A DNA stretch of 64,000 bases. It comes from Chrysiogenia bacterium (GTDB lineage: Bacteria > Acidobacteriota > Aminicenantia > UBA2199). A model generated the notes under the pieces. It was not told where the DNA came from. It saw nothing but the letters and a program-made list of their open reading frames with translations, and searched no databases. Position numbers and translations under genes: made by a program. The stretch covers positions 524,974-588,973 of the forward strand of contig JBDRQC010000004.1 in assembly GCA_043826505.1 (NCBI GenBank). The letters run 5' to 3'. Each line of letters starts with the position of its first letter. Within the stretch, counting starts at the first letter, position 1. Positions 1 to 64,000 of the stretch are shown here, piece after piece.

Positions 1-83
1 CACCAGAAGATTTTCAATTATTTCCAAACCGAGACGGAAAACACGGACGACTAAGCAGCGCTTTTCTCTTTCTAAAATAAAAT

Positions 84-497
84 TTATTTCTTGACCAGGA
101 AATATCCCAGCAGCCATTGCCCCGGCATGGTGACCTTGATGCGAAAATACTCCTTGTCCGTCATGATTTTTTTCTCCACAAAAAAAGCAGAACCGGTACG
201 CTTACCCCTCCTGGCCTTGACGATGGCCAGGTCCTCGAACAGCAGTTCCTTCCGGGCATTCTGGACGGCAAAGAAGGGCTGCCCGTCCTTGATGGCCAAA
301 ACCAGCCAGTAATCCCCGGCGGGGTATTCCGTGCCGGCATGAATGAACGCCTCGGGGAAACGGACCCTCTTGAGATCCTTGCCCTGAATCGGGGCCGGGG
401 GCTGCTCCTGGTCCTGGACGGTGACCTGTTCCTGCTCCTGGCCCAGGAGCGCAATGGAAACCAGCGCCAATATGGCCAAAAAGATTGTTTTTTTCAT
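84..497 (-). CDS. hypothetical secreted protein
   Basis: ORF 84..593; likely start at MKKTIFLAILALVSIALLG (signal peptide), ATG at 495-497. Confidence 0.5.
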   Translation of the reverse strand: MKKTIFLAILALVSIALLGQEQEQVTVQDQEQPPAPIQGKDLKRVRFPEAFIHAGTEYPAGDYWLVLAIKDGQPFFAVQNARKELLFEDLAIVKARRGKRTGSAFFVEKKIMTDKEYFRIKVTMPGQWLLGYFLVKK

Positions 498-629
498 CGG
501 TCTCTCTCCTGCCAGAATATTATAAGGAAATCGCCATTCCATTGTCAAGGTCGGGGGATGTTTTGCGGAGGAAATAGAAAAGGGCCAGGTCACAGGACCT
601 GGCCCTTGCAGTTGCAGAGCTATCGGGAA

Positions 630-1808
630 TTAAAAGATATAGCGGAAACCCAGCAGCAGTTTGTGGTGATTTTCAAACGGACGGTCCTCAGTGATCACCG
701 GGGCGCGCAATTCGCCGAAGATCGAACCGATCGAATCGTCGGAGCGGAAGAGGTTGACCCCCAGTTCACCGACCAGGTCGATGCCGCCCTTGCGACCAAC
801 CCGTTCCTTGGTGCTGAAACCCAGACCGCCGGCCACGTAAGCCGGTCCGGCGTGCAGGTTCAGCAGGGCGTTGCCCATGAAGAAAGACTTCCAGGGATCG
901 CCCTTGACCGGAATGCCGCCGCCCAGAGAAAGGATAAAATCCAACTTGTCGAACACGAGATTGTACAAAATACCGGCCCGGGCCCAGAACATGCCCGTGT
1001 AGGTTCCCTTTAAAAGTCCGGGACCGCCCTCAATCAGGAAATGAAGCGGATTCCTCTTTTCAACTATCGGAGCCGCGACCGGAGCGGGTTCAAGCACCTT
1101 GACCATGGCTTCGCAAGGATTGGTCGATTTCATGGCATACTGGCCTTCAACGACCGCGATAACCTGGTACTCGCCGACATTGTCCAGGGTGAGCTCCTCC
1201 GAACAGTTCTCGGGGGTAAGTTCCATGGTCTTGATGACCGCGCCGGCGGCATCGGTGACCGTGACCGTGGTTTTTACGGCATTCTCCGATCCGCACATAT
1301 CGATCTTGATCGCATCACCGAGCACGACTTCGGCCGGGGAAACATTCAGAACGCAAACCGGTGCCGGGACTTCGGTCATATTTTTGAGCGAGATGTTGCC
1401 GCAGATCTTGGGAACAATGAACTCATAGAGCTTTCCGTCCCTGAAAATGGTGAAATTGTAGGCGACGATCGGCTTTTTCCCGGCCCAGACCACATCTTTC
1501 TTGACCTGGACCTTTCTGCCTTTCTTGAACAGCATCCATTGCAGGCCGTCGCCGGGGTTCAATTCCACGGTTTGGACATCGGCCTTTTGGATCTGTTCGA
1601 GAAAAGCGAATACCAGGTCGCCATTGCCGGCTTCTTCAAAGCCCATCTTGACTTCACCGGCCTTGTCCAGGGCGATGATCTTCAGGTCGGCAGGTTGCAG
1701 GTCACGGCTTTTATAGAACGGGTGCTGCCCCAGCCGGCTGACTTTTTCAACAGCCTGAACGCTTAATAACAAACAAAAAATAAGCATTAAAAAAATAATT
1801 TTTTTCAT
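630..1808 (-). CDS. outer-membrane beta-barrel-like protein (hypothetical)
   Basis: N-terminal signal peptide MKKIIFLMLIFCLLLSVQA; C-terminus ends ...LLLGFRYIF (aromatic terminal residue typical of OMPs). Confidence 0.5.
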   Translation of the reverse strand: MKKIIFLMLIFCLLLSVQAVEKVSRLGQHPFYKSRDLQPADLKIIALDKAGEVKMGFEEAGNGDLVFAFLEQIQKADVQTVELNPGDGLQWMLFKKGRKVQVKKDVVWAGKKPIVAYNFTIFRDGKLYEFIVPKICGNISLKNMTEVPAPVCVLNVSPAEVVLGDAIKIDMCGSENAVKTTVTVTDAAGAVIKTMELTPENCSEELTLDNVGEYQVIAVVEGQYAMKSTNPCEAMVKVLEPAPVAAPIVEKRNPLHFLIEGGPGLLKGTYTGMFWARAGILYNLVFDKLDFILSLGGGIPVKGDPWKSFFMGNALLNLHAGPAYVAGGLGFSTKERVGRKGGIDLVGELGVNLFRSDDSIGSIFGELRAPVITEDRPFENHHKLLLGFRYIF

Positions 1809-1959
1809 GCGCGACCCTCCCGAATCGGTGAAATTTATTTGCAGTCTATTTCATATAACATTCAAAATAAAAAGTCAAGTGAAAAAACCACTTTTCATTT
1901 ATACATGGGCACTCAAGGCGGGAAATCAAGAAATTGTTTTTAACCCGCGGCCCTGCGGA

Positions 1960-2490
1960 CTATTTTTCGATACCGGTCCGGGCCTGGACATTTTTCTGAA
2001 AATAGTGGCGGATCTCCTTCATCTCGGTCACCAGGTCGGCGCGGTCAAGGATGGCCTGGGGCGCGTAACGCCCGGTCAGCACCAGCTCCACATTTGCCGG
2101 TTTTCGTTCCATGAGCTGCAGCACCGGTTCAATGGCCACGATCTTGAAATGCAGAAGGGTGTTGATCTCGTCCAGGACAACGATCCGGTACTCGCCTGCG
2201 GCCAGGGCGGCGCCGGCCGCAGCCAACCCCGCCTCGGCCGCCTTGACCTCGACGGCGCTGACGCCATTTTGCATATGATGAAATTCCGGCAAGCCGAACT
2301 GCTCGATGGTGATCAGATCGGCCAGGCGCTCACGCACGGCCAGCAGTTCGCCGTATTCTCCCTTTTTTAAAAACTGGGCCATAAAGGTCTTCATGCCCCG
2401 CCCGGCCGCACGCAGGGCCAGTCCCAGGGCCGCCGTGGTCTTGCCCTTGCCGTTGCCGGTATAGACCTGGATTTGGCCCTGGAAATACAT
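1960..2490 (-). CDS. cobO: cob(I)yrinic acid a,c-diamide (corrinoid) adenosyltransferase, CobA/CobO/BtuR family
   Basis: P-loop YTGNGKGKTTAALGLALRAAG and overall length about 176 aa match CobA-type ATP:corrinoid adenosyltransferases. Confidence 0.8.
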   Translation of the reverse strand: MYFQGQIQVYTGNGKGKTTAALGLALRAAGRGMKTFMAQFLKKGEYGELLAVRERLADLITIEQFGLPEFHHMQNGVSAVEVKAAEAGLAAAGAALAAGEYRIVVLDEINTLLHFKIVAIEPVLQLMERKPANVELVLTGRYAPQAILDRADLVTEMKEIRHYFQKNVQARTGIEK

Positions 2491-2496
2491 GCCGCC

Positions 2497-5400
2497 TCAA
2501 GCCATCTTCATGGAATACAGCTTGGAGACGCCGGGCTCGTCCATGCTGATGCCGTAGATGTAATCGGCTTCCTCCATGGTTTTGAAATTGTGGGTGATGA
2601 TGACGAACTGGGTTTTGCTCTTCAACTGGTGCAGGAATTTCAGGAAACGCTGGATGTTGGCCTCGTCCAGCGAGGCGTCGACCTCGTCAAAAACGCAAAA
2701 AGGCGACGGCTTGTACTCGAACAGTGAGAACAGGAAAGCCAGCGAGGTGAGCGTTTTTTCACCGCCGGAAAGCAGGCGCATGTTCTGCAGCCTTTTGCCC
2801 GGGGGCTGGACCTGGATCTCCAGACCGGTCTCCAGCACATTTTCGCTGTCGGTCAAGAGCAGTTCCGCCTCGCCGCCCTCGAAAAGGATCTTGAAATTCT
2901 TGACGAAATTATCCTTGATGGCAGCGAAGGCTTGCAGGAAACTTTCCCGGGATTCGCTGTCGATGCGGGCGATGGCGGCATTCATGTCGGTAATGGATCT
3001 GACGATATCCTCTTTCTGGCCGAGCAGGAAATTGTAGTCTTTATCCAGGATCTCGTACTCCGCTTCGGCTGAGAAGTTCAGGCGGTCGCTTTCACGCATG
3101 CGGTTCAGCTTATGCACCATATCGTTGAATTGGGCGTCAAGCTGAGCGGTTTCAACCTGCATCATTTCGGGATCGGCCTCGATGTCCTTCAGTTCCATTC
3201 CCAGTTCCTGGCCGGCGATCTCCTCAAGCTGGAAGAGATCCTTTTTCACCGCGGCCAGCTTGATCTCGCTTTCCTTCTTGTTTTCGCGCCACTCTTCCAG
3301 GACCTTTCTTTTGGCGGTCAGTTCCGCGGAAATTTTCTTTGTCTGCCCGTTCGCTTCGTCCAAGGCCAGCTCCTCTCTTTTTAATGATTTTTCCAGGTCG
3401 GACTTTTCCTTTTCCAAGGCCTTGGCGCTGACCTTGATCTCCTTGATCTTGGCGGTGCTGGCGGCGATCTCCATTTCCAGGCGGTTTTTTTCTTCCTCGG
3501 CGTTAAGGATCTGCTGCCGGCGTTTTTCGTTCCTGCCCTGCGCTTCCTGCAGCGATTTTTTTCGGGAATTGATCTTTTCGCGGATCAGGTTCAAGGCGTT
3601 GTCCCTGTGGATTTTTTCCTTTTCCCGGTCATTGATCTGCTGCAGCAATTTTTCATTTTCCCGGCCGGAGCTTTCTTTTTCGCGTTCCAGCGTTTCATTT
3701 TGTTTGTCCAGATCGGCTTTTTTCGTCTCCAACTCGGTCAGGCGCTCATTGAGTTTTCCGGCTTCAGCGGCCAGGTCCTTGATTTCGGCGGTGGTGATCT
3801 CGATGCGCTTCAGACCCAGGTCGCGGTTTTTCTTCAGCGCCTCCAGGCGTGAGCGCAGGACGATGCCTTCCTCTTTGTGAGTGCTTAAGGCAGTTTCGGC
3901 TTTTTCCCGCTGCCCGACTTTTTCTTCTTTCTGCCGGGAAACTTTTTCGAGGTTCGCCCTGATCCCGACCAGCCCTTCCTGCAAAAGGGCTATTTTTTTA
4001 TCGATGGCCTTGATCTCGTCCAGCACCTCCAGAATTCCCCGGTCGCGGTTCTTGATCAATACCCCATTGCTGCCGATCACTTCTCCTTTTTCCGTGACAA
4101 TGTCAACGCCGTATTTGGTGTAGATGGCCAAGCCGCTCTTCAGCGAATCCACCAGCACCCCGTCACGGAAATATTTTTTCAGTTCCTTGTCTTCCAATTC
4201 AAACAGGTTTTTTACGAAATTCCTGAATCCGGGCGCGGCGCGGACGGCGGCGGGCAATTCCGCGGCAGCGGAGCGCTTGAGAAAAGCCTTGCGCATTTCA
4301 GGTTGCAGGGCGACCTCGCTGTCGGTCAATATCGGCGCATCCAGCTCATCGAAATAAAAACTCTCCAAAACGGAGTGGATATTTTTGGGCGCCACCAGCA
4401 GTTCCTGCAGGAAACCGTTGTTTTTTTCGGAGCAGGGCCTGTCCTGGGCACCGGTGATCTTCTGCTTGATCTCCAGATATTTTTCCTTCTGGCGGCCGAG
4501 ATTGGCGATCTCGTTTGTGGTTTCGCGCAGCTGTTTTTCTATGGCTTCGTCTTCGGCTTGTATTTTCCTGAATGCCGCGGCTGCTTGCTCAGATTCGTTT
4601 ACTTCAACGCGCAAGGTTTCGGTCAAAGCTTGCACCGCGCTTTCGATCTGGGCGATCTCCGGGTTCCGGCCCTGGTTCTCGAGTTCACGGATAAGCTGTT
4701 TGCGGTTGCCGATATCCGCCTCGAGCCGCATCAGGGTTTTTTCCAACTGCAGGGATTCGTTGCGGTTGCGGGAGATCTCCACCTGCAGGTTGAACATCGA
4801 TTTTTTCAGGTGGCCATCCTGAACATTCCGCTCGGAAACGGTTTTTTTCAGGTCGTTGATGGCCAGGTCCAATTCGCGGTTGCCGCCGTCCTGCTCAGCC
4901 AGTTGCCGGTCCAATTCGCTCATTTCCGCGGCCAGGGTTTTGTCCTGGCTATCGATCTCCTTGATCTCGGCCTGGCTTTCCGCCACAATTTTCTGCAATT
5001 CGAGCATTCTCTGCTTGAGGAATTCCTGGCGCTGCTGCGATTTTTCAATTTCCTTGCTGCCTTCCAGGAGACGATTGTTGCGGTCGAAAATAAACTGCTG
5101 GTTGTCCTTCAACCCGTGGTCCAGCTTCCAGCGCTTCGTTTCCAGGTCGAGCAGGCTCCTGTCAAAATCGGTGATCTCCCTGACCAGGGCCGCCTCGCCG
5201 TTCAGGAACTCCATGATCTTCCCACCCTGCAGGTCAAACTCATCCTTGAAGGTCAGGTACTTTTTTCTCAAAAGGGCTTTCAGATGATCGTTCCTGGTGT
5301 TTTTAATTTCGCGGTAGCGGCGGGCGAAATGCACCTGGTTTTTCAGTTCGCGCAAGCGGTTGCTTTTTTCCTGCAAAACCAGGTCCAGGCTGTCCAGGTT

Positions 5401-5943
5401 CTGCTGGGCGATTATCAGTTTGCCGGCGGTCTCTTTTTTCCTTTCCAGGTATTGGGCGATGCCCGCCGCTTCTTCGATCAGGATGCGCCTTTCACTGGGC
5501 TTGAGGTTGACCATTTTTTCGATGCTGCCCTGCTCGAAAATGAAGTAATTGCGTTCACCGATGCCCAGGTCGAACAATGTGTCCTGGACATCCTTGTTGC
5601 GGCAGAACTTTTCGTTCAGGATGTATTTTCCTTCGCCGCTGCGGAAGAAGCGCCGGGCGACGTAGGTTTCATTTTCGTTGTTGGCGAAATAGGCTCCGAC
5701 CTCGGTCATGCCCAGGGGCTTTTTCGAGGCACTGCCGGTGAAAATGAGGTCCTCATTGTTTTCGCCGCGCAGGTTCTTGATGCGCTGCTCGCCCAGGACC
5801 CAGAGCAGGGCGTCGACCAGGTTGCTCTTGCCGCAGCCGTTGGGGCCGATCATGGCCGTGATGCCCTGGTGGAACTGGATTACCGTTTTTTCCGGAAACG
5901 ATTTAAAGCCGTGCAATTCGAGTTTTTTCAGATAGATGCTCAT
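2497..5943 (-). CDS. smc: chromosome segregation protein SMC
   Basis: N-term IKLELHGFKSF...IGPNGCGKSN Walker A, long coiled coils, C-term LSGGEKTLTSLAFLFS...VFDEVDASLD signature/Walker B; real start probably MSIYLKK (ORF extends to 5979). Confidence 0.9.
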   Translation of the reverse strand: MSIYLKKLELHGFKSFPEKTVIQFHQGITAMIGPNGCGKSNLVDALLWVLGEQRIKNLRGENNEDLIFTGSASKKPLGMTEVGAYFANNENETYVARRFFRSGEGKYILNEKFCRNKDVQDTLFDLGIGERNYFIFEQGSIEKMVNLKPSERRILIEEAAGIAQYLERKKETAGKLIIAQQNLDSLDLVLQEKSNRLRELKNQVHFARRYREIKNTRNDHLKALLRKKYLTFKDEFDLQGGKIMEFLNGEAALVREITDFDRSLLDLETKRWKLDHGLKDNQQFIFDRNNRLLEGSKEIEKSQQRQEFLKQRMLELQKIVAESQAEIKEIDSQDKTLAAEMSELDRQLAEQDGGNRELDLAINDLKKTVSERNVQDGHLKKSMFNLQVEISRNRNESLQLEKTLMRLEADIGNRKQLIRELENQGRNPEIAQIESAVQALTETLRVEVNESEQAAAAFRKIQAEDEAIEKQLRETTNEIANLGRQKEKYLEIKQKITGAQDRPCSEKNNGFLQELLVAPKNIHSVLESFYFDELDAPILTDSEVALQPEMRKAFLKRSAAAELPAAVRAAPGFRNFVKNLFELEDKELKKYFRDGVLVDSLKSGLAIYTKYGVDIVTEKGEVIGSNGVLIKNRDRGILEVLDEIKAIDKKIALLQEGLVGIRANLEKVSRQKEEKVGQREKAETALSTHKEEGIVLRSRLEALKKNRDLGLKRIEITTAEIKDLAAEAGKLNERLTELETKKADLDKQNETLEREKESSGRENEKLLQQINDREKEKIHRDNALNLIREKINSRKKSLQEAQGRNEKRRQQILNAEEEKNRLEMEIAASTAKIKEIKVSAKALEKEKSDLEKSLKREELALDEANGQTKKISAELTAKRKVLEEWRENKKESEIKLAAVKKDLFQLEEIAGQELGMELKDIEADPEMMQVETAQLDAQFNDMVHKLNRMRESDRLNFSAEAEYEILDKDYNFLLGQKEDIVRSITDMNAAIARIDSESRESFLQAFAAIKDNFVKNFKILFEGGEAELLLTDSENVLETGLEIQVQPPGKRLQNMRLLSGGEKTLTSLAFLFSLFEYKPSPFCVFDEVDASLDEANIQRFLKFLHQLKSKTQFVIITHNFKTMEEADYIYGISMDEPGVSKLYSMKMA

Positions 5944-6130
5944 GATTCCGTCCGGGCCGGGCTTGCCGGCCCCTACCAAGATACCACAACTCTGGCCGTT
6001 TGTAAATTTCCCCGATCGGGAGGATCGGGCCCATTCAGGACAAGTTTTTCAGGTAACCTGCCTGGCTTGGCTAATTAAACCAGGATGACAAAATCCCCTT
6101 TATGCCTTAAAATGATTCAGGAGAATTGCC

Positions 6131-7876
6131 ATGTTCCGTATCCGCAAAATCTATGATCGCCATACGCCGAGCAATCGCAAGGCCCTGGACCAGGCACTGG
6201 CCATCCTGCGCAGCCATTTCACGGCCGTGAAACCGGAAAAGATCCACGAGCTCAACTCCAGGATCGACAACCCCCTCAAGTACAAGTTTCAAACGTTGCT
6301 TTTTGTGGCCGAAGACGATAAAAGCAACGTCAAGGGATTCGCCATCCTGCTGGCCGCCCCGGACCTCAAATTCGCCTTCCTGGATTTCATCGCCACCCGC
6401 AAGGGCATCCTGGCCGGCGGCATCGGCAGCGCCATTTACGAGCGCGTCCGCGAAGAGGCTGAGGAGATGGGGGCCGTGGGCCTGTTTTTCGAATGCCTCC
6501 CGGACGATGCCGGTCTATGCCAGCTGTCCCACTTGCTGAAGGACAATGCGGCCCGCTTGCGCTTCTACGAAAAATTCGGCGCCCGGCCCATCCAGGGAAC
6601 AAAATACGAAACGCCGGTAAAGCCGGGAGATGTCTGCCCTCCCTATCTCGTCTTCGATGATCTGGGCCACGGCATCCCCCTGGCCCGAGACACTGCCAAA
6701 ACGATCGTGAGAGCCATTCTGCAGCGCCTGTACGGCAGTTACTGCTCTGCCGAGTATATCCAGATGGTGGTGGATTCCTTCCGCGACGACCCGGTGCAAC
6801 TCAGGCCGCCGCGCTATTCCAAAAAGAGTCCCGTCAGTGTCGAAACGGGGCTGCGTCTTAAAACCCAGCGGATCATGCTGGTGGTCAGCGAAGGCCATCG
6901 CATCCACCACATCAGGGAGCGCGGCTACGTGGAGTCGCCGGTGCGCATTGATTCCATACTGGCGGAGATCGATAAAACAGACTTTTTCGTCCGCGTGCCG
7001 ACCGAGCAATACCAGGAGAAATTCATCCGCGATATTCACAGCGGCCATCTCGTGGGCTTCATAAAAAAGGTCAGCAGGGAAATCGATCCGGCGAGTTCCC
7101 TGTACCCCTATGTATTCCCCGTACGTCATCACTCCGAGCGTCCGCCCAGGGAGTTCTGGGTAACGGCCGGCTACTATTGCATCGACACCTTCACCCCCTT
7201 GAGTCGCTACACATACCAGGCGGCTCGCCGGGCCGTGAACTGCGCGCTCACGGGGGCGGACCAGCTGCTGCAAGGAGAACCGTTGGCCTATGCGCTGGTG
7301 CGGCCGCCCGGCCACCATGCCGAAAGCCGCGTCTTCGGGGGTTTTTGCTATTTCAACTCCGCCGCCGTGGCCGCCCAATACCTGTCCCGGTTCAGCAGGG
7401 TCGCCATGCTGGACCTGGACTACCACCACGGCAACGGCCAGCAGGAGATCTTCTACCGGCGCAAGGACGTCCTGACCGTTTCACTTCACGGTGATCCTTC
7501 GTTCGCCTATCCGTACTTCAGCGGTTTCCGCAAGGAAAGGGGCGAGGGGGAGGGACTGGGATACAACCTCAACATTCCCTTGCCGGAAAACCTGAGCGGT
7601 CCCGAACACCGCATGGCGCTGAAAAAAGCCCTGAAGCGGGTAGCGGATTTCCGGCCCGAATTCCTGGTGATTCCCTTTGGCGCTGATACGGCCAAGGGCG
7701 ATCCCACCGGCACCTGGAGCTTGAAAGCGGCCGACTTTCATGCCATGGGCATGATGATCGGCATCATCCGCCTGCCCAAACTGGTGGTCCAGGAAGGCGG
7801 CTACCGCACCCGGCAATTGGGAGTCAACGTACTGGCTTTTCTAAAGGGTCTGCTGCAGGGCCGCAACGGGATTTAG
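6131..7876 (+). CDS. fusion protein: N-terminal GNAT-like acetyltransferase-fold domain plus C-terminal histone deacetylase/acetoin-utilisation (AcuC/HDAC) family domain
   Basis: N-term ...KGFAILLAAPDLKFAFLDFIATRKGILAGGIGSAIYERV (GNAT motif A-like); C-term RPPGHHAE...FCYFNSAAVAA...DLDYHHGNGQQEIF...IPFGADTAKGDP (HDAC catalytic motifs). Confidence 0.75.
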   Translation: MFRIRKIYDRHTPSNRKALDQALAILRSHFTAVKPEKIHELNSRIDNPLKYKFQTLLFVAEDDKSNVKGFAILLAAPDLKFAFLDFIATRKGILAGGIGSAIYERVREEAEEMGAVGLFFECLPDDAGLCQLSHLLKDNAARLRFYEKFGARPIQGTKYETPVKPGDVCPPYLVFDDLGHGIPLARDTAKTIVRAILQRLYGSYCSAEYIQMVVDSFRDDPVQLRPPRYSKKSPVSVETGLRLKTQRIMLVVSEGHRIHHIRERGYVESPVRIDSILAEIDKTDFFVRVPTEQYQEKFIRDIHSGHLVGFIKKVSREIDPASSLYPYVFPVRHHSERPPREFWVTAGYYCIDTFTPLSRYTYQAARRAVNCALTGADQLLQGEPLAYALVRPPGHHAESRVFGGFCYFNSAAVAAQYLSRFSRVAMLDLDYHHGNGQQEIFYRRKDVLTVSLHGDPSFAYPYFSGFRKERGEGEGLGYNLNIPLPENLSGPEHRMALKKALKRVADFRPEFLVIPFGADTAKGDPTGTWSLKAADFHAMGMMIGIIRLPKLVVQEGGYRTRQLGVNVLAFLKGLLQGRNGI

Positions 7877-7967
7877 CACGAAGCCCAAGGCCAAAAGTAT
7901 TTTTTAATTTCCCCGAAAAATCACCTCAGCAAAAGGCTAAACAATAACAGCGGGAAAATGATTGTTG

Positions 7968-8348
7968 TCAGCCGGCTTTTTTCTCCGGGAGCAGGAAATA
8001 TCCGAAGCCGACGGTGAAAAAGAAGTAGACGAAAACAACGCCCCAGCCGAGCATATTCATGCCGCCATTGAGCTGGATCAGCAGCATGGCAACCAGGGCA
8101 ACGGCGTCATAAACGAACAGGTTCAGGATGATGGCCCGGCGCAGCACCGATGCCTCGCCGTTCCTGGCGAACCAGGCCAGCATCAGATTGCCCGTAAGCG
8201 CCGCGCCGTACTCCCTGGCGGTGATGGCCGCCCCGGGACCGAACGAACTGCCCAGCAGGTTCAGCAACGGACCGGGAAAGAACAGCAGCAGCGGCGCGAA
8301 ACCGAGGCAGACCAACGCCTTGATGATCATGAGTGTTTTGAACTTCAT
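7968..8348 (-). CDS. small integral membrane protein (hypothetical)
   Basis: 126 aa, 3-4 predicted TM helices, no recognisable motif. Confidence 0.5.
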   Translation of the reverse strand: MKFKTLMIIKALVCLGFAPLLLFFPGPLLNLLGSSFGPGAAITAREYGAALTGNLMLAWFARNGEASVLRRAIILNLFVYDAVALVAMLLIQLNGGMNMLGWGVVFVYFFFTVGFGYFLLPEKKAG

Positions 8349-8571
8349 GCTAACCCTCCTTATAAAAACTAAATTTTTTTGCTCTGCGTGGAGCAGACCA
8401 ACCCCTTTTTTTTCTTTACCACATAGATTCCCCTATTACAAGAGCGAGGTGAGACCAGCACGATTCCTGGCTCCGGAACAGGATCGGTCAGAAAGGCCGG
8501 ATCAGGCAAAACCGGGAACCGGCGGCGGTTTCCTTTAGGTGATCAAACTGCAATTCATTTTCAGCGGCAGG

Positions 8572-11500
8572 TCATTTCACCATTTCCAGAAGCACCGCTA
8601 CCGCTTTTTCCAACTGCTGGTCGCGGCCGGCGGCGACGACCAACGGTTCGTTTTTCACGACAAAATCGGGGACGGTTTCCCGGTTTTCCAGCCAGTGGCC
8701 CTGGCCATCCTGGGCGCTCACCGGGACCATGCCCCACATGGTGGCGCCGTCCTGCAGCCTTTCCCAGCCCGCGAAGCTGCAGGTTCCCGGCGTGGGCATG
8801 CCGATGGTCTTGCCGATGCCGAGCTCCTGGTAGCCGCAGGCGAAGCAGTGGCCGTCGCTGTAATTCGCCTCGTTGAACATGGCCACGGTGGGCCTGGTCC
8901 AGCGGAAGGAGGGCTCATAGCCCAATGAGCGCTTTTCGGTGCGATAGTCGAGGAATTTGCTGCCGCTGAAGAACATGGCCAGATCGGCGACCAGGTCGCC
9001 GCCGCCATTGAAGCGGGTATCGACGACCACACCCTTGCGATCGAGGTATTTGCCCATCATCTGTTCGTAGACATCGCGGTAGGGACCGTCGCCCATGCCT
9101 GGTATGTGCACGTAGCCCAACTGCCCCTGGCTCAGCTTGTCGACCTCCTCCTCGTTCTTCCTGACCCAGCGCTTGTACAGAAGAGCATACTCATCGTTAA
9201 ACTTAATGGGTTTGAGCGAAACCTGCCGCCTGGTTTTCGTCAGTGGATCAAAAACTTGCAGCAGCGTGAACCTGCCGGCCTTGCGGTTCAGGTAAGCGGC
9301 GCTGTCGCGGTCGGCGGCGACCGTCTCGCCGTCGATCTGTTCGATGATCATCCCGGCTTCAATTTTAATGCCTGCCTTGTCAAGGGGACCGCCGCGGATG
9401 ATCTCGGCGATGCGAATTCCGTCACCATTGTAATCGTAATCCATGAATATGCCCAACGAGGCGGTGTCATCACCGTCGCTGCGCTGCGGATTGTATCGGG
9501 CACCGGAATGGGAACTGTTCAACTCGCCCAGCATTTCCGAAAGCAGGTCGGTGAATTCGTAACCGCTGCCAATGCCGGGCAGATACTTCAGGTAGGCGCT
9601 GCGCAGTCCCTGCCAATCGGCGCCGTGAAAGCCAGGCGAATAAAACCCGGTCCGCGTGCGCTGCCATACGTGCTCGAACATGTACTTCCTTTCCGCGGCC
9701 TGGTCCAATTTCATTTCGCCCTTGATCTCAACGGCCTGGCGCTTGCCCTTTTCCAGGTCGATCCTGGAGATCTTGCCGTCGGCGAGCAGGAAGAGGTTCT
9801 TCATCTCCTTGTCCCACTGCAGCCGGCCTCTCTCGGCATCGAGCTGCATCACCATTTTCGCTTCCTTGCTGCGCAGCTTGCTGCTCCACAGGTTGAGCCC
9901 CTTTTCGAAGCTGGCCAGGTAGTAGAGGGTTTCGCCGTCCTTGGAGAGAACAGCATCGTCCAGCGAGGAAGAGTGCAGGGTCAGCCGCGCCTTGCGTTCG
10001 TGCAGGCCGTCCCAGGCGAACGTAAGCGCGGCCGGTTTCTCACCGACGCCAGCCTGCTTGTCCTTCTTGCCCTTCTTGCTTTTGGCCGCGGCCTCCTCCT
10101 TTTCCTTTTTCTCCTTCTCCTCAATCGCCTGCAACAATGCGAAATCCTCCTTGCTCAGGTTGAAGCGCTCCCAGGCCTCGCGGCTGAAGAACATGGAATA
10201 TACATCGGCCTGCCTGTCGCCGCTGTTGGCCAGGCTGCGCAGGCCGTCGCGGGTACTGAACCACAGCATCTGTTTGCCCGCGTTCACCCATTTGGGCCGG
10301 TAATCGCTGTGGCCGCTCTGGGTGAGGTTGATCATTTTGCTTTTGCCGTCGGCCGCGATCAGAACCACATCCCCCACCATAAGTATCGGACAATACTCCA
10401 CCAGGAGCCACTTGCTGTCCGGACTCCAGGAAAAATACTGGTCGCCGTCGGACATGTAGTAGAGCTCGTCCGGAGTGAGCAGGACGCGTGTTTGCCTGCT
10501 GGCCAGGTTGTAGACCGCGAGCGAGGCGCGATTCTGGATGAACGCGACCTCCTTGCCGTCCGGAGAATACTGCGGCTGGTAGTTGTTGTTGCCGTTGCTG
10601 AACAATGGTTCTTCTTTGAGCACCGTGGCTGCGTAAAAGTAAGGCTCCTCCTGGCGTGTTTTTTTGGTTTGATAGATCTGCCATTTGCCCTGGCGTTCGC
10701 TGGCGTAAAGGATGGCTTCGCCATCAGGCGAGAAGCTGGCAAAGCGCTCCTGTTCGGGAGTATCGGTGATGCGCTTGGTGACTCCGCCCTCGACCGCCGA
10801 GACGAATACCTCGCCGCGCACCACATATACGACCTCCTTGCCATTGGCCGACACATCCATCTCCCTGGCATTGCCGCTGATGGCCAGGAACAGGTCGTTG
10901 TTGCGCTTGTCCTCGCTGCGGATGGTCACGGCGACCTGCCGCGGCTGGCCGCCCGGCGACATGGTATAGAGGTCGCCGTCATAACCGAAGCAAAGGGTGC
11001 CGTCACTGCTGCTGCTCAGGAAACGCACCGGGAACTGCTTGAAAGATGTCAGCTGGCGGTTCTGCCGGGGATTTTTCAGCTCGAGTTTATGAACGTTGAA
11101 GTTGCCGCTCTCCTCGCTCAGGTAGCAAATGCTTTGATCTTTATCAGCGAAAACCGGATTGCGGTCCTCGCCCTTGAAGACGGTGATCAGCCGTTGCTCG
11201 CCGCTGCTGCTGTCGTAAAGCCAAATGTCACGGGTTATGGACGAAACGTGGTGCTTGCGATATTCGTTTTCGCCCCCTTTCTTGTCGTGGTATACCATTC
11301 GCCGCCCGTCCCGGCTTACCTGGACGGCTTCGGCAGGAAAGGTCCATACCATGGCGACGCGGCCACCCTTGGCCGGAACGCTGTAGAGTTCAGGCTGCGA
11401 TGCGCTGGGAAACTGGCGGTGGCTGGCCAGGTCCTGGCGCTGAGCGCCGAAAAGCACCGCCTGGTCATCGGCGCTGAATGTGTAGGGGTACTCGTTGCGC

Positions 11501-11823
11501 GAGTGGCATGTCAAGCGCCGTGGTTCTCCCCCTTGGGCACTGACAATGAACACATCGAAATTTCCATAGCGGTCCGCCGCGAAGGCGATCGATTTGCCGT
11601 CGTGGCTCCAGACGGGCATGTGGTCATAGGCCTCGTTGAAAGTGATTGCCTTGGCGCTGCCGCCGCTTGTCGCCACGGTGTAGATATCGCCCTTGTAGGT
11701 AAAGGCGATGGTCCGCCCGTCGGGGGAAATGGCCGGATAGCGCAGCCAGGTGGGACCATCCTGGGCAATGACCGTGGTCAGGCCCAGGCACAGGAACAAT
11801 GCCAGGATCAGTGAATGTTTCAT
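8572..11823 (-). CDS. tricorn protease homologue (beta-propeller + PDZ + S41 peptidase)
   Basis: Signal peptide MKHSLILALFLCLGLTTVIAQ at ATG 11823; repeated TolB-like propeller blades (DGKSIAF..., DGKEVAF...), PDZ (GIRIAEIIRGGPLDKAGI) and S41 motif (FNGGGDLVADLAMFF). The 1227-aa track ORF's extra N-terminus is an artifact that overlaps a GNAT gene. Confidence 0.85.
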   Translation of the reverse strand: MKHSLILALFLCLGLTTVIAQDGPTWLRYPAISPDGRTIAFTYKGDIYTVATSGGSAKAITFNEAYDHMPVWSHDGKSIAFAADRYGNFDVFIVSAQGGEPRRLTCHSRNEYPYTFSADDQAVLFGAQRQDLASHRQFPSASQPELYSVPAKGGRVAMVWTFPAEAVQVSRDGRRMVYHDKKGGENEYRKHHVSSITRDIWLYDSSSGEQRLITVFKGEDRNPVFADKDQSICYLSEESGNFNVHKLELKNPRQNRQLTSFKQFPVRFLSSSSDGTLCFGYDGDLYTMSPGGQPRQVAVTIRSEDKRNNDLFLAISGNAREMDVSANGKEVVYVVRGEVFVSAVEGGVTKRITDTPEQERFASFSPDGEAILYASERQGKWQIYQTKKTRQEEPYFYAATVLKEEPLFSNGNNNYQPQYSPDGKEVAFIQNRASLAVYNLASRQTRVLLTPDELYYMSDGDQYFSWSPDSKWLLVEYCPILMVGDVVLIAADGKSKMINLTQSGHSDYRPKWVNAGKQMLWFSTRDGLRSLANSGDRQADVYSMFFSREAWERFNLSKEDFALLQAIEEKEKKEKEEAAAKSKKGKKDKQAGVGEKPAALTFAWDGLHERKARLTLHSSSLDDAVLSKDGETLYYLASFEKGLNLWSSKLRSKEAKMVMQLDAERGRLQWDKEMKNLFLLADGKISRIDLEKGKRQAVEIKGEMKLDQAAERKYMFEHVWQRTRTGFYSPGFHGADWQGLRSAYLKYLPGIGSGYEFTDLLSEMLGELNSSHSGARYNPQRSDGDDTASLGIFMDYDYNGDGIRIAEIIRGGPLDKAGIKIEAGMIIEQIDGETVAADRDSAAYLNRKAGRFTLLQVFDPLTKTRRQVSLKPIKFNDEYALLYKRWVRKNEEEVDKLSQGQLGYVHIPGMGDGPYRDVYEQMMGKYLDRKGVVVDTRFNGGGDLVADLAMFFSGSKFLDYRTEKRSLGYEPSFRWTRPTVAMFNEANYSDGHCFACGYQELGIGKTIGMPTPGTCSFAGWERLQDGATMWGMVPVSAQDGQGHWLENRETVPDFVVKNEPLVVAAGRDQQLEKAVAVLLEMVK

Positions 11824-11857
11824 GAATAGATATACGCTGAAAAGGCTTTCTTTTGTT

Positions 11858-12532
11858 TCACTTTGCTGCATTTTTTGGCCCGGGCAGCGGATAAAAAGAA
11901 AAATTTGCCCCGACCGGCATGCGGGCCGTGCCGGCGCCGAAGGCGAAGCGCATGATCGGGCGCGTGGGCGAACGGCGCGCCGCTTCCACGAAGCCGTTGG
12001 CCGTGAACGCTTTCGGAATTCCGGTCCAGGCGAACGCCGCCGCAATGGTTTTGCCAGCCCGTGGTTCCACCGGGTAGCCCTCGAGAAAAGGCACGCCCTT
12101 GCCTCTGACGTAGTCGACGGCGGCACCCAGCAGCAGCGTGGCCACGCCCCGGTTGCGATATGAGCGGTGGACGAACAGGCAGGAGACCGACCAGCAGGAT
12201 TGGTCATCGATCGGCGCCAGGACCCGCGAACGGGCCAGGGCCGGAAACTGTTCACGCGGCGCTACGGAACACCAGCCGACCGGCCTGCCGTCGAGATAGC
12301 CCAGCAGTCCCGGCACTTCGCCCGTTTCGACCAGGGCCTGCATGGCCCGGCGGTTGCCGTCGCCTTTCTGGGCGGTGAATTGTTTTCGCGGCAGGCGCCA
12401 GAACATGCACCAGCAGCCGCCGCAGGCGCCCCTGGCACCGAAAAGCTCCGCGAAATCCCTCCAGCGCTCCTTGGTCAGGGGATGGCAGGCGAATTGTCCG
12501 GCAACGGGCGCGGCACCGATAATTTCTTTCAT
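11858..12532 (-). CDS. GNAT family N-acetyltransferase
   Basis: ORF 11858..12595; motif RNRGVATLLLGAAVDYVRGKGVPFLEGYPVE (acetyl-CoA binding Q/RxxGxG/A); probable start MKEIIGA. Confidence 0.75.
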   Translation of the reverse strand: MKEIIGAAPVAGQFACHPLTKERWRDFAELFGARGACGGCWCMFWRLPRKQFTAQKGDGNRRAMQALVETGEVPGLLGYLDGRPVGWCSVAPREQFPALARSRVLAPIDDQSCWSVSCLFVHRSYRNRGVATLLLGAAVDYVRGKGVPFLEGYPVEPRAGKTIAAAFAWTGIPKAFTANGFVEAARRSPTRPIMRFAFGAGTARMPVGANFSFYPLPGPKNAAK

Positions 12533-12660
12533 GATTTTTTTGCAGCGGGGACCGGATTTTCTCGATCTCTTTTTCCCAGCGTGCTTTTCAGCCACCCGAC
12601 CAAAGTCGCCGCCATGACGCTGTCGAGCGAATCACTTTCTAACGGCGTTTTCGTTTTTTC

Positions 12661-13695
12661 TCATTCCGCCGCTTTTTCCTCGAAGGCTTTCAGGCGCTTA
12701 CGGGCTTTTTCAAGCGCCTCATTAATATTATCCTTATCCGCGTTCGCTTCTTCCTTGAGCTCCTTTTCCAATTGCTTGATATTTTCCAGCAAGTCATTTT
12801 TGGTATCTTCTTTCTGCTGGGCCAGCTCCGCCTTGTCAAATACGATCTTCTCGGCGCCCGGCGCTTTTTCCGCCCGTTTTTCCAACATCGGCTGGGGGAT
12901 GCATTGCTTGTCTTCCGCCAAGCGGCGTTGGTTCTGGTAGGCCGGAGAGGTGATCTCGATGCCTTGACCATGCAACACGTCCAAAACCGCCCTGTTGAGG
13001 TTTGAACGAGCCGTGAGCAATCCTTTCACTTCGCAGAGAACACCGGCGACACGGTAGGTGACCGCAAAATTCCCAAGTTCCAAAATATGGACAAAGGGCT
13101 CAATCAGGCCGCTCTTTTCCGCGGCCTTGCGCAAAAGGGGTTCGACCTGGGCATGATGGACATCATAGCCCAGAGAAAGAGACGCGGAGACAATGGCGCC
13201 TGAAGCCTGGACCGTAGAGACAGGATTTAAGATCAGGTAGGTGTTGGGGATGGCGATCAGCTCTCGATTCTCCGATTGGATTTCCGTATCGAACAGGCCC
13301 CTTTCAGCGACACGCCCGAAGTAATCACGAACCTGAACAAAATCACCGATGCGGAACGGTTTTGTAATACGAAGCAATATCCCCGCCATGAGATTCGCGA
13401 AAATGGTGCTTGATGAAAAGGCGAAGATGCCCGATATCACCAGGCCGATAACCCAGATGACCTGATTGCGGGAACTGTCGCTAACGGGCAAAGCCAGGGA
13501 GATGCCCACGATGCTTACAAAGATCAACCCCAGCATGGCCAGCTGCCGGGAAAACAAGCGTTCATTGCCGAGGTTGGCATGCCGCCCGATGAGCAGGCGA
13601 TAAGTGGCCCAGAGCAGCACTGCGAAACCCAGGATCGTCACTAACAATGGGAAAAAGGAAACCATGATTTCAAACAGCTTATTTAAAAATGACAT
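12661..13695 (-). CDS. mechanosensitive ion channel, MscS family
   Basis: 3 N-terminal TM helices, then MscS beta-domain (ITKPFRIGDFVQV...GRVAERGLFDTEIQSENRELIAIPNT); Lys/Glu-rich C-terminal tail. Confidence 0.85.
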   Translation of the reverse strand: MSFLNKLFEIMVSFFPLLVTILGFAVLLWATYRLLIGRHANLGNERLFSRQLAMLGLIFVSIVGISLALPVSDSSRNQVIWVIGLVISGIFAFSSSTIFANLMAGILLRITKPFRIGDFVQVRDYFGRVAERGLFDTEIQSENRELIAIPNTYLILNPVSTVQASGAIVSASLSLGYDVHHAQVEPLLRKAAEKSGLIEPFVHILELGNFAVTYRVAGVLCEVKGLLTARSNLNRAVLDVLHGQGIEITSPAYQNQRRLAEDKQCIPQPMLEKRAEKAPGAEKIVFDKAELAQQKEDTKNDLLENIKQLEKELKEEANADKDNINEALEKARKRLKAFEEKAAE

Positions 13696-13831
13696 GTTCG
13701 ACCCCTATCCAAGTATAAGACTGGTTTTATATTTGTCAAGAAAATCAATCCTGACCGGTTTGGGCATGATTGATATTGTTGTTGGCCATTTGCTCCATCC
13801 ATAATGACCCTGGCCGCCCCGTTTTTTTCAA

Positions 13832-14209
13832 TTACACCCACACGTCATTTCGTGCCGTAAGCGCACCGCCGGCAGCACCGGTATTCACCACGCCGCGGGG
13901 CTCGATGACCATCGCCTGGCATTCCCTGGCGGCACGGGTAATATGCTCTGTTCCCCGCGGGACTACCAGCATCTCCCCGGCGCGGACGGGAACCGTCCGT
14001 TCACGGAAACCGACCTCCATCTCGCCCTGCAGCACGATGAACACCTCGTCGGTTTCCTGGTGATCATGCCAGACAAATTCGCCCTGGAACTTGACCAGCT
14101 TGAACTGGTAGTCGTTCATCTCGGCGATGACCCGCGGCGACCAGTGCTCGGAGAACCGGGCAAGTTTTTCAGCGAAGTTAATGGGGTTCACTTTGATAAC
14201 CATGGCCAA
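13832..14209 (-). CDS. cupin domain protein
   Basis: 125 aa; G(x)5HxH-like WHDHQETDEVFIVLQGEMEV and second cupin motif PRGTEH. Confidence 0.7.
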   Translation of the reverse strand: MAMVIKVNPINFAEKLARFSEHWSPRVIAEMNDYQFKLVKFQGEFVWHDHQETDEVFIVLQGEMEVGFRERTVPVRAGEMLVVPRGTEHITRAARECQAMVIEPRGVVNTGAAGGALTARNDVWV

Positions 14210-14251
14210 TCTCCCATGTAAATTCGAATCTGCAGACCCCGGACCTTCCCC

Positions 14252-16681
14252 TTACAATTGCACCCGTCTAAGCCTGAGCGAATTGCTGATCACGGAAACC
14301 GAGCTGAAGCTCATTGCCGCCGCGGCAATGATCGGCGACAATAGAATCCCAAAGAATGGATACAGTACCCCCGCGGCAATGGGGACACCCGCCGTGTTGT
14401 AAACGAAGGCAAAGAACAAATTCTGCCTGATATTGCGCATGGTGGCCCGGCTCAAGCGCCTGGCCCTGACGATTCCCCGCAGGTCGCCTTTGACCAGGGT
14501 AACGCCGGCACTTTCGATCGCCACATCGGTACCCGCGCCCATGGCGATACCTACCTGGGCCTGGGCCAGCGCCGGGGCATCATTTATGCCATCCCCGGCC
14601 ATGGCAACGATGCGGCCCTGGGCTTGAAGCTCCTTGATCAGTTCGGCTTTTTGCTGAGGCAGTACTTCGGCGTGCACCTGGTCGATTGCCAGTTTGTCGG
14701 CAACCGCTTTCGCTGTGGTGCGGCTGTCACCGGTCAGCATCACGATGCGCATGCCTTGGGCATGCAAATCACGGATGGCTTCGGCCGTCGAGCCCTTGAT
14801 GGGATCGGCGATGCCGATCAAACCGGCTGCCTTGCCGTCAATGGCGAGCAACACGACCGTCTGGCCCTCGGCGCGCAGCTTGTCAGCCTGCTGCGTCAAG
14901 TCTCGCGCATGAATACCCAGGCTTTCCAGCAGTTGGCCGTTTCCCGCCGCCAGCACATGTCCGGCCACTTCACCGGTGACACCTTTTCCCGTATGGGACT
15001 GAAAGTTTTCGGCCTTGACCAGCCCGATCCCCCTTTCCTTTGCCCCCTGCACAATGGCTTCGGCCAGCGGATGCTCGCTGGCCCGTTCCAGGCTGGCGGC
15101 CAGGCGCAGTATTTCATCCTCGCTGAACCCTGCTTGCGCTTGCAGCGCCACCAGCTTTGGCTTGCCTTCGGTCAGGGTGCCGGTCTTGTCCACCACCAGG
15201 GTATCGACTTTTTCCATGATCTCCAGCGCTTCGGCATTCTTGATCAGCACACCGGCCATGGCGCCGCGCCCCGTTCCCACCATGATGGCAATGGGCGTGG
15301 CCAATCCCAGCGCGCAGGGACAGGCGATGATCAGCACGGCAACGGCATTGACAATGGCATGCGCCAGGCGCGGTTGCGGTCCCCATAGCGACCAGACAAC
15401 AAATGCAGCCACGGCAACGGTCACGACCGCGGGCACGAAATAGCCGGCCACGACATCGGCCAGCTTCTGAATGGGCGCGCGCGAGCGCTGCGCTTCGGCT
15501 ACCATCCTGACGATTTGCGCCAGCAAGGTATCAGCGCCGACTTTTTCCGCCCGCATCAGCAAACTGCCCGTTCCGTTGACCGTGGCGCCGATCAGTTTCG
15601 CGCCCTTGGCCTTGGCCACGGCCATGGGTTCACCGGTGACCATGGATTCGTCCACGTTGCTGGCACCGTCAATGACCGTGCCATCCACCGGGACTTTCTC
15701 GCCGGGCCGCACCCGCAGGGTATCGCCGGCCTGTACATGCTCGAGCGGGATATCCTCTTCTGCCCCATCATTGCGCACGATTCGTGCCGTTTTCGGGGCC
15801 AGGCCGAGCAGCAGCTGAATGGCCGCATTGGTCCGCGAGCGGGCGCGCAATTCAAGCACCTGTCCCAGAAGCACCAGGGCCGTGATCATTGCCGCCGCTT
15901 CAAAGTAAACATCCACCCTGCCGCCCTTCATCTGCATTATGGCAGGGAAAATCTGCGGGAACACCAGGGCCACGACGCTGTATACCCAGGCCACGGAGAC
16001 ACCCAGGGCGATCAAGGTGAACATATTGAGGTTCCAGGTGCACAGCGATTGCCAGCCGCGCACAAAAAACGGCCAACCGCCCCCCAGCACGACAGGTGTC
16101 GCCAGGGCGAACCCGATCCATTGCACCATGGACATGGAAAGCCCTGCCGGCAACCAGGCCGGCGCCAGGTCGGCGATCATGGCCAGGATGAACACCGGAG
16201 CTGCCAGAAAGACGCTGATCCAGAAGCGCCGGCTCATGTCAATGAGTTCCTCGTTTTTTTCTTCAACTCCGACCGTGAGCGCTTCCAGGGCCATGCCGCA
16301 TTTCGGGCAATTCCCGGGATGGTCCTGCCGCACTTCGGGATGCATGGGGCAGGTGTACTCGAGTTTGGTTTGCATCGCCGGCAGGCCCGCCGCCTCCAAT
16401 GCCATGCCGCACTTTGGACAATTGCCGGGGCCCTGCTGGCGGATTTCCGGATGCATGGGGCAGGTGTATGGTACCGGCCCGTCGTGTGATTCATGAGCAG
16501 GCGGGCTTTCCTTTTCCAGGTATGGTTTCGGGTTCTCCTTGAATTTGTGCAGGCAATGTTCACTGCAGAAATAATATTGCTCGCCCGCATGGCGGTACTG
16601 GTATTTGCTATCGCCGGCTACGGTCATGTTGCACACGGGATCCCTGTGTTCGTTTTTTTCTGTATTTAATTTTTTACCCAT
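14252..16681 (-). CDS. copA: copper-translocating P-type ATPase with N-terminal TRASH/YHS domain and two CPxHP metal-binding repeats
   Basis: CPC ([11 protein letters not shown]), [18 protein letters not shown]-type motifs; N-term CNMTV...YYFCSEHC (YHS/TRASH) and 2x YTCPMHPE...[11 protein letters not shown]. Confidence 0.9.
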
Positions 16682-17137
16682 ATCCCCATCCTCTTCTGTT
16701 CCATTTCAATTCATTTTATCAATAAAAAACCGGACGCACAATTTTTCAATGCGGCCCGGCCGCATCCGCCAGCGAGAGCCAATTCAGGAAGTTGCGATTG
16801 CTGCCATCTGGAGACCCAACTCCGGGTATTTCCCATTTCAGCGAATGACATTTTTCAGAATATTTGCCAGGCGGGTAGCGGATATGTAGCGATCGGCCAA
16901 AACTTTGCCGTTATAGATCAAAGTGAAGACTCCGCAAAGGGAGGGCGTTTCCTGGGCCTGGGGGAACTGGTCGATGTTGGCCAGGGACTTCTCGACAATG
17001 TTTGCCTGCGCTGCAAATGCTTTCACGCACACATCCCGGTAAGTCCTATATGAATTATAAGCTGCCTTTACTCTCGAAATTCACGTCTTAAATTTTAACA
17101 ATCCGTACCAGAATGCAAATTTAATTTCGGCACCAAT

Positions 17138-17581
17138 TCAAAACAGGAAACGGGCGCCAATTGCCAGAATGATTGCCAGGCTGATGATCACTGCCGCCAC
17201 GATCAAACTTTTCGCAAGCAATGAGCGAGTTTCTTTGTCACTGGCACGGACATCCATCTCCCCTGTCTGGATCGCCCGTTCCAAATCGTCCAATTCGTTT
17301 TGCCAGAACTTGCGTTCACTTTTAGTAACGAACTGGCCGGTAGTATCAATAACGAAGGTTACGGTGACAGACGTTGGCTGACCGGGACTTGGGATGAGTT
17401 GAATGATGGCATTGACCTTCGAGCCTTTTGCTGAAAAGGTGAAAAATGAGCCGCGCCCATAGGTCAGCAGCTGCGGTTGGGATGTGGTCTGGGTGTAGCC
17501 GGCCATATAAAAATAGGTTGCCAGGCGTTCACGCACTGTGGCTTCGCTGACAGCGGCACTGATGTTGCGCTCGAGTTTCAT
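17138..17581 (-). CDS. hypothetical protein with C-terminal TM helix
   Basis: 147 aa ORF; C-terminal hydrophobic LIVAAVIISLAIILAIG. Confidence 0.4.
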   Translation of the reverse strand: MKLERNISAAVSEATVRERLATYFYMAGYTQTTSQPQLLTYGRGSFFTFSAKGSKVNAIIQLIPSPGQPTSVTVTFVIDTTGQFVTKSERKFWQNELDDLERAIQTGEMDVRASDKETRSLLAKSLIVAAVIISLAIILAIGARFLF

Positions 17582-18546
17582 TGGTTCGCCTCCATTTCCA
17601 CGGTCAGCGTATTCCAGGCGGTCGCTTCAGGGTATTCGTGCGGGTCTTTCAGGCGCCGCAGCAGGAGCAGCGAGGCGCTGGCCTCCGGAGAGATGCCGTC
17701 CAGCAGCAGGGAAAAGTGGGAGAAGTTTTTCACCCTGACGCCGTTGACCTCCAGGACCACGTCCAGGGGGAGGATGCCGGACCGGCCCGCCGGCCCGGAG
17801 CGGGCCACCATGGTGACCAGGACGCCCTCGCCAACCGTAATTCCCATGTCGGTGGCCTGGGCGAGGGTCAGGTTCTCCCACATCAGCCCAAACCGGGAAA
17901 ACCTCAATGCCAAGCCCCGCTGTTCGAGGAGCGACGCCGCGGCATTGATGAAGGCTCGGGCCGTATCCTCCAGCGCGAATAAAAAACTGAAGCGGGACGC
18001 GGCCAGGATGTTAACGTTCCAGTTGCGGCCCGGGGGGGCCTTGGCAAAGAGCCCGCTGGGATTGGGCAGGTAATGCAGGTCGATGCCGCGGATTTCATCA
18101 AGGGCGATGTAGCAGTAAGACTGGCCGCGATACTGGTTCAGGTAGCCGCTGCGCCATTCGGCCTCGATCCTGAGATTGTCGGCTTTTTCGGGCCGCGCCC
18201 TGTATTCTTTTCTCTTGGCGGCCTTACCCCTGGTCAGGCGGAATTTTTTGGCGAAAAACACCGATGCGCCGAACTTGCTGTCCAGGAAGGCCGTTTCCTC
18301 GGCGACAGCTTTCTTGAATACGGCATCGATCTGTTCCGCCGTGAGGTCGGTCCGGGGAATGACCCAATGCCACAGGCTGCTGCCCGCATGCGGCCAGACC
18401 TGCGGTTCCGCGACCTGGGCCAGGCAAGCGGTCACCGTCATCCAGGCAAATAATCCTATGGTGATCGCCAACCGCCAGGCAGCATGGCCGGGTTTCCCTC
18501 CCTTCCCGTCCGCGAGCCGAAATTGTTTTGTCTTTGCTTGCCTCAT
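17578..18546 (-). CDS. PDZ domain-containing membrane-anchored protein
   Basis: N-terminal signal-anchor; C-terminal PDZ-like GITVGEGVLVTMVARSGPAGRSGILPLDVVLEVNGVRV. Confidence 0.6.
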   Translation of the reverse strand: MRQAKTKQFRLADGKGGKPGHAAWRLAITIGLFAWMTVTACLAQVAEPQVWPHAGSSLWHWVIPRTDLTAEQIDAVFKKAVAEETAFLDSKFGASVFFAKKFRLTRGKAAKRKEYRARPEKADNLRIEAEWRSGYLNQYRGQSYCYIALDEIRGIDLHYLPNPSGLFAKAPPGRNWNVNILAASRFSFLFALEDTARAFINAAASLLEQRGLALRFSRFGLMWENLTLAQATDMGITVGEGVLVTMVARSGPAGRSGILPLDVVLEVNGVRVKNFSHFSLLLDGISPEASASLLLLRRLKDPHEYPEATAWNTLTVEMEANQ

Positions 18547-18611
18547 GATTTGACTATATTATCATAAATCATACCATCGTAATCCGTCCCCATTCATCCA
18601 TTTCTTATATT

Positions 18612-19304
18612 TCAAGTTCCCAGGGCGTAATCCACCGCCGCGCGGGCATGGATCAGCGTGGTGTCAAAGAGCGGAATACGGCCCTGTTCCTGCTTGATAA
18701 GCAGCGGCAGCTCGGTGCAGCCCAGGATGATGGCCTGGGCGCCCTTGGCCGCGAGTCGGTCGATGATCCCCCAGATCTCCCTGCCGGCGGCGCGATCGAC
18801 TTTGCCCAGCGCCAACTCGTCAATGATGACGCGGTGGATGCGCTCACGCTCCTCCTTCTCCGGCACCAGCGCCTCGATGCCGTGCTTCTCCCTCAACCTG
18901 CCGGAAAAAAAATTCTCTTCCATGGTGAAGCGCGTGCCCAGCAGCCCGACCTTGCCCAAGCCCGCCTTCAGGATCTCACGGGCGGTCGCGTCCACGATGT
19001 GCAGGATCGGTATGCCGATCTCCCGGCCGATCTCGGCGGCGAGCTTGTGGGCCGTGTTCGCGCAGAGCAGCAGGAAATCGGCGCCGCCGCTCTCGATGTC
19101 CCTTGCCGCCCGCAGCAGGATAGCCAGAACTCCGTCCCAGTCTCCGCGCTCGGTCAGGGGCTGGATCTCGGCGAAATCAACGGAAACCATGACGCTTTTG
19201 GCCGAATGGTGGCCCCCGAGCCTCTCCCTGGTCAACTCGTTGACCAGCTTGTAGTAGAGCAGCGACGACTCACAGGTGATGCCGCCCAGCAGTCCTATGG
19301 TTTT
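18612..19304 (-). CDS. aspartate/glutamate racemase family protein
   Basis: MKTIGLLGG...; LLCANTAHK...GIPILHIVDAT...VGLLGTRFTME typical of Asp/Glu/hydantoin racemase fold; ORF extends to 19334. Confidence 0.75.
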   Translation of the reverse strand, partial: KTIGLLGGITCESSLLYYKLVNELTRERLGGHHSAKSVMVSVDFAEIQPLTERGDWDGVLAILLRAARDIESGGADFLLLCANTAHKLAAEIGREIGIPILHIVDATAREILKAGLGKVGLLGTRFTMEENFFSGRLREKHGIEALVPEKEERERIHRVIIDELALGKVDRAAGREIWGIIDRLAAKGAQAIILGCTELPLLIKQEQGRIPLFDTTLIHARAAVDYALGT

Positions 19305-19405
19305 CATTCGCATCCTCCTTGGCCAGGATTGCAATTACAAGAAATTAGGTTCAAGCTGCTAGTCCCCAAAGAAAGGCGGCCAGGATGCCTTTTGTCCTCA
19401 TTCGC

Positions 19406-20080
19406 CTACTTTTTCCGCTGCAGTTTTTCGATCTGTTTTTTCAATCCGAGGATGTTTGATCTAAGGAAGTTATCAGAGCTGGAATTCTTATAAGAGGTCT
19501 GCAGGTCATCTTTAACTCCGGCCAACAAGACCTCATCGATCATCTGCTTGTCCGCCTTTTGCTCTTCAAGCTTGTCGGTATTGAAGTTGGCACGCCAAAA
19601 CCGTCGATAGGTCGCAACAATCGTATCGTCACCCGCTCCGGCCGCGATGGCCGCATCGAGCTTTGCCAGGCAATTAGCTCTTCTCACAGCGAACTCCTTC
19701 CTCTTCTTGTCCTGTAAGCCTGGGTTGCTCGAACTGCCCATAAAGACAATGAAGGGGATGAAAAAAAACAGGAACAACCCACCGCCGATGTACACCAGGG
19801 CCAGCGTATCGCTTTGCGCCCCGATGACCATGATGATCCCGGCCAGGATCCCGGGGAGACAGCCCATATTCAGCAATCTCTCTCCAGACAGCACATCGGG
19901 AGGAATATACGCCTCCTCCATGAGTTGCTCCATGGAGAACTCCTTCCGCTTTTTCAGGTAATGCCTTTTAAGCCAGAGCCGGACAGAACTTGTCTTGATC
20001 CCCGCCAACAGCAGCTGCACGGCGGCGAAAAAAACAAGCAACACCAGGCCGACAAGCAGAAACGCGAGCGCTTTTACCAT
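19406..20080 (-). CDS. hypothetical membrane protein
   Basis: Probable start MVKALAFLLVGLVLLVFF; several TM segments; Lys-rich C-terminus. Confidence 0.45.
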   Translation of the reverse strand: MVKALAFLLVGLVLLVFFAAVQLLLAGIKTSSVRLWLKRHYLKKRKEFSMEQLMEEAYIPPDVLSGERLLNMGCLPGILAGIIMVIGAQSDTLALVYIGGGLFLFFFIPFIVFMGSSSNPGLQDKKRKEFAVRRANCLAKLDAAIAAGAGDDTIVATYRRFWRANFNTDKLEEQKADKQMIDEVLLAGVKDDLQTSYKNSSSDNFLRSNILGLKKQIEKLQRKK

Positions 20081-20307
20081 GTTTTCCCTCCTGTGCCCAG
20101 GAAGTAGAGATCGTTCTCTCACCACTCAGCGACATCAGAGCACACTGGATCCGCTGGGCAAGTTTATTTTATGAAGCAGGCAAAAAAAAGTCAAAATTCG
20201 GAATGCCCAATAGCGAGGCTGCCCCGGGAAAAACCATGCAACTGTTCCCAGCTGTCGACTTGCAGCCGCTCACCTTCCACCGCATCTCTACCGGCCGCAT
20301 GCCTGAA

Positions 20308-20535
20308 TCAGGCATTGTCGTCACCCTTCCTGCCGAACACCCTCCAGAGGGTCGCCAAGGTGAATACCTGGACGGCGACGATCACCGCCAGGCAGAACCG
20401 CAGGATATTCCACTCCAGGCGCAGATCGCCCTCGCCGTGATAGATGTCCGTGAGCGCCAGATGGCTGATAAAAACCGCGATCAGCGAGCCAATTCCCAGA
20501 ACGAAAGCCAAAATTGCCTGCCGCATCATGGCCAT
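20308..20535 (-). CDS. small hypothetical membrane protein
   Basis: 75-aa ORF with two hydrophobic helices; could be spurious. Confidence 0.3.
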   Translation of the reverse strand: MAMMRQAILAFVLGIGSLIAVFISHLALTDIYHGEGDLRLEWNILRFCLAVIVAVQVFTLATLWRVFGRKGDDNA

Positions 20536-20609
20536 GCTTTCCTCCCTGATCTTTTTTTTTGCCTGTTTTTTTTTCTAAAGTAACAAAGCCCAGCTTCCCA
20601 AAATTCTTC

Positions 20610-21182
20610 TCAAAGGATGAACGGTAGGAAGCGCTTCGTGCTCCTGTAGTATGCTTCATAGGCGGCACCATAGTACTCCCGCAGGGCCTTCTCCTCGATG
20701 CGCACCCGGTTGGCGACGCCAAGCACCACCATAGCCGTGACTGCCAGCAGGCTAATCCAATTTTCATAAGTGACACCGATGCCGATGGCTACCAGGATGA
20801 TCCCGGCATAGGCCGGGTGGCGGACATGGCGATAGAGCCCCGTGGTCACGAGCGGCTGTTCCGCCGCGATCTCGACATGAGCGCTGAAAAACCTACCCAG
20901 CGTGATCATCGCCGCCCAGCGCAGCAGCATGCCCAGGAGCATCAGCGCCACGGCGACCGCGGCCAGCAAGGGGCGGGCGAGCTGGATCCAGCCCGCTGTG
21001 ATCGTGCGCAAACCCGCGGCCGCAACCAGGCCGGCAGCGAGGAAGAACCACAGGACGAAAAGCGAGCGCCGGTCAACTACACGGTGGGGATGGCCTTGAC
21101 GACGCTGGGCCCGGATCAGCACCGTGTCCACGACGGGCATGAGCAGCAGCACGAAAAAATAGAGCAAATAATACCGGCTCAT
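20610..21182 (-). CDS. isoprenylcysteine carboxyl methyltransferase (ICMT)/phospholipid methyltransferase family membrane protein
   Basis: C-terminal GLYRHVRHPAYAGIILVAIGIG...RVRIEEKALREYYG matches ICMT/PEMT SAM-binding region. Confidence 0.75.
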   Translation of the reverse strand: MSRYYLLYFFVLLLMPVVDTVLIRAQRRQGHPHRVVDRRSLFVLWFFLAAGLVAAAGLRTITAGWIQLARPLLAAVAVALMLLGMLLRWAAMITLGRFFSAHVEIAAEQPLVTTGLYRHVRHPAYAGIILVAIGIGVTYENWISLLAVTAMVVLGVANRVRIEEKALREYYGAAYEAYYRSTKRFLPFIL

Positions 21183-21218
21183 GGTCTAGGTTCTGTTATC
21201 AAGTATCCCAGGTCGGAT

Positions 21219-21689
21219 CTATTTTCCCGCCGGCCGTGAAAAAAATGCACTCATCAGCCACTTTCCTTCCCGCTTCACCATCACGCAGGCGCCCAGCAGC
21301 TTCATGGGCGGCAGGGGATTCCCCTTGGCATCAATCATTCCGGAAAACTCCCAGTACGCCTTGTAAAGCGCAACGTCGGCGCTGAGGAAAACCACACCCA
21401 GCTCGCCCGAGCGCTTATATTGCGCATGAGTCTGGCTCTTCAATCCCTCCAGGCTGAGCTTGACATTGATATCCCGACCCTTGTCCGTCCCCAGCCAGTT
21501 TTCAAAATCTTCGGCCATCAGGGCGCCGAACGCTTGGCCATCACGCAGCCGGTAGGCTTCGTCCAGTTGCTCCATCACCTTCCTGATCGCTGCCGCATCC
21601 GCGGAGCGGTCTATAGCCGGCGCCAGCAGGGGAGCCAGAAAAAGGCACAAACCGATCAAGAAAATCATCCGGTTCTTCATTTTCGCCAT
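21219..21689 (-). CDS. nuclear transport factor 2 (SnoaL-like/DUF4440) family secreted protein
   Basis: Signal peptide; about 150 aa with the YKRSGELGVVF...WEFSG pattern of SnoaL-like folds. Confidence 0.5.
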   Translation of the reverse strand: MAKMKNRMIFLIGLCLFLAPLLAPAIDRSADAAAIRKVMEQLDEAYRLRDGQAFGALMAEDFENWLGTDKGRDINVKLSLEGLKSQTHAQYKRSGELGVVFLSADVALYKAYWEFSGMIDAKGNPLPPMKLLGACVMVKREGKWLMSAFFSRPAGK

Positions 21690-21822
21690 CCTCCCATGTT
21701 TCGACTTTGAATACGTAAACTTGCAGCGACCGGACCAAAAAATGCCTGGTTTTGTCTCGAAAAGGCACTTTGCGGGACCCGGCTTCGCTGTTGCCCGGAT
21801 CGGGTCTCCCCCGCTTTCCCCG

Positions 21823-22617
21823 CTACCAGCAGGGGGAGTCGAAGGCCTCCTCGCCCATGTCCAGGTGGCGCCAGCTCCAGCTGAGAGCGAAGTTCTTGTT
21901 GACCGCCTCGGGCGCCGCCTCGGTCAGATTGACCCAGATCACGGCCGGATCGGTGCTGCCGTAGCACAGGTGGAATTTGTCGGGATCGGTGGGGTGGACC
22001 GTCTCCACCGTCACCCGATAGCTGCCCGGGGCATTGAACACGACCAGCGAATAGGGACAGATGCCATCGCTGTTGAAGGCGGCCGTGCAGGTGCTGACCG
22101 TCCGGGCGCCGCGCATGAGCTTGACCTTCAGCTGCAGACCGTTGAGCCATTCGACGTGCTGGCCGCCGGCGATGATGCGGCCCGAAACCTTGTAGATCTT
22201 GCGCTCCAGGCGCACCTGGGGAATGCACTTCAAGTCGAACACGGCCTTGTTGGAGGTGCGGGAATTGGGCGCCACTATTTCGATCTGCATCCAGCGATCG
22301 CGATAGGTTCCCATGGTCCCGCCGAGTTGCCAATAGGTGGAAACCGTCTTCGTGCCCGCCGTGGTGAAAACCAGTGCGGTTTCGGCTCCCCTGGAACCGT
22401 CGCTGCGCAGCCAGCGGTAGCGCACCGTGCCCCCGCGATTGGTCGTGATCCTGCCGGTGAAAGTGAAGCGGTGGGGACAGAAACCGGTGTACTCGCGTTC
22501 CGAAACAGAAAGCGACGCTCCGGTCACCTTGAAAGCTTCGATCGGGAAGACCGCCAACGTGACGGCTATGAAAACAAACATGAAAGAGATCAGTTTTAAG
22601 CGCACAGGCACCTCCAT
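21823..22617 (-). CDS. hypothetical secreted protein
   Basis: Probable start MEVPVRLKLISFMFVFIAVTLAVFP (signal peptide) inside the 313-aa ORF; Cys-containing beta-rich sequence. Confidence 0.45.
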   Translation of the reverse strand: MEVPVRLKLISFMFVFIAVTLAVFPIEAFKVTGASLSVSEREYTGFCPHRFTFTGRITTNRGGTVRYRWLRSDGSRGAETALVFTTAGTKTVSTYWQLGGTMGTYRDRWMQIEIVAPNSRTSNKAVFDLKCIPQVRLERKIYKVSGRIIAGGQHVEWLNGLQLKVKLMRGARTVSTCTAAFNSDGICPYSLVVFNAPGSYRVTVETVHPTDPDKFHLCYGSTDPAVIWVNLTEAAPEAVNKNFALSWSWRHLDMGEEAFDSPCW

Positions 22618-22760
22618 TGTTCGCCCGGCGGATCGCTCCGCGCAAGCTAGGTGATTATATACGATTTTATGAGCGATTATCTCAGGAGAAATTGGCCTTA
22701 AATCACGCAGCGTCACCGGTCTTCTCCAGCCGATCGCTGACCTCTCCCCGCGCCGCCATG

Positions 22761-23201
22761 TCACATGCCCGTGATGGAGCGCTGCACGAATGCCAGCACG
22801 GCCATGGCCAGGAACAGGATGATCGCCGCCACGCTCCAGGACTTTCCGGCGAGCGCGGCCACTCCCAGCATGCCGCCCGAGGCGGCGAAAAAAAGCGTGA
22901 CGTAGGCGATGGTCATCCAGCGTACCTGGCGAAAATCGATCTTGAAGATGTAATCGAGCAGTGCCTCCGCCACAAGATAGACCAGCAGCAGGACAATCTG
23001 GATATAATATAGAGCGGGCCTTTGCAGCGGCGGCGCCTTGGCCAGAAGGTACGCCAGCGGCACGGCCAGAAGGAACAGGGCATAGCCCAGGTAATGCTCG
23101 AGGCGCGGCCGGCCCGCCAGCCTGGCAACAAAAATTAAAATGACCAGAACGTAATACACGATGGCCACGATCGCACCCAGCAGGTTTGTTTTCTCCAGCA
23201 T
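22761..23201 (-). CDS. hypothetical integral membrane protein
   Basis: 146 aa, 4-5 TM helices. Confidence 0.45.
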   Translation of the reverse strand: MLEKTNLLGAIVAIVYYVLVILIFVARLAGRPRLEHYLGYALFLLAVPLAYLLAKAPPLQRPALYYIQIVLLLVYLVAEALLDYIFKIDFRQVRWMTIAYVTLFFAASGGMLGVAALAGKSWSVAAIILFLAMAVLAFVQRSITGM

Positions 23202-23337
23202 CTCCTCCTCCCCGGAACTCAGGAACTCAGGGACGGACTGTTAATCTGTGTATCCTTTTGCCGCCCAGCGTTTGTGATTCTGGTCATCAATTTTAAAAAA
23301 GCTATAATGAAAGACCTGACACCATTGCCTCTCCGAA

Positions 23338-23766
23338 TTACTTTTCCATTGACACGATAAGCAATTTATCCTGCACCGGTCTGATCTTGAAAGTAAGCAC
23401 AATGCCTTTCCGGAAAGGCCACAATTCCTTGAACTTTATTCCGGATTGAAGAGTGGGGAATCTCCTTTCAAGATAGAAAGCGAGTTCTTTTTCCTGCAAT
23501 TCTCCTGCCAGTACCCGCACGTTAATAAAATTTGCCCGGTACAGAGTATATTCGTAGTCTCCCTCTGTTACCCTTACCAGCGGCAGCAGGTTGCTAAGCT
23601 GTGCCGTGACTTTGATCTGGAACTCATTCTCACTGTACCAGGGGATAAGGTTTTCCCTGGTGTAAGCGTTGACCTGTGCGGCCATCTCCGGCATGACAGT
23701 GATTTTTGATTCGGCAATAACCGCAAGCGAACAGAATAACAGGGTAATGGCCAAACTTTTTCTCAT
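23338..23766 (-). CDS. hypothetical secreted protein
   Basis: Signal peptide MRKSLAITLLFCSLAVIA; about 20 bp before its TAA stop on the plus strand, i.e. 5 nt downstream in gene sense, sits a copy of the array motif. Confidence 0.5.
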   Translation of the reverse strand: MRKSLAITLLFCSLAVIAESKITVMPEMAAQVNAYTRENLIPWYSENEFQIKVTAQLSNLLPLVRVTEGDYEYTLYRANFINVRVLAGELQEKELAFYLERRFPTLQSGIKFKELWPFRKGIVLTFKIRPVQDKLLIVSMEK

Positions 23767-23927
23767 ATGTTCTCCTCATGAACAAGCGGGATCAAATCTC
23801 ATTTTCAGAAATTTGCGCCGATCTCAAGCATCGCCCCAGTTCCTTCTATCCCGGAAACTTCATTTCTATTTTTTTCCTGAATTCACAAAGTCAAGCACCA
23901 GCCCCGATATTCCCGAGGCCCCCCGCC

Positions 23928-24725
23928 TCAATTCTCGGCCCAGGGCTTGAACAGCCGACGGTACTGCTCCGGCGTCCTGACGACCTCGTGGTACCAGACC
24001 GGAAAAAGATACTCGCACTCCTCGCACTTGGCCAGCGCTTTCTCCAGCCGGGCTGTTTTTTCGGCAATCGCGTCCAGCCAGGCCTGCGGCGGCTTGTGCA
24101 GGAGCTCGAACTTCGCGATGGCGCGGACAGGGATGCGCTTCACCTTGGCCGGCGCCAGTTTCATGTAATAAGACAGCGAGTTCTCACTTACCCTCTCAAT
24201 AAGATACACTCCGTCGGGGATCTCGGTAAAGACCGGGATGGATTCGTGCAGGAGGTAGATATTGGAGGTGGTTATGGTCCTGCTCAGAACAACGGCCGAG
24301 CCTTCCTTCTTTGGCTCGGTGCGCTCGGAGACCTTGGTCTCTTTGACATAAAGCTGGCGGTAGGTGATGTCCTCCAGGTAGTATACGACGGGCTGGCGGC
24401 CCTTGTAGTTGAAGCCGCCCACGGCGCCGTTGGCAAAGTACCTGTGCCCGGTCCAGGGCTCCAGGGCGAGGAAATCTAAATCCAGGAACACCGGCAGCTT
24501 GAAGTCGGAATTGACACTGACGGGTGTCTCGGTGATGTAAAAGCCGTTGACGTCCCAGTAGCGCTGGTAGCCTCCCCTGGCCGCCAGGACTGCCCCTTCG
24601 ATCACCGTGCCGTCCATCAGGGTGACGCGGCAAAGGGCCTGCAGGTCGGGATTCCCCAGGTCGGCCTGCAGGAACTGCCAGCCGCCCAGGGCCAGGACGA
24701 TCAGCATGGTTATCTTGATTTTCAT
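23928..24725 (-). CDS. hypothetical secreted protein
   Basis: Likely start MKIKITMLIVLALGGWQFLQA (signal peptide). Confidence 0.5.
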   Translation of the reverse strand: MKIKITMLIVLALGGWQFLQADLGNPDLQALCRVTLMDGTVIEGAVLAARGGYQRYWDVNGFYITETPVSVNSDFKLPVFLDLDFLALEPWTGHRYFANGAVGGFNYKGRQPVVYYLEDITYRQLYVKETKVSERTEPKKEGSAVVLSRTITTSNIYLLHESIPVFTEIPDGVYLIERVSENSLSYYMKLAPAKVKRIPVRAIAKFELLHKPPQAWLDAIAEKTARLEKALAKCEECEYLFPVWYHEVVRTPEQYRRLFKPWAEN

Positions 24726-24796
24726 TTTCCCGCCTCCACAGCCTGGCAAGCTATCACGAACCGCTTAAAATGAAATCCGCATTGTTGCGAATCGGA

Positions 24797-25069
24797 TCAA
24801 GGTTTCAGGACATCGCCCTCTTTCGCCGTGGTTATCTGCTCCATGGATACATTGAAGCCCGACTCCTGGAGAAAGGAGTGAAAGCAATCGGGCCCGGACC
24901 CCGAATACCCGAATTGGAAAATGAAGTTGCCCGGCAGGGTGATGGTCTGCCTTTCGAACACCAGGACGATGCGGCTGGGGCTCTTCGACTCCAGCCGCGC
25001 TTCGAGCAGCCGCCCGCATTGCGCGCGCAGGTCGGCGGCGATCTTTCTTCCCTCGGCTTCATAGGCCAT
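24797..25069 (-). CDS. hypothetical protein
   Basis: 90-aa ORF, no motif. Confidence 0.35.
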   Translation of the reverse strand: MAYEAEGRKIAADLRAQCGRLLEARLESKSPSRIVLVFERQTITLPGNFIFQFGYSGSGPDCFHSFLQESGFNVSMEQITTAKEGDVLKP

Positions 25070-25138
25070 GTTATTTTGCTCCTTTTTTTTGTTTTATTAT
25101 AAACAGTATCGCTTTAATTGCAACTGCTTCCTTCAATA

Positions 25139-25513
25139 TCAGGCATCGCCGGTGGGCGTTACCGTGGCGGCCTCGACCATCAGCACCAGGGTGCGCTCGG
25201 GGGCGCGCGGCCGGTGGCTCACACCCCTGGGAACCACGATCCCCTGCCTGGGAGTGAGTTCCACTGTACGATCCTTAAAATCGATAAACAGTATGCCTTC
25301 CACTACATAAAAGAATTCATCTTCCTTCTCATGTTGGTGCCAGTGGAAATCGCCCTTGAATATGCCCAGGCGCACCAGGGATTCGTTGACCTGGCACAGG
25401 GTCTGGTTGAACCAATTATAGTCACACGCCTTTTCTATAGCCCCGATATCGATCTTCTCCAATGCCCCGAACTTGATGTCGGTCTGGATCACATATTTCG
25501 TGTCTGGATTCAT
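25139..25513 (-). CDS. cupin domain protein
   Basis: Start MNPDTKY (ATG 25513); FHWHQHEKEDEFFYVVEG + VVPRGVSH cupin motifs. Confidence 0.7.
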   Translation of the reverse strand: MNPDTKYVIQTDIKFGALEKIDIGAIEKACDYNWFNQTLCQVNESLVRLGIFKGDFHWHQHEKEDEFFYVVEGILFIDFKDRTVELTPRQGIVVPRGVSHRPRAPERTLVLMVEAATVTPTGDA

Positions 25514-25548
25514 GTGTCCTCCTTTTTGGATTTTGGCTCCCGGCGCTC

Positions 25549-26199
25549 TCACCTTTTCAGCCAGGGGCAGACTTCCAGGCAGACCAGGCAGTTGTCGTCT
25601 CCCCGGCATGCCTTGACGTCCAGCACATCTTCCCGGCGTTCGGGGTGATCGGCAAAAGACACCAATCTTAAGGCGCCATACGGACATTGATCGACACACA
25701 GCGTGCAGTCGCCGCAGCGGTTCGCCAGCGGCTCGCCGGGCTGCAGGTCCAGGTTGGTCAGAACGGCGATCCAGCGGTGGACCGGGCCATACTCGGGCGA
25801 GACGATAAGCAGCGAGCGCCCCTGCCAGCCGAGCCCCGCCGCCTTGGCCAGCACCTTGAGCGACAGCAGCCCCAGGCGCCTGACCGGATCGAGCTCATCT
25901 TCAGGATGGATGATCAGGGCGAGATCTTCCTGCTTCTCCAGGTAAGCAGAAATCTGCAGCGCGGCTTTCTCCAAAAAGAAGTTTACATCGACGCCAGTCG
26001 CCTTCTCCCCCAGCTTGTTCAGCTGCGCTCCCAGGACGATCGCGTAGCGGAACTTGCCCGTCAACCCGGCCGGATCGCCGCCCATGCCTGCCGGCACTTC
26101 CCGCCGCCGCTCCAGATCGGCCACGCCGAACAGGTCCACTCCCATTTTACAGGCAAGGGCTCTCAATTCCGCTGTATGATCCATATCTTCTATCTCCAA
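25549..26199 (-). CDS. 4Fe-4S dicluster domain protein (epoxyqueuosine-reductase/RDH-like C-terminal region)
   Basis: CGDCTLCVDQCPYGAL and CLVCLEVCPW ferredoxin-type motifs. Confidence 0.55.
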   Translation of the reverse strand: MEIEDMDHTAELRALACKMGVDLFGVADLERRREVPAGMGGDPAGLTGKFRYAIVLGAQLNKLGEKATGVDVNFFLEKAALQISAYLEKQEDLALIIHPEDELDPVRRLGLLSLKVLAKAAGLGWQGRSLLIVSPEYGPVHRWIAVLTNLDLQPGEPLANRCGDCTLCVDQCPYGALRLVSFADHPERREDVLDVKACRGDDNCLVCLEVCPWLKR

Positions 26200-26236
26200 T
26201 GTCTAATATTGAGACCTGACCCCGTTGGCCCATTCC

Positions 26237-26932
26237 TCAATAGGCAACCACCTTTCCTTCAACAAGCCGGATGGGCGGATAGCCGGACATGGGATAAGAA
26301 TAATGAGTCTGCGTCATCTTCCAGTTTCCTTCTTTCTTGATGAGCACCATTGAAATCCGGATCGGCCAGACAAATGTTTCTCCCAATTCGGTGTGCTTGA
26401 GCACCATGCCGGCATCCCAGATGGCGGTAAAAAGCTTGATCCGAGCCGTTTTGGCCGCGTCTTTTTCCAGTTCGGCCAATCGTCTCAAGCAGCGGGCCAT
26501 GTTCTCTTCATTGCTCCTGCCAAAACCGTTTCCCGGGCTCTTGGTCACCGTCGCCGACATTGCCACGATCGCCACGTCCGGCGTTAAAATTCTAATATCG
26601 GGGTTATCCACATCCGCTTCCATTACGCCCCACCTCTTCCAGTCATTCGCGAATAACTCTTCCGCCTTGTCTATTCCCGTCTGCCATTCACCTGTATGGG
26701 GAAAGACACCGTTGGTACCCATGACACAAACATCATCGGTCATCAATTCCCGGACCCATTCCCCAACCTTTGACAGATCCCTTCCAGTATATCCATCCTG
26801 GAATTTCTTCAGGAATTCCTTCACTTCATCGCGTACTTTCCGGCCCGGATCGTTTTCCTGGCCGTTTAAACGCACCTGAAAGCAAGTCAGGACAAGAATA
26901 CTAAGAAGGATTGCCTTGCCTTTACATAGCAT
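26237..26932 (-). CDS. secreted SnoaL-like/DUF4440 family protein
   Basis: Signal peptide; NTF2-like length and pattern; stop codon at 26237-26239 with motif A at 26211-26230, i.e. 6 nt downstream of it in gene sense. Confidence 0.45.
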   Translation of the reverse strand: MLCKGKAILLSILVLTCFQVRLNGQENDPGRKVRDEVKEFLKKFQDGYTGRDLSKVGEWVRELMTDDVCVMGTNGVFPHTGEWQTGIDKAEELFANDWKRWGVMEADVDNPDIRILTPDVAIVAMSATVTKSPGNGFGRSNEENMARCLRRLAELEKDAAKTARIKLFTAIWDAGMVLKHTELGETFVWPIRISMVLIKKEGNWKMTQTHYSYPMSGYPPIRLVEGKVVAY

Positions 26933-27084
26933 TGTTCAACCTCCATTTTCAAACTATGGGCAGAAGGCGCTTTTTTTGATTTTTGCACCTTTGATAGGCC
27001 CTGTAAAATCTATAGTTCCTTGGTTCCTGGTTTTTCATTATTACTTCATCCCAGGAATCATTTGTAAAAACGTAAGACCTGACC

Positions 27085-27450
27085 TCATGTGTCAATATTT
27101 CCCTGATCTTTCGCTTTCCTCTTTGCACTTTTTTTCCATTTCGGTTTCGGAAGCGGAAGTTCTTGCGCGGTAATCCTGATCAAGCCGCTGAGCCATTCCT
27201 GGTCTTCATATGCATCTCCTATTAAAAAGCACAACTTGGCTCCGGGATAGGGCGGGGCTTCAACAACATCGCCTATATATGCCCTGCCGCCTGCGGTCGG
27301 CTTCACAAAAAGCTTGTTGTCACAAACCAGGGCCACGACTTTATTGTTGCAATATATTACATACTCGCCGAACATTTGCCTGTGAGAAATAAATCCGGCA
27401 TTTTCCATTTGCCTTGCGATGAATTCAATGAAAATTTTATCAGATGCCAA
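27085..27450 (-). CDS. TfoX N-terminal domain-containing protein
   Basis: IEFIARQMENAGFISHRQMFGEYVIYCNNKVVALVCDNKLFVK matches TfoX/Sxy N-domain; TGA stop lies inside motif A. Confidence 0.65.
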   Translation of the reverse strand: MASDKIFIEFIARQMENAGFISHRQMFGEYVIYCNNKVVALVCDNKLFVKPTAGGRAYIGDVVEAPPYPGAKLCFLIGDAYEDQEWLSGLIRITAQELPLPKPKWKKSAKRKAKDQGNIDT

Positions 27451-27675
27451 TGCGAACTCCTTGTTCGGAAAAATGGTGACGTTGCTTGCTAATATGTATT
27501 TTAACCATGAATTAAATCGACAAGCAAGCTCTTTTGAAAGCTATCCCGGAAAACGATTCTGATTTATGCATGGCTGCAAGCATCGCCCGCAAATCCCTCC
27601 CGGGATATCAAAAAATTTTTGCGCTTTGACGGTCCGTCCCCAATGGCCTTTCAAATGCCTTCCGCAGAGGAACCA

Positions 27676-28119
27676 TCACGTCATGCGGACTTCGAAAACA
27701 TCCTGAAAATGCAGGACCACATGATAGGACCGGACCCGGATGGCGAACAGGGCGCAATCGGGTGCCGAAAGGAACTCCCGCAGAGAGGGATGCTTGCGCA
27801 GGAAAAGCTTCGCCGATTTTTCACGTTCCCGCCCGCGCAGCTCCAGCGCGCGGCCGATGGCGGTCATGCCCGCGGCTTGCTGGAAATCCGTTTCGCGGTT
27901 CGAACGGTCGTCGATGAAAATGGCGGCCCGCTTCCTGCTCTTCAGGTTCTTGTATTTGCTTGTCGGGCGCCTGGTGGCGAACAGGATGTGTTTCAGGTCG
28001 CCGCTGGCCGCAAAGGCCACGATGTTCTGGTATGGATAGGCCTGTCCCAGCGTGGCCAGAATGCCCAGCTTTTGCGCGGACAAAAGATCCGCGATGATTT
28101 TGCGCTGCGAACGCGTCAT
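27676..28119 (-). CDS. pyridoxamine 5'-phosphate oxidase-like FMN-binding protein (general stress protein 26 family)
   Basis: LGILATLG..YPYQNIVAFA...FATRRPTSKYKNLK pattern of PNPOx-like split-barrel. Confidence 0.6.
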   Translation of the reverse strand: MTRSQRKIIADLLSAQKLGILATLGQAYPYQNIVAFAASGDLKHILFATRRPTSKYKNLKSRKRAAIFIDDRSNRETDFQQAAGMTAIGRALELRGREREKSAKLFLRKHPSLREFLSAPDCALFAIRVRSYHVVLHFQDVFEVRMT

Positions 28120-28329
28120 CCAGTCACTCCCTGCCGGCCCCAAAATTTAAAACCTGTCATTTCAAGACCTGACCCTCATGCCCCGGTTTGCCTCGACTTC
28201 TCCGCCAGCCGATAGATGTCGCAGCCGCCGCAATACAGCCCACAATAGCCGTCGAGTTTTATTTCGTCCATTTAATTCCTCTATCGCAAATTGTCCAAAG
28301 TCAAGCACCTTCCCCAAAGGCCGATTTTC

Positions 28330-29283
28330 TTATGTCCTTTTTTCAATGGCTTTGTATTCAAGTTCGGAGGCAGACCGAAAGTTGAAATTATAAAGCCAAT
28401 TTTCAAGATTTGACCAAATATCCTTTTCCTCTAATGGAGTCCGGGGTAAGTCAAAGTTCAGGGCAGAGAGGAGTTGGAAGCGATAAAGATCATAAGAGGA
28501 ACGGATGAGCAGACCATAGGAATTGGCCTTGGCCATAATTCCCTTGTAAGCCAGCCAGGAGAAAAGCGAGAGTGCGATGAATATGCCCCAGGCGATCCAC
28601 CCCCTTGGAGTTTGTCGACCAAAGTAAAATTCTCCCTGACAAAAAAAATGGAAAAAGGAAAATACACCAAGAAAAAAACTGAGGCAGGAGAAATGAATCA
28701 GGGTTATCATGGCGATAAGGTTTTCATTCAAGTTGTCCTGAATCACTTCCGGAATGAGTGGAAAAAGTCGTGGCCACCAAAACACGCCATCAAGTCCATA
28801 TATGGTTCGCGGATACATCTCCGCGGAACGGATGATGTTTCCAAAACACGTGGGCAGAAAAAACTTTTCCTCCGCCGGGTATCCGAAGTAGATTCTTGCT
28901 TGAAGTGAAGAGTAGCGATCGGATCCTTTTTCTGCTTCGATTCTTCTTGCATCGCATAACTTTTTCCATTTTTTTATGACCCGCTTTTGGAACAATTGCC
29001 GCAACCACTTGGGCCAGTATCCCTCAAAGATGCGCATGAGGTAATAGGAAACACCATGGACAATATAGGCGATCAGGGTGATAAGAAGCAGAAAAGTTAC
29101 CAAAACAAAAATTTGTTTGGGGACGCTCCAGGCCCCCCACGTCATGACAGGAACAACATATCCGAAAGGGAAATAGTATACCAATAGGGATATAATCGCC
29201 GCAGTGAAAGATGGGAACCAGCAGCAATGAATAAAGCTTCGGCTGAATACTCCGCTGAATTTTTCTAAAACTGTGTTGAACAT
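28330..29283 (-). CDS. hypothetical multi-pass membrane protein
   Basis: 317 aa, AT-rich, many TM helices; 13 bp downstream of the zinc-ribbon ORF (operon). Confidence 0.5.
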   Translation of the reverse strand: MFNTVLEKFSGVFSRSFIHCCWFPSFTAAIISLLVYYFPFGYVVPVMTWGAWSVPKQIFVLVTFLLLITLIAYIVHGVSYYLMRIFEGYWPKWLRQLFQKRVIKKWKKLCDARRIEAEKGSDRYSSLQARIYFGYPAEEKFFLPTCFGNIIRSAEMYPRTIYGLDGVFWWPRLFPLIPEVIQDNLNENLIAMITLIHFSCLSFFLGVFSFFHFFCQGEFYFGRQTPRGWIAWGIFIALSLFSWLAYKGIMAKANSYGLLIRSSYDLYRFQLLSALNFDLPRTPLEEKDIWSNLENWLYNFNFRSASELEYKAIEKRT

Positions 29284-29296
29284 GAGATGAGATTAT

Positions 29297-29596
29297 TCAA
29301 ATCAAAAAATTACTGCAATGAGGACAAATAGCCCTGCCTTTCTCCCACCTTGCCTCCTGGGAAAGGATTTTGAGATTACATGTTGTACAATCGAATGAAG
29401 AAAACTTGATTCCCGGATCACCAAAGGGTGTTGAACCCAAACCATCCATTTTTTCAGAATGTTCAGCCTGTGAATACTCCTTCTTTTCAATATCTTTTCC
29501 AGGAATTTCCTTATTGTCGCCTCCATTCCCGAATCCCCCAAAAGGGTCATCGCCACCGAATTCCCCATTAAAACTATCGCCTCCCAATTTCACCAT
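29297..29596 (-). CDS. small Gly-rich protein with C-terminal zinc ribbon
   Basis: N-term GGDSFNGEFGGDDPFGGFGNGGD; C-term CTTC...CPHC. Confidence 0.45.
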   Translation of the reverse strand: MVKLGGDSFNGEFGGDDPFGGFGNGGDNKEIPGKDIEKKEYSQAEHSEKMDGLGSTPFGDPGIKFSSFDCTTCNLKILSQEARWEKGRAICPHCSNFLI

Positions 29597-29858
29597 TTTT
29601 TACCTCCCCTCTAATCCGCCCGTATCCAGGTGGACAATCTCTAATCCTTTTTTTAAGCGTAATTGCAATAAAATTCAAGCTTTTTTTTCTGTTTCTGTTT
29701 TTTTTAAATCTACCCGTATGATTTTCATTTCATTCAATCAAAGTCACAAAGTCAAGTCCCCAAAGCCTGGTTCCGTCCCCAAAGTCTGGTTTTTCACTTT
29801 GCCCAAACCAATTGTCATGAAAGACCTGACACCGATGCCCAGTCAAACACAACTGTGC

Positions 29859-30269
29859 CTAGCCCTGCCTGCCATCCTCCTCGATCACCTTCCAGCCTTC
29901 GGTCCAATCCGCATACACCTGCCAGAATTTGATCTTATCATTCTCCACAACGGCTTTCCATGCGGCTGGCATCTCGATCCGGTTTTCAGGAACAAGCCCG
30001 CGTTTCCCGTTGTAGGTTCCGCAAGCCGACCCAAAAACAGCCACCATGCTTCCCTGGCGGAAAATATTCTCGACCTTGATCGTAAAGTCGGGAAACATGC
30101 GGAAATACTCGCCCCATCCTTTCGTCATCACATCCAGACCGGACGTCACCTTGCCGCTGGAATCAACAAAAACGTGATCCTCCGTCATAAGGCTGGAAAG
30201 TCGGGTAACGTCGCCCTGGTTGATTGCGGAGATGAAAGCCATCACTACATCAGTCTCGTTTGACTTCAT
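29859..30269 (-). CDS. nuclear transport factor 2 (SnoaL-like) family protein
   Basis: 136 aa; AFISAINQGDVTRLSSLMTEDHVFVDSSGK pattern typical of SnoaL/DUF4440. Confidence 0.6.
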   Translation of the reverse strand: MKSNETDVVMAFISAINQGDVTRLSSLMTEDHVFVDSSGKVTSGLDVMTKGWGEYFRMFPDFTIKVENIFRQGSMVAVFGSACGTYNGKRGLVPENRIEMPAAWKAVVENDKIKFWQVYADWTEGWKVIEEDGRQG

Positions 30270-30627
30270 CCGCTCCTCCCTTTTGCCGTAACTATTTCTT
30301 ATCTAAATCCTATCCCGCTACCCTGAACATTCATGCGAGCAGCAAATGGGTATCCGCTCAATTTCCACATTCACAAATGGAACTGTCATTTCAAGACCTG
30401 ATCCTCATGCCAGAAGAATATAAATGCCCCTTGTATTAGCAGGAATATTACGAATTTCTGTTTGCGGTCTAAATTCAGCAATTTGCTTTATAAATCTACA
30501 TTTGGACGTTGACATTAGACATTCTCCTTAACTATCATTGCTAACACTCTCTTTTGCAATGCCCCCACTTGAAGCCAAATATTAAAATAAAAAAATTTAT
30601 TATTCAAAGACTAGCCCTACTGTCTTC

Positions 30628-30984
30628 CTAAAAAAATCGCGCAATGATTCCCCAAATGAGTAATCCAAGCCCAACAAAAGTTACAAACATATTCACGGAG
30701 GTTATCCAATCTGGCACAGAATTAATATCGGCTTTTGTTGGATGGATAGAGGTGCGATCAAGACGTCGTATGTTTTCTTGAAGTCTTTCTTCTTTAATCA
30801 TATTTTCTCGAATACGGTCCCAGCGAGCCTTTGCGGATTCCATTGCATAATTGTGCATCACTCCCCATGACCAAAAAGAAAGGATTACAACAATCACACA
30901 TAACCAAAATAAAACAGGGTGCCCGGTCCCATAGAACATTATTCCTGCAAGCACGCTTAATATTAAACTTACAAAGCCACCCAT
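30628..30984 (-). CDS. small hypothetical membrane protein
   Basis: 118 aa, 2 N-terminal and 1 C-terminal TM helices, AT-rich. Confidence 0.45.
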   Translation of the reverse strand: MGGFVSLILSVLAGIMFYGTGHPVLFWLCVIVVILSFWSWGVMHNYAMESAKARWDRIRENMIKEERLQENIRRLDRTSIHPTKADINSVPDWITSVNMFVTFVGLGLLIWGIIARFF

Positions 30985-31300
30985 ACTTACTCCTTTGGAG
31001 GCATGATGGTCAGAACTAGAAAAATTAGAACCTTATAATTCAAGACATGACCCTCATGCCTTACTAACTACTTGACAGTGACCTTCTAATGGGCGTCCCC
31101 AATTCCCAATGATGACTGCTCCTGCAAGCCGTCACCGAAAGTCCTGCCTTCATCTACCATGCAGCTTCTCATGGCACACAATGGGCGTCCCTTTTGCCTC
31201 CTGTACGTTTGCCCAAGAGAGAGAAAAAGAGACGGGTCAAACTTCAGTAAACCGAACCCACTGAAAACGCAAGTCAAGAATAGCGTATACGTCGAGTTGC

Positions 31301-32419
31301 TTATCCCACCAGTACTTTTTTGACCTTATCGACGACGTAATGAAAATCGGATTCCGGCATATCCGGGTAGATAGGAAGTGAGACGATCCGTTTTTCGATG
31401 AATTCAGTATTCTCTAGCCCGGGACTGTCTGCGCATAAATCGTGAAACAAAGTGAGTTGATGGACGGCCGGGGAAAAATAGGAGGCGGTCTCAATTCCAT
31501 ATTCTTCCATTTTTTTCATGAATGCCTTCTTGTCGATTCCGAGCTCTTCGGACTCCCAGTATATTGTGAAGTCCTTGAAGTTGGATAGCGCCTCTGGCAT
31601 GACTTTCTGAAATGCAATGCTCGGAATACCTGCCAGGTTTTCCCGGTACTTCTGCGCCAGGTCGTTTCGCTGACGGATCTGCTCGTCAATCCTCCCGAGT
31701 CCATGCAACCCCATTATGGCACTGAATTCTGTCATCTTTCCATTCAGGCCCATATGCCGGCAATCGTATTCGCTTCCATATGTGAACCCGTAATTGCGGC
31801 GGTCTTCGACAGCGGTATGGATATCGTCCCGGTGGGTGGTGATCAAGCCTCCTTCACCGCATGGCAGTATCTTCGTCACGCTTAAACTAAAAACTTCTGC
31901 ATCGCCGAAGGACCCGATATGGCGGTCGCGCCATTTGGACCCGAAGGCATGGGCCGCATCGAAAAAGAGAGAGAGGTGATGTTCTTGAGCGATTTCCTGC
32001 AGTTCTGCGATCGGGCAAGGGTTGCCAAAGGCATGCAAAGCAAGGATAGCCGTGGTGTTGCGGGTGATGTGTTGGCGGATCGATTTGGTCGAAAGATTGA
32101 AGGTGTCGAGGTCGATATCCACAAAGACGGGTTTCAGGGAATTCCATAGAATGGCCTGGACTGTGGGCAGGAACGTGAAACTGGGGACCAGTACTTCCGT
32201 ACCTTTGGGCAATGTATTCAATATCAGCATCAACCCGGTGGTGGCATTGGCCACTGACAGGATATGCTTCACTCCGAGTATTTGTGCTACTTTTTCTTCC
32301 AGTTTGCACGAGTATTTGCTGAAGTTGGTCAATCGGCCCGAAGCGAGCATGTCGTGGACATAAGGCTCGATCTCTGCAAGATTTGGCAATCGGGGTTTTA
32401 CCAGGGGAATTTTTTTCAT
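31301..32419 (-). CDS. DegT/DnrJ/EryC1/StrS family PLP-dependent sugar aminotransferase
   Basis: MKKIPLVKPRL...; SFTFLPTVQA; ...SVTKILPCGEGGLI (PLP Lys region) typical of the family. Confidence 0.85.
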   Translation of the reverse strand: MKKIPLVKPRLPNLAEIEPYVHDMLASGRLTNFSKYSCKLEEKVAQILGVKHILSVANATTGLMLILNTLPKGTEVLVPSFTFLPTVQAILWNSLKPVFVDIDLDTFNLSTKSIRQHITRNTTAILALHAFGNPCPIAELQEIAQEHHLSLFFDAAHAFGSKWRDRHIGSFGDAEVFSLSVTKILPCGEGGLITTHRDDIHTAVEDRRNYGFTYGSEYDCRHMGLNGKMTEFSAIMGLHGLGRIDEQIRQRNDLAQKYRENLAGIPSIAFQKVMPEALSNFKDFTIYWESEELGIDKKAFMKKMEEYGIETASYFSPAVHQLTLFHDLCADSPGLENTEFIEKRIVSLPIYPDMPESDFHYVVDKVKKVLVG

Positions 32420-32424
32420 TTTAT

Positions 32425-33741
32425 TTACCCGATCTGGATTTCTTCGTCGAACATAATGGTTATTTCGTTCCTTTCGATCCGAGGCAAGCTCTGTGTCTGG
32501 TAAATATAAGGAATCCTCAGGCAGACCTGAAAATATTTTGAAGGGTATTTTTTAATGAGGCGGATCAGGTTCTCCCGCGTGAAAATCCAGTCGGTGATGG
32601 CCACCTGTCCTGCTGCCTTGCAACCTGAGAATAACAGCAGGGTTTTTCCCTGATCGATCTTTACTTGTTCTCCAGGGCCTGGATCGATGGCGAAAATATT
32701 CGGCAATTTCATGATTACGGCATAATCAATCAGCCTGTCGCCTTGTTGTTTCTGGAACGTGGACATGGGGATGAGGTTTTTGATGGCCTCCTGTTGCATG
32801 ACCTGATCATAGGTGAGTGCTGTGTACTGATCAACGGGGTTGTCCGAATCATGAACGTACTTCAAGTACGCGACCTTTTTATTGTCTTCAGCAGGGGCCT
32901 CAAAGTAATCGATCAAAAAACCATGCATCCGTGTGATTCTATTGGTTGTCTCTAGGATCTTCAGATTATCCATCACTTTCTTGCAGATCATATTCTCCTT
33001 GGCGCTGCCGATGATGGAGGAAGATGTTTTTTGGATGATATTATTCAGTTTATCGTTTTTATAAGAGCAACTGCAACGCGGTTTTACCTTGCGCCAATCG
33101 ATCATCAGGTTATGGGCTACCCAGGTATTGATCTTCATAATGATCTCAGCCTCATCGTTGGGAAAACCAGGCATTTTATATCCCTCATAATCACCGGGAT
33201 CGTCATGTTGCTTATGTGTAAAGAGTATGAAATAGTCAGAGATATTGGAGTTCTCCAATCCGGCTAAACGTCCGAATAATTCCGTCTCCTGCAAGGCCAT
33301 TGTCATTTTATGGATATCTTCCAGAAGTCCGTCCCGGTAAATATTTCCAAATAATAGAGAAAATGGATTCAACAGGAACAGAATCAGCTTTTTTATGACT
33401 TTCGATTTCAGGATTTTATCGACGAAAATAATAAAAAAGATGATCCCGATGACGATCGCTAGCCAAACAATTTCATTGATTTTATCCTTGAAGGGGATTT
33501 GTGTATCGAACAACTGCAAACGGATTTTGGGAATGACCAGGATGGAACCGATAATTTTGAAAACGGCATAGAATCCTGCAATTGCCCATGCGAGGCGTTT
33601 CCTTATGGCTGTGATTCTTTGAACTAAGCGATCGTAGGCTGCTTCCAACCGGCTCATGACATCCTCCTCACTCAACCCGAACAGATTCGACAATCTGTTT
33701 TTCGATGAATCGATTGTAGAAGAAAACGGTTTAAATTTCAA
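32425..33741 (-). CDS. hypothetical membrane-anchored protein
   Basis: 438 aa; two TM helices near N-term then large soluble domain; 5 bp upstream of DegT gene (co-transcribed). Confidence 0.5.
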   Translation of the reverse strand: MKFKPFSSTIDSSKNRLSNLFGLSEEDVMSRLEAAYDRLVQRITAIRKRLAWAIAGFYAVFKIIGSILVIPKIRLQLFDTQIPFKDKINEIVWLAIVIGIIFFIIFVDKILKSKVIKKLILFLLNPFSLLFGNIYRDGLLEDIHKMTMALQETELFGRLAGLENSNISDYFILFTHKQHDDPGDYEGYKMPGFPNDEAEIIMKINTWVAHNLMIDWRKVKPRCSCSYKNDKLNNIIQKTSSSIIGSAKENMICKKVMDNLKILETTNRITRMHGFLIDYFEAPAEDNKKVAYLKYVHDSDNPVDQYTALTYDQVMQQEAIKNLIPMSTFQKQQGDRLIDYAVIMKLPNIFAIDPGPGEQVKIDQGKTLLLFSGCKAAGQVAITDWIFTRENLIRLIKKYPSKYFQVCLRIPYIYQTQSLPRIERNEITIMFDEEIQIG

Positions 33742-33937
33742 TAGACCGGTGGTAACCTGGATTTCTCAACCGCCTTTTATTTTTCCTTTATTCTATTCTC
33801 TCTATCTACCCTATAGGCGCCAATTTTTGGTGAATCTCCGGTGTTGCACAAGTGTTTATGAAATTTCCACGTTTCCAGACACTGATAATCCCCCCACTAA
33901 AGAATATTCAAGTGATCAACATGACAAAGTCAAGAAG

Positions 33938-35545
33938 TCAAGCACCGAGCAAGCTCTCCCTTGTTCCATCTCCGATAATTGTTCCAAACTCATTTTTGTG
34001 GCAAATCACATCTATTTCGGTAAAATACTTTTCATTATACGATGAAGAATAATTGGCATTCTGAGGATTCACATTAGAATTGACAAGTTTTCTATATAAA
34101 ATACAAACATTTCCTCCAATCAGCACATCGCTTCCAATTATACTGAATGCAATATTGCAAAATGACATTATTCTTGTGCCTGACAGTATAATTGAATTCT
34201 TTATTATCGTATTTGCTTCAATAAAGACCCTTTCGTCAAGATTGGAATTTTCAACCAATACATTTTTCCCAATATAGCATCCCGCCTTTAATACACAAAC
34301 ACCTTCTATTGTTGCGAAATCATCAATAAATTTTGGGTTACATCCTATTGGTTTTATTATCATCCCATTTACTGCCGCTCGTGAACTAATCCAATTATCG
34401 GAGTCATTAATCCAACGAAATTTTCTGAATTTTTTATTATCTAGCAATTCTCTGAATTTACTTCCATTTGGATGATTATCGATTTTATCAGACATTTTAT
34501 TAGACATTGAATCTGACATTAATATTTCAACATCATATCCCTCAAGGTTCGGATGATCAAGCTCACACTTACAATTAGCTAGGTACCAATCAAGATAAGC
34601 TTCCTTAATAACTCGATCTGCATTCAAATGTTCCCAAGGAAAATTAATATCAAAACATACATTGTTGATAGATTCTTCTGACAAACAAATATCAATATTT
34701 GCTTTTCGGCTTAAATATGGGAAAATAAAATAATTTATAAAATGTTTAATAAAAAAATAATTGGCTATCTGGTTTTTTACATTTAAAATTTCTTTCCACA
34801 TTTTAGAATTCATTAGAATCAATCCAGTAAATTTTGCCAAAATATTTTCTTTATTTAAATAATTTTTTAAATTAAAAACTGGATATAACGGCCTATCAAT
34901 AACATCAACAACATTTCTGAAATTTATTTTTTTATAATTTATTTTGTTTTTGGTATCATCATGGGATCCCTTTTTAATTACAAAAAAACTTTGCAAATTA
35001 TGTGATTGGAATTTCACTTTTGATTGAATCGATTTTTCATGAAGATTCTTTGTAAAATCACTAGCAGCAAAAACTGCAAATGGGGATTTATTGACAATCT
35101 TTTTCTTAGCGGTTTCAAAAATAAAACTCCAAAAATCATCATGAATCAGGGTATCACCACAAATAACAATAATTGGATTTTTGTCAAATGACTCAATTGA
35201 TTTATAATAATTCTCTTTAAGATAATTAATACCTTCCACGATAGATGGAAAAATCCCCTGGGCAAATGATGATGACACTGTTGCGAAACAGACTATTCCC
35301 AAATATCTCTCGGAATTAAATTGGTTTTTTTACAAATCCAGATTATTTGGATCGGCAACTATACAAATTTTATTTACGAATTCTCTTTTTTCTTTTTTTA
35401 GCAAATCATCTATTAAAAACTGAATTGTGGTTTTATGATTTAATGGCAAAAGGTTTAAAAGTGGAGAAATTTTGAAGAAACTTGATATTCCACTGAATTC
35501 TTTTACCGTAGGAACTATTACATTATACTTTGCAATAGACAACAT
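33938..35545 (-). pseudogene. sugar-phosphate nucleotidyltransferase / left-handed beta-helix (hexapeptide) acyltransferase, split by a frameshift
   Basis: ORF 35330..35545 (KISPLLNLLPLNHKTTIQFLIDDL like the NTP-transferase PxLPxxxKPxI region) and ORF 33938..35302 (IVICGDTLI GD motif; C-term hexapeptide repeats IIKNSIILSGTRIMSFCNIAFSIIGSDVLIGGNV) are separated by a T7-8 run at about 35325-35331. Confidence 0.55.
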
Positions 35546-35991
35546 AGGTTAATTAATATTTACTCCATCTCAGTTCGATTTTTGACATATACTAGATTAT
35601 AATGAAGAATATCTGAAAATCAAGCGCTGCTCAATTTTTTTTGTTGATATTGTAATATTTATTTTTTACTGTAATTGATTTCATTGAAGGCTTCTTCAAA
35701 TCATGGAAAAGAAAATGAGAATCGTGTCTTGAATTAACAGGTCGATCAATAACCATTTTCACGAATATATTTGTCATTTCAAGACATTATACTAATACCC
35801 CATGCCCCCAATCTTCCCTATTAAGAGAAAGCTTGGTGCCAGGTCTTGCATTATCGCTTCTGCCAATGCCCAGAACAAGAATATGTTTTCAATTAGATAA
35901 GAAAACCCATTTTGTCATAATGTAAGACCTGACAGCATTTCTTCCTGTTCTTCCCTAGACGTACTTTCACTTTAAGAATACATTTATTATT

Positions 35992-37056
35992 TTATAACTT
36001 AATTGTTTTCTCATAAACAAATGCAACACTATACTTAGCCCTCGTAATTGCAACGTATAAACCCGCTTTAGTTCTGGGTTTAAGTTGTGATGAATCCTTT
36101 TTTGCCAGATATTCACAAATAGGTTTATTTGGAAAAATGAGTACGCGTTCAAAAGTCCTGCCTTTTGCCATTCCAAAATTAATTGATGGTAGCTCCATTG
36201 TGGAAGTCCTAATCGAATCTTTTAAAACAATCGGTTTAAATTTATTATAATAGTGAGGGACCTCACATTGCTTTATCACGAAAACACCATCATGCCCAGT
36301 AACATCAGTATTCTTTGAAATTGTGGGGATTAGCTCAGGATATAAATGGTCTGCAAAATCACAAATTGTTTGATTGCAACGAAAGCTCTCATTCTTCTGT
36401 ATAACCTCACAAAATCCTTTTTTTTTCCAGTCATTGAACAACTTAATGATATTATATCCTTTATATTTCTTGTTTTTGGGGGAACAATTTGTAAAATAAG
36501 TTGATTGTCTACAATCCCCTACAATTATTATATCAATCTTAGAACGAACTAATAGTTCTAAGAGATCAAAATCGTATCCAGCCATATCTTGTGACTCATC
36601 AATGAAAATTTGATCGAAAATTTGCTCAAGCCGTTCAATTACGAGTCCCTTAGATAGTTCATTGCACACACATGCAAATTCAGCGATCTTATCAGTGTAT
36701 ATCAATTCTCCGTTTTGAAGATAATATACTGCAGTATTCTTTCTAGGGACTCCTATGACAGACCTGCCTTCAATAAAAGAGATATTACTGATCCTCTTGA
36801 TGTCGTATAAAAAATTTTGATAAGGGCGTACACATTCTTGAAGTAGAAAGGAATACCAGGTAAGTATATGAAGATTTTTCGGAATACAACTGACTCTCTG
36901 TGAAATGAAATCATCAACCTGTTGCAAGTTTTCAATAGTATATGTGGTTATTAATGTTCGTTTGTTAATATTTTGAAGCGCCGCTTCAACTAAAATAGTC
37001 GTTTTTCTTGCACCCGCAGATGCAATTACTATTTTCTTACAAGCTGAAAGCATCAA
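35992..37056 (-). CDS. gajB: Gabija GajB, UvrD-like helicase
   Basis: IVIASAGARKTTILVE (Walker A), IFIDESQDM (motif II), GLYVAITRAKYSVAFV (UvrD C-terminal motif); overlaps gajA by 20 nt. Confidence 0.8.
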   Translation of the reverse strand: MMLSACKKIVIASAGARKTTILVEAALQNINKRTLITTYTIENLQQVDDFISQRVSCIPKNLHILTWYSFLLQECVRPYQNFLYDIKRISNISFIEGRSVIGVPRKNTAVYYLQNGELIYTDKIAEFACVCNELSKGLVIERLEQIFDQIFIDESQDMAGYDFDLLELLVRSKIDIIIVGDCRQSTYFTNCSPKNKKYKGYNIIKLFNDWKKKGFCEVIQKNESFRCNQTICDFADHLYPELIPTISKNTDVTGHDGVFVIKQCEVPHYYNKFKPIVLKDSIRTSTMELPSINFGMAKGRTFERVLIFPNKPICEYLAKKDSSQLKPRTKAGLYVAITRAKYSVAFVYEKTIKL

Positions 37057-38653
37057 GAATATATTGGGGGACTTTTATTGGAGAAGAATAATTGAAGAGC
37101 TTCAAAGCACACTCAGTCTTATTTTTTTCCTTACGCATGAATGACATCATTGATTCTTTATCTAAATCATTCCTAGAAAATATGGTGTTTAGTAAGCCAA
37201 GTTCATTAACCTTGGCAATTTGGCATTCTAACGTGGGATATTTATCATCCTTGTCATAACAAATTTTTATATTGGATTTTTTTAAATAATCACCATATCT
37301 TAATTCAATATTTTTTCTAAAGTCCCCATCATTATCAATAACAACCACTACTTTCTTTTCAAGCAAAGCCGCAATCTCAAGAAAACGCTTGAAGGAGAGA
37401 CTCCTGACAGATATCACATCGAAATCATCTTCGATTGGGAGTTTTCCATTCTTCTGAAAATATGCCTTTTGTACTATCAACTCATCAGAAGGACCTTCAA
37501 CGAGAATCGGCCGCTTCGAAATAATCAGTCGCAATGTGTCGTACCCCGGCAGCTTTTGAAAATAATCTTTTGTGCTATTTGAAAGATTTTTCAAAGAAGT
37601 AACCTTCTGTCCTTCTGCTAGAAGAATGACTTTATCAATACCAAGTTTGTTTAAAACAAAAGTGCTATGCGTAGTCAAAAGAACATGCTTTGACATGCAT
37701 TTTTCTTGAATTTTACTGATAAGATTATTCATTGTTGAATAAGATAAATGATTCTCAGGTTCCTCAATAAGTATAAGATGCGCATCTGTTGCCTTACGAT
37801 CAAGTGCAATTAGCATTTTCAATATACTTTGATCACCCTTCCCAATATGCTGAAAAGGTATTTCATCAAGATACGAAGTCAAATTGGTTTCCCAATTCGC
37901 CTTCTGGGTAATATCAACTGACACTTGAAGCTGTTTGTCAGAAATTTTTCCCTTCTCAGAAGCAAGCCTCGCATTAATCTTAGCAATTGCTCCTTGGTTG
38001 CTGAAGGTTTCTTTCAATCTACGATATTCCACTGCCAATTCAGCGCGTTCTTTAAGATCAAGAGAATCGTCAATTATTTTTTGAATATAATAGTCCGAAC
38101 CATATTGAAGCCGGATTGTAGTTGTGTCAATTAGTGTAACATTCATCCCAAGGCTTCGTTTTGTTATAGTCTTATAAGCAAAAGAAAACCATTGTACTTT
38201 GTAATACTCAGTTGGAATGTTTTTTATCTTACTTAAGTCGGAGATATAACTCAGGTATTCATCGGAAAAATCCTGGTTAAATTCAATTAAAAGTCTAATT
38301 CCCGGCGAATTGGTTTTTTTAGAGTTATTTGTACCCTTTAGTGCGGCAAATTCAGGATCATCCGTAAAATAAAGCTCAATCCAAATTTTTGGTGGGGCAA
38401 CTTTATTACCAGCGTTTAGTGCTGCAAAGTATTCTGAAACACACTCCCTATTAAAAAGATATGGAGAAAGTTCAAAGGCTATATTTCTTCCAAATAAATC
38501 TTGAGTAAGGCAAAGGTTGATTGCTTCTATTAATGTCGACTTCCCCGTTTCATTGTCTCCAACAAGTAAGGTCAACTGATTAGACAAATCTATTTCCAGA
38601 TGACGGAAGCATTTAAAGTTATGAACAATTATTTTATGAAAAATCATTCCCAT
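37037..38653 (-). CDS. gajA: Gabija GajA, OLD-family ABC ATPase-TOPRIM endonuclease
   Basis: N-term IIVHNFKCFRHLEIDL...LLVGDNETGKSTLIEAI (AAA_15/AAA_21), ILIEEPENHLS (Walker B/D-loop), C-term TOPRIM ILVEGPSDE...VVVIDNDGD. Confidence 0.85.
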   Translation of the reverse strand: MGMIFHKIIVHNFKCFRHLEIDLSNQLTLLVGDNETGKSTLIEAINLCLTQDLFGRNIAFELSPYLFNRECVSEYFAALNAGNKVAPPKIWIELYFTDDPEFAALKGTNNSKKTNSPGIRLLIEFNQDFSDEYLSYISDLSKIKNIPTEYYKVQWFSFAYKTITKRSLGMNVTLIDTTTIRLQYGSDYYIQKIIDDSLDLKERAELAVEYRRLKETFSNQGAIAKINARLASEKGKISDKQLQVSVDITQKANWETNLTSYLDEIPFQHIGKGDQSILKMLIALDRKATDAHLILIEEPENHLSYSTMNNLISKIQEKCMSKHVLLTTHSTFVLNKLGIDKVILLAEGQKVTSLKNLSNSTKDYFQKLPGYDTLRLIISKRPILVEGPSDELIVQKAYFQKNGKLPIEDDFDVISVRSLSFKRFLEIAALLEKKVVVVIDNDGDFRKNIELRYGDYLKKSNIKICYDKDDKYPTLECQIAKVNELGLLNTIFSRNDLDKESMMSFMRKEKNKTECALKLFNYSSPIKVPQYILDAFSL

Positions 38654-38947
38654 CTATAATCCCCTTCATTATTAATATAAAATCATTCAATTTCAGTAAA
38701 AACACTTAATTGTTTAAAACTTCTATTAGAAATTTCTTACCCATTTAGAATCAAGGGAAAATTCGGTGCCAGGTCTTTCATTAATACTTTTTGGCCAAAT
38801 CAAAATCAAGAGAATGGTTTCAAAAAGAGATTTAAAAATACAATTTTATTAGAAAAAAATATCTGCCCCATTTCATTCAAACAAATCTTAAAAATCAAAA
38901 CATTTGAAATTCATCTCAATCATACATTTGGCAGAATTCTAGCATAA

Positions 38948-39334
38948 TCAGACTTTCATCAGCAGATTCCTCGTACTTTTTAGGACTTGATCTAGTTTGA
39001 TTCTTTTTCTTTTAATCATCACATCTGTCCAAGTGCCCGGTTCCAACCAATAGCTACCTTTTAAAAAGCATCTTTCCGCCAGATCGCCATCAATATCACG
39101 AAGTGGGATGCTCGAATCATGCCAGAGTTTCGCTAAAGCCAACTCTCTTTTACGGTCTCGTTTTTTACCAGAATCCAAATCCTTAATGTATGCCTTTGTT
39201 TCATTAAGAGCTGCATAAAGAGCATATAACGCTTGGTCTATTCTTTCATTTCTATATTTATGACGATCTCTGATCAAGCCAAGTGCCGCTAAAAGTCGAT
39301 CAAAAATAGCAAATGTAACTTCATTCGGTGCCAT
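38948..39334 (-). CDS. hypothetical protein (orphan between Gabija and Mrr)
   Basis: 128-aa ORF, charged, no motif recognised. Confidence 0.45.
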   Translation of the reverse strand: MAPNEVTFAIFDRLLAALGLIRDRHKYRNERIDQALYALYAALNETKAYIKDLDSGKKRDRKRELALAKLWHDSSIPLRDIDGDLAERCFLKGSYWLEPGTWTDVMIKRKRIKLDQVLKSTRNLLMKV

Positions 39335-39598
39335 ATAACCTCCTAATAATTATCATAATCTAAAATAAAGAATTAACATTTTTTATCCTAGCTCCAATAA
39401 TGGCCTGGGGAAGCTTCTCAGGAGAGAGAGAATTCCTTTTGCATCCATAGATTGATTAAAAAATAAATTATAAGTTGTGGCGGACAAGAAAGAAAATTCG
39501 GGCCAGGCCTTGAATTGAAAGATCAATCATTGATCGTATTAAAAAAAACTGTCATTTCAAAACCGGACTCCAAGCATTGGAAATAACTACTTTTTATG

Positions 39599-40528
39599 CT
39601 ATATACTTTCATCAAAATAATCCATATCGATCTTTTTCACAGGATAGAGCGATACTGTCGATACTCCAATATCATTCTCTATCATCAGGTTGGTGAGTTG
39701 CTCCCCATCAATTAAAACAATCTTGCTTCCAATCTGAGAGACATAATTTCTAGCTTCATTAGAGAATCGAGAGGTTGTAATGAATATACCTTTATTTGCT
39801 TTCTGAGCTTGAAGAGCTCCGGCAAACTGCATGACATCCGGTCTGCCAACTGAATTAGTATCCCATCGTTTCGCCTGGATGTAAACGACATCAAGCCCAA
39901 GTCTATCCTCCTTGATAATCCCATCAATACCGCCATCTCCACTTCTACCAATTGCTTTTCCAGCGTCAGCGCGTGAACCTCCATAACCCATCTTTACAAG
40001 CAATTCGACAACAGCACGCTCAAAAAAGGATGGCGAAGATTTTTTAAGTCTGGCAAGAAGTTCGTCTCCCAGCTCATCTCGCAAATTTTCATAGGCAGTT
40101 TCAAGTGCCTCTGATGGAGTAGCCGCTGAAATGTCGGGTGTACCATCCGAGGAACTTACTTTCTCACCTCTTCGCGTCCCCTTGAGTTGCTGGAACTCAA
40201 TAAATTCAGGATACTGTCTGAGAAGTTTTACATTGATCACTTTAGGCTGCTTTTTGAGGAGATCTTGCCCACGCGAAGTAATTTTAAAATAGCCCCTTCG
40301 CGTAGCTTCGAGCAGACCAGCTTTCTTCATATAAGTAGCCACCCAGCTAACTCTATTAACAAGGGTTGATTGAATACCGCTTGGAAGCATTTCTTTCATG
40401 TCCTCATCTGTCAAGTTCAATTCTTTCGCTAGAGCTTCAACGGCTTCTCCTGTTGATGTCTCATCGTTTTTCTTTCCTGCAAAACGGAGAACTGGCAACA
40501 TCAAACTTTGATAATCTGGAACAGCCAT
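39599..40528 (-). CDS. mrr: Mrr type IV (modification-dependent) restriction endonuclease
   Basis: N-terminal Mrr_N winged helix; catalytic core GGSRADAGKAIGRSGDGGIDGIIKEDRLGLDVVYIQAKRW (Mrr_cat D-(D/E)xK). Confidence 0.85.
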   Translation of the reverse strand: MAVPDYQSLMLPVLRFAGKKNDETSTGEAVEALAKELNLTDEDMKEMLPSGIQSTLVNRVSWVATYMKKAGLLEATRRGYFKITSRGQDLLKKQPKVINVKLLRQYPEFIEFQQLKGTRRGEKVSSSDGTPDISAATPSEALETAYENLRDELGDELLARLKKSSPSFFERAVVELLVKMGYGGSRADAGKAIGRSGDGGIDGIIKEDRLGLDVVYIQAKRWDTNSVGRPDVMQFAGALQAQKANKGIFITTSRFSNEARNYVSQIGSKIVLIDGEQLTNLMIENDIGVSTVSLYPVKKIDMDYFDESI

Positions 40529-40765
40529 GTGTTAATCTCCTTTTTCTCTCAATTAACCTTTTTTATGCTTGTTCGGATTATTTTTCAAGTGCTGGATTGA
40601 ATTCATTTTACAAGCTCCCGCCGGTGGCCTTTGTGAGCTTTTTCAGGGGAGGACGAATTCTCTCATTATCCATGCGGCGAATAAGAGAAAAGTATAAATA
40701 CTAAAAACAAAACAAGCAATAGGGAAAAATGTAGTATTGGGGATCTCGAATCACAGCGACTAGAG

Positions 40766-40793
40766 TTCAGTGTTAGTGATAGTGTTAGTGTTA
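40766..40793. repeat. tandem 7-bp heptad repeat (AGTGWTA/AGTGTTA)
   Basis: CAGTGTTAGTGATAGTGTTAGTGTTAGC; related copies at 42202-42229, 60214-60231, 62374-62391 and inverted GCGTGAC-type at 41215-41230, 60396-60416. Confidence 0.6.
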
Positions 40794-40820
40794 GCAGAAA
40801 AAGGCAATCTCTTTATGTAG

Positions 40821-40848
40821 GGGAGGGTCTGTGACCCTCCCGCATTTT
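40821..40848 (+). terminator. intrinsic-terminator-like hairpin
   Basis: GGAGGGTC-TGT-GACCCTCC perfect 8-bp stem followed by CGCATTTTT; no obvious upstream plus-strand gene, so function is uncertain (possible sRNA 3' end). Confidence 0.3.
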
Positions 40849-41039
40849 TCCATTTAAGGAGATTAAAATCCCTTTGGGGTGCAACCCTCCCGCATGATCA
40901 CCAATATCCGTAGGATTTTGATTCATCAAACCCTGCGAGAACCCGCATTCCGCCACAATCCGCAGGGGCGATCCGGCCGCACAAATCATCCGCCGACCTT
41001 GGCGGATCTGATTTGTCCGTCCCCGCAGGGGGCGGGTCG

Positions 41040-41215
41040 CCCTGCTTAAATTCCAAATACCAAGCACCAAATAACAAATAAGCACCAAAATCCAATAACC
41101 GAATGACCCAAACAAAGAAAGAAAAGGCAAAAGGGCTTTTGTTTCGAACATTGGAATTTGGAACTTGGATTTTGTTTGTTATTTGTAATTTGTGATTTGG
41201 AATTTCATTCTTCCT
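41040..41215. repeat. AT-rich imperfect palindrome built from CCAAAT/ATTTGG units; a second copy at about 60240-60395
   Basis: 41044-41130 is close to the reverse complement of 41135-41215; the same unit arrangement (TTGGAATTTGG...GGTGCTTATTT) recurs near 60300-60380. Confidence 0.55.
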
Positions 41216-41347
41216 CGTCACGCGTCACGCCAGGGCGGCCGTCCGCCAGGCGAAGCGCCGGCGGATCACCTCTACGCATGCCGTGTTTCTCTTTTTTCTT
41301 CAACCTCGAACCTCGAACTTCGAACATCGAACCCTCTTCCCCGTCTA

Positions 41348-41376
41348 TTGACTTGCCGCGCCTACTCTGCTAAATT
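41348..41376 (+). promoter_or_regulatory. sigma70-like promoter for the NYN gene
   Basis: TTGACT (41348-41353), 17-nt spacer, TAAATT (41371-41376); GGGGGAG RBS before ATG 41400. Confidence 0.45.
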
Positions 41377-41399
41377 GAATATGACCTCAGGGGGAGAAC

Positions 41400-42185
41400 A
41401 TGCCCGAAACCATCATGGAAAGCAAAGACTATAAAATGGCCGTGCTCATCGACGGCGACAACGCCCAGGCCTCGCTGCTGGCCAAGATGCTGGCCGAGGT
41501 CGGCAAGCACGGCTCGGTGACCATCCGCCGCATCTACGGCGACTGGACCACCTCCAACATGCACTCCTGGAAGGACGCCCTGCACAACTTCGCCGTGCAG
41601 CCCATCCAGCAGTTCCGCTACACCGTGGGCAAGAACGCCACCGACAGCGCCCTGATCATCGACGCCATGGACATCATGCACCGCAAGCTGGTCGAGGGTT
41701 TCTGCATCATCTCCTCGGACAGCGACTACACGCGCCTGGCCACGCGCATCCGCGAGGAGGGCTTCTTCGTCATGGGCATCGGCCAGAAGAAGACCCCCAA
41801 GTCGTTCGTCAACGGCTGCGACCTGTTCATCTACACCGAGAACCTCTCGCCGCGTCGCGAAAGCAAGCCGCGCCCGGAGCAGGGCCGCGGCCGCGGCGCC
41901 GGTAAGAAGGAAGAAGCGCAGCAGCCGCAACAGCCGCAGCCCCTCTACGCCGGCACCGACCCCATGCCGCTGCTGCGCGAGGCCTACGAGATGGTGGTGC
42001 AGGAGAACGGCTGGGCCAACCTGGGCCCCATGGGCAAGGCGCTGCTGCAGCTCGACCCCGGCTTCGACCCGCGCAGCTTCGGCCAGCGCCAGCTTTCATC
42101 GCTGATCAAATCGCTCCCCGATTTCGAGATCCGCCGCAGCGACGACCACTCGTCCACCGGCGTCTGGGTGCGCCTGAAAGAATAG
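41400..42185 (+). CDS. NYN (LabA-like) nuclease domain protein with C-terminal OST-HTH/LOTUS domain
   Basis: MAVLIDGDNA...IRRIYGDW...FCIISSDSDYTRLA (NYN); C-terminal LOTUS-like YEMVVQENGWANLGPMGKALLQLDPGFDPRSFG. Confidence 0.75.
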   Translation: MPETIMESKDYKMAVLIDGDNAQASLLAKMLAEVGKHGSVTIRRIYGDWTTSNMHSWKDALHNFAVQPIQQFRYTVGKNATDSALIIDAMDIMHRKLVEGFCIISSDSDYTRLATRIREEGFFVMGIGQKKTPKSFVNGCDLFIYTENLSPRRESKPRPEQGRGRGAGKKEEAQQPQQPQPLYAGTDPMPLLREAYEMVVQENGWANLGPMGKALLQLDPGFDPRSFGQRQLSSLIKSLPDFEIRRSDDHSSTGVWVRLKE

Positions 42186-42348
42186 TCAATCAACGACATA
42201 TCAGTGATAGTGATAGTGTTAGTGTTGGCAAGAGAAATAGCTGAAATCTGAATAGTTCATCATTTTGCGGCTGCCAACACCAATATTAACACTTTCCTGG
42301 CAACGCAAGAAAATCCTTCCCCGATTGTCTAACAACATGAGGATAAAC

Positions 42349-42711
42349 ATGAAAAAACCGATAATACTGCTGCTGGCGATCTTGCTGGCGGGAGCGGCCG
42401 CGAGCTTGTTCCCCTGCGACATCACCATGGAGACCCAGCCGGCTGCCGCCGGCGCAAAAAATAAGATCAAGGTAAGATTGACCGTCGAGTGTTTTCACCG
42501 GCGCTGCCCCGTGAACATTGAAGAAACCAAGCTGGCCGCCAAGGACCTGGTCATCGAAAAGCGGGGCCAGTGGAAAAAAACGGGAGAGGGCATCTATCAA
42601 ATGGACCTCATGGTCTCGCTGAAGGGAAAGGAGAAGGGGGCGATCACGGTGCGCCGGGAGTGTCCGAAAACGGGCCATCAGGAGGAAATCCTGGAGATCG
42701 CGCCGCTCTGA
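42349..42711 (+). CDS. small secreted/lipoprotein-like hypothetical protein
   Basis: Start MKKPIILLLAILLAGAAASLFPC (signal peptide, GAGG-type RBS upstream) within ORF 42265..42711. Confidence 0.55.
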   Translation: MKKPIILLLAILLAGAAASLFPCDITMETQPAAAGAKNKIKVRLTVECFHRRCPVNIEETKLAAKDLVIEKRGQWKKTGEGIYQMDLMVSLKGKEKGAITVRRECPKTGHQEEILEIAPL

Positions 42712-42735
42712 TCCCCGGAACGGGAGCGGCTGCAC

Positions 42736-45700
42736 TTAAAGGAACAGCCGCGCCAGGTTGGCGCCCAGGGCCATGAATCCGTCCAGCGAATAAAACTCCA
42801 ATTCGATATGGCGGCCATCCGTCACTTCCAGGCCGGGGATGGCCGGGAGCCCGGCTCCGGCATTCGCCAGTTCGCGGCCCAGTTCAACCTGCACCCGCTC
42901 GGCGAACACCTCGGCCTTTTCCCAGCCGAAACGGCGGGCGAAAAGCTTGACGGCGCCGACATAGAAGATCTTTTCCATGCCGGCGGGCATGTGGCCGTAG
43001 CGGTCGCGCAGCTCGGCGCGCAGGGCCTCCAGCTCGGCCGGCTCGCGGCTCTCCAGGATGCGGCGGTAGGCGCGGATGCGCTCCGAAGTGTTGGCGATGT
43101 ATTCCTCGCTAATGGCGTAGGGGAAGTGGACGCGCAGGGCCAGAGCTCTTTCCTCTTCGACCTCGCCCTTGAACTCGCGGATGGCCTGCTGCAGCAGCTC
43201 CAGGAAATAATCGTAGCCCAGGGCCTCGACGTGGCCGTGCTGGCGGTTGCCCAGCAGCGCCCCGGCGCCGCGCAGGCTGAGGTCGAACTCGGCCAGCCTG
43301 AAACCCGAGCCCAGCTCGGAAAATTCGCGGATGGCATCCAGCCTTTTTTTGGCCTTTTCGCTCATTTCCCCCTTCTTCGGGTCGATGAGGAAATATGCGG
43401 TGGCCTGGCGGCTGCTGCGGCCGATGCGGCCGCGCAGCTGGTACATCTGGGTCAGACCCAGGCGGTCGGCGTTCATCACGATCAGGGTGTTCACCTTGGG
43501 GATGTCGATGCCGTTCTCGATGATGGTGGTCGAAAGCAGGACGCGGAAGCGGCCGGCGATGAAGTCCATGATATTTTTCTCGATCGTCGCCGTGGCCATC
43601 TGGGCGTGGACCACGCCGATGGCCACATCGGGAAGCCAGGCGGCCAGCTGGTCGCGGAAATGAAAGATGCGCTCGATGTCGTTGAAGACCACGAACACGG
43701 CGCCATCGCGCTCGATCTCGTTCAGCACGGCCGAGACCACCACCTGGCGGGAAAAATAACCCACGAAGTTCCTGACGGCCAGGCGGCCCAGGGGCGGCGT
43801 CTGGATCAGCGAAATGTCCTGCAGCCCGGACAGGGCCATGGACAGGGTGCGCGGGATGGGCGTGGCCGAAAGGGTCAGGACATCGACGTCCTCGCGCCCC
43901 TTTTTCAGTTTTTCTTTTTGAAAGACGCCGAAGCGCTGCTCCTCGTCGACGATGAACAGCCCCAGGTTCCTGAATTCCACCCCCTTGGCCAGCAGGGCAT
44001 GGGTGCCCACCACCAGGTCGACGCTGCCGTTTTTCAGGGCGGCGACGACGCGTTTCTTTTCTGCCGCCGGCACCAGGCGCGACAGCATGCCCAGGCGCAG
44101 CGGGAAGGCGGCCAGGCGCAGTTCAAAGTTTTTGAAATGCTGCAGGGCCAGGATGGTGGTCGGGCACAGGAAAGCGACCTGCTTGCCGTTGGCCATGGCG
44201 CGCAGGGCGGCGCGCAAAGCCACCTCGGTCTTGCCGAAGCTGACGTCGCCGCAGATCAGGCGGTCCATGGGAAAATCGGCTTCCAGATCGGCGAGCACCC
44301 TGCGGATGGCCTGCTTCTGGTCCTCGGTCTCGACGAAGCGGAAATCCTGCTGCAGCTTGTCCTCCAGCTCGGGAACGGCGGCCAGGGCCATTTTGCGGAT
44401 GGATTTGCGCATGGCATAGAGGTTGAGCAGGTCGCGCGTGTAGTGGATAATGGCTTTTTTGGCGCGCTCGGTCTTGAGCCGCCAGGTCCTGCCGCCCAGG
44501 CGGTCGGGGCTGGGCACGCCGCCCTCGCTGCCGCTGTAGCGCTTGAGCACGTCGAGATCGTGCAGCGGCACGTAGAGGAATTCGCGGTTCACGTACTCGA
44601 TCTTGAGGAACTCGGCCGACAAGCCCTCGAAGTGCAGGCGCTTGAAGCCAAAAAATTTGCCGATGCCGTGCTGGCGGTGCACCACCCAGTCACCCACCTC
44701 CATATCCTGCAGCCACTCTTCGGCCGGGATCTCGCGCACCCGGGCCTGCCTGTCACTGTATTGAAAGCTGCGCCCGCTTACGACAACCAGGCGCAGGAGG
44801 GGATTTTCGAAGGAGCAGGGAATATTGAAAAAATGACATTCCAGCCCGGGCAATTGGGCGCGCAGGTTGTCCAGCAGGCGCTTGTCGGCGCTGCAGGCCA
44901 GCAGGCGGAACCCCGAGGCCGCTTTTCGGCGCAAATTCTCCAGGTCGGCGCTGTCCATGGTTACAATGGTTTTGGGCCAGACGCTGATTTCCGCAGCAGC
45001 GGCCGGGTCGGCGGAAAAATCGACCAGATCGATCAGCTTCTTGCCATGGTAGGGGAAAGCGAAGATGGCGTCGACTTCGGGCGCCGCGGCCTGACCTACG
45101 GCCACCGCAGCGCGGATGCGGCGGAAGTTCTCCAGCAATTTCCGGAATTCGCTCTCGATTTTACTGAAATTCGAAGCCAGCAGCCGGCTGGACGGCAGCA
45201 GCGCCGTCAGGTAAGCGGTTTGCTTCGGGTCGGGGCCCGGGGCGGCGGCCTGATCAGGGAAATAACGGTTCTCGGTAATTTTGACGCCGGCAATCGTGCC
45301 GGTGGAGCGCTGCGAATCCAGGTCGAAAGAGCGCAGCGAGACCAGGCGCCGGCCTTCGAATTCCAGGCGCATCGGGGCGGTGCCGGCCACGGGAAAGACA
45401 TCGACCACGTTGCCGCGCCAGGAGAGATCGCCGCCGATCTCCACAGCGCCGCGCGCCCGGTAGCCCAGGCCGGTCAGTTTTTCGATGAGCTCATTGCGCT
45501 CCCACAGGTCGCCGCTTTTGATCTCCAGGGCGCTCCCGGCCGCTCCCGGCTTTTCCAGGCCGATGGAAAGCGCCGCCAGCGTTGACAGCACGATCATTTT
45601 TTTGCCGGCGGCCAGGTCGGCCTGCAGCCTCTGCTTGGCCGCGATCTGGCGCACGTCGGCGTTCCTGTTTATATAGGGGTCCTCGAAGGGCAGGGTGTGG

Positions 45701-45936
45701 ATGTGGACGGCTGTGTTTTCGCAGCCTAAAAATTTCAGCCACTGGCCGATCTTTGCCTTTTTTTCCGCCAGCGGCTCGTTTTCACCGTTCAGCCAGATGA
45801 CACTTTCGCCGTCATGGGAAAAAATCGCGGCCACGGCCAGTTCATGGGCGCCGCGGTCCACGGCGGCTATTTCGATGCGGCGCCGGCGGCCGCCGAGCTT
45901 ATCCCAAAAGGCAGGGCTGAAAACCGTTTGCGTCAT
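42736..45936 (-). CDS. mfd: transcription-repair coupling factor
   Basis: UvrB-homology N-term, RNAP-interacting domain, SF2 helicase motifs (GDVSFGKTEVAL, DEEQRFGV), TRCF C-terminal domain; probable start MTQTVFSP. Confidence 0.9.
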   Translation of the reverse strand: MTQTVFSPAFWDKLGGRRRRIEIAAVDRGAHELAVAAIFSHDGESVIWLNGENEPLAEKKAKIGQWLKFLGCENTAVHIHTLPFEDPYINRNADVRQIAAKQRLQADLAAGKKMIVLSTLAALSIGLEKPGAAGSALEIKSGDLWERNELIEKLTGLGYRARGAVEIGGDLSWRGNVVDVFPVAGTAPMRLEFEGRRLVSLRSFDLDSQRSTGTIAGVKITENRYFPDQAAAPGPDPKQTAYLTALLPSSRLLASNFSKIESEFRKLLENFRRIRAAVAVGQAAAPEVDAIFAFPYHGKKLIDLVDFSADPAAAAEISVWPKTIVTMDSADLENLRRKAASGFRLLACSADKRLLDNLRAQLPGLECHFFNIPCSFENPLLRLVVVSGRSFQYSDRQARVREIPAEEWLQDMEVGDWVVHRQHGIGKFFGFKRLHFEGLSAEFLKIEYVNREFLYVPLHDLDVLKRYSGSEGGVPSPDRLGGRTWRLKTERAKKAIIHYTRDLLNLYAMRKSIRKMALAAVPELEDKLQQDFRFVETEDQKQAIRRVLADLEADFPMDRLICGDVSFGKTEVALRAALRAMANGKQVAFLCPTTILALQHFKNFELRLAAFPLRLGMLSRLVPAAEKKRVVAALKNGSVDLVVGTHALLAKGVEFRNLGLFIVDEEQRFGVFQKEKLKKGREDVDVLTLSATPIPRTLSMALSGLQDISLIQTPPLGRLAVRNFVGYFSRQVVVSAVLNEIERDGAVFVVFNDIERIFHFRDQLAAWLPDVAIGVVHAQMATATIEKNIMDFIAGRFRVLLSTTIIENGIDIPKVNTLIVMNADRLGLTQMYQLRGRIGRSSRQATAYFLIDPKKGEMSEKAKKRLDAIREFSELGSGFRLAEFDLSLRGAGALLGNRQHGHVEALGYDYFLELLQQAIREFKGEVEEERALALRVHFPYAISEEYIANTSERIRAYRRILESREPAELEALRAELRDRYGHMPAGMEKIFYVGAVKLFARRFGWEKAEVFAERVQVELGRELANAGAGLPAIPGLEVTDGRHIELEFYSLDGFMALGANLARLFL

Positions 45937-46245
45937 GAGTATTATTATATCACCAACTGTGTTAAAGACCATTGCCTACATGGCAGTATTTCCATCATTG
46001 CCGCGATGGGTTCAGCAAAAGCGAACGAAACACAGGGACTGGGCACCGACCCAGCGAGCGCTGATGGCCGCAGGCAAAATGGCCGCTGTTTGAGTTCCGG
46101 CCTGGCCGGAACGAGTTGGCCATTTTAATCAGCGGCGAGATGAGGTCGGTCAGTCCCGGAGTGGTGAGCGTTGCGGAACCATCACGGCGGGATCGCGATG
46201 CGTAAACGCATTGACTTCCCCGGCCGGAACCGCTAAGATTGAGCC

Positions 46246-47721
46246 ATGATGAAGCGGCTGCAGATCGCTTTTCCCCAGAAGGAATTTTTCGTCTCCATCT
46301 TCAAGGACGCCGTCTACGTCGTGGGCGGCACTGTGCGCGATGCGCTCCTTTACAAAAAAACCGCCCCGCGGCAGGATATCGACCTGTTGGTCACCGGCCT
46401 CAGCTACGACGAGATAGCCGCCCGGCTTGAGACCTTCGGCAAAACCGACACCGTGGGCAAGAGCTTCGCAGTGCTCAAGTTCAGCCGCCGGGGAAAAACC
46501 TTCGATATCGCCGTGCCCCGCCGCGATAAAAAGAAGGACGCCGCCGGACACTCCCACAAAAATTTCGCCATTCAGTCCGGCCCGCAGGTCAGCCTGGAAG
46601 AGGACCTGGGCCGGCGCGACTTCACCTGCAATTCCCTGGCCGTGCGCCTGGCCGACGGCGCGGTCGTCGATCCGCACCAGGGGCTGCAGGCCATCGCCGC
46701 CAAGCGCATCATCATGACCAGCCCGGCCAGTTTCAGCGACGACCCGCTGCGCGTCTTGCGCGCCGCCCGTTTCGCCTCAACGCACGGTTTTGCCGTCGAT
46801 AAAGCCATCTACGCCAAGGCCAGGAAAGTAACCCTTGCCGAGCTCAGCGCCGAGCGCGTCGCCGACGAACTTTTCCGGCTGCTGCTCGAATCATCCCGCC
46901 CCTCGGCGGGACTGCAGGAATACTTTCGCCTGACCGTACTGGAGAAACTGTTCCCGGAACTCAGCGCCCTGGCCCTGACCATCCAGGACGCCCATTTCCA
47001 TCCGGAAAAAGACGAACAGGGGCACCATTCGGTCTGGGCCCATACCCTGATCACCGTGGACATAGTCAAAAAGCTGGCCGGGCAATTCCGCCTTGATGAG
47101 GAACGCTCACTGGCCCTGCTGCTGGCCGCCTTGCTGCACGACTGCGGCAAGGCCGCCACCACCACCTGGGAATTCAAACGCGGACGCATGACCGTGACCT
47201 CCGCTTTTCACGATTCCCGGGGCGTCAAACTGGCCGAAGGATTCCTGGACCGCCTGCGCATTGACAGCCGGCAGAATTTTTCATTGAAAAAAACGGTGCT
47301 CAAGATGGTACAGCAGCACCACCGCATTTTTGATCTGTACCGCAACCGCGAAGAGATCACCTTCAAGGCCGTGGCCCGCGCCGTCAAGGACATGGACGGC
47401 GAAGACCTGCTGCTGCTGTTGCTTGATTTCGCCGACCGCCGCTCGCGCGAAGCAGCGGCGCTTGATTTCAGCGAACTGGACGAGATCGCCCTCTGGTTCA
47501 GCGCCAAAAAAGAAGAATTCCGCATCAGCCGCGATACCATCCGGCCGCTCATTCAGGGCCGCGACCTGCTCGCCCTGGGCGTTCCTGCCGGCCGGCAGAT
47601 GGGCCTGCATTTAAAAAAACTCTATGACCTGCAGCTGGACGGCGCTTTCCATGACCGGGAGCAGGGTCTGGAAATATTCAAGCAAACGCAGAAAAAAAAA
47701 CCGGCGCGCCAAAAAAAATGA
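46246..47721 (+). CDS. cca: CCA-adding tRNA nucleotidyltransferase/poly(A) polymerase family protein with HD domain
   Basis: GGTVRDALL...DIDLLV head domain, RDFTCN; HD motif HSVWAHTL...LLHDCGK. Confidence 0.8.
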   Translation: MMKRLQIAFPQKEFFVSIFKDAVYVVGGTVRDALLYKKTAPRQDIDLLVTGLSYDEIAARLETFGKTDTVGKSFAVLKFSRRGKTFDIAVPRRDKKKDAAGHSHKNFAIQSGPQVSLEEDLGRRDFTCNSLAVRLADGAVVDPHQGLQAIAAKRIIMTSPASFSDDPLRVLRAARFASTHGFAVDKAIYAKARKVTLAELSAERVADELFRLLLESSRPSAGLQEYFRLTVLEKLFPELSALALTIQDAHFHPEKDEQGHHSVWAHTLITVDIVKKLAGQFRLDEERSLALLLAALLHDCGKAATTTWEFKRGRMTVTSAFHDSRGVKLAEGFLDRLRIDSRQNFSLKKTVLKMVQQHHRIFDLYRNREEITFKAVARAVKDMDGEDLLLLLLDFADRRSREAAALDFSELDEIALWFSAKKEEFRISRDTIRPLIQGRDLLALGVPAGRQMGLHLKKLYDLQLDGAFHDREQGLEIFKQTQKKKPARQKK

Positions 47722-48548
47722 AATTATATCTGCGCAACGGCTTTCTCGAAAAATGCGAACCCCTGGTCATGGGCATCCTCAACGTCACCCCCGATTCCTT
47801 TTCCGACGCCGGCCGCTTTTTCAGTGCGAACGATGCGTTGGCGCACGCCCGGGAAATGGTTGCCGCCGGCGCCGCCATCATCGATGTCGGGGGTGAAAGC
47901 ACCCGGCCCGGGGCTGCGCGCATCGGACTGAATGAAGAGATCGACCGCGTGCTGCCGGTCATCGCCGGGATCAAGGAGGAGACCGGCGTTCTGGTCTCCA
48001 TCGACACCAGCAAGGAAGAAGTGGCGCGACTGGCGGTGGATGAGGGCGGCGCCGACCTGGTCAACGACATCTCGGCCTTCAGCTTCAGCGAGCGCATGGC
48101 CACGGTCGTGGCCGAACTGAACGTGCCGGTTATATTGATGCACATCAAGGGCACTCCGGAGAGCATGCAGCGCGACCCCAGCTACGTCGACGTTGTCGCC
48201 GAGATCAGGAACTACTTCCAGGAAAAGATAGACTACGCCCTGAGCCACGGCATCAAGAAGGAAAAGATCATCCTCGATCCCGGCATCGGTTTCGGCAAGC
48301 GGCTGGAAGACAATATCGCCATCATCCGCAACCTCAGGCAGTTTGCCGCCTTCGACCTGCCGATCCTGATCGGGATTTCCCGCAAGTCCTTTCTCGGACT
48401 GCTGGCCGGCGAGAAGGTCCCGGAAAAGAGGGAAGCCGAAACCCTGGCGGCCAACCTTCTGGCAGTGCGCAACGGCGCGGCCATCCTCCGCGTCCACGAC
48501 GTGGCCAATACGGTCAAGGCCCTGAAGGTCTGGCAGAGCCTGGCCTGA
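47718..48548 (+). CDS. folP: dihydropteroate synthase
   Basis: VMGILNVTPDSFSDAG...IIDVGGESTRPGA...DPGIGFGK pterin-binding motifs; overlaps cca stop by 4 nt. Confidence 0.9.
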   Translation: MKLYLRNGFLEKCEPLVMGILNVTPDSFSDAGRFFSANDALAHAREMVAAGAAIIDVGGESTRPGAARIGLNEEIDRVLPVIAGIKEETGVLVSIDTSKEEVARLAVDEGGADLVNDISAFSFSERMATVVAELNVPVILMHIKGTPESMQRDPSYVDVVAEIRNYFQEKIDYALSHGIKKEKIILDPGIGFGKRLEDNIAIIRNLRQFAAFDLPILIGISRKSFLGLLAGEKVPEKREAETLAANLLAVRNGAAILRVHDVANTVKALKVWQSLA

Positions 48549-48629
48549 AAAAGTTCTCGCGGACCGCAGTATTGTTGTATAATAACTTTAATAAAGCGCG
48601 CCGCACCTGACGCGCCTTGAGGAGGCGGT

Positions 48630-49505
48630 ATGAAACGGGTCAAGCTTATTATTATGTTCATCCTTGCCGGCCTGGCGCTGCAGTCCGGTCTGGCGGCCCC
48701 GGCACTCCCGCTGCCGTCCCTCTTCCCCGAACTGCCCGGGTGGCAAAAGCAGGGAAAAGCCGAGACCTTCCTGCCCGAAACCCTTTACGAGCACATTAAC
48801 GGCGCCGCCGAGAATTTCCTGGGCTACGATTTCGAGCAATTGGCCGTGCAGAATTACGAGAATGGCCAGAAACAAACCATGATCGCCGAGATCTATTTCC
48901 ACGGCCGGCCGGAAAACGCCTTCGGGATCTACAGTTCCGAAAAACCGCTGGCCGGAGATTATTTCCCCATTGGCAGCCAGGGTTATGCCGAGGAGGGCGT
49001 GCTGAATTTTTTTTGCGATGCCTATTATATCAAGCTGAACAGCTTCGATCTCGGCCGGCAGGGCAAGGCCGTTCTGACGGCCCTTGCCGAAAACATCGCC
49101 GCCGCCATCGGCGGCAAAAATGTTCTGCCGGAAATGCTTGCCGCCTTCCCGGCTTCGGGAAAAATCCCCCATGGCGAACGCTACATCCTGCATAATTTCC
49201 TGGGGCACGATTTTCTCCATTCGGCTTTCACAGCCGACTACGAACAGCAGGGAGTGAAATTCCAGTTGTTCATCATCCGGGCCGGCAGCGAGGAGAACGC
49301 CGCTGCCCTGCTGCAAAAATACGCCGCCCTGGACAAAAAGAACCCGGCCCCGGTCGTCAAGCCCGGCCTCCTGACTATAAACGACCCCTACAACGGGCCC
49401 ATTCGCCTTTCCTGGCGCGGGGAATTGATCTGGGGAATGGCCGGACCGACGGCAGCGGCAGACGCCCTGCTCGAAAGCATGGCTGAAAAATTAGCAAAGC
49501 AATGA
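48630..49505 (+). CDS. hypothetical secreted protein
   Basis: Signal peptide MKRVKLIIMFILAGLALQSGLA; no motif recognised. Confidence 0.5.
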   Translation: MKRVKLIIMFILAGLALQSGLAAPALPLPSLFPELPGWQKQGKAETFLPETLYEHINGAAENFLGYDFEQLAVQNYENGQKQTMIAEIYFHGRPENAFGIYSSEKPLAGDYFPIGSQGYAEEGVLNFFCDAYYIKLNSFDLGRQGKAVLTALAENIAAAIGGKNVLPEMLAAFPASGKIPHGERYILHNFLGHDFLHSAFTADYEQQGVKFQLFIIRAGSEENAAALLQKYAALDKKNPAPVVKPGLLTINDPYNGPIRLSWRGELIWGMAGPTAAADALLESMAEKLAKQ

Positions 49506-49541
49506 AGACCCGCTGAAAAAATCGCGGCAGCGGCAGGAACT

Positions 49542-50180
49542 TTAGAAAATTCCCAGCAGCAGGCCCAGGGACAGGTTCAGGCCGCCGAGATCCGGGCCGG
49601 GATCCAGGCCGTCACCGGCGGCCGGAACCGCGGAATACTCAAGCTGGGCCAGAACATGCCAGCGGCGGCCCAGGCGGCAGCGGCCGCCCGCCTGAACAAA
49701 AAAGCCCGTTGCCGTGCCTGTTGTCTCCAGAGCCACATCCAGCCATTGTTCCTTGTAAAAATTGGCATTGATGCCGGCACCCAGGAACGGGCTGAAACGC
49801 GAGGTCCACAGCCAATAATTCAGGCCCAGGCGCACGGTCGCCAGGCGCCAGCGCAGAGCATAGGTTTCTTCGGGGCGCTGCGCCGCGAGCAGTACCGTGT
49901 TCCCGGAAGTTTCCTGGTAGCGGCCGGCGGCAAAAAGCGAAATTTTGCGGCTCGGATTCCAGCCCAGCTGCAGCTCGAGCGGAAAAATCGGCCCGGCATA
50001 TATTTTCCGGAAGCTGTCCTGTCCGGGATAAAAATAGCCGATCGTCGCGCCGATGAAAAAGCGCTGGGGCGGAACCAGGCCCGCCCCGGCATATGCCGCA
50101 GCGGAAAATAGCGGCAGCAGCAGAAATCCGGTCGCTAAAAATGCGGCGAACGCAGTTGATTTTTTAACGGTTGTTTTCAT
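49542..50180 (-). CDS. outer-membrane beta-barrel protein (OmpA/OmpW-like porin fold)
   Basis: Signal peptide; alternating amphipathic strands; C-terminal ...LNLSLGLLLGIF. Confidence 0.55.
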   Translation of the reverse strand: MKTTVKKSTAFAAFLATGFLLLPLFSAAAYAGAGLVPPQRFFIGATIGYFYPGQDSFRKIYAGPIFPLELQLGWNPSRKISLFAAGRYQETSGNTVLLAAQRPEETYALRWRLATVRLGLNYWLWTSRFSPFLGAGINANFYKEQWLDVALETTGTATGFFVQAGGRCRLGRRWHVLAQLEYSAVPAAGDGLDPGPDLGGLNLSLGLLLGIF

Positions 50181-51801
50181 CGTCCCTGACCTCCGCGGAA
50201 TAGTTGCTTTCCCGGCCTTGTTCGTCCACGGCGGTCAGCACATAATAATAATTCTGCCCGGGCAGCAGCAGGGAATCCCGGAATGCCGTGGTCGCTATTG
50301 GTTGTTCGCTCAGGCGCAGGTAAGGGCCGTGGGACTTGTCGGAACGGAAAACATGATAACCGGTTACCGGCTCCCGGTTGGCCTGCCACTCCAGGTAAAC
50401 TGTTTTCAGGCTGGAAAAAAGCGAGGCGGAAACCTGGCTGCGCGCCTGCAGTCCTGTGGGTGCCGCCGGCGTGCTGATGGGCTGGGCCAAAGCCGCGACC
50501 ACCGCCAGGGAAGCTTGCACCGCTTCGGCGGCAAATTCCAGATCCAGCGTGTCCAGAATATCGCTGCTGCGGTGGTAATAAGGGTTGACGCTGTTCTCGA
50601 TGCCGCACAAAGCGGCGTAGCCCCTGTCCCAAAAAGAAGAATGGTCGCTCCAGCTCAGGGAGGAATTGATGACCTTGGCCAGACGCAGCTCCACCAGCGG
50701 CTGGGCAACCGCGATGAACAGATCTGCCAGCCATTCCGATTGCCGGTTGCCGATCACATCCAGGACCCGCTGTCGGTCACCGGGATAGGCGATCATGTCC
50801 AGGTTGACCACGGCGATGATCTTATCGCCGTTGCGCAGGGCCCGGTCGGCATAATGAGCGCTGCCGTACAAGCCCCACTCTTCGGCTGAAACACAGAGCA
50901 GGCCGATGGAAAAATTGAAACGCTCCTTGGCCAATATGCGGGCTATTTCCAGGACGGCAGCCGTGCCGCTGGCATTGTCATCGGCCCCCGGTGCCGAGAT
51001 CAACGGGTTGTTGCTGGTGGAATCATAATGGGCGCAGGCCAGGACCATCCACTCCGGCGCCACCTGTCCGGGAATTACGGCCAGGATATTTTTGCTTTGA
51101 TAACGGGATTCAAAAGTAAAGGGGTCGCTGGCGGCCGTCAGGCCGATCTGCCGGAAGCGTCCGAGAATGAAATCTCCGGCAGCCTCACACTGGGGAGTGG
51201 AGGCGAAACGGGTCTTGAAATTCTGCAAGGCCAGGATGTCGGCCCGCAAGCGTTCAACCGCGACCTGCGCCGCCAGGTCGGCAAGCAGTGGTCCGGCCTG
51301 GAGCGCCGCCTGGCAGCTTTCCTTATCAGGCACGGCCGCGAACGCGGCTGGGGCGGGCGCTGGCAAAAGGCTGAGCGCTTTCAGGCGGAAGGGCTGCACC
51401 AGGTTTTTGCGAAAATCGGCCGCAGTGGTCCAACACAACCAGATGTGTTCCTCCAGGAGCCGGCACTGAATGGCGCCTTTTCGGGAAAACAGCGGCGAAT
51501 CGTGCTCAGAATAAAGGAGATAAAAAGAAACGTCATCGCCCGGGTAAGCCATGACGTCAAAAGCGACTCCCTGGGCCCGCAGCCGGGGCAAAGCCGGCAG
51601 CGGCGCGTATACCAGCAGGCAGGAATTCAATTCCTGTACCAGCACCGCGCCGGCGGCGGCAATGGACCGCGAAAGCGCCGGGCCGGGGTCGTCTATCTTC
51701 AGCAGTGCCGCCGGTTCCGCTGCCGCGGCCGCAGACGGCGAAAAGACGGTCGAGATAAGAATGACCAAAAAATAAAAAACAATTCGTTTCCGCAAAGGCA
51801 T
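50164..51801 (-). CDS. M28 family zinc peptidase with C-terminal fibronectin type III domain
   Basis: HYDSTS...APGADDNASG...EEWGLYGS...NLDMIAYPGD (M28 metal ligands); C-term FN3-like; signal peptide at MPLRKRIVFYFLVILIS (ATG 51801). Confidence 0.8.
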   Translation of the reverse strand: MPLRKRIVFYFLVILISTVFSPSAAAAAEPAALLKIDDPGPALSRSIAAAGAVLVQELNSCLLVYAPLPALPRLRAQGVAFDVMAYPGDDVSFYLLYSEHDSPLFSRKGAIQCRLLEEHIWLCWTTAADFRKNLVQPFRLKALSLLPAPAPAAFAAVPDKESCQAALQAGPLLADLAAQVAVERLRADILALQNFKTRFASTPQCEAAGDFILGRFRQIGLTAASDPFTFESRYQSKNILAVIPGQVAPEWMVLACAHYDSTSNNPLISAPGADDNASGTAAVLEIARILAKERFNFSIGLLCVSAEEWGLYGSAHYADRALRNGDKIIAVVNLDMIAYPGDRQRVLDVIGNRQSEWLADLFIAVAQPLVELRLAKVINSSLSWSDHSSFWDRGYAALCGIENSVNPYYHRSSDILDTLDLEFAAEAVQASLAVVAALAQPISTPAAPTGLQARSQVSASLFSSLKTVYLEWQANREPVTGYHVFRSDKSHGPYLRLSEQPIATTAFRDSLLLPGQNYYYVLTAVDEQGRESNYSAEVRDDENNR

Positions 51802-51835
51802 GTTTCTCTCCTGGCAATGAGCGGGCAAAGCGAAA

Positions 51836-52417
51836 CTAGGAGTTGATCTCCTTGAAAATCTCTTCCCAATTGTCCGATTTCTTCAGTTCGGCAAAAATGG
51901 TCTGCCACTGTTCCTGAACGTCAAGGATGAAATCGATCACCTCGCGCACGGCGCCGCGGCCGCCGTAGCGCTTGGCAATATAGTGTGAGACACGCTTGAT
52001 CAGTGGATGGGCATCGCCAACCGCGGCGGCGAAGCCGACCATGCCCATGACCTCGGCATCGCCGATGTCATCGCCGATATATGCCACTTCCTCTTTTTCA
52101 AAGCCGTATTTTTTAAGCAATCCGAAAAAAGGGATCGTCTTGTTGTACACGCCTTCGAAGTAATCGTCGACCTGCAGTTCCTCAGCCCTTATTTTAACCT
52201 GCTTTGAGGTTTTGCCGGTGATGATGGCCGTCTTCAAACCAGCCAGGCGGGCAAATATGACGCCGGTGCCGTCCTTGACATCAAAAGATTTAATCGATTG
52301 GCCGTTGGGCATCATGAAAAATCTGCCGTCCGACAGGGTTCCGTCCACATCCATAATGATCAGTTTTACTTTCTTGGCCAATTCTTTCTGGTCCATCATA
52401 TCATCTCCGTTCTCCAT
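51836..52417 (-). CDS. kdsC: 3-deoxy-D-manno-octulosonate 8-phosphate phosphatase (HAD family)
   Basis: IIMDVDGTLSDG (HAD motif I), GKTS, IGDDIGD motif IV; start may be the internal MMDQ, overlapping kdsD stop in a TGATG arrangement. Confidence 0.85.
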   Translation of the reverse strand: MENGDDMMDQKELAKKVKLIIMDVDGTLSDGRFFMMPNGQSIKSFDVKDGTGVIFARLAGLKTAIITGKTSKQVKIRAEELQVDDYFEGVYNKTIPFFGLLKKYGFEKEEVAYIGDDIGDAEVMGMVGFAAAVGDAHPLIKRVSHYIAKRYGGRGAVREVIDFILDVQEQWQTIFAELKKSDNWEEIFKEINS

Positions 52418-53355
52418 AGATCGTGCAGGTGCAAAAGTCCGCTCAATCGGTTATCGCCGTTCATGACGACAAGCGAGGTTACCGCCCGTTCTTCCATGAT
52501 CTTCAGGGCCTCGACCGCAAGTTTGTCTTCACTGATACAAAGCGGGTTGGCGGTCATGCACTCCTCGGCCCGGGTCTTGGCAAAATTGATGCCTTTCAGG
52601 AAAAAGCGGCGCAGGTCACCGTCGGTAATAATGCCGGCGACTTGATCGTTTTCCCGGACCACGATGGCCACGCCGAATTTTTTTTCATTGATGGTGCGAA
52701 TCACGTTTTCCATTGACGCCGAGAGGTCGGCAAGCGGCAGCTGTTCGCCCCGGTGCATCAGGTGCCTGACCTTGAGCAGTTTTTTGCCTATCTGCCCGCC
52801 CGGGTGGAAAAAGCGGAAATCATCCTCGCTGAAACCGCGCTTTTCCATCAGGGCAATGGACAAGGCGTCGCCCATGGCCAGGGTCAGGGTCGAGGATGCC
52901 GAAGGTACCAGCCCTATAGGGCAGGCCTCCTTTTCGACGCCGCAGTCGATGAATACGTCGCTTTGCCGGGCCAGGGTCGATTCGGAGTTGCCGACCAGGG
53001 AGATAAGCTTGATGCCCAGGCGCTTGATATAATTGAGCATGCGGATGACTTCATCGGTTTCCCCGGAAGTGGAAAGGGCGATCACCGTGTCTTCGGGATG
53101 GATGATGCCGATATCGCCGTGGATGGCTTCGGCCGGATGCAGGAAAATGGCCGGACTGCCGATTGAGGTCATGGTGGCCGCTATTTTGCGGCCGATCAGG
53201 CCCGATTTGCCCATGCCGGTGACCACGATCTGGCCGCGGCATTGGAAAATGAGCTCAACGGCGTCTGCGAATTGATGATTGATTTTGCCCAGGGCTTTTA
53301 AAATGGCGTTGGCTTCGGTCTGGAGAACTTTCTTTCCGGTTTCAATACTGCCCAT
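52396..53355 (-). CDS. kdsD: arabinose-5-phosphate isomerase (SIS + tandem CBS)
   Basis: SIS domain GRKIAATMTSIGSPAIFLHP...ALSTSGET; two CBS domains at C-term. Confidence 0.85.
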   Translation of the reverse strand: MGSIETGKKVLQTEANAILKALGKINHQFADAVELIFQCRGQIVVTGMGKSGLIGRKIAATMTSIGSPAIFLHPAEAIHGDIGIIHPEDTVIALSTSGETDEVIRMLNYIKRLGIKLISLVGNSESTLARQSDVFIDCGVEKEACPIGLVPSASSTLTLAMGDALSIALMEKRGFSEDDFRFFHPGGQIGKKLLKVRHLMHRGEQLPLADLSASMENVIRTINEKKFGVAIVVRENDQVAGIITDGDLRRFFLKGINFAKTRAEECMTANPLCISEDKLAVEALKIMEERAVTSLVVMNGDNRLSGLLHLHDLWRTEMI

Positions 53356-54167
53356 TAAGCTACATTATACAACTTCTGCAGGCGGATTAAAAGGGGACGG
53401 AGGTCATTTAAAGGCAAAGAATTTTTTCCGTCCGAAAGGGCCTTTTCGGGATGGGGATGGATCTCCAAAAAAATACCGTTGGCGCCGGCCGCAATGCCGG
53501 CGGCAGCCATGAGCGGAATGAACTGCGGATCACCTCCCGACACATCGCCGGCGGCGCTGGGACGCTGTACCGAATGGGTGGCGTCCATGACCACCGGGCA
53601 GCCGCTCTCCTTCATCAACGGGATGGAACGGAAATCCACCACCAGGTTGTTGTAACCGAAAAAAGTGCCTCGTTCGGTCAGCATGACGCTCCGGCTGCCG
53701 GCCCCGGTGACTTTATTCACGGCCAAGATAATGTCGGCCGGCCCCATCATCTGGCTTTTCTTGATGTTCAGGGGCAGGCCGGTACCGGCCGCAGCCAGAA
53801 GCAGATCGGTCTGGCGGCTCAGGAAAGCCGGGATCTGGATGACGGAAAGGACCTTGGCTGCCGCTGCGGCCTGCCAGGGCTCATGGATATCGGCAAGGAC
53901 CGGGATGCGCAGGTCTTGTTTGATGGCGGCCAGGATGGGCAGGCCCTTTTCCAGGCCCGGGCCGCGGGCCGAACTGATGGCCGAACGGTTGGCCTTGTCG
54001 AAAGAGGCCTTGAAAATAAAAGGAATGCCGAGTTCGCCGGTGATTTTTTTGGCCTCAGTGGCAATTTCGCGGGTCAGGCCCGGATCCTCGATGACGCAGG
54101 GACCGGCGATAAGGAAAAAACTTTTCTCGCTGATCTCCAGATCGTCAACCTTGAAGAAACTCTTCAT
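53355..54167 (-). CDS. kdsA: 2-dehydro-3-deoxyphosphooctonate aldolase (KDO8P synthase)
   Basis: FFLIAGPCVIE...FKASFDKANRS...VLADIHE...DATHSVQ conserved KdsA motifs. Confidence 0.9.
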   Translation of the reverse strand: MKSFFKVDDLEISEKSFFLIAGPCVIEDPGLTREIATEAKKITGELGIPFIFKASFDKANRSAISSARGPGLEKGLPILAAIKQDLRIPVLADIHEPWQAAAAAKVLSVIQIPAFLSRQTDLLLAAAGTGLPLNIKKSQMMGPADIILAVNKVTGAGSRSVMLTERGTFFGYNNLVVDFRSIPLMKESGCPVVMDATHSVQRPSAAGDVSGGDPQFIPLMAAAGIAAGANGIFLEIHPHPEKALSDGKNSLPLNDLRPLLIRLQKLYNVA

Positions 54168-54284
54168 GAGCAGATTTTACCAGTATTTCCCGAAAAGGGC
54201 AAATTAGAAGACGGTGTAAGGTTTAAGGTAGACGGTGAAAAAAAGCCAAATGTAGGGGCGGTTCGAGAACCGCCCATCTGAATT

Positions 54285-55928
<1,644 letters not shown>

Positions 55929-56058
55929 AGACGTAAACCTCTTTGAAAAATAAAAAAAATCTGTTTATTTAATAGTTTCGCAATCGTCCGGGCGGATTAT
56001 CCCCTTCAGGCTGCGGATGCAATCTTCATCGACCGTTCCCAAAGAAATAAAGTTACTT

Positions 56059-56328
56059 TTAAACCTTGGATTTTTTGGAGATAGTGTCTTTGGCGCCGTC
56101 AATGAAAGTTTTGGCCCTACCACTGAACTTTTCGACTCCTTCCCTGACCTCGCCGCTGAGCTTTTCAGAAAAGTCCTTGACCTCATTGCCGAGCTTACCG
56201 GAAAAATCCTTGATCTGTTCGCGGGTCTTTTCCCCGGATTGGGGGGCGAACAGCAGGGCCAGGCCGGCACCGATCACGGTCCCGGTCAAAAAACTGAAAA
56301 ACATCTTGCTGCCGGTATTTTCACTCAT
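56059..56328 (-). CDS. YtxH-like small protein
   Basis: N-terminal TM then repeated KDFSGKLGNEVKDFSEKLSGEV motif typical of the YtxH/DUF948 partner. Confidence 0.5.
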   Translation of the reverse strand: MSENTGSKMFFSFLTGTVIGAGLALLFAPQSGEKTREQIKDFSGKLGNEVKDFSEKLSGEVREGVEKFSGRAKTFIDGAKDTISKKSKV

Positions 56329-56697
56329 TTATTTACCTCCTCTAATTCTCTTTACCAGATTCCATCCTATTTTAACGGCCGGCAGGAAGGCCAGCCAACC
56401 GGCCGAGCGCCGCAGCAGGTTGTGGTTGATAAAGTGCAGGGCGGCACCGGCGCTTTCTACCGTGCGCTTGGATTGCGAGATAACCATATCGACTTTCTCC
56501 AGACGCTCCTCGGCAATAGCGCCGAGCCTTTTGGCTTCCCGGGCCAGGTCGCGCACTTCCAGAGAGGTTTTTTCCAGGTCCAGCAGCAGCGATCTGAGTT
56601 GCTGAATGGCCGGGACCAGGGTGATGACCAGCAGTAAAAAACCCAGCGAAAAAACCAGTGCGACCACAAAAACTATAATTAAAACCGGAGTGCTCAT
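56329..56697 (-). CDS. DUF948-like membrane protein
   Basis: N-terminal TM helix then coiled-coil; directly abuts the YtxH-like ORF. Confidence 0.45.
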   Translation of the reverse strand: MSTPVLIIVFVVALVFSLGFLLLVITLVPAIQQLRSLLLDLEKTSLEVRDLAREAKRLGAIAEERLEKVDMVISQSKRTVESAGAALHFINHNLLRRSAGWLAFLPAVKIGWNLVKRIRGGK

Positions 56698-56747
56698 TTT
56701 ACTCTCTTATTATCTATTATATGCAAATACGGTTTATTGTCAACAAT

Positions 56748-57617
56748 TCAAAAAAGTTTTTTCAGTTGCGCAAGCAACTTTTTCGCAGCAGCCATGTTTT
56801 TTGCGGTCAGGGTGATCTGTATTTCCTCTGTGGCGAACAGCGGCGCGTGGGTCAAGACAACGTTTTTCGGAGCCATTTTTTTTTGCCAGAGATTCCAATC
56901 ATTTTCCATTCGTTTACAGGCCGGATAACGCGCGGCCTGCAATGCCTCAATGATTTTTTTTTGCGGCATTTCCTGCTGCAGCAGCGCCGTCAAGCCGCTG
57001 GCAGCGACGATCACGGTCCAGGATTTTTTTTCACGAAAAGCGGTTTCTTCCAACAGCTGGATAAGTTGTGCTTGCTGGCTTTCGGAAAACCTGCATGCCC
57101 GCAGCAGGACGATCATTGCCAAGCGGTCTTCTTCTGGCATGTCCGCCAGCTTCAGCGCCGCCTTCAAGCCCAGGCGACCCGTAGCCAGGCAAAATCGGAA
57201 AGATTCCGTGAGCAGCATATCCAGGTTCTCAAGCAGGTGAGCACTTAAGGCGAAATTCAATTCAGCCCGGCGCCGGATATCCTCAATTGGACACAGAGGA
57301 GTGATTTTTTTTATGAACAGCAGCTTTTCATAAAGATTCAGCCCGAACAGGCAGTGCAAAATATTGTAATTCAACAGCAATGCCTCCGGAATCGACAGGT
57401 CCAGCTGCAGGGCCGGGGCCCGGGTTTTACCCCGCTGACGGAGCAGCAGGCGGTAATCGTGGCCGCTGACGATCCGCCGGGCCCTGTCGACAACCAGCAG
57501 GGGCAGGCCGGGAAATTTATCCTGCAGACCGGCGTAGCGTTCGGGAAGATGGGGATATGAAAAAGCATAGACATCATCGGGGCTGATGTCCGACAGTCGC
57601 AATTCGATTTCACGCAT
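56748..57617 (-). CDS. hypothetical protein (possible ParB/Srx-fold N-terminus)
   Basis: 289 aa; N-term LPLLVVDRARRIVSGHDYRLLL weakly resembles ParB GERRxRA region. Confidence 0.4.
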   Translation of the reverse strand: MREIELRLSDISPDDVYAFSYPHLPERYAGLQDKFPGLPLLVVDRARRIVSGHDYRLLLRQRGKTRAPALQLDLSIPEALLLNYNILHCLFGLNLYEKLLFIKKITPLCPIEDIRRRAELNFALSAHLLENLDMLLTESFRFCLATGRLGLKAALKLADMPEEDRLAMIVLLRACRFSESQQAQLIQLLEETAFREKKSWTVIVAASGLTALLQQEMPQKKIIEALQAARYPACKRMENDWNLWQKKMAPKNVVLTHAPLFATEEIQITLTAKNMAAAKKLLAQLKKLF

Positions 57618-57746
57618 GCTTTCGCCTCACAGCCACTATAAAATCTCAGGAGCTTTTAATACGAATATTGTAGCGCAGCCAGGCCAAGTTGGCAAAACAA
57701 CGGGCCGGGGTTTTGCTATGCCGGGGAATTGTTATAAAATGAAACC

Positions 57747-58862
57747 ATGGAAAAAAACGGCTCACCCCCAAAACCGGCGGATCTGTTCGTTTTCGATGCC
57801 CACTGCGACACGGCCAGCGTTCTTTTTGACCAGCTTTGGGCTTTCAGCAGGAATCCTGGCCACCTTGATCTTCAGAAAATCAGAAAGGGCGGCCTCAAGG
57901 CCCAGATTTTCGCCATCTGGGTCGACCCGCTGCTGGCGCCGTACAGGGCCATGAAAAGGGCTTTGCAGCTTCTGCAGACCATGGAACAGAAAGTATTTCA
58001 ACGCAACCATGCGGCCAAGGTCACATCGTTGTCTGAAATGGCGGCAGCGCTGCGCCAAAAAAAACTCGCAGCCTGGCTGTTTCTCGAAGGGGGACATATC
58101 ATTGAGAACTCCCCGGAGATCCTCCATATCTTTCATTCTCTGGGCGTGCGCGGCATGACCCTGACCCATTCCAAAAACACCGACTGGGCAGATTCGACCA
58201 CCGACACGCCCCGGGCCAACGGTTTGACCGCTCTGGGACGGCAGATTGTCCGCCAGATGGCGCAATTGGGCATGGCCATCGATGTGTCACACGCTTCGGA
58301 TCAAACCATCGCCCAGGTTCTGAAAACCACGTCGGTCCCGATCATGGCCTCCCATTCCAACGCCAGAAAACTGTGCCCAATTCCGCGCAATTTACCGGAT
58401 AAATTCATTCGTGAGATCAACGCTCGCAAAGGTTTCATCGGGGCCAACTTTTTCCCGGCATTCATCAAGCGCAGCGTCTTCGACCAGATCGAAGAAAATT
58501 TCAAAAAATTCTCAAAGGAAATCCAGGAGCGAACCGCCGGGCGGTTGGACGATCCCGACTTTTTAAGCCAGGTGGAATGGGAATATTACCTGCGGGCTGC
58601 GGCCGGCAACGATGCGGTCGAAATTGACCAGTTGATCGACCATATAATCCACATCGCCTCGATTGGGAGCATCGACTGCGTGGGACTGGGCAGCGACTTT
58701 GACGGCATTCCATCCACGCCAGCCCTGCTTGCCGATGCCGCCGCTTATCCGGTTTTGGTCGCGGCCCTGCAAAAAAGAGGATTTAAGGAACGCGAAATCC
58801 GCAAGATCTGCGGACTGAACCTGAAGAATTTCCTGCAGCGCATAGAAAAGAAAGGCAAGTGA
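57747..58862 (+). CDS. membrane dipeptidase (peptidase family M19)
   Basis: FDAHCDT...; HASDQT...MASHSNARKLCP...GSDFDG conserved M19 metal-binding motifs. Confidence 0.85.
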   Translation: MEKNGSPPKPADLFVFDAHCDTASVLFDQLWAFSRNPGHLDLQKIRKGGLKAQIFAIWVDPLLAPYRAMKRALQLLQTMEQKVFQRNHAAKVTSLSEMAAALRQKKLAAWLFLEGGHIIENSPEILHIFHSLGVRGMTLTHSKNTDWADSTTDTPRANGLTALGRQIVRQMAQLGMAIDVSHASDQTIAQVLKTTSVPIMASHSNARKLCPIPRNLPDKFIREINARKGFIGANFFPAFIKRSVFDQIEENFKKFSKEIQERTAGRLDDPDFLSQVEWEYYLRAAAGNDAVEIDQLIDHIIHIASIGSIDCVGLGSDFDGIPSTPALLADAAAYPVLVAALQKRGFKEREIRKICGLNLKNFLQRIEKKGK

Positions 58863-59764
58863 GGATGAAAACCGGGATCGCGCTTGGCGGCGGCGGCGCC
58901 AAGGGCCTGGCCCATATCGGAGTGCTCAAGGTTTTGCAGGAGCACGGCATCGTTCCCGACATGATCTCGGGGACCAGCATCGGCGCGCTGATAGGTGCCC
59001 TTTATGTTTTGCTTGGCGATATTCATGCCGTCGAGGAATTTGCACTGGGCTTTGAAAATTCCAACCTCTATCCCTACCTGGCGCCGCGCCCATCCAGTTC
59101 GGGGCTGATCTCTGAAAAACGGATCCGGGGATTTTTGCACGGGCTTTTCGGCAACAGGCGCATCCAGGACCTGGAGCGGCCGTTTTATTGTCCCGCCTGC
59201 GACATTCGCCGCGGCCGCGAGGTAATGTTCAATCGCGGCAGCCTGCAGCAAGCCGTGCGGGCATCCATTTCCGTCCCGGTTATCTTCAAGCCGGTCCGCC
59301 GGGGGAGGAGCTATCTGGTCGACGGCGGCCTGATCAACCCGGTGCCGGTCGATGTATTGAAGAATAACGGCAGCGACTTCACCATTGCCGTCAACGTCAT
59401 TACCGCGCGCCCTTTGCGGCCGCGGCGCCGGAAAAAAATCAACGCCAAAGAAAAGCTGCTGCTGGCCCGTCTTGATGATTTTTTAAGCCGTAAACTGCTT
59501 GCGGGCCACGTAGACGAGGAACCCAACGTGATCGAAACGTTCCTGGCCACCATGGAGATAATGCAGGAAAAACTGATCGCCGCCCGGCTGGGCAACGATA
59601 TTCCGGATTCCATAATCCATGTTGAAACTTCCGACATAAAAATGTTTGAGTTCTATCGCCCGGCCGAGATCATCCGCCGCGGCGAGCAAGCCGCGCGCCG
59701 GGTTATGGAAACTGTTCTGAAAAACCAGAGCCGCTGCCAAGCGGCACAGAGAAAAGGCGGCTAA
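58859..59764 (+). CDS. patatin-like phospholipase
   Basis: GIALGGGGAKGLAHIGVL...ISGTSIGALIGAL (GxSxG)...DGGLINPVPVD (catalytic Asp); overlaps upstream stop by 4 nt. Confidence 0.85.
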   Translation: MRMKTGIALGGGGAKGLAHIGVLKVLQEHGIVPDMISGTSIGALIGALYVLLGDIHAVEEFALGFENSNLYPYLAPRPSSSGLISEKRIRGFLHGLFGNRRIQDLERPFYCPACDIRRGREVMFNRGSLQQAVRASISVPVIFKPVRRGRSYLVDGGLINPVPVDVLKNNGSDFTIAVNVITARPLRPRRRKKINAKEKLLLARLDDFLSRKLLAGHVDEEPNVIETFLATMEIMQEKLIAARLGNDIPDSIIHVETSDIKMFEFYRPAEIIRRGEQAARRVMETVLKNQSRCQAAQRKGG

Positions 59765-59766
59765 AA

Positions 59767-60198
59767 ATGGATGCTTGCGCCTGTGAAAGGTGCATCAGCG
59801 CCTGTCGCCGAGATCCTGGCCGGCTTATTCCTGTCGATATGAAAAAAATTGCCGCTTTTCTGAACCTCTGTGAAAAGGAACTGCTGGCCGGTTACCTGGT
59901 GCGTATCGCAGCCAGCGCTAAAAACAGCCAACTCCATGTCCCGGCCCCGGCCAAGCTCAAGGCCGGACGCTATCTGGCTGCTCCCGGCTCAGTGGTTCCC
60001 AAATATTATACCGCTGAAAAAGGGCGCTGCGTTTTTTTGACTGCCGAAAACCAATGCTCCATCCATGCGGTAAAGCCCTTTGAGTGCGCCGCCTACATGG
60101 GATGCCGCCACACCTTCCTGGGCCGTCCTTACAAGGAAAAGGACGTGGAAGCCTTCTTCGTTTCGCGCTGGCGGAAATTTCAGGACCTGCTGCGCTAA
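59767..60198 (+). CDS. YkgJ-family Cys-cluster (zinc/iron-chelating) protein
   Basis: CACERCISACRRDPG N-terminal CxxCxxC(C) cluster and downstream CVFLTAENQCSIH...CAAY. Confidence 0.6.
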   Translation: MDACACERCISACRRDPGRLIPVDMKKIAAFLNLCEKELLAGYLVRIAASAKNSQLHVPAPAKLKAGRYLAAPGSVVPKYYTAEKGRCVFLTAENQCSIHAVKPFECAAYMGCRHTFLGRPYKEKDVEAFFVSRWRKFQDLLR

Positions 60199-60436
60199 AG
60201 ATAATTGCTAGCCATAGTGACGAGTGACTAGGGAAGAGAGAAGACTAAAATTCCAAATAAATTCCAAGTTCCAAATTCCAATGTTCTAAACGAAATCCTT
60301 TTCAAGGACCTTTTCTTCGTTTGGGTCATTTGGTTATTGGAATTTGGTGCTTATTTAGGATTTGGTGCTTGTGATTTGAAGTTTAATTTCTTACTCTTCA
60401 CGCATTACGCATCACGATAATTCGCTTGTGTCTGAA

Positions 60437-60640
60437 TCAGCCTCCTGAAATCAAGTGGATGGCTTCGACGTTATCGCCATCACCGATGAACACCCTTTCG
60501 TAATCCTCTTTTTTGACCAGGCGGCCGTTGATCTTGACCACGATCATCGGAAAAGTGAAATGCATCAGGTTCAGCAATTCTCGAACGCTGAACGATTCGC
60601 CGGCCATGCTGACCTCTTTATTGTTCAGATTGATTTTCAT
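60437..60640 (-). CDS. thiS: ThiS/MoaD-family sulfur carrier protein (C-terminal GG)
   Basis: MKINLNNKEV...IVVKINGRLV...HLISGG; ORF extends to 60658. Confidence 0.7.
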   Translation of the reverse strand: MKINLNNKEVSMAGESFSVRELLNLMHFTFPMIVVKINGRLVKKEDYERVFIGDGDNVEAIHLISGG

Positions 60641-60654
60641 GGATTTCCCCTTGT

Positions 60655-61266
60655 TCATTCATCCCAGACATCATCGCCAAGGCTTGGCTCCAGATCGTCC
60701 ATGATGATCTCCAGAGCCTGGTTGGCCTGCAGGGCAGCCACCACGCCAACGCGCGGCGCCAGGGGCGGCAATGTTTCGGAAACCTCGCTGCTCTCGTCGC
60801 CGCAGATGAACAGGTTGCCCAGGCGCCGGGTGCGCAGGGCATTGTTCTCCCCGTACCCGGCCAGCCCTGAACCGGCGATGATGAATTTATCAGGAAAACG
60901 TTCAGTGATGGTTTCAATGATCATCAATTTCATGTCGGCCCGGTCGAAGGCTTCGATGATCAACCGGCAATTTTTAAATATATTCACCACCTGATCTGGC
61001 TCCAGGCGCACGTCATGGATCTGTACATCTATTTCGGGATTTACCTTCCTGATATTTTCCTGCAAAGCCACAACCTTCTTCTGTCCCACCTGGTCCAGGA
61101 AATAGTATTGCCGATTTAGGTTTTCCAAAGTGACGGTATCGAAATCGGCGATGACCAGTGTGCCGATCCCGGCCCGGGCCAAGGCCATGGCGCAGTTGGA
61201 GCCAAGCCCGCCGCAGCCGGCGATGCCGATACAGGTACCCTTAAGTTTTTCAAGTTTTGATTTCAT
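60655..61266 (-). CDS. thiF: ThiF/MoeB-family E1-like adenylyltransferase
   Basis: GIAGCGGLGSNCAMALARAGIGTLVIADFDTVTLENLNRQ nucleotide-binding motif; short (203 aa) ThiF type. Confidence 0.75.
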   Translation of the reverse strand: MKSKLEKLKGTCIGIAGCGGLGSNCAMALARAGIGTLVIADFDTVTLENLNRQYYFLDQVGQKKVVALQENIRKVNPEIDVQIHDVRLEPDQVVNIFKNCRLIIEAFDRADMKLMIIETITERFPDKFIIAGSGLAGYGENNALRTRRLGNLFICGDESSEVSETLPPLAPRVGVVAALQANQALEIIMDDLEPSLGDDVWDE

Positions 61267-61308
61267 GATCCCCCAGAGAATATATTATATTCCTTTATAA
61301 GGAAAAAA

Positions 61309-62361
61309 TCAAGAAATTACGGTGGAAACAGCCAATTGGCCGCAGGCAGAACGGATGTCCTCCCCCTTGGAGCAGCGGGTAGTAACGGTCAGGCCGTGTT
61401 TGACAAGCACAGCGCGGAATTTTTCCACCGCTGCTTCGTCGGGACGCTTGAAAGACAAGGATGGGTTTTCGTTGTAGGGGATGAGGTTGACCTTGGCCGG
61501 GATGCCGTGCAGCAGCCGCACCAGCTGCCTGGCCTGGGCCTGGGAATCATTCACGCCGCCCAGCAGCACGTATTCACAAGTGAGGCGCCGGCGGCGCTTG
61601 TGCCCACGGAAATGGGCCAGCAGGTTGTCCAAATTCTCGCGGTTAGATACCGGCATCAACTCGGCGCGCAGAATCGCATCCGGGGCGTTCAGCGAAAAGG
61701 CGATCCCGACCTGGGGAAAATCTCTTTCCAGTTTTTTCAGGTTTTCCAGCATGCCGGCCGTGGACACAGTGACATGCCGGGGCGAGATGGCTAGGCCTTC
61801 GGCTGCGCCGATGGTGCGCAGGGCCTGTGCCAGGTTGTCGTAGTTGAGCAGCGGTTCGCCCATGCCCATGAAAACAAGGTTCAGACTGCCGCCGCAGTCG
61901 CCCAATTCTTTTTTCAAAGTCAGCACCTGGGTGAGTATTTCACCGCTGCTCAGGTTGCGGCGGAACCCCATGCTGCCAGTGGCGCAGAAAGCGCAGGCCA
62001 GGGGGCAACCCACCTGTGTCGAAAGGCAGAAAGTGTAATGGTCTTTTTCGCGGATAAGCACGGCTTCAATCTGCAAGCCGTCGGCCAGGCCGATGAGAAA
62101 TTTTCGCGTGCCCTTGTCGTCGCTGCGGCTTTCCAGAACGGGCCGGCATTCGCATTCATAAAGCTCCGCGATCCTTTCGCGGTCGATTTTGCCGATGTTG
62201 CTCCAGGTTGAAGGATCCTGGTTGTTTATATGATAGAGCCACTGGAAGACCTGGCGGGCGGTAAAAACACGGAAGCCGGCAGCGCCCAGTTCATCTTTTA
62301 ATTCATATAATTGGCGTTCCAGGATCCAAGGCTTGTTGATCACTACTTTCATTAATCCCAT
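61309..62361 (-). CDS. rlmN: radical SAM 23S rRNA/tRNA adenine-C2 methyltransferase (RlmN/Cfr family)
   Basis: CLSTQVGCPLACAFCATG radical-SAM cluster, GMGEPLLNYD, CEYVLL..VNDS, C-terminal Cys; start taken at MGLMKVV (ORF extends to 62454). Confidence 0.8.
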   Translation of the reverse strand: MGLMKVVINKPWILERQLYELKDELGAAGFRVFTARQVFQWLYHINNQDPSTWSNIGKIDRERIAELYECECRPVLESRSDDKGTRKFLIGLADGLQIEAVLIREKDHYTFCLSTQVGCPLACAFCATGSMGFRRNLSSGEILTQVLTLKKELGDCGGSLNLVFMGMGEPLLNYDNLAQALRTIGAAEGLAISPRHVTVSTAGMLENLKKLERDFPQVGIAFSLNAPDAILRAELMPVSNRENLDNLLAHFRGHKRRRRLTCEYVLLGGVNDSQAQARQLVRLLHGIPAKVNLIPYNENPSLSFKRPDEAAVEKFRAVLVKHGLTVTTRCSKGEDIRSACGQLAVSTVIS

Positions 62362-62491
62362 GATAGCGCATCCGAGTGACAAGTGACAAGCAACGAGCAA
62401 TGAAAACGGCAATAACTCAAGCTCTTGCTGCTCCTTGTTGCTTGTCACTCGCATCTTTTCACTGCAGTTCGCTTCTGCTTTCCCCTATGCA

Positions 62492-62520
62492 TTGATTTGC
62501 AGAGGAAATAATATTATAAT
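62492..62520 (+). promoter_or_regulatory. sigma70-like promoter for aminotransferase gene
   Basis: TTGATT (62492-62497), 17-nt spacer, TATAAT (62515-62520); AGGAGG RBS 62538-62543; ATG 62548. Confidence 0.5.
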
Positions 62521-62547
62521 TTCCCTCTTAACGTTACAGGAGGAACC

Positions 62548-63735
62548 ATGAAGATATCCGCTCGCGCCCAAAGTATCCAGGAATCCCCGATCCGCAAACT
62601 TTCCGGCCTGGCCAACGCGGCCAAGAAAAGGGGGACCACCGTTTACCACCTGAATATCGGCCAACCTGACATCCAGACCCCGGACGTTTTCCTTAAAAAG
62701 ATCATCGAATACAAGGAAAAAGTTTTATCATACGGCCCGTCCGACGGCTTGGAGACTTTAAAGGAGGCCATGGTTCACTATTTCGATTACTTCAAGATCA
62801 AGCTGGAAAACAAGAACATCGTCATCGCCACCGGCGGCAGCGAGGCCATTTCATTCGCTTTCAACGCCGTGGCCGACCCGGGCGACGAGATCATCGTTTC
62901 CGAACCGTTCTATACCAACTACAACGGTTACGCCTCGCTTTGCAACGTCAAACTCGTGCCGGTGACCGCCAGGGCCGAGGAAGGTTTCCACCTCCCCGAA
63001 ATCAGCGAATTCGAAAAAAAGGTCACACAGAAAACACGTGCCGTGCTGCTCTGCTCCCCCAACAATCCCACCGGCACCGTGTATACCGTCGCCGAGCTGA
63101 AAGCCATCGGCGCCTTCGCCAAGAAGCACGACCTCTACCTTATTGCCGACGAGGTCTACAAGGAATTCACCTATGACGGCAAGATCCATTTCAGTGTCCT
63201 GCAGCTCGAGGGACTTGAGGACCGCGTCATTGTTGTCGACTCGATCTCCAAGCGCTACTCGGCCTGCGGCGCCCGCATCGGCGCGGTCATCTCGCGCAAC
63301 GAAGAAGTAATGAAGGGCATCGCCAAGTTCGCCCAGGCCCGGCTCTGCCCGCCGACCCTGGAACAGATCGGGGCCATCGGCGCCTACGAACTCCCCCACG
63401 ATTATTTCAAAGGTGTCATGGCCGAGTACCAGAAGCGCCGCGACATTTTGTGCGACATCCTGACCTCGCACCCGGGCATTATCCTGCAAAAGCCCGAAGG
63501 CGCCTTTTATATCATGGCCAAGCTGCCGATCAGCGACGGCGAAACTTTCGCCCGCTGGCTGCTCAACGATTTTACCGACCGGAACGAAACCGTGATGATT
63601 GCGCCGGGAGAGGGATTCTACAGCACGCCCGGCAAAGGCAAGGACGAAGTGCGCCTGGCTTATGTCATCGAGGCCGAAAAACTCGAACGCGCCGCCAGGC
63701 TTTTGCTTATCGCCCTCGATCGCTTCAAAAGCTGA
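62548..63735 (+). CDS. pyridoxal-phosphate-dependent aminotransferase, class I/II (aspartate/aromatic type)
   Basis: NIGQPD..., SNPTGTVY, DEVYKEF, SISKRYSACGARIG (PLP Lys) motifs. Confidence 0.85.
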   Translation: MKISARAQSIQESPIRKLSGLANAAKKRGTTVYHLNIGQPDIQTPDVFLKKIIEYKEKVLSYGPSDGLETLKEAMVHYFDYFKIKLENKNIVIATGGSEAISFAFNAVADPGDEIIVSEPFYTNYNGYASLCNVKLVPVTARAEEGFHLPEISEFEKKVTQKTRAVLLCSPNNPTGTVYTVAELKAIGAFAKKHDLYLIADEVYKEFTYDGKIHFSVLQLEGLEDRVIVVDSISKRYSACGARIGAVISRNEEVMKGIAKFAQARLCPPTLEQIGAIGAYELPHDYFKGVMAEYQKRRDILCDILTSHPGIILQKPEGAFYIMAKLPISDGETFARWLLNDFTDRNETVMIAPGEGFYSTPGKGKDEVRLAYVIEAEKLERAARLLLIALDRFKS

Positions 63736-64000
63736 ACGGATTCAAAGAGACAGATACAACAGCGGACAAATTGAAATCCCGCAAACATAAATTATTTAAA
63801 CAAATTATTGTTTTGTAATTAAAACAGGTCTGCATAAATTTATTTGCCTCGCAAAGGATTTGCACGCAAATGATTTCATTAATTAAAGACAAATGAATTG
63901 CTAGTAAAATTGACATTGAAATTTCAACATGTTATAGAAAGATGGGAGGTCATATGCCAACAAAAAGAACAGTAATGCGAAGCTCCAAGGGAACCAAACT

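Follow-up and report, generated by a model that had tools for sequence, protein, structure and literature searches.

What does a bacterium do with an acetyltransferase and a deacetylase on one polypeptide chain? As a rule, GNAT acetyltransferases and zinc deacetylases are found as separate proteins with antagonistic activities. In the window, i.e., the whole 64-kb stretch of DNA that was analysed, a preliminary description had noted a gene whose product appeared to combine the two, and both domains are now recognized by sequence and by fold (Table 1). The annotated ATG of this gene is considered correct because an MFRIR N-terminus is common to all homologs of the fusion protein. A weak consensus match to a sigma-70-like promoter at positions 6085-6113 (plus strand) was given no weight, because the implied transcription start would lie within the ribosome-binding site, and neither the window nor 8 operon loci of relatives gave an Rfam match (riboswitches). 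The gene had also been singled out as the only convincing plus-strand gene of the first 40 kb, which is broadly correct: of the remaining plus-strand ORFs that were tested, none has a Pfam match, and one is the shadow of a racemase gene.

Table 1. Features of the fusion gene and its product (window positions; aa, residue numbers in the protein).
Feature	Positions	Strand	Basis or remarks
Shine-Dalgarno sequence AGGAG	6119..6123	+	7 nt upstream of the ATG; read directly in the sequence
ORF of the GNAT-APAH fusion	6131..7876	+	581 aa, complete, ATG start; full-length homologs are ~580 aa, 56-93% identity
N-module, aa 1-235	6131..6835	+	Complete GNAT fold (aa 3-176) followed by a helix pair specific to the family (aa 186-215) and a conserved LRPPRY end
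GNAT motif A, acetyl-CoA pyrophosphate loop, aa 94-103 (L-A-G-G97-I-G99-S-A-I-Y103)	6410..6439	+	Sequence alignment
Acidic residues of strand b5, E121-C-L-P-D125-D	6491..6508	+	E121 in 25/26 homologs; D125 invariant
GNAT motif B, aa 139-150 (N-A-A-R-L-R-F-Y146-E-K-F-G)	6545..6580	+	N139, R142, F145, Y146, E147, and G150 invariant
Short variable linker, aa 236-244	6836..6862	+	Low conservation, low pLDDT
APAH-type zinc deacetylase domain, aa 245-575	6863..7855	+	PF00850, PDB, and Foldseek matches
Extended L2 loop ("polyamine-specificity loop"), aa 323-357	7097..7201	+	Gapless alignment to the L2 loop of PsApaH/MrApaH
Tandem catalytic histidines, H395-H396	7313..7318	+	Invariant; align to the HH pair of APAHs
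Zinc ligands D430 and H432 (LDLDYHHGNG)	7418..7426	+	Invariant; align to DVDFHHGNG of M. ramosa APAH
Third zinc ligand, D519	7685..7687	+	Invariant; aligns to the GVDT Asp of APAHs
P525-T526-G527	7703..7711	+	Family-invariant; replaces P-I-S of APAHs and P-E-G of HDAC10
Catalytic tyrosine Y558 (EGGY motif)	7802..7804	+	Invariant; aligns to EGGY of APAHs

The GNAT-like region had been placed at about residues 60-170, which is too narrow for the module as now delimited, and it was considered that the N-terminus might instead prove to be a known HDAC extension. Pfam, a profile search of the PDB, the AlphaFold (AF2) fold, and Foldseek all identify a GNAT and not such an extension. PF00583 matches residues 49-129 above its gathering cut-off of 20.7 bits (25.0 bits with the whole protein, 26.7 bits with the N-half alone), and PF13508 scores 23-25 bits, just under its cut-off of 27. 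In the PDB, a profile of the N-module matched nothing but GNATs (best E=2e-7). The AF2 model of the module alone (pLDDT 91.7, pTM 0.88) shows every element of the GNAT topology in order, b1-a1-a2-b2-b3-b4-a3-b5-a4-b6-b7, with two helices extra. Its top Foldseek matches are Gcn5/PCAF (TM about 0.77), and target-normalised TM scores of 0.63-0.79 were obtained for matches to Gcn5/PCAF, AAC(6'), RimI, and PaiA, with PaiA and diamine acetyltransferase among the weaker of the GNAT matches. The N-module constitutes a family of its own, with 458 representatives at 50% identity, and an NCBIfam scan of the N-half with E up to 10 returned a single spurious match and no β-lysine acetyltransferase model.

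Among 26 full-length homologs, G97, G99, Y103, and Y146 of the N-module are invariant, as are H395, H396, D430, H432, D519, and Y558 of the deacetylase domain. The Q/R-x-x-G-x-G/A signature originally read within residues 88-106 holds in its G97-x-G99 core; its first position, residue 94, is not Q/R, being Leu here and Thr in most relatives. A set of divergent N-modules (n=18) retains G97, G99, D125, F145, and Y146 without exception and N139, R142, E147, and Y103 nearly so (the last in at least 90%). The catalytic Glu and Tyr, whose conservation had been recommended as a check, are thus accounted for by E121 (25/26) and Y146 (26/26): in a profile alignment the former falls on the b5 Glu of RimI and may be the general base, and the latter appears to occupy the canonical position of the general-acid Tyr.

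The C-terminal half had been described as an HDAC/AcuC domain with full metal-binding and catalytic motifs. These residues are intact, but the domain is assigned on sequence and fold to the APAH type (cluster 4), with its extended L2 loop, and not to AcuC or class I. PF00850 matches residues 267-573 (E=2e-70), and the best PDB matches are all APAHs, namely 9gkz (1e-71, 245 bits), 6phr (227 bits), 3q9b (216 bits), and 3men, with single-domain HDAH, HDAC6, and HDA15 chains scoring 100-125 bits. Foldseek ranks 1-16 are likewise APAHs, target-normalised TM scores to the four APAH structures just named are 0.77-0.84, and no AcuC model was matched in the NCBIfam scan. Together with the conserved GNAT motifs, the intact residues of this domain suggest that both halves are catalytically active.

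Compared with the APAHs of cluster 4 (PsApaH 9GKZ, M. ramosa 3Q9B, M. subterrani 6PHR, and B. pseudomallei 3MEN; Graf et al. 2024), the C-terminal 330 aa of the fusion have the same fold, with zinc ligands, HH pair, EGGY Tyr, and L2 loop all retained, at a sequence identity of about 36-38%. APAHs, however, consist of one domain of about 340 aa; the fusion carries a GNAT module of 245 aa ahead of its L1 loop. This loop is about 7 residues shorter than in APAHs, with the H-x-x-H-H and E-x-P-x-R elements kept; PIS is PTG, at a motif position whose meaning is taken from PMC11532494, and the E106/H106 specificity position is variable, being W343 here and P/A/S/E in other family members. The L2 loop, which was defined as a polyamine-specificity loop for APAHs and restricts access in APAH dimers (PMC11532494), is highly conserved in the fusion family and is modelled with low pLDDT in the monomer. 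As counted on the printed alignment, the invariant R332 aligns with R95 of PsApaH, and R400 takes the place of the partner in the R95-D163 salt bridge, two residues after an invariant E398. A hint as to substrate is that the nearest solved deacetylases, with the same extended L2 loop, act on small-molecule acetylpolyamines.

The fusion represents a large, conserved, and uncharacterised bacterial family. Its phylogenetic distribution, a further check that had been advised, is very wide: a genome scan with the tighter alignment A3 (the divergent alignment A2 was too loose) found it in no fewer than 589 species-representative genomes spanning over ten phyla, the majority of them from uncultured anaerobes, and it is present in 80/80 of the best genomic loci. 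The two halves are conserved to a similar degree, with mean pairwise identities of 60% vs 67%, and co-diverge (r=0.82). Database names for the family are generic, e.g., "histone deacetylase family protein," literature searches returned no description of the fusion or of the β-lysine operon considered below, and the fusion is not mentioned in the deacetylase survey of Graf 2024.

Gene context had seemed uninformative from four loci without shared neighbours (L001, L003, L004, and L005), a view that was overturned by analysis of the 80 loci. In 37 of 53 loci that have 4 kb or more of DNA upstream, the fusion is the last gene of a compact operon, which also includes a lysine 2,3-aminomutase (KamA), a pair of dissimilar Ddl-like ATP-grasp ligases, and a small GNAT; KamA and the two ligases adjoin the fusion on the same strand, often with overlapping stop and start codons. 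In 13 of the 53 the fusion gene is an orphan. Loci with the whole operon include L026 (Desulfacinum), L084, and L031, and Geoalkalibacter and Trichloromonas are cultured carriers of the fusion. The operon aminomutase is assigned to the lysine type from its sequence: AblA is the top-scoring NCBIfam model (488 bits), 2A5H is matched at 1e-137, and 41/41 copies keep D293 and D330, the residues that we take to mark a lysine-type enzyme. The small GNAT lies upstream of the fusion in 30 loci and downstream in 18, and in some lineages it is joined to the C-terminus of the fusion as a third domain; against NCBIfam, it gave weak rimI-type matches only and no β-lysine acetyltransferase model. A GNAT gene downstream of the fusion in Geoalkalibacter was considered as the operon's small GNAT and dropped, having no tblastn match at 1e-5. 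A MarC-family transporter is inserted in 9 loci.

Because the family is co-transcribed in most lineages with KamA, two ATP-grasp ligases, and a second GNAT, a small β-lysine-derived metabolite is proposed as its target, lysine 2,3-aminomutase being the enzyme that makes β-lysine. That the family handles acetyl groups on such a metabolite, by means of an intact two-enzyme chain, is the reading that we favour, at somewhat less than even confidence. The GNAT half would most likely move acetyl from acetyl-CoA onto an amine, and the APAH half would strip N-acetyl from a lysine- or polyamine-like aminoalkyl chain. By one option, one amine would be acetyl-protected while the ligases form amide bonds and would then be deprotected; by the other, the acetylation (charge) state of the finished compound would be controlled. 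By sequence profile, the N-module is closest in the PDB to the streptothricin/nourseothricin acetyltransferases (7YPU, 5C82, and 3PP9; E 2e-7 to 4e-5), which acetylate the β-amino group of the β-lysine moiety. The likeness is remote and covers strands b2-b5 only (about 70 residues), and these resistance proteins of about 190 aa have neither the extra helices nor a deacetylase.

Precedents for the proposed logic exist in two systems, Ngg and Gss, whose domain families and substrates differ from those of the fusion. Ngg of the NAGGN osmolyte pathway is a GNAT fused to an ATP-grasp ligase and makes an N-acetylated dipeptide osmolyte, and in the E. coli glutathionylspermidine synthetase/amidase (Gss), a synthetase and an amidase on one chain work in opposite directions on the same small amine conjugate. 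In methanogens, AblA and AblB carry out an aminomutase reaction followed by N-acetylation to give the osmolyte Nε-acetyl-β-lysine (PMC1224877). The relatives of the fusion are similarly co-operonic with an AblA-like aminomutase and GNATs, but the abl operon lacks ATP-grasp ligases and a deacetylase, neither the N-half of the fusion nor the small GNAT matches the NCBIfam model for β-lysine acetyltransferase, and the window is without an aminomutase.

Some observations run counter to the β-lysine model. The window copy and its clade are without the operon neighbours, in addition to the orphans among the well-flanked loci; the structures that the N-module resembles most are those of protein lysine acetyltransferases; and acetylating and deacetylating a single substrate would consume acetyl-CoA to no purpose, barring regulation or action at different nitrogens. 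A bolder version of the model, possible and rather more apt to be wrong than right, is that anaerobes of more than ten phyla have an undescribed β-lysine pathway (aminomutase, two ATP-grasp ligases, two GNATs, and APAH-type deacetylase) in which the fusion family serves as the acetyl "writer-eraser." The product would be a novel acetylated β-lysine peptide or conjugate, e.g., an osmolyte or a polyamine surrogate; the fused enzyme would set its acetylation state in response to acetyl-CoA, and the window copy would perform the same chemistry.

When KamA, Ddl, and small-GNAT representatives were compared with the 64-kb window by tblastn (E<=1e-3), none was found. The window copy belongs to a separate Aminicenantes clade, all copies of which are without KamA, Ddl, or small-GNAT neighbours and which is distinguished by two clade-specific changes in the L2 loop; within Aminicenantes, the assembly JALHTJ01 has a locus (L007) at 97% identity. 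Because there are no operon neighbours in its clade or in the 64 kb, the substrate of the window copy is assigned by homology only; it would presumably act on the same substrate class as its operon-linked relatives, although its own substrate may differ from theirs. For the window alone, the claim is a more modest one, that of a well-supported new member of the family.

Conserved on a single chain across hundreds of species, the pair lends itself to studying how antagonistic acetylation activities are coordinated. Furthermore, the operon around the fusion hints at a β-lysine-derived metabolite, widespread but undescribed, among anaerobes of sediments and the subsurface (Dehalococcoidales, Desulfobacterota, KSB1, Planctomycetota, Acidobacteriota, and others), the identity of which would add a pathway to the metabolism of poorly known phyla and give a function to proteins now carrying a histone deacetylase label.

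The preliminary description suggested that the fusion could be a self-contained acetylation switch. In a protein-directed form of that idea, which we consider unlikely, the fusion would reversibly acetylate protein lysines according to acetyl-CoA supply, e.g., on the ATP-grasp ligases or, in orphan genomes, on other proteins, as a writer-eraser pair like AcuA/AcuC of B. subtilis on AcsA. AcuA and AcuC, which act on acetyl-CoA synthetase, are likewise a GNAT and a classical zinc deacetylase with opposing activities, but they are separate proteins, the fusion family has no linked AcsA gene, and AcuC falls in a different deacetylase cluster, 2c (PMC11532494). The resemblance of the N-module to the histone acetyltransferases Gcn5/PCAF and to RimI would suit a protein target, as would the stand-alone position of the gene at about a quarter of the well-flanked loci, the window included, which is what might be expected of a general regulator. 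Moreover, PsApaH, the nearest solved deacetylase, has peptide as well as polyamine activity and deacetylates the AcsA protein (AcsA-K549ac) in vitro (PMC11532494). Against this, sequence identity to Gcn5 is only 12-15%, the deacetylase groups with APAHs (245 bits) and not with the class-I-like chain HDLP (1c3r; about 111 bits), and the full access-restricting L2 loop is kept. The second, dedicated GNAT and the MarC transporter of the operon also suit metabolite chemistry better, and the conserved neighbours as a whole point to small-molecule β-lysine chemistry over a stand-alone protein switch. A histone-like switch is therefore regarded as less likely than a β-lysine metabolite role.

More doubtful still is a role in polyamine homeostasis independent of β-lysine, in which the GNAT half would act like SpeG/SSAT/PaiA on putrescine, cadaverine, and spermidine and the APAH half would reverse the reaction, buffering free polyamines. 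Such a role would account for the orphan copies, and it agrees with the nearest characterised deacetylases being true acetylpolyamine amidohydrolases and with the weaker GNAT matches to PaiA and diamine acetyltransferase. However, no polyamine biosynthesis or transport genes recur beside the fusion in the 80 loci, where it is KamA, ATP-grasp ligases, and the small GNAT that recur, and neither the PIS motif nor E106/H106 of APAHs is kept, PTG being invariant and W343 variable.

GNAT-like or CoA-binding domains have regulatory uses in other acetylation enzymes, and the least probable of the readings is that the GNAT module is a non-catalytic sensor, binding acetyl-CoA/CoA or a substrate and allosterically gating the deacetylase as the sole activity: the unconserved Q/R position of motif A and a Pfam GNAT score just over cut-off would fit this, but the most conserved residues of the N-module across the divergent family are those of catalytic-type motifs, and its occurrence without any deacetylase suggests autonomous activity. 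The preliminary suggestion that the GNAT fold merely binds a ligand appears weakened for the same reason, i.e., because the GNAT catalytic motifs are invariant.

At one locus with such a standalone N-module, KamA and a Ddl1-like gene are also present. Five other seemingly standalone N-modules (P0164, P0201, P0143, P0132, and P0251) proved to be merely truncated fusions, and P0233, in which T2SSE is combined with the N-module, and P0238 have the appearance of chimeras or frameshifts and were set aside. In P0155, a Ddl2-like ATP-grasp ligase is joined to the N-module, an arrangement that matches the gene order of the operon and that may reflect read-through or a truncated contig.

Both domains of the fusion protein are familiar ones that automated annotation already detects. 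What appears to be new is the recognition of the fusion as a large, conserved and uncharacterised family, of its N-module as a distinct GNAT family of ~235 aa, and of its linkage, in relatives, to a lysine-aminomutase/ATP-grasp operon. Neither the fusion nor the operon is described in the full-text literature searched, outside which most subscription journals lie, or in a 2024 survey of bacterial deacylases. The ATG start codon of the window gene is correct, as the N-terminus MFRIR is common to all homologs; AGGAG, read from the sequence, lies 5' of it at a spacing of 7 nt.

A preliminary description had proposed that a GNAT domain and an HDAC/AcuC deacetylase share this reading frame, and the combination was confirmed by Pfam, profile, fold and Foldseek searches. 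PF00583 (GNAT) matched residues 49-129 with 25.0 bits in the whole protein and 26.7 bits in the N-half alone (gathering score, 20.7), and NCBIfam held no model for either half. Because the PF00583 match was borderline by sequence, the assignment was tested in three further ways. A profile of 18 divergent N-modules, searched against the PDB, matched essentially only GNAT acetyltransferases, headed by streptothricin/nourseothricin acetyltransferases (E=2e-7) and followed by RimI and Gcn5. The AlphaFold model of residues 1-245 (pLDDT 91.7, pTM 0.88) contains all GNAT fold elements, in order, with two additional helices at 186-215, and Foldseek gave target-normalised TM values of 0.63-0.79 for the N-module model against Gcn5/PCAF, AAC(6'), RimI and PaiA. 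The outcome that would have refuted the proposal did not occur: the N-terminus matches GNAT models by Pfam, profile and fold alike and is not an HDAC N-terminal extension. The module is larger than the proposed 60-170, spanning residues 1-235, and within the Q/RxxGxG/A signature quoted for it G97-x-G99 is conserved, whereas the Q/R position is Leu. The residues invariant in the most divergent N-modules (G97, G99, D125, F145, Y146) are the GNAT motifs themselves, a pattern of sequence conservation which argues that this half still functions as an enzyme and is not a relic.

PF00850 covers residues 267-573 (E=2e-70). By sequence, the deacetylase half scored 245 bits against PsApaH (9GKZ), a cluster 4 acetylpolyamine amidohydrolase (APAH), 227 against 6PHR and 216 against 3Q9B, and no more than ~125 bits against other single-domain deacetylases (class-I-like HDLP, 111); bacterial APAHs are thus far closer than any other deacetylase of solved structure, and the 'AcuC' label is unsupported. 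APAH structures also occupied the top 16 structural ranks for the full-length model. The family retains D430, H432 and D519 (zinc ligands), H395 and H396 (tandem histidines) and Y558 (EGGY tyrosine) without variation. The extended L2 loop is retained as well; Graf et al. describe it as the dimer-forming 'polyamine-specificity loop' of cluster 4, which alone among their clusters yielded polyamine deacetylases (PMC11532494). R332, also invariant, falls at the PsApaH R95 position when counted by hand on the printed alignment. However, PIS of the APAHs is an invariant PTG in the fusion family, the APAH E106/H106 specificity site is a variable residue (W343 in the window protein), the L1 loop is shorter, and an entire GNAT module precedes it. 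For these reasons, this half is APAH-like and not a standard APAH.

Judged from sequence comparison, the fusion is no accident but a family. Full-length proteins of ~580 aa form more than 120 clusters at 90% identity, under no names other than 'histone deacetylase family protein' or (JGI) 'AcuC-like enzyme/GNAT superfamily N-acetyltransferase'. When the N-module by itself was searched exhaustively, 458 representatives (50% identity) were recovered, of which 250 had E<=1e-10. The phylogenetic distribution is wide: a one-genome-per-species scan placed the family in at least 589 genomes of more than ten phyla, among them Acidobacteriota/Aminicenantes, Nitrospirota, Desulfobacterota, Dehalococcoidales, KSB1, Planctomycetota, Ignavibacteria, Omnitrophota, Bacillota, Synergistia, Vulcanimicrobiota and others. 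The N-module is joined to an APAH domain in 80/80 of the best loci, where shorter ORFs are mostly contig-end cuts (L014 and L050 also stop early). The two halves are conserved about equally (mean pairwise identity 60% vs 67%) and co-diverge (r=0.82).

The first four relatives' loci (L001, L003, L004, L005) had no neighbours in common, and the resulting view of an uninformative context was overturned by analysis of the best 80 loci (own ORF calling, up to four genes per side, blastp single-linkage clustering). Recurrent same-strand neighbours there were a KamA-family radical-SAM enzyme, Ddl-like ATP-grasp ligases and a small GNAT (sGNAT), in the order KamA-Ddl1-Ddl2-(sGNAT)-fusion-(sGNAT); in many cases the stop codon of one gene overlaps the start codon of the next. 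Where 4 kb or more of upstream sequence was available (53 loci), the neighbour set was full in 37, partial in 3 and absent in 13. The best NCBIfam model for KamA was lysine 2,3-aminomutase AblA (488 bits, below the cut-off of 525), followed by the glutamate (425 bits) and arginine (392 bits) 2,3-aminomutases, and KamA matched the Clostridium subterminale lysine enzyme (2A5H) at 1e-137. All 41 KamA copies keep the CxxxCxxC cluster, Asp293 and Asp330; these aspartates reportedly bind the lysine ε-ammonium group, and glutamate 2,3-aminomutase is said to have Lys and Asn in their place. The ligases form two separate orthogroups (27% identity between, 40-48% within each). In six proteins the small canonical GNAT forms a third, C-terminal domain of the fusion (35-53% identity to the free form). 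Its ortholog 2R7H, solved by structural genomics (E=4e-39 to L084 9713-10237; Desulfovibrio Dde_3044, under the annotation 'putative D-alanine N-acetyltransferase'), offers a ready biochemical starting point. Nine loci have an inserted gene for a MarC-family transporter. A standalone N-module of 236 aa (P0161, L087 4601-5311), followed by no deacetylase domain, shares its locus with a frameshifted KamA, a Ddl1-like ligase and an M32 carboxypeptidase, on a contig that appears error-prone (AAA genes are fragmented). In L001 (Geoalkalibacter halelectricus), a 148-aa GNAT, not orthologous to the operon's, lies immediately 3' of the fusion, and a RimB-like/7TM-transglutaminase/ATP-grasp (ATPgrasp_ST) trio lies ~5 kb downstream (14511-17682).

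The operon reads as small-molecule chemistry: KamA would make β-lysine, the two ATP-grasp ligases would form two amide bonds, and acetyl groups would be put on and taken off. Streptothricin acetyltransferases act on β-lysine amines, so the N-module's closest relatives by sequence fit this reading, as does an APAH-type pocket, which would suit an aminoalkyl chain with an N-acetyl group, for example Nε-acetyl-β-lysine. We therefore tentatively favour a role on a β-lysine-derived metabolite, either in acetyl protection and deprotection or in setting its acetylation state. The fusion could work as ArgA and ArgE do on either side of arginine synthesis, or like the opposing domains of glutathionylspermidine synthetase/amidase. 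The nearest described pathway is that of AblA/AblB, by which the osmolyte Nε-acetyl-β-lysine is made (PMC1224877). Unlike the operon, it lacks both ligases and a deacetylase. An AcuA/AcuC-type writer-eraser switch acting on proteins would also pair the two activities; with the deacetylase half nearer to APAHs, it seems unlikely. Plain homeostasis of polyamine acetylation is given slightly less credence. Least probable, given the invariant GNAT motifs, is that the GNAT half is a sensor without catalytic activity that gates the deacetylase.

The window protein groups with L007 (97% identity), L008, L009 (Aminicenantes/Acidobacteria) and L060 in a separate, early-branching clade of the neighbour-joining tree, every copy of which is without operon neighbours; across the whole 64 kb window, tblastn gave no homolog of KamA, the Ddl ligases or the small GNAT. 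Since only 14 fixed differences separate this clade from 70 other sequences, none of them catalytic (two, N334H and R345T, are in the L2 loop), its chemistry is almost certainly that of the family, exact substrate aside. The window gene's neighbours are uninformative: an SMC gene transcribed divergently from it, and genes for a small membrane protein and for a tricorn-like S41 protease.

Features of the window (nucleotide positions)
Feature	Position	Strand	Length	Domains or score
SMC gene	2497-5979	-
Shadow ORF	4303-6078	+	591 aa
Fusion	6131-7876	+	581 aa	GNAT; APAH-type deacetylase
Tricorn-like protease	8572-12255	-	1227 aa	PD40 propeller repeats, Tricorn_C1, PDZ, Peptidase_S41
Separate GNAT	11858-12595	-	245 aa	PF00583, 40.8 bits
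MscS-type mechanosensitive channel	12661-13695	-
Heavy-metal P-type ATPase	14252-16681	-		YHS, HMBD metal-binding domains
GajB	35992-37056	-	354 aa	PADLOC 397 bits
GajA	37037-38653	-	538 aa	PADLOC 670 bits

Plus-strand AT skew is strong (-0.26) across the SMC gene (2000-6000), where several long plus-strand shadow ORFs occur; the 591-aa one is almost certainly not a gene. A tricorn-like fragment also adjoins the fusion in L009, in a different orientation. The separate GNAT ORF, unrelated to the operon's small GNAT (no tblastn match), overlaps the 5' part of the protease ORF, whose first ~110 codons are probably an over-extension. The ATPase and channel genes are both downstream of the fusion gene. 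Farther along, 35992-38653 (-) is a Gabija anti-phage defence pair inside a low-GC region (~34000-40000). As GC falls there from ~0.57 to 0.29-0.35, this region was probably acquired horizontally. Base composition already shifts broadly at 26-34 kb (GC 0.44-0.51), has its minimum at 34-40 kb and returns abruptly to ~0.6 near 42 kb.

Follow-up and report, generated by a model that had tools for sequence, protein, structure and literature searches.

The stretch of DNA analysed here (the window, 64 kb) comes from an uncultured Aminicenantes-like bacterium whose MAG is labelled 'Chrysiogenia bacterium' by NCBI. The roughly 28 genes that could be called between 18.6 and 40.5 kb all lie on the minus strand (28/28 co-oriented), which bears out and extends the run of about 25 minus-strand genes at 21.2-40.5 kb reported in a preliminary description. 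The bounds of 23.2-40.7 kb given there for the array were too narrow: comparison with relatives places the variable block, 22.8 kb long in the window, between a PDZ gene (ends 18546) and an NYN gene (starts 41400). The flanks and the features of the array are as follows.

17578..18546, minus strand: conserved distal flank, PDZ-domain protein gene (PDZ protease; Pfam PDZ), with 86% nucleotide identity to 6352-7365 of the relative L120
18547..41399, minus strand: hypervariable one-directional gene array (probable flexible island), from the PDZ-protease gene to the NYN gene, from the relatives compared
21219-21689, minus strand: SnoaL_3/DUF4440 gene (Pfam/PADLOC)
25139-25515, minus strand: cupin gene (Pfam/PADLOC)
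25549-26199, minus strand: Fer4 gene (Pfam/PADLOC)
26237-26932, minus strand: SnoaL_3/DUF4440 gene (Pfam/PADLOC)
27085-27450, minus strand: TfoX_N gene (Pfam/PADLOC)
27676-28119, minus strand: PNPOx gene (Pfam/PADLOC)
29859-30269, minus strand: SnoaL gene (Pfam/PADLOC)
31301-32419, minus strand: DegT gene (Pfam/PADLOC)
35992..38653, minus strand: Gabija defence system (PADLOC matches to both genes)
35992-37056, minus strand: GajB (PADLOC E 2.3e-119)
37037-38653, minus strand: GajA (PADLOC E 5.7e-202)
39599..40528, minus strand: Mrr-type type IV restriction enzyme (Pfam Mrr_N + Mrr_cat; PADLOC mREase_IV, E 3e-98)
40590..40700, minus strand: conserved promoter-like leader ending in GGCGGGAGCTTG, directly upstream of Mrr, the first array gene
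41400..42185, plus strand: conserved proximal flank, NYN + OST-HTH/LOTUS gene (Pfam), divergent from the array; mfd (42736-45972) comes next

The array genes are functionally unrelated by Pfam/PADLOC and include Gabija (GajA/GajB) and the Mrr enzyme. Of the gene content proposed earlier, Gabija, Mrr, DegT, PNPOx, TfoX_N and Fer4 were recovered, whereas four SnoaL-like genes and several cupins were reduced by Pfam to three and one. GC ranges from 0.27 to 0.63 and GC3 from 0.22 to 0.84 (sd 0.19) in array genes, compared with GC3 of 0.64-0.93 (sd 0.06) in 20 core genes of the window. This agrees with the abrupt gene-to-gene change in GC, and with the unrelated, compositionally foreign genes including defence systems, that had been described. 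The NYN + OST-HTH/LOTUS protein matches NCBI MFH2107778.1, encoded in a MAG that bears the label 'Chrysiogenia bacterium', at 100% identity, and the NYN-mfd flank is syntenic in all relatives compared. On inspection of the sequence, the leader is promoter-like (TTGCAT-17-GATAAT in relatives); no covarying RNA structure was found in it. No recombinase of any kind was found among all large ORFs of the window.

That genes turn over at this spot, as had been suggested, was confirmed between close relatives. L120, L122, L123, L124, L126 and L220 have the same flanks and differing gene content, and the number of genes at the locus among relatives with conserved flanks ranges from 1 to at least 28. 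The core DNA of L120 is about 90% identical to the window, yet this relative has only 2.7 kb and 3 genes at the locus. L123 and L124 have core DNA that is 96-98% identical and differ in their NYN-proximal genes. Most of the relatives' arrays are one-directional (14/14 genes in L123, 16/16 in L126) and lie downstream of the conserved leader. Single genes have been exchanged between arrays, and those that arrays share are more alike than core genes: the PNPOx copies of the window and L126 share 88% identity, against 75-78% for the core DNA of the two, and the cupin copies of the window and L123 share 85%, against 75% for mfd.

Short motifs had been noticed to recur in the spacers, and their recurrence proved to be limited to spacers. 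The pattern TCAAGACCTGAC, with up to 2 mismatches, gave 15 matches against 3.0 expected, a number reached in 0/100 shuffles. The motifs fall into two related REP-type families, REP-A (GGGGTCAGGTCTTGAAATGACAG) and motif 2 (TGGGGACGGTGCTTGACTTTGTGAC). Profile searches with a cut-off of E below 0.3 detected 10 REP-A and 4 motif-2 copies in the window, 14/14 on the minus strand and within 23.3-39.6 kb. No profile match was found in the 6.6 kb of non-array intergenic DNA of the window (P = 3e-6 for all copies falling in the array, assuming an even spread over the window's intergenic DNA). The copies and their remnants are listed below.

23311..23328, minus strand: solo REP-A head downstream of a 142-aa gene (E 0.046)
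23883..23908, minus strand: motif-2 REP copy (…GGTGCTTGACTTTGTGA; nhmmer E 1e-6)
26212..26226, minus strand: solo REP-A head in the SnoaL_3-Fer4 spacer (E 0.056)
27074..27088, minus strand: solo REP-A head directly 3' of the TfoX_N stop codon (exact core; nhmmer E 0.05)
27455..27600, minus strand: motif-2-type REPIN/MITE (about 130 nt) with inverted motif-2 heads at its ends (…GATGCTTGCA…TAGCAAGCAACGTC)
28149..28180, minus strand: solo REP-A that ends a Cys-rich gene fragment (28176-28271), just upstream of PNPOx (nhmmer E 1.5e-10)
28296..28317, minus strand: motif-2 REP copy 3' of a 317-aa gene (nhmmer E 3.7e-5)
29738..29781, minus strand: motif-2 REP copy with two tandem TTTGGGGAC heads before it (nhmmer E 1.3e-4)
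29821..29837, minus strand: solo REP-A head 3' of SnoaL (exact GTCAGGTCTT core; nhmmer E 0.19)
30380..30409, minus strand: solo REP-A that ends a GIY-YIG-like gene fragment (30405-30515, read from sequence; nhmmer E 8.7e-10)
30995..31066, minus strand: REP-A-derived hairpin (GGCATGAGGGTCA...TGACCATCATGCC; nhmmer match 31039-31059; fold -12.7 kcal/mol, z -4.85)
33924..33947, minus strand: degenerate motif-2 copy overlapping the 3' end of a hexapeptide-transferase gene (nhmmer E 0.03)
35725..35800, minus strand: second, degenerate REP-A doublet of a roughly 85-nt family (nhmmer E 0.0027)
35830..35950, minus strand: REP-A doublet (REPIN-like hairpin; head 35924-35940, partner 35838-35849)
38768..38777, plus strand: half of a REP-A, inverted (GCCAGGTCTT), in the upstream spacer of GajA
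39495..39582, minus strand: REP-A doublet (REPIN-like; head 39544-39563, inverted partner 39502-39513; nhmmer E 6e-4; fold z-score only -1.3)

Imperfect hairpins of 70-120 nt were found in three spacers. The doublet at 35830..35950 folds as single-stranded DNA at -19.6 kcal/mol (z -3.74), with 0/200 shuffles as stable, and the solo copy at 30380..30409 has no hairpin beyond that of shuffles. The degenerate doublet at 35725..35800 matched L006, L110 and L055 at 80-83% by blastn, and its roughly 85-nt family is also present in L006 and L110. Homologous copies of the element at 27455..27600 occur in L126-128, L209, L123 and L124, where clean copies end in GGGGACGGTGCTTGCAAT…ATTGCAAGCACCGTCC.

Both families are associated with transposase genes in other genomes. 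The 19-mer RTCAGGTCTTGAAATGACA was found in more than 118 genome stretches, mostly GGG-prefixed and many times as inverted pairs; roughly 9 chance matches would be expected by our own estimate from the information content of the pattern, not computed by a tool. Inverted REP-A copies flank a Y1_Tnp gene in L021 (6037+ and 6995-) and in L028 (6835+ and 7751-). The best NCBIfam match of the flanked Y1 protein is 'REP-associated tyrosine transposase' (74 bits), and its homologues form at least 7993 clusters, many named 'REP element-mobilizing transposase RayT' in their source. Motif 2 was found in 90 metagenome contigs, and in L162, L171, L196 and L204 a second Y1 transposase lies between inverted motif-2 copies about 950 nt apart. 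Both families also form REPIN/MITE-like doublets. The spacer motifs are thus copies and remnants of two REP-type families, whose full-length relatives elsewhere are RayT-like Y1/HUH transposase genes lying between inverted copies of the repeat, and the suggestion that they might mark an unknown recombination site did not hold.

REP/REPIN sequences and RAYT (RayT) Y1 transposases are known in Escherichia coli and Pseudomonas (PMC3116915, PMC5581495). The repeats described here resemble them in their short length (about 22-30 nt), their conserved head, their excess in extragenic DNA, their occurrence as singletons and as inverted doublets forming long hairpins, and their placement in inverted copies around a Y1/HUH transposase gene that is source-annotated RayT. 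In contrast, the head is GGGG rather than GTAG or CGTC, and the window copies are confined to one gene array. The protein (about 285-300 aa, helix-turn-helix region at the C-terminus) scores just below the NCBI RAYT equivalog cut-off (74 against 80 bits). Unlike group 2 and 3 RAYTs, which are single-copy and vertically inherited, REP-A appears more IS-like, because MAGs bearing the labels of many different phyla carry identical cores and one Desulfomonilaceae MAG holds several transposase-bearing copies. The Y1 HUH transposase (Pfam PF01797) and the DNA hairpin signals are shared with IS200/IS605 elements and their MITE derivatives, and by analogy a single-strand, orientation-specific mechanism may be expected. 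The ends of IS200/IS605 are non-inverted subterminal hairpins, whereas here, as at RAYT genes, a single sequence forms both ends in inverted copies.

The array had been put forward as a candidate CALIN. Like the block described here, sedentary chromosomal integrons and CALIN (PMC4889954) occupy a fixed locus and hold horizontally acquired genes of foreign composition that are mostly small, unrelated to one another and all point the same way. One end carries a promoter-like region, the content changes quickly from relative to relative and defence genes are among the cargo, and the imperfect hairpins in three spacers would suit this reading. Their defining features are absent, as the preliminary description had itself noted for the integrase and the canonical cores: the 64 kb hold no R''/R' pair (RYYYAAC…GTTRRRY) with at least 6/7 complementary bases and no canonical attC cores (AAC/GTT triplets, R/L boxes), no Rfam family reached threshold, and IntI was found neither in the window nor, for any of the six relatives inspected, in the roughly 20 kb surrounding NYN. 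At 7/10 motif sites folding was no better than that of shuffled sequence, an outcome that the preliminary description had named as speaking against its proposal. Homologous genes of different arrays have no common 3' recombination site, several island units are multi-gene (Gabija; the DegT-containing run at 31.3-35.3 kb), and the motifs demonstrably flank Y1 transposase genes, not integron cassettes. On its defining features we rejected the integron/CALIN assignment, and a CALIN remnant with attC diverged past the canonical cores and IntI encoded elsewhere in the genome is highly improbable.

We consider that the block at 18.6-41.4 kb is probably a lineage-specific hypervariable flexible island colonised by REP/MITE elements. 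Counting against this reading, the repeats are not dispersed in the window but array-confined and gene-oriented, the co-orientation in the window, L123 and L126 exceeds that of ordinary islands and is accompanied by a shared leader, the window has no RayT gene, and REP heads lie at informative breakpoints, namely the L123/L124 junction, the distal array end, the start of PNPOx homology and the bracketed Cys-rich fragment in its three contexts. Array confinement, co-orientation and REP-head breakpoints would agree equally well with a directional, site-specific process, such as the different gene-capture system that the preliminary description had named as its second option. In a REP/Y1-transposase-driven cassette system, an integron analogue with a one-directional array expressed from the leader promoter, a RayT-like HUH enzyme encoded elsewhere would excise REP-head-bounded segments as single-stranded circles, which would be re-inserted in one orientation beside another REP head. 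The proximal block that is replaced between L123 and L124 runs from the leader end (GGGAGCTTG) to a REP head. On the PDZ side, the array ends between GGGGACGG and ATT in both the window and L120, and when the window is compared with L126 the PNPOx homology begins exactly at GGGGCCGG. A segment of motif-2 REP and Cys-rich fragment occurs in two contexts, the window and L176, with a further REP head ending each, and the Cys-rich gene is truncated likewise in L176 and intact in L214. The high similarity of single genes between arrays also fits such a system, as does the GC3 minimum among array genes, which adjoins the leader and would be expected under proximal-end insertion. However, repeat copies in other genomes lie spread along megabase contigs, in intergenic settings of every kind and in an orientation close to random relative to flanking ORFs. 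REP-A is rare or missing in the arrays of L120, L123 and L126, and no REP at all stands at several junctions between genes, such as Fer4-cupin and the cupin 3' end. Most homology boundaries coincide with ORF ends, which at 83-88% identity could come from faster decay of non-coding DNA with no need for a site-specific process, and differences between the window and L120 extend to several places beyond the array, resembling general genome flux. No RayT gene was found near any array examined, and we know of no description of cassette-type activity for RAYTs. We regard a cassette system of this kind as unlikely.

An alternative is a hotspot with other site-specific machinery, in which the leader end (…GGCGGGAGCTTG) would be an attI-like entry site and the REPs passengers. 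The leader is kept before the first gene of differing arrays (L123 and L124), among the window, L120, L123 and L124 identity across it breaks off at GGGAGCTTG, L055 has two copies, each ahead of a different defence-type gene, and the most foreign genes lie beside it along the GC3 gradient. Yet no locus-linked recombinase candidate was found in any relative, the L120 leader, preceding Fer4, lies mid-region after a Fic toxin-antitoxin module and not at the NYN end, and leader identity of 81-91% in all these relatives could simply reflect an inherited promoter region. We regard this alternative as improbable.

The favoured reading, a flexible island, accords with known flexible genomic and defence islands in the fixed position between core genes, the strain-specific cargo of atypical GC, and the carriage of Gabija together with a type IV restriction enzyme. 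Unlike these, the locus has no integrase, tRNA or phage/ICE backbone, and it shows unusually strict co-orientation and dense REP content. REP copies and remnants would have piled up in the island because of its long dispensable spacers and imported DNA, and their uniform orientation may stem from strand-specific, replication-coupled single-stranded DNA transposition by Y1 enzymes, by analogy with IS200/IS605. Once in place, the REPs may act as breakpoints for deletions and rearrangements, consistent with the two gene fragments in the window that end exactly at a REP head. Genes would be gained by ordinary horizontal transfer and recombination, with no dedicated integrase. On this reading, the spot between the PDZ-protease gene and NYN-mfd is a fixed chromosomal site at which horizontally acquired genes, including Gabija and Mrr, are gained and lost, all pointing away from the NYN gene and downstream of a promoter-like leader.

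The array is flanked by the PDZ gene at 17578-18546 and, on the other side, by the NYN/OST-HTH gene at 41400-42185, and all callable genes between them lie on the minus strand. Such co-orientation of functionally unrelated genes (~28/28) is a feature of integrons and of CALINs, integron cassette arrays without an integrase, in which most cassettes also lack a promoter. The following genes were assigned within the array.

39599-40528, minus strand: Mrr type IV restriction enzyme (Pfam/PADLOC)
37037-38653, minus strand: Gabija GajA (PADLOC E 5.7e-202)
35992-37056, minus strand: Gabija GajB (PADLOC E 2.3e-119)
31.3-35.3 kb, minus strand: hexapeptide transferase, a 438-aa protein without a Pfam match, and DegT aminotransferase

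The Gabija system consists of adjacent gajA (ATPase and TOPRIM) and gajB (UvrD-like helicase) genes, which overlap by 20 nt. Further array products identified with Pfam were SnoaL, DUF4440, PNPOx, TfoX_N, a 4Fe-4S protein, cupin, ICMT and Asp/Glu racemase, and numerous small array proteins matched no family in Pfam or PADLOC. GC3 ranged from 0.22 to 0.84 (sd 0.19) in the array genes compared to 0.64-0.93 (sd 0.06) in 20 core genes of the window. The AT-richest array genes adjoin the NYN end, with a GC3 of 0.22-0.36 at 33938-40528 (Mrr, Gabija, hexapeptide transferase) and of 0.75-0.84 in several distal genes (18612-26199). This shift along the array suggests that the NYN-proximal low-GC3 block is its latest acquisition. 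Outside the array the window is ordinary core genome, encoding, among others, SMC, tricorn protease, P-type ATPase, Mfd and a poly(A) polymerase/CCA-adding-type nucleotidyltransferase. When all large ORFs of the window were scanned with Pfam, no integrase, transposase or other recombinase was found. The preliminary description of a one-directional array of unrelated genes, defence genes among them, with a composition that is heterogeneous from gene to gene relative to the core, is borne out by these data.

The NYN protein of the window matches NCBI MFH2107778.1 at 100% identity; the latter is encoded on a 788-kb contig of a MAG that carries the label 'Chrysiogenia bacterium', and labels within the NYN 90% cluster are Aminicenantes or Acidobacteriota. 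An identical 4.5-kb piece is present in SRR26275510, from the source samples. Stretches from relatives at the NYN locus (L-numbers here denote stretches from other genomes or metagenomes) have the following content.

L120, core ~90% nt identical to the window: a Fer4 gene and a Fic toxin-antitoxin pair only, 2.7 kb compared to 22.8 kb in the window
L220, member of the 90% NYN cluster: a single 138-aa gene upstream of NYN
L123 and L124, cores 96-98% identical to each other: a distal segment in common at 98.5%, with different NYN-proximal genes
L126, core 75-78% identical to the window: 16 other genes upstream of NYN
L122, NYN 89% aa identical: a mixed-strand gene set

The flanks are kept in these relatives and the content between them differs (L120, L122-L124, L126 and L220), as anticipated from the cassette-like turnover proposed for the array, and the locus is a true turnover hotspot. 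Strict one-directionality was also observed in the arrays of L123 (14/14 genes), L126 (16/16) and L124 (4/4). Single genes recur in differing neighbourhoods and are more alike than the core: PNPOx is 88% identical between the window and L126, compared to 75-78% for core DNA, and the cupin is 85% identical between the window and L123, compared to 75% for mfd. The homology boundaries of such common genes are weak proof of cassette junctions because non-coding flanks would not align at 83-88% identity anyway; the L123/L124 junction, at 98.5% identity, is the only informative one.

Differences in gene content were also seen elsewhere in the window. Two small genes at 16838-17581 on the minus strand (64 and 147 aa; region GC ~0.48), located between the ATPase and PDZ genes, are absent from L120. 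The 147-aa gene, outside the window array, has 73% nt identity to one of the L123 array genes, indicating that gene insertion is not confined to the main array. The tricorn-protease and MscS genes at 8572-13695 are replaced by DUF1003 and LysE genes in the syntenic stretch of L120, and content therefore differs outside the array too. L120 also has an insertion (10953-13246) comprising a DruA-like gene and an IS66 transposase, which separates NYN from mfd and so lies across NYN from the array.

The preliminary description had read the array as a candidate CALIN. CALINs are defined by two or more attC sites on the same strand, spaced by less than 4 kb, with R'' (RYYYAAC) and R' (GTTRRRY) boxes bearing AAC/GTT triplets (Cury et al., PMC4889954), and these attC sites carry conserved R and L boxes (PMC4889954). 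We scanned both strands of the whole 64-kb window for RYYYAAC…GTTRRRY with complementary boxes 50-150 nt apart. Two candidate R''…R' pairs per strand were detected, none with ≥6/7 complementary bases. When the ten motif-bearing spacers were folded as single-stranded DNA, two gave z < -3.7, one gave z -1.3 and seven gave z ≥0. The imperfect palindrome that marks cassette ends, and the attC-like folding predicted for the bottom-strand spacers, were thus not apparent in 7/10 spacers, which folded no better than shuffled sequence. Pfam analysis of all large ORFs detected no IntI adjoining and divergent from the array; the divergent neighbour is the NYN/OST-HTH protein. With no attC sites of the published definition and no recombinase in the window, the integron/CALIN interpretation of the array is not supported.

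The other element of that description, short motifs recurring in the array spacers, was confirmed. The repeat 12-mer, allowing ≤2 mismatches, had 15 matches in the window compared to 3.0 expected, and the core GTCAGGTCTT with 0-1 mismatch was present in 13 copies, 12 of them at 23.3-39.6 kb. Profiles for two related GGGG-headed families, REP-A and motif 2, were built on copies from other genomes and used to search the window at E < 0.3. This identified ten REP-A and four motif-2 sites, all on the minus strand (14/14), all inside the array (14/14) and all in spacers or at gene ends. Given an even spread over the 11.1 kb of intergenic DNA in the window, the probability that all 14 land in the array is ~3e-6. 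The repeats thus display the strong extragenic over-representation of REPs. They also form the inverted doublets with long hairpins that characterise REPs and REPINs, at 35830-35950 (z -3.74), 30995-31066 (z -4.85), 39495-39582 and 27455-27600.

REP heads probably also mark breakpoints of rearrangement in the array, as at the ends of two gene fragments. A 36-codon fragment (30405-30515, minus strand; …NTRGIYILLA-stop) is similar to the first part of a GIY-YIG nuclease, and its end falls within the REP-A copy at 30380-30409. A Cys-rich (CGLYCGGC) fragment of 31 codons (28176-28271, minus strand) has a motif-2 copy on one side and a REP-A copy on the other, and terminates at the REP-A head. In L176 (731-865) the same fragment is truncated by a motif-2 copy at a position only a few bases away, and L214 (about 580-667) carries the gene intact.

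Several other identities were considered for these repeats. A sigma-54 promoter in the inverted REP-A half (TGGCAC-N5-TTTC) was rejected on sequence inspection, as its -12 element lacks the critical GC, and a Xer/dif-like or invertase-like core in motif 2 (CTTGAC-N11-GTCAAG) was rejected as its right arm varies among copies. An Rfam search of the window returned no family at gathering thresholds and no relevant family at E-value thresholds. The only match, group-II-D1D4-2 at 31062-31151 on the minus strand, was sub-threshold (32.1 bits compared to a gathering score of 36) and had no detectable D5/D6 partner, and we hold a group-II intron identity to be unproven. This stretch sits directly upstream of a REP-A hairpin, and 31064-31107 recurs beside REP-A in L086, L087, L142, L186, L055 and L168.

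REP-A was then sought by scanning the 19-mer RTCAGGTCTTGAAATGACA against one genome per species. It was present in at least 118 genome stretches, with ~9 chance matches estimated from the information content of the pattern rather than by a tool. About 25 of the 131 listed matches were coincidental, lying in frame inside Bacteroidota-type glutamate dehydrogenase genes (…GGVATSGLEMTQN…), and were excluded; these coincidences (L009, L018, L032, L041, L044 and ~20 other loci) inflate the raw match counts. The remaining listed matches have the common form GGG-GTCAGGTCTTGAAATGACA-G. They are from MAGs with a wide variety of labels, among them Aminicenantes, Thermoanaerobaculia, Atribacterota, Desulfomonilaceae, Syntrophaceae, Clostridia, Caldisericales, Uhrbacteria, Planctomycetota and Thermodesulfovibrionales, and some of these sequences may be misbinned. 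Clean, REPIN-like inverted doublets of REP-A were found in Atribacterota, Thermoanaerobaculia and Aminicenantes loci, and scattered sites included several on one 971-kb Thermoanaerobaculia contig. No copy was found in viral contigs, and a full-text literature search found no paper containing the REP-A core. The orientation of REP-A relative to neighbouring ORFs at other loci was near random, which is typical of dispersed REPs and not of cassette-bound attC sites.

At two loci, L021 and L028, an inverted REP-A pair flanks a gene whose product has an HUH motif (NHYH) and matches Pfam Y1_Tnp (39.5 bits compared to a cut-off of 23). The best NCBIfam match of this product was NF047646 REP_Tyr_transpos ('REP-associated tyrosine transposase'), which at 74.2 bits is below the cut-off of 80. 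It has at least 7993 homologue clusters, many of them named RayT or REP-associated tyrosine transposase by JGI/NCBI. No Y1 transposase gene is present in the window, where tblastn gave only a chance-level match inside a radical-SAM gene.

Motif 2, TGGGGACGGTGCTTGACTTTGTGAC, has the GGGG head and 12/16 first bases in common with REP-A and was found in 90 metagenome contigs. The four strand arrangements of its flanking ORFs were near random (13, 12, 11 and 8). In L162, L171, L196 and L204 a paralogous Y1 transposase, MRRARLTYPGAFHHVMNRG…, lies between inverted motif-2 copies separated by ~950 nt. A ~130-nt non-coding element at 27455-27600 (minus strand) has inverted motif-2 heads as its ends (GGGGACGGTGCTTGCAAT…ATTGCAAGCACCGTCC) and is therefore a REPIN/MITE of the second repeat family; an sRNA or riboswitch identity was dropped on this basis. 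Copies of the element occur in L126 (9210-9319), L209 (2868-2991), L123 (about 5830-5965) and also in the L124 array. Since REP-A and motif 2 each flank Y1 (HUH) transposase genes in inverted orientation at other loci, both show the defining RAYT/REP relationship (PMC3116915, PMC5581495). The window repeats are REP-type DNA of a known kind, belonging to families for which our search, made with the REP-A core, found no description.

A promoter-like leader ending in GGCGGGAGCTTG (40590-40700, minus strand) is conserved before the first array gene in the window, L123 (9640-9739) and L124 (4260-4341). It is also found before Fer4 in L120 (8128-8212) and twice in L055 (7406-7553 and 4572-4702), ahead of two different defence-type genes. 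A putative sigma-70-like promoter, TTGCAT-17-GATAAT/TATAAT, lies upstream of the leader in relatives. RNAalifold found no covarying RNA structure in the leader (-3.8 kcal/mol, with compensatory change at one pair only), and the leader was rejected as a structured RNA. Between the array and NYN, 41040-41230 is a long, imperfect, low-complexity inverted repeat (AAATTCCAAATCACAAAT… and its complement); it looks like another MITE-like repeat family, as similar sequence is present in L120, L124 and L055.

The locus is a real, rather tidy hypervariable island. Its best-supported reading, which we consider probable, is a flexible genomic island at a fixed hotspot with spacers colonised by two REP/MITE families. 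The island would gather horizontally acquired genes, defence systems among them, and the repeats in its long, dispensable spacers would be mobilised by RayT-like enzymes encoded elsewhere. Y1 transposases of the IS200/IS605 type act by a strand-specific, replication-coupled mechanism, and the uniform orientation of the repeats in the array could follow from such transposition.

We regard as unlikely an integron analogue without a tyrosine integrase. In this reading, GGGG-headed REP hairpins would delimit gene cassettes in the NYN-adjacent arrays of this Aminicenantes-like lineage, a RayT-like Y1/HUH enzyme would excise these cassettes and reinsert them in single-stranded form with a fixed orientation, and the leader promoter would drive their expression. 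The reading is retained because directional, hairpin-based Y1 capture would produce the restriction of REP repeats to the array within the window, the extreme co-orientation of the array genes, a leader common to several arrays, the lowest GC3 next to that leader, and REP heads at junctions. Such heads are present at the truly informative L123/L124 junction and at the distal end beside the PDZ gene, where both the window and L120 read GGGGACGG followed directly by ATT. However, REP-A copies are few in the arrays of relatives, REPs are missing from several gene junctions, these repeats are dispersed without a preferred orientation in other genomes, and no RayT gene is linked to any array examined.

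Collectively, these results remove a false lead: an integron-like array with unusual repeats can turn out to be a flexible island rich in REP/MITE elements, and the repeats of this array are traceable to RayT-like transposases. Two REP families are recorded. The presence of an identical REP-A core under MAG labels from many phyla is unusual, given that REPs are as a rule confined to one lineage and their transposases inherited vertically. In this uncultured lineage, a conserved chromosomal hotspot turns over Gabija, Mrr and small accessory genes fast and in a strictly one-directional arrangement. Should genes in fact be joined at the REP heads, the mechanism of gene capture would be new, and an integron analogue of the kind considered here, if true, would represent a second, independently evolved single-strand-hairpin platform for gene capture, one that carries anti-phage systems.

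Follow-up and report, generated by a model that had tools for sequence, protein, structure and literature searches.

What is the short, TTGACT-containing repeat that recurs between the genes of this locus? The window analyzed here, that is, the whole 64-kb stretch of DNA, contains a variable island of 20 kb (approximately 20.5–40.6 kb) in which all genes are co-oriented on the minus strand, mixed in function, and in many cases small. Gene families recognized by Pfam in the island include SnoaL-like, cupin, PNPOx-like, and TfoX_N proteins, a 4Fe-4S protein, and a DegT aminotransferase, and many other genes have no family. A low-GC stretch of the island (0.28–0.38) encodes a Gabija pair (GajA, E = 5.7e-202; GajB, E = 2.3e-119) and a Mrr-type type IV restriction enzyme (3e-98), whereas the flanks of the island consist of housekeeping genes (Mfd, CCA-adding enzyme family, folate synthesis, P-type ATPase, and tricorn-like protease). 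The nearest comparable arrays were found in Aminicenantes MAGs. The initial annotation of this DNA described two repeated motifs in the array and proposed that the second, hereafter motif B, is either a promoter module or half of a recombination site. We found that motif B belongs to the terminal-repeat family of a Y1 transposase element and that the copies in the window are solo ends. Our main reading, to which we give a probability of roughly three in four, is that motif B represents dispersed solo copies of the ~30-bp terminal inverted repeats of a TIRtron, which mark the joints between gene modules. A TIRtron is an element of ~1 kb that comprises one TIRYT gene between two inverted repeat copies, and a TIRYT is an HUH/Y1 single-stranded DNA transposase that has a long C-terminal extension and belongs to the RAYT/IS200 superfamily.

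Motif B reads GGTGCTTGACTTTG in its gene-strand form, the gene strand being the minus strand, and occurs in four copies within the 64-kb window. Scanning the window with the plus-strand 16-mer CACAAAGTCAAGCACC (up to three mismatches) yielded matches at 23884–23899 (no mismatch), 28294–28309, 29745–29760, and 33931–33946 (two mismatches each), and each of these reads as the gene-strand form on the minus strand. The expected number of matches was 0.52 per 64 kb, and none of 100 shuffled sequences reached five. One match with three mismatches at 52761 lies on the opposite strand and is probably a chance occurrence. An nhmmer profile of motif B, built solely from copies in other contigs, recovered the same four copies (33950–33922, 23910–23883, 28318–28296, and 29756–29738; E-values are given below). 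The recurrence of the TTGACT motif is therefore real, being far above chance and found again with a foreign profile. A partial copy had also been proposed at 31269–31278, but it is unsupported, the profile not recovering it even at E < 50. The copies are as follows.

20573–20594, minus strand: possible degenerate fifth copy of motif B, directly past the stop of an ICMT-like gene (weak; nhmmer E = 0.16)
23883–23910, minus strand: motif B copy 1 (solo TIR-B), GGGGCTGGTGCTTGACTTTGTGAA (exact 16-mer; nhmmer E = 6.6e-6)
28296–28318, minus strand: motif B copy 2, TTGGGGAAGGTGCTTGACTTTGG (16-mer scan; nhmmer E = 2.4e-4)
29738–29767, minus strand: motif B copy 3, TTTGGGGAC/TTGACTTTGTGACTTTGATTG (16-mer scan; nhmmer E = 2.6e-4)
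33922–33950, minus strand: motif B copy 4, ctcGGTGCTTGACTTCTTGACTTTGTC (16-mer scan; nhmmer E = 4e-6)

Three of the four copies begin 0–22 nt past a stop codon or on it. The head of copy 1 begins 22 nt past the stop of a 273-aa ORF and 117 nt ahead of the ATG of a 142-aa ORF, and copy 2 begins 12 nt past the stop of a 317-aa ORF, with a DUF3795-like gene fragment of 31 N-terminal codons lying downstream. Copy 3 has a 5-nt deletion (GGTGC) that places its head, TTTGGGGAC, directly against TTGACTTTG; 19 nt upstream, part of a head occurs a second time (CTTTGGGGACGG). Copy 4 represents a sub-type, in which TTGACT is duplicated and the GGGGAC head is absent, and this sub-type also occurs in two other contigs (L061, with two copies, and L005). 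As had been noted, copy 4 overlaps the end of the 454-aa ORF: the TGA stop (33940–33938) is the TGA within the cTTGAc of the motif. The spacing of 20–30 bp after the upstream stop that was originally given for TTGACT fits two copies, in which the distance is 28 nt (23899) and 20 nt (28309), and does not fit the other two, copy 3 being ~98 nt past the SnoaL stop. No inverted partner of motif B was found in the window, either at up to two mismatches or by profile.

The identity of motif B follows from its occurrence elsewhere. It recurred, with a longer consensus, in the loci retrieved for motif A (described below). The exact 20-mer GGTGCTTGACTTTGTGACTT was present in 61 metagenome contigs, and no viral contig carried it. 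In aligned copies, conservation extended over ~30 nt, from TTGGGGAC to GACTTTG, and not past that, giving the full consensus aTTGGGGACGGTGCTTGACTTTGTGACTTTG. At least five contigs (L118, L126, L140, L147, and L155) carried a forward and an inverted copy 944–1028 bp apart, and in these five the sequence between them encoded a 301–302-aa ORF (MRRARLTYPGAFHHVMNRG...NHYHVLL...YLLQNPVRAG), whose stop codon is adjoined or overlapped by the right repeat. Two more contigs (L132 and L154) had the same left end as this B-flanked transposase element. The encoded protein scored above the Pfam Y1_Tnp cut-off (28.7 and 39 bits vs 23) and matched NCBIfam REP_Tyr_transpos with E = 1.3e-14 and 54 bits, under the cut-off of 80. 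In this respect, the initial suggestion of half a recombination site was near the truth, the motif being a terminal inverted repeat of a Y1 (HUH) transposase element.

The first motif of the initial annotation (GGGGTCAGGTCTTGAAATGACAG), hereafter motif A, reads GGGTCAGGTCTTGAAATGACAG on the gene strand and is a sister repeat that belongs to a related transposase. The exact 19-mer of motif A was found in 94 stretches of GTDB genomes, assigned to Aminicenantes, Thermoanaerobaculia, Desulfomonilaceae, Clostridia, Caldisericales, Patescibacteria, and others, although some short contigs are possibly mis-binned; several matches lay in contigs of 100–970 kb. Aligned copies share (a)TTGGGGTCAGGTCTTGAAATGACAGtt. 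A gene of 285–326 aa whose product starts with MSRPLRI.YPGA.YH stands between forward and inverted copies in three contigs (L083, L022, and L016), and in a fourth (L044) a forward copy lies ahead of the same MSRPLRI gene start. This A-type transposase matched Pfam Y1_Tnp (3e-12) and the NCBIfam model for REP-associated tyrosine transposases (85.3 bits vs a cut-off of 80), and the B-type transposase shared 36% identity with it (E = 6e-29). The two motifs have a common layout, TTGGGG-N-C-N-G-NN-CTTGA...TGAC, and are therefore considered sister repeats of sister enzymes.

Within the window, motif A has ~14 copies, all restricted to the 20-kb island, including the following.

23311–23328, minus strand: motif A, past the 142-aa ORF (E = 0.12)
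26212–26226, minus strand: motif A, GGGGTCAGGTCTCAATATTAGACA sub-type (E = 0.09)
27074–27090, minus strand: motif A, overlapping the TGA stop of the TfoX_N gene (E = 0.031)
28150–28180, minus strand: motif A (TIR-A, GGGTCAGGTCTTGAAATGACAG), cutting the DUF3795 fragment and providing its stop (nhmmer E = 1.5e-9)
29821–29837, minus strand: motif A, upstream of motif B copy 3, with the 10-nt core GTCAGGTCTT exact (E = 0.45)
30380–30409, minus strand: motif A, ending a 36-codon fragment that is putatively GIY-YIG-like (by eye; E = 1.1e-8)
31029–31059, minus strand: motif A, GGGTCATGTCTTGAATTATAAGG (E = 0.014)
35726–35941, both orientations: two motif A doublets in the spacer between GajB and the 454-aa ORF (repeat alignment and profile)
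38758–38777, plus strand: inverted motif A upstream of GajA (E = 1.5; match clearest in the repeat alignment)
39492–39575, forward 39575–39546 and inverted 39492–39522: motif A doublet in the spacer between the Mrr gene and the 128-aa ORF (E = 4e-4 and 1.8e-4)

The GGGGTCAGGTCTCAATATTAGACA sub-type was also present in four other contigs (L013, L063, L090, and L097). Several forward/inverted doublets of motif A occur at 35–40 kb, and the two in the GajB spacer consist of 35941–35924 forward with 35829–35848 inverted, and 35785–35772 forward with 35726–35743 inverted. At 20–34 kb, by comparison, all 11 copies of motifs A and B are in one orientation; since the GC skew of the plus strand is negative in 49 of 64 skew windows, these copies all lie on the G-rich strand. 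Where both motifs share a spacer, their order differs just as first described, being stop-B-A at 28329–28144 (B, 28318–28296; A, 28180–28150) and stop-A-B at 29858–29597 (A, 29837–29821; B, 29767–29738). The window itself contained no integrase or transposase according to Pfam (60 ORFs) or tblastn, and a specific tblastn search detected no TIRYT gene or remnant (best E = 0.6). A scan of the window for tRNA and tmRNA genes, bearing on a possible attachment-site origin of the repeats, was also negative.

The elements thus far described correspond closely to a class already in the literature. Di Nocera et al. (2013) introduced the names TIRYT and TIRtron for RAYT-like genes that are bordered by long terminal inverted repeats and not by REP hairpins; in their description, the end repeats share a common head, GGGGWSAS, are placed at a constant distance from the coding sequence, and form “moderately abundant” dispersed families of single, dimeric, or grouped repeats, including an Acidobacteria-specific group (PMC3733652). 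Quentin et al. (2018) assigned 20 of 26 TIRYTs to TnpA-REP subclass 2.1, whose members have C-terminal HTH-like extensions (PMC6006769). Our motif A head, GGGGTCAG, fits GGGGWSAS at 8/8 positions and the motif B head, GGGGACGG, at 7/8; the heads in the window read GGGGCTGG, GGGGAAGG, and GGGGAC/TT, with none in copy 4. The TIRYT-type proteins found here are 285–302 aa long compared with a catalytic core of 146 positions, and therefore a C-terminal extension exists. Pfam detected no HTH domain in this extension at E ≤ 0.05 in either the A- or the B-type proteins. A full-text search found neither the literal motif A nor the literal motif B sequence in the literature covered, in which TIRYTs were mentioned solely by these two papers, and our literature search returned no experimental transposition or cleavage by any TIRYT. 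The element thus joins the known but obscure TIRtron repeat families, and the A and B sequences are new to the literature searched.

In related contigs, the repeats coincide with gene truncations, the ends of duplicated units, and homology breakpoints. The ORF past motif B at 28272 corresponds to the first 30 codons of a DUF3795-type gene. This gene is intact behind motif B in contig L153, and motif B in L129 and motif A in the window both interrupt it at one codon (~30); L153 and L129 also share the B–DUF3795 junction of the window. Where the cut falls, the intact gene reads GGAGTCAAGG, a sequence similar to a repeat head. Similarly, a cupin homolog is cut at codon 31 by motif B in L152, whereas full-length homologs (77–84% identity) stand behind motif B in L150 and L115. 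Homologs of the cupin and PNPOx genes (77–84% amino acid identity) have differing neighbors in L150, L115, L151, and L097, and in L151 the two are adjacent, although they are four genes apart in the window. For these homologs, the ends of homology blocks at gene boundaries were rejected as breakpoints; only the changed gene order was used, because noncoding flanks are undetectable at ~80% identity.

A genome of Aminicenantes UBA6072 (L080) provides a further case, in which a 623-bp unit (forward B, a 118-aa gene, A, and inverted A) occurs twice, 4 kb apart, with 95.8% identity. The similarity begins 4–5 nt ahead of the B head and ends 5 nt past the inverted A head, and no target duplication was found at this unit. 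Gene blocks shared between the fetched loci were likewise bounded by A or B. Overall, 37 of 160 internal homology-block endpoints (23%) were within 10 nt of a repeat vs 1.7% expected (binomial p = 2e-30), a statistic to be read with the caveat that the loci were selected for containing repeats and that the endpoints are not independent.

Could the dispersed copies nevertheless act as promoters? The initial annotation regarded TTGACT as a perfect −35 hexamer and suggested that the motif may be a promoter module driving the next cassette, which we examined as a sigma-70-type promoter. TTGACT is a 5/6 match to the consensus TTGACA, hence not perfect, and all four copies in the window do point to the next gene. 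Part of the promoter idea holds up for the autonomous elements, in which TTGACT is followed after a 17-nt gap by a −10-like hexamer in 6/6 distinct left ends, but five of these six are close relatives, so the conservation of this geometry is not independent. In those five, the arrangement is TTGACT, 17 nt, TAAGCT/TAAGAT/TAAGTT/AAAGCT, 6 nt, and ATG, with 29 nt from TTGACT to ATG, which resembles the layout of a leaderless mRNA; in the divergent sixth, TTGACT, 17 nt, and TAGAAT are followed by a 68-nt leader with a Shine–Dalgarno sequence. Motif A carries TTGAAA at the matching place, with 29 nt to the ATG in two of three cases. Judging from this spacing, TTGACT is plausibly the putative −35 element of the transposase’s own promoter, the mRNA of which would often be leaderless.

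The solo copies differ from these left ends. At the four window copies, a scan whose consensus may not be that of this phylum found no −10 partner (at least 4/6 matches at 16–18 nt). Among 82 distinct solo copies elsewhere, four have a −10-like hexamer at this spacing, compared with 3–10 of 82 at five control offsets, and the downstream coding strand elsewhere is the same as that of the repeat in 27 cases and opposite in 34. In the B–DUF3795 unit, the site of the predicted −10 and start is occupied by a Shine–Dalgarno-like GAGG. A solo copy brings no −10 element along because the conserved repeat stops 9–11 nt past TTGACT. Given the missing partner, the lack of −10 enrichment, and the mixed orientation elsewhere, the dispersed copies are probably not promoter modules in general, and we consider a role in driving the next cassette quite improbable. 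Of the two alternatives originally offered for the motif, the recombination-site half is thus the one that stands.

Other explanations would place the function of the repeat in RNA or in protein binding. The position of three of the four copies on or just past a stop codon recalls REPs, which are mainly found 3′ of genes (PMC3733652), and might suggest an extragenic repeat that is transcribed with the 3′ end of the preceding gene and there terminates transcription, stabilizes the mRNA, or slows translation. Doublets of motif A do fold strongly (−20.1 kcal/mol, z = −9.2). Against such a role for motif B, however, the minimum free energy computed for its consensus is 0 kcal/mol whichever strand is folded (−1.3 kcal/mol for a single unit of motif A), the window copies with their flanks reach 0 to −2.7 kcal/mol and do not exceed shuffled sequences (z = −0.3 to +0.6), and an inverted partner is absent from the window. 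The terminator scan called no copy of motif B, and Rfam gave no match at gathering thresholds across the whole window. We therefore regard an RNA-level function as very unlikely. Alternatively, the direct 8-bp repeat within motif B, the tandem TGACTTTG-TGACTTTG, could be an operator bound by the tail of a TIRYT-like protein or by another factor without any movement of DNA. RAYT-type genes are usually single-copy and considered domesticated (PMC5581495), and the HTH-like extensions of TIRYTs mentioned above would suit such a regulator. The B-type protein, however, has no Pfam HTH domain, the orientation of motif B and its distance to neighboring genes vary, and the gene truncations, repeat-ended duplicated units, and breakpoint enrichment point to DNA rearrangement and argue against a pure operator, making this explanation highly unlikely.

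The region also has a superficial resemblance to an integron: the genes are co-oriented, mostly small, and unrelated, with repeats in the spacers, and some stop codons lie inside repeats, as in attC sites. The reading of motif B as a whole or partial attC site in a cassette array is effectively refuted, since motif B has neither the architecture of an imperfect palindrome nor AAC...GTT core boxes, several spacers of 5–70 nt in the island carry no repeat, and motif B flanks a Y1 transposase elsewhere. Moreover, the window yielded no tyrosine recombinase, either among the 60 ORFs submitted to Pfam or in a tblastn search for IntI1 and XerD (best E = 1.4); the integron was accordingly rejected for want of both an integrase and an attC-like fold. 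A classical REP element was rejected as well: a single B unit has no stem-loop, and the GTAG/CGTC tag is absent, the head being (T)TGGGGAC instead.

Y1 enzymes normally recognize hairpins on single-stranded DNA. The non-palindromic A and B ends differ from such hairpin substrates. This difference weighs against our main reading, as do the lack of a TIRYT gene in the window, the sub-threshold NCBIfam score of the B-type transposase, the negative Pfam result for an HTH domain, and the missing head of copy 4. Candidates for the recognition of a non-palindromic end are the tandem TGACTTTG-TGACTTTG and the C-terminal extension of the protein.

Returning to the reading of motif B as solo TIRtron ends, the copies could have come to mark module joints in the following way. 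A TIRYT encoded elsewhere in the genome would bind and cut the A and B repeats in trans, or, alternatively, host recombination would use the repeats as short homologies. Either activity could insert, delete, and reshuffle the neighboring gene modules of the island. Each solo copy would carry TTGACT along, which alone would make no promoter. The uniform orientation of A and B at 20–34 kb might reflect a strand bias of Y1 elements (a preference for the lagging-strand template) or directional growth of the array. One could go further and propose that A and B are the working sites of an HUH/Y1 (TIRYT) cassette-shuffling system, a notion that we consider rather doubtful at present. Under this proposal, modules headed or bounded by repeats would be excised and inserted again at different repeat heads or at head-like sequences. 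Accessory genes and phage defenses, in this window Gabija and the Mrr-type restriction enzyme, would thereby accumulate in co-oriented arrays. If true, this would be a parallel to integrons, with a single-stranded DNA transposase replacing the tyrosine recombinase and with related repeats common to several phyla.

More broadly, the sequence comparisons suggest that such repeat ends may be active joints in the accessory and defense islands of uncultured lineages such as Aminicenantes. The names TIRYT and TIRtron date from 2013, and the class has received very little attention in the years since then. The locus and its relatives supply two well-conserved end sequences, each with a matching transposase, together with natural “experiments,” namely a gene that two different repeats interrupt at an identical codon and a duplicated unit ending exactly at repeats. 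They accordingly offer material on which the biochemistry of a Y1 transposase with non-hairpin ends could be tested. They also carry a warning for annotation: these arrays mimic integron cassettes or rows of promoters, but are probably neither.

Among known systems, IS91/ISCR elements are alike in using an HUH enzyme and in mobilizing adjacent genes from a single end, which is a mechanistic analogy only; they are Y2 rolling-circle elements with ori and ter ends, have no sequence or domain relation to the A/B elements beyond the HUH motif, and nothing here shows rolling-circle copying. Integron arrays similarly consist of co-oriented, mostly promoterless, small, and unrelated genes, including defense genes, and their repeat may hold a stop codon, whereas the enzyme here is of the HUH/Y1 type and not a tyrosine recombinase, no attC fold or nearby integrase or attI is present, and many spacers are free of repeats. 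With IS200/IS605 and PATEs, the elements share the HUH/Y1 catalytic domain, the lack of a target-site duplication at the duplicated unit of L080, and an expected strand bias. The ends of IS200/IS605, however, are subterminal hairpins in the same orientation, whereas TIRYT ends are terminal inverted repeats, and the TIRYT protein is twice as long as the IS200/IS605 transposase and has no TnpB partner.

REP/REPIN sequences and their RAYT (TnpA-REP) transposases (Nunvar 2010, PMC2817692; Bertels and Rainey 2011, PMC3116915) are closer, having a homologous Y1 transposase and short, extragenic, multicopy repeats whose inverted doublets form long hairpins, as those of motif A do. The A-type protein reaches the REP_Tyr_transpos model of NCBIfam. 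Conversely, neither A nor B carries a GTAG or CGTC tag, their single units are not palindromes, and motif B has no doublets in the window. REP/REPIN sequences are also lineage-specific and vertically inherited, whereas the A and B sequences are conserved across distant taxa.

The closest match is the TIRtron (PMC3733652; PMC6006769). Differences include the 7/8 fit of the B head and the identical motif A 19-mer in MAGs of many phyla, although some of the short contigs may be mis-binned. Here, moreover, the repeats delimit units with a gene inside as well as truncated genes, and their co-oriented array lies in a variable, defense-bearing island, neither of which was described for TIRtrons. In common with TIRtrons, inverted repeats enclose a single Y1 (HUH) gene at a constant short distance (PMC3733652), the head comes close to GGGGWSAS, the units are not self-complementary, and the repeats form single, paired, and grouped intergenic families that are prominent in Acidobacteria-related lineages (PMC3733652).

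Motif B, the roughly 30-bp terminal inverted repeat of TIRtron-B (a Y1 transposase gene between two inverted B copies), is accompanied in the window by several partial relatives of the A and B repeats that share only the 5' start, or head, by a non-coding block that begins with a B-like head, and by AT-shifted B-like sequences:

27467-27607, minus strand: non-coding block of about 125 nt, beginning with the B-like head GCGGGCGATGCTTGCAG
23842-23826: head GGGGCGATGCTTGAG, related to GCGGGCGATGCTTGCAG
27634-27652, minus strand: head-only relative ATTGGGGACGGACCGTCAA
about 31085-31099, minus strand: head-only relative TTGGGGACGCCCATT
about 31177-31192, minus strand: head-only relative GGGACGCCCATT
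29774-29800, minus strand: head-only relatives, as tandem units of CTTTGGGGAC
38795-38898, minus strand: AT-shifted sequences similar to B and its 3' flank

The block lies 5' of TfoX in the window and 5' of PNPOx in metagenome locus L151, and is also present in Aminicenantes UBA6072 (L080). The variant GGGGCGATGCTTGAG is found immediately 5' of motif A, the sister repeat of B, in L013, L063, and L090. Of 68 B copies in other contigs, about 15 carry a stack of two or three such partial heads immediately on their 5' side; these heads may be scars from repeated events or additional binding sites. Within 38795-38898, immediately upstream of an inverted A copy, TTGATTTTTAAGATTTGTTTGAATGAAATG resembles TTGACTTTGTGACTTTGATTGAATGAAATG at 29755, and CTTGATTTTGATTTGG is a further sequence of this kind. 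These sequences may be decayed B copies within the low-GC block described below.

Beside TIRtron-B, a second, distinct Y1 transposase gene of 227 aa (MARQLRIEYEHAFYHV...) was found in L126 (1060-1743) and L147 (6-689). In both loci it terminates within the left B repeat; therefore, two such elements are nested or abutting.

The repeats also contact coding sequence, and the window further holds defence genes and another non-coding stretch:

28180-28272, minus strand: N-terminal fragment, DUF3795-like, MDEIKLDGYCGLYCGGCDIYRLAEKSRQTGA followed by the stop
30405-30515, minus strand: N-terminal fragment ending NTRGIYILLA and the stop
35992-38653, minus strand: complete Gabija pair, GajA and GajB
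39599-40528, minus strand: Mrr-type type IV restriction enzyme
40600-41350: non-coding stretch with three unusual features

Motif A provides the TGA stop of both short ORFs; an intact homologue of the DUF3795-like fragment is located in L153, and the other fragment reads by eye as GIY-YIG-like. GajA (538 aa) and GajB (354 aa) overlap by 20 nt, and the spacers among the pair and the Mrr gene hold motif A doublets. This block (GC 0.28-0.38), in a GC trough at 34000-40000, has the appearance of a defence islet gained by horizontal transfer and lying within the array. The stretch 40600-41350 contains low-complexity repeats (ctaacactaacactatcactaacact; caaattacaaataacaaacaaaatcc), inverted arms of 50 nt (41055-41104 and 41156-41205), and terminator-like GC-rich hairpins (40821-40841 and 40988-41007). 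It had no Rfam match, and parts of it recur at 79-93% identity in L035, L130, L098, L099, and L156; it is probably a further repeated non-coding element.

Across the genome collection (L002-L095), the motif A 19-mer TCAGGTCTTGAAATGACAG is identical among MAGs whose labels span many phyla, and a single MAG often has it at 10-17 loci. What accompanies it on the 3' side depends on the lineage: a Thermoanaerobaculia MAG has perfect 43-nt hairpins there, and MG2_202303_bin_136 has a repeated unit of about 150 nt. REP-type repeats are normally lineage-specific, and the cross-phylum identity shown by TCAGGTCTTGAAATGACAG is unusual for them.

Follow-up and report, generated by a model that had tools for sequence, protein, structure and literature searches.

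Small, unrelated ORFs that share a short motif at their 3′ ends raise the question of whether the motif is a recombination site of a cassette array, an RNA element of the transcripts or the trace of a mobile element. Such a motif was noticed in a low-GC island of the DNA stretch analysed here (64,000 nucleotides, referred to as the window), and a preliminary description had proposed a recombination site, an RNA-processing site or a 3′ structural element. The motif is very probably the approximately 30-nt terminal arm of miniature, non-autonomous palindromic elements that are related to RAYT/TIRYT transposase units. The elements occur as REPIN-like inverted dimers, i.e. REP doublets forming hairpins, and as solo arms left by decay or deletion. 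They add a new case to a known kind of bacterial repeat and do not represent a new recombination system.

Allowing up to one mismatch, 11 occurrences of the motif core AAGACCTGAC are present in the 64-kb window, compared to 2.24 expected, and none of 100 shuffled sequences reached this number. A nhmmer profile built from the copies recovered ten plus-strand arms with E-values between 1e-6 and 3e-3 (Table 1), each close to where the preliminary description had placed it. The similarity that it had assumed beyond the core is also present: it covers 28–33 nt per arm (consensus AAACTGTCATTTCAAGACCTGACCCTCATGCC, core TTCAAGACCTGAC), well past the 10-nt core, and two sites of the window align across their full 97 nt with copies from other genomes. 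Its list of direct copies describes a real and non-random family but lacked at least four inverted copies, to which three weaker ones can be added. With the inverted copies included, six sites can be read as imperfect palindromic dimers of 50–125 bp. The arms add up to about 11 sites: six are dimers, the other five solo or half copies.

All 14 profile matches are located between 23.3 and 39.6 kb of the 64-kb window, and the chance of such clustering is about 1e-4 in a model of random placement over intergenic DNA only. This region is a low-GC island with co-directional genes, containing Gabija, Mrr and small accessory genes. The arms are confined to this 16-kb island within about 74 kb, comprising the window and about 10 kb of flanking DNA from the source organism, and all copies in the window lie in spacers or overlap stop codons only. 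Short Logan contigs that are 100% identical to window-edge proteins contained no further arms, and a search of viral contigs with a 21-mer gave no match. A tRNA-linked island was also considered and rejected, as no tRNA or tmRNA genes were found.

Table 1. Sites of the repeat family in the window, with the arms that compose them. Folding energies refer to single-stranded DNA; inverted arms were absent from the preliminary description.
Site	Type	Plus-strand arm	Inverted arm	nhmmer E-value	Neighbouring genes	Fold	Relatives and remarks
23299–23331	Solo arm, ATAATGAAAGACCTGACACC subtype	23299–23331		1.4e-6	6 nt past the stop of ORF 23338–23766	Weak local pairing only	Weak short partner at 23279–23292
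26198–26231	Solo arm	26198–26231		9e-5	Between the stop of ORF 26237–26932 (5 nt away) and the start of ORF 25549–26199	No significant hairpin	
27021–27093	Degenerate dimer	27062–27093 (right)	27021–27046 (left, weaker)		TfoX_N ORF 27085–27450 is terminated by the TGA 27085–27087 inside the right arm		
28151–28184	Solo arm, best copy, identical to the family consensus	28151–28184		2.8e-6	Donates the stop of the 31-codon ORF 28176–28271, remnant of a DUF3795 gene		95–97% identity over 33–40 nt to L004, L007, L009, L010, L016 and others
29783–29840	Short dimer	29812–29840 (right)	about 29783–29800 (left, weaker)		Right arm 18 nt past the stop of SnoaL ORF 29859–30269	29784–29796 pairs with 29817–29830	
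30355–30411	Right half of a 51-spacing dimer: inner segment and X-type arm	30381–30411					Left half lost or degenerate; aligns with L004, L016 and L047, inner part included
30999–31061	Compact 63-nt dimer	31030–31061	30999–31028 (weaker)		ORF 30628–30984 starts 15 nt downstream	−11.5 kcal/mol, z −3.7, equalled by 0 of 200 shuffles	82% identity to L120
35707–35804	Complete 98-nt dimer, 51-spacing subfamily, decayed	35769–35801 (X-type)	35715–35742 (Y-type)				Aligned end to end with L004, L044, L047, L010 and others
35824–35947	124-nt dimer, ATAATG subtype	35913–35943	35827–35859		About 48 nt after the gajB stop (35992)	−21.2 kcal/mol, z −5.2, equalled by 0 of 200 shuffles	
38758–38790	Solo inverted arm		38758–38790	2.2e-5	Upstream of gajA, 105 nt from its start		No partner arm found
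39488–39582	Decayed 95-nt dimer, 51-spacing subfamily	39546–39578	39496–39523		17 nt past the Mrr stop		

Arms of the family were found by scans of public genomes and metagenomes in more than 130 contigs, among them at least 120 metagenome contigs in the matches listed, and 132 related loci with a total of 713 kb were analysed. In these loci, the arms mostly pair as inverted dimers, whose spacing is fixed and whose flanks are unrelated; together with the window, they contain 112 inverted arm pairs that fall into spacing classes of 24, 51, 56, 76, 112 and 143 nt. The dimer consensus folds with an outer stem of 15 bp, and the two arm types, X and Y, carry conserved mismatches. Mobility is indicated by a 79-bp core dimer, which is present in 28 non-identical copies, each embedded in a different flanking sequence. 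Of about 100 distinct dimers, only three fall within ORFs of at least 90 aa, the elements being extragenic otherwise. Matching assembled genomes are labelled as Aminicenantes, Nitrospirota, Thermodesulfovibrionales, Chrysiogenales, Cyanobacteria, Patescibacteria and others, although mis-binned contigs are possible, and the hosts include uncultivated sediment lineages such as Candidatus Aminicenantes. Clusters of AbiE and a 170-aa ORF, which had been considered as arm-bounded mobile gene modules, represent the same syntenic loci recovered from different samples and are therefore no evidence for independent insertions.

When all ORFs from the related loci were clustered, the family that recurred most often was that of a 285-aa protein. 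This protein passes the Pfam cut-off for Y1_Tnp, and the NCBIfam model NF047646 (REP-associated tyrosine transposase, cut-off 80) gives 88.8 bits for the protein of locus L012, 76.6 bits for L056 and 69.4 bits for L078. The HUH histidines H60 and H62 are invariant in the aligned proteins, and five of the seven aligned sequences, namely the five that extend that far, retain the R-Y-[IV] tyrosine. A profile search identified E. coli TnpA-REP (4ER8) as the best solved relative (E-value 1e-6), while a search of solved structures with a single sequence found nothing. The C-terminus shows similarity to HTH_38 and HTH_23 with E-values between 3e-4 and 2e-3, which is below the Pfam cut-offs.

The parent unit in related genomes consists of this RAYT/TIRYT-type Y1 (HUH) transposase gene between inverted arms and corresponds to a ‘TIRtron’. 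In L012, the gene (39–896) is placed between the arms 6–34 (−) and 918–946 (+), at distances of 5 and 22 nt, and in L056 the gene at 9420–10280 is bracketed by the arms 9390–9414 (−) and 10382–10409 (+), which are 6 and about 100 nt away. Homologues or fragments of the transposase are found in about 20 of the 132 loci and nearly always abut an arm; fragments adjoin arms in L007, L051, L061, L083 and others. The 51-spacing dimers have an inner segment (AACAGGTCGATCATTGACC...) that is identical in sequence to the 3′ end of the L012 transposase gene, and the dimers are internal-deletion derivatives of the parent unit that retained both ends. The full chain from an autonomous unit via deletion-derived dimers to solo relics can be followed in uncultivated sediment bacteria.

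The linkage to the Y1 transposase is shown in loci of other genomes only; neither the 64 kb nor the additional flank of about 10 kb from the same organism contains a Y1 gene. The window copies are also the most diverged members of the family alignment, and for both reasons they are most likely relics. Some of these copies still fold into strong hairpins, some provide stop codons, and at least one, e.g. the solo arm at the truncated DUF3795 gene (28176–28271), marks a deletion junction.

The closest known counterparts are the TIRtrons. Their transposases, the TIRYTs, correspond to subclass 2.1 of the Y1 enzymes, characterised by a C-terminal HTH domain of the Bac_DnaA_C, HTH_23 or HTH_28 type (Quentin et al. 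2018, PMC6006769). Shared features are a RAYT-like enzyme of the Y1 (HUH) type, longer than the classical RAYTs, and long inverted repeats around the gene in place of GTAG-tagged hairpins; a C-terminal HTH region, with similarity below the Pfam cut-offs, may be a further one. TIRYT-flanking inverted repeats carry the motif GGGGWSAS (Di Nocera et al. 2013, PMC3733652; PMC6006769) and occur as monomers, dimers and clusters, as do the arms described here. The arms of the related loci begin with GGGGTCAG and read GGGGTCAGGTCTTGAA..., fitting this motif. In the window, the X-type arms match it in seven of eight positions ((A)GGGTCAG), and partial matches are present in the inverted arms 35715–35742 (GAATCGTG) and 39496–39523 (GGGCCAGG). 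The abundance is different: the published inverted-repeat families are described as only ‘moderately abundant’ and subclass 2.1 yielded no REP-like repeats in the survey of Quentin et al. (PMC6006769), whereas many miniature dimers with fixed spacing are present here. Earlier surveys recovered only modest repeat families or none, and the elements provide a well-populated example for this little-studied TIRYT/TIRtron branch.

The elements also resemble REP/REPIN–RAYT systems (Nunvar 2010; Bertels and Rainey 2011, PMC3116915; E. coli TnpA-REP, 4ER8, PMC3479197). Short extragenic repeats, with inverted doublets that fold into long hairpins, are common to both, and in both a single Y1 transposase gene has these repeats on either side. 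Further parallels are the match to the NCBIfam RAYT model, TnpA-REP as the closest solved relative and the insertion of IS110-family elements into the repeats. On the other hand, the transposase is about 120 aa longer, its many fragments are more reminiscent of an insertion sequence than of a domesticated single-copy gene, and the window copies are clustered in one island instead of being dispersed, which is unusual for REPs. Neither the arm consensus nor its complement contains a GT[AG]G or CGTC tag. A single arm is also not a palindrome, its only internal pairing being the 4-bp GTCA...TGAC, which the Y-type (GATAATTC) and ATAATG-type arms lack. The GTCA...TGAC stem suggested by the preliminary description is not shared by all arm subtypes and gives no better fold than shuffled sequences do. 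Without a hairpin of their own and a GTAG tag, single arms are not classical REPs. The preliminary description was nevertheless premature in dismissing REPs, in view of the REP-related RAYT/TIRYT-associated inverted repeats to which the motif belongs.

The most likely mechanism, drawn by analogy from IS200/IS605 TnpA and E. coli TnpA-REP, is one in which dimers that fold as single strands during replication would be processed by the transposase in trans, and cutting and rejoining at the foot of the hairpin would allow copies to spread into intergenic DNA. The arms, as the presumed substrate of the Y1 (HUH) tyrosine transposase, justify the term ‘recombination site’ in a loose sense. The arm and dimer sequences provide test substrates for determining how a RAYT-like enzyme with an HTH tail recognises inverted repeats that lack a hairpin.

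An extension of this reading, in which arm pairs bracketing genes move as composite units by a TIRYT-type Y1 transposase, would turn the low-GC defence island into a gene-capture and gene-shuffling array that parallels integrons. The arms bracket the Gabija gene pair both in the window and in L050, solo arms would be located at deletion junctions such as that of the truncated DUF3795 gene, and the detection of the motif in genomes labelled as several phyla would point to an array that is able to cross phyla. We nevertheless consider this extension unlikely.

It is also very unlikely that the motif was primarily selected by the host as an RNA element of mRNA 3′ ends, acting as terminator, stabiliser or processing site, and that its repetition reflects function and not mobility. 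This proposal draws on the window, where seven of ten X-type arms are located 0–18 nt from a stop codon, all in the same orientation relative to transcription, where two dimers form very stable hairpins, and where several dimers are followed, in the mRNA sense, by U-rich tracts that can be read from the sequence (e.g. AAUUUUC and CAUUUUCUUUUCC). GTAG-type REPs, too, are reported to be located predominantly downstream of coding regions and to be plausible RNA elements (PMC3733652). The inverted-repeat character of the motif and its adjacency to ORF ends in the window were seen correctly in the preliminary description, as was the TGA within the motif, which is the actual stop codon of the TfoX-like ORF (27085) and of the 31-codon ORF (28176). 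The distance of 5–15 nt past the stop that it gave for four further genes agrees with ORFs 23338 and 26237 (6 and 5 nt), is exceeded for ORF 29859 (18 nt) and does not apply to gajB (about 48 nt).

However, an enrichment at ORF 3′ ends is not a general property of the family. Counted over the related loci, the genes next to an element turn their 3′ end towards it in 76 cases and their 5′ end in 66 (p 0.45); for X-type arms alone the numbers are six and four. Within the island, every spacer corresponds to the 3′ end of some gene, because the genes are co-directional and the elements extragenic. Folds around the solo arms are no better than those of shuffled sequences. Rfam contains no match to an arm or a dimer and none at the gathering threshold in the whole window; at E-values up to 1, three weak matches appear in the island, all away from the arms, the only one of note being a sub-threshold group II intron fragment beside one dimer. 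The consensus scan for a terminator or promoter role reported 21 terminator-like sites, compared to 20.5 expected, and did not flag the dimers because their loops exceed the limit of the scan. Finally, the repetition is accounted for by the linkage to the transposase. The mobile-element reading is nevertheless compatible with an RNA role, since individual relic copies may have been co-opted as RNA elements; an effect on mRNA 3′ ends would be conceivable, and the uniform orientation may stem from insertion biased by the replication strand or from selection linked to transcription.

Intergenic palindromes of about 60–190 bp that are transposase-derived or -dependent and can affect neighbouring transcripts are also known from other bacterial families such as Correia, ERIC and RUP. 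These are linked to DDE transposases or to no known enzyme, and target-site duplications are usual for them but were not seen for the elements described here. That the latter are MITEs mobilised by a DDE transposase, e.g. of the nearby IS110 or IS21 family, and that the Y1 gene is merely a frequent neighbour, is very improbable. The inverted terminal arms, with a G-run at the start and a C-run at the end, would agree with this proposal, and IS110- and IS21-family transposase genes are present in several of the related loci. Yet an IS110-family element is inserted at one identical position of the arm, between AAGACCTGA and ACTTCCC, in four different copies, and has different ends of its own. 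This finding indicates that the arm is the target of IS110 and not its terminus, in line with REPs being known targets of IS110-family elements (PMC8450116). Furthermore, in L012 and L056 the Y1 gene itself lies directly between arms, the dimers keep the terminal sequences of the unit, and no direct target-site duplications are evident beside the 28 independent copies of the core dimer. Together with the clustering in a defence island, the recurrent IS110 insertion position provides a marker for the assembly of mosaic islands in metagenomes.

An identity of the sites with integron attC sites was rejected, and it is extremely improbable that the island is an integrase-less cassette array with attC-like sites, folded as single-stranded DNA for an IntI-type tyrosine recombinase. 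The resemblance lies in imperfect palindromes of similar length (50–125 bp) behind small ORFs that are unrelated and co-directional, in the mixed GC content of the region, and in an arm asymmetry whose conserved X/Y mismatches recall attC. It contrasts with the absence of R boxes, IntI and attI and with the linkage to a Y1 transposase, whose genes are bracketed by the arms. None of 60 ORFs in the window, representing most but not all ORFs of at least 90 aa, encodes a tyrosine recombinase according to Pfam, and tblastn of the window with an IntI1 query gave no match. The attC R boxes RYYYAAC/GTTRRRY are missing; the outer ends read GGCATGA.../...TCATGCC or GRRAATTGGGG and contain no AAC/GTT boxes. 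Near-identical dimers also stand singly in many unrelated contexts and not only in arrays. The cassette or attC-like part of the recombination-site proposal thus fails on the absence of R boxes and of an integrase among the ORFs and loci covered. With the transposase-linked elements, an ordinary explanation is available for a repeat that resembles cassette sites, and the island need not be mis-annotated as an integron-like array. Among the 132 related loci, 131 contain no integrase; the exception, within the 713 kb, is a single IntI-like fragment in L023, which is unrelated to the arms and lies 3 kb from a solo arm, on the non-cassette side of intI.

Within the window, the 10-nt core AAGACCTGAC occurs 11 times with at most one mismatch, compared with a mean of 2.24 expected from 100 dinucleotide-preserving shuffles, none of which reached 11. 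A profile derived from the copies has 14 significant matches, ten on the plus strand and four on the minus strand, and each match is an arm, the approximately 30-nt terminal unit of a repeat family with X-type and Y-type variants. All ten plus-strand matches fall at the places named in the preliminary description, which had overlooked the minus-strand arms. The motif reported there is thus real and extended by inverted copies, while its interpretation is supported only in part. Each minus-strand copy, except the one at 38758 listed as solo, is followed 20-80 nt to its right by a plus-strand copy, so that six imperfect palindromes of 50-125 bp are formed, here called dimers. Folded as single-stranded DNA, the dimers 30999-31061 (z -3.7) and 35824-35947 (z -5.2) stand far above shuffled sequences, and the other four are degenerate. 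Two of these, 35707-35804 and 39488-39582, align end to end with the dimers of 51-nt spacing found elsewhere and are the most diverged among 12 aligned sequences. In the consensus fold, a 15-bp outer stem encloses a conserved 3x3 internal loop and a small hairpin at the inside. Since the window copies are decayed and have no transposase nearby (tblastn detects no such gene in the window), they are most likely relics.

Repeat copies, genes and neighbouring features in the window
Feature	Position	Strand	Remark
Profile arm	23299-23331	+	solo or half copy
Profile arm	26198-26231	+	solo or half copy
Profile arm	27062-27093	+	
Profile arm	28151-28184	+	solo or half copy
Profile arm	29812-29840	+	
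Profile arm	30381-30411	+	solo or half copy, 30355-30411
Profile arm	31030-31061	+	
Profile arm	35769-35801	+	
Profile arm	35913-35943	+	
Profile arm	39546-39578	+	
Profile arm	35715-35742	-	
Profile arm	35827-35859	-	
Profile arm	38758-38790	-	solo or half copy
Profile arm	39496-39523	-	
Weaker partner arm	27021-27046	inverted	
Weaker partner arm	29783-29800	inverted	
Weaker partner arm	30999-31028	inverted	
Dimer	27021-27093		
Dimer	29783-29840		
Dimer	30999-31061		
Dimer	35707-35804		
Dimer	35824-35947		
Dimer	39488-39582		
Tandem re-iteration	29757-29795		
Second repeat	23886-23895		exact
Second repeat	28296-28305		exact
Second repeat	29747-29756		exact
Second repeat	33925-33934		exact
GajB	35992-37056	-	defence cluster
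GajA	37037-38653	-	defence cluster; OLD-type ATPase and TOPRIM domain
Mrr restriction endonuclease	39599-40528	-	defence cluster
NYN/OST-HTH protein	41400-42185		
Repeat	40611-40837		about 80% identity to L130 and to L004 (two sites)
Repeat	40870-41042		matches L004
Repeat	41232-41332		matches L002 and L061
AT-rich palindrome	41048-41205		50-nt arms

All copies are confined to 23.3-39.6 kb, and none is present in the remaining 48 kb or in about 10 kb of additional flank from the same organism; with intergenic DNA alone counted, the chance of such clustering is about 1e-4. They lie in an island of 28-49% GC, compared with about 58% on both sides, whose mutually unrelated genes are all on the minus strand and encode, by Pfam, Mrr, GajA, GajB, hexapeptide transferase, DegT aminotransferase, SnoaL-like, PNPOx-like, TfoX_N, ferredoxin-like and cupin proteins. 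The defence-gene cluster (35992-40528) lies where the GC content of the window is lowest (28-38%). No tRNA gene was found in the window, and no Rfam model reached its gathering threshold there. Two short contigs of the public Logan run SRR26275510 (L133 and L134) are 100% identical to the two window ends, and the same organism is therefore present in that run; its short-read assembly there is fragmented.

When one genome per species was scanned with a degenerate pattern, 12 contigs matched, from assembled genomes with the labels Candidatus Aminicenantes (four), Thermodesulfovibrionales (four contigs of one genome), Patescibacteria, Chrysiogenales and Leptolyngbyaceae. An exact 21-mer occurs in metagenome contigs at at least 120 loci, chiefly from sediment and subsurface samples, and matches no viral contig. 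Among the matches listed for 132 loci, the profile finds at least 313 arms and at least 112 inverted pairs, the latter in discrete spacing classes of 24, 51, 56, 76, 112 and 143 nt. The most frequent class among these matches is a 79-bp core, GGGTCAGGTCTTGAAATGACACATTTT plus about 23 nt plus AAAATGTGTCATTTCAAGACCTGACCC. At least 28 non-identical copies of this core have unrelated flanks, as is characteristic of a mobile element that has dispersed rather than of a single conserved locus. In the 56-nt class, the outer ends are asymmetric, with GARCTTTGGGG on one side and GCAAAAGAGGG on the other, and the approximately 23-nt centre is found in both orientations with respect to them (e.g., L015 versus L020), which suggests inversion between perfect 28-nt arms. 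Next to complete dimers, in the window and at L071, L121, L087, L123, L085 (where AAAAGAGCTTTGGGGTCAGGTCTT is repeated twice), L012 (1989-2045) and L092, the outer 12-24 nt of the arm recur as short tandem repeats, which may record nested or abortive insertions.

The genes next to arms are highly diverse. All-against-all clustering of 704 ORFs from the listed loci identified a 285-aa protein as the most recurrent family among them, matching Pfam Y1_Tnp (IS200-like transposases). The NCBIfam model for REP-associated tyrosine transposases (RAYTs) gives 88.8 bits for the L012 protein against a cut-off of 80, while those of L056 (76.6) and L078 (69.4) stay below it. The alignment shows no exception at either HUH histidine, and of its seven sequences the five that reach the R-Y-[IV]-x-x-N-P-V helix all retain the tyrosine there. 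The best solved relative of the family profile is E. coli TnpA-REP (4ER8, E 1e-6), and the C-terminus has sub-threshold similarity to HTH_23/HTH_38. In L012, from Candidatus Aminicenantes UBA2190, the gene (39-896) sits between inverted arms at distances of 5 and 22 nt, and in L056 at 6 and about 100 nt. Among the matches listed, the gene or fragments of it occur in about 20 of 132 loci by tblastn, nearly always touching an arm. The inner segment of the 51-nt-spacing dimers equals the sequence adjoining the transposase stop codon in L012, and by this identity the dimers are internal-deletion derivatives of the transposase-bearing unit.

REPs and REPINs, the latter being hairpin-forming REP doublets, are palindromic repeats located outside genes; they flank RAYT genes, whose products presumably mobilise them (PMC3116915; PMC5581495; PMC3479197). 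The present family shares with them the inverted doublets, the extragenic location and a RAYT-like gene, but its arms lack the GT[AG]G tag, and single arms contain no conserved hairpin of their own, unlike classical REP units. Di Nocera et al. (PMC3733652) described TIRtrons as RAYT-like genes flanked by long inverted repeats and encoding TIRYT transposases; the motif GGGGWSAS is common to many of these repeats, which are present singly, as dimers or in clusters. TIRtrons are exactly the variant encountered here, and the present arms start with GGGGTCAG, fitting that motif. Most TIRYTs belong to Y1 subclass 2.1, with a C-terminal helix-turn-helix domain (Quentin et al., PMC6006769). On the shared doublets and RAYT-like gene, the GGGGWSAS fit and the failed classical REP features, the motif is therefore assigned to a new repeat family of TIRYT/TIRtron type, of which it forms the arm, REPIN-like in its working and with a transposase gene found in related loci.

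The repeat family, its dimer architecture, its link to a Y1 transposase, its origin by deletion and its dispersal into unrelated flanks are established by the sequences; how it moves is deduced from the biochemistry of IS200/IS605 TnpA and TnpA-REP. By analogy, the enzyme would act in trans on the dimer hairpin in single-stranded DNA at the replication fork, cutting and rejoining at the hairpin foot. The conserved X/Y mismatches would render the hairpins of the two strands non-equivalent, and the helix-turn-helix tail may read the invariant core TTCAAGACCTGAC.

The placement at ORF 3' ends proposed initially is borne out in the window, where the distance to a stop codon is 0-18 nt for seven of ten X-type arms, but not in related loci. 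There, among the matches listed, dimers face the 3' end of a gene in 76 cases and the 5' end in 66 (p 0.45), X-type arms alone in six and four, respectively, and dimer spacers are tandem (30), convergent (12) or divergent (7), with three of about 100 dimers inside ORFs. The elements are extragenic and not specific to gene 3' ends; in a co-directional array, each spacer comes after the stop of some gene. A purely RNA-level 3' element is very improbable, as it explains neither the transposase linkage nor the absent 3' preference in related loci, although the elements may have a secondary, co-opted role of this kind. All ten X-type arms of the window share one orientation. This polarity could reflect transcription-linked selection or, equally, the replication-strand bias expected of single-strand transposition; plus-strand GC skew is negative throughout the window, and the two explanations are confounded there.

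Mobilisation as a miniature element by a DDE transposase is rejected, because no target-site duplications were found at the copies examined and an IS110 element uses the arm as its target. The same foreign end interrupts the arm at an identical position, between AAGACCTGA and ACTTCCCATCTGAAA, in four different dimer copies (L025, L052, L058 and L059), followed in all but L052 by an IS110-family (DEDD) transposase ORF, which looks like site-specific targeting; REPs are known targets of this family (PMC8450116). Integron attC sites are likewise rejected, since the arms have no R boxes and IntI was detected neither among the window ORFs nor by tblastn: the 60 ORFs run against Pfam, most but not all of those of at least 90 aa, include no tyrosine recombinase, and an IntI1 query matched nothing in the window.

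A fragment in L023 (7899-8276, minus strand) shares 45% identity with IntI1 residues 172-328 and has a gap of 31 residues exactly at the IntI-specific extra segment. It lies close to a contig end, 3 kb away from a solo arm, and perhaps represents a decayed integron integrase whose presence is probably coincidental. Arms bracket a GajA/B-like pair in both the window and L050, which is suggestive of a more novel but improbable reading: the Y1 enzyme would shuffle arm-bounded modules such as Gabija, and the island would work as an integron-like capture array. The recurrent neighbour gene clusters that were checked proved to be the same loci in synteny and not independent insertions.

Two arms provide stop codons. 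As first described, the TGA of the motif terminates the TfoX_N ORF (27085-27450) and a 31-codon ORF (28176-28271, minus strand; MDEIKLDGYCGLYCGGCDIYRLAEKSRQTGA). The latter matches DUF3795 at positions 1-22 alone (E 0.008) and resembles the remains of a gene cut short by the arm. The reported distance of 5-15 nt from ORF stops holds for 23338 (6 nt) and 26237 (5 nt), is 18 nt at 29859 and fails for gajB (about 48 nt). The cupin-domain gene (25139-25525) has 80% nucleotide identity to part of metagenome locus L044, which also holds a dimer of 51-nt spacing.

A second repeat family, GGTGCTTGACTTTGTGACTTT or CTCGGTGCTTGACTTCTTGACTTTGTC in minus-strand reading, contains a -35-like TTGACT. Its four exact window copies all lie in the island upstream of ORFs, and at least 15 more occur in L004, L006, L007, L009, L011, L012, L016, L047 and L130, in some loci preceding an arm by 20-30 nt; the family may represent a portable promoter or a further mobile repeat. 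Directly adjoining the dimer 30999-31061, a sub-threshold Rfam match to group II intron D1-D4-2 (31062-31151, minus strand; 32.1 bits versus gathering 36, E 0.003) spans the full model length, with no reverse-transcriptase ORF nearby, and 31064-31101 and 31145-31202 are 92-97% identical to L047. The non-coding stretch 40611-41332, between the Mrr and NYN genes, contains several other repeats common to related loci.
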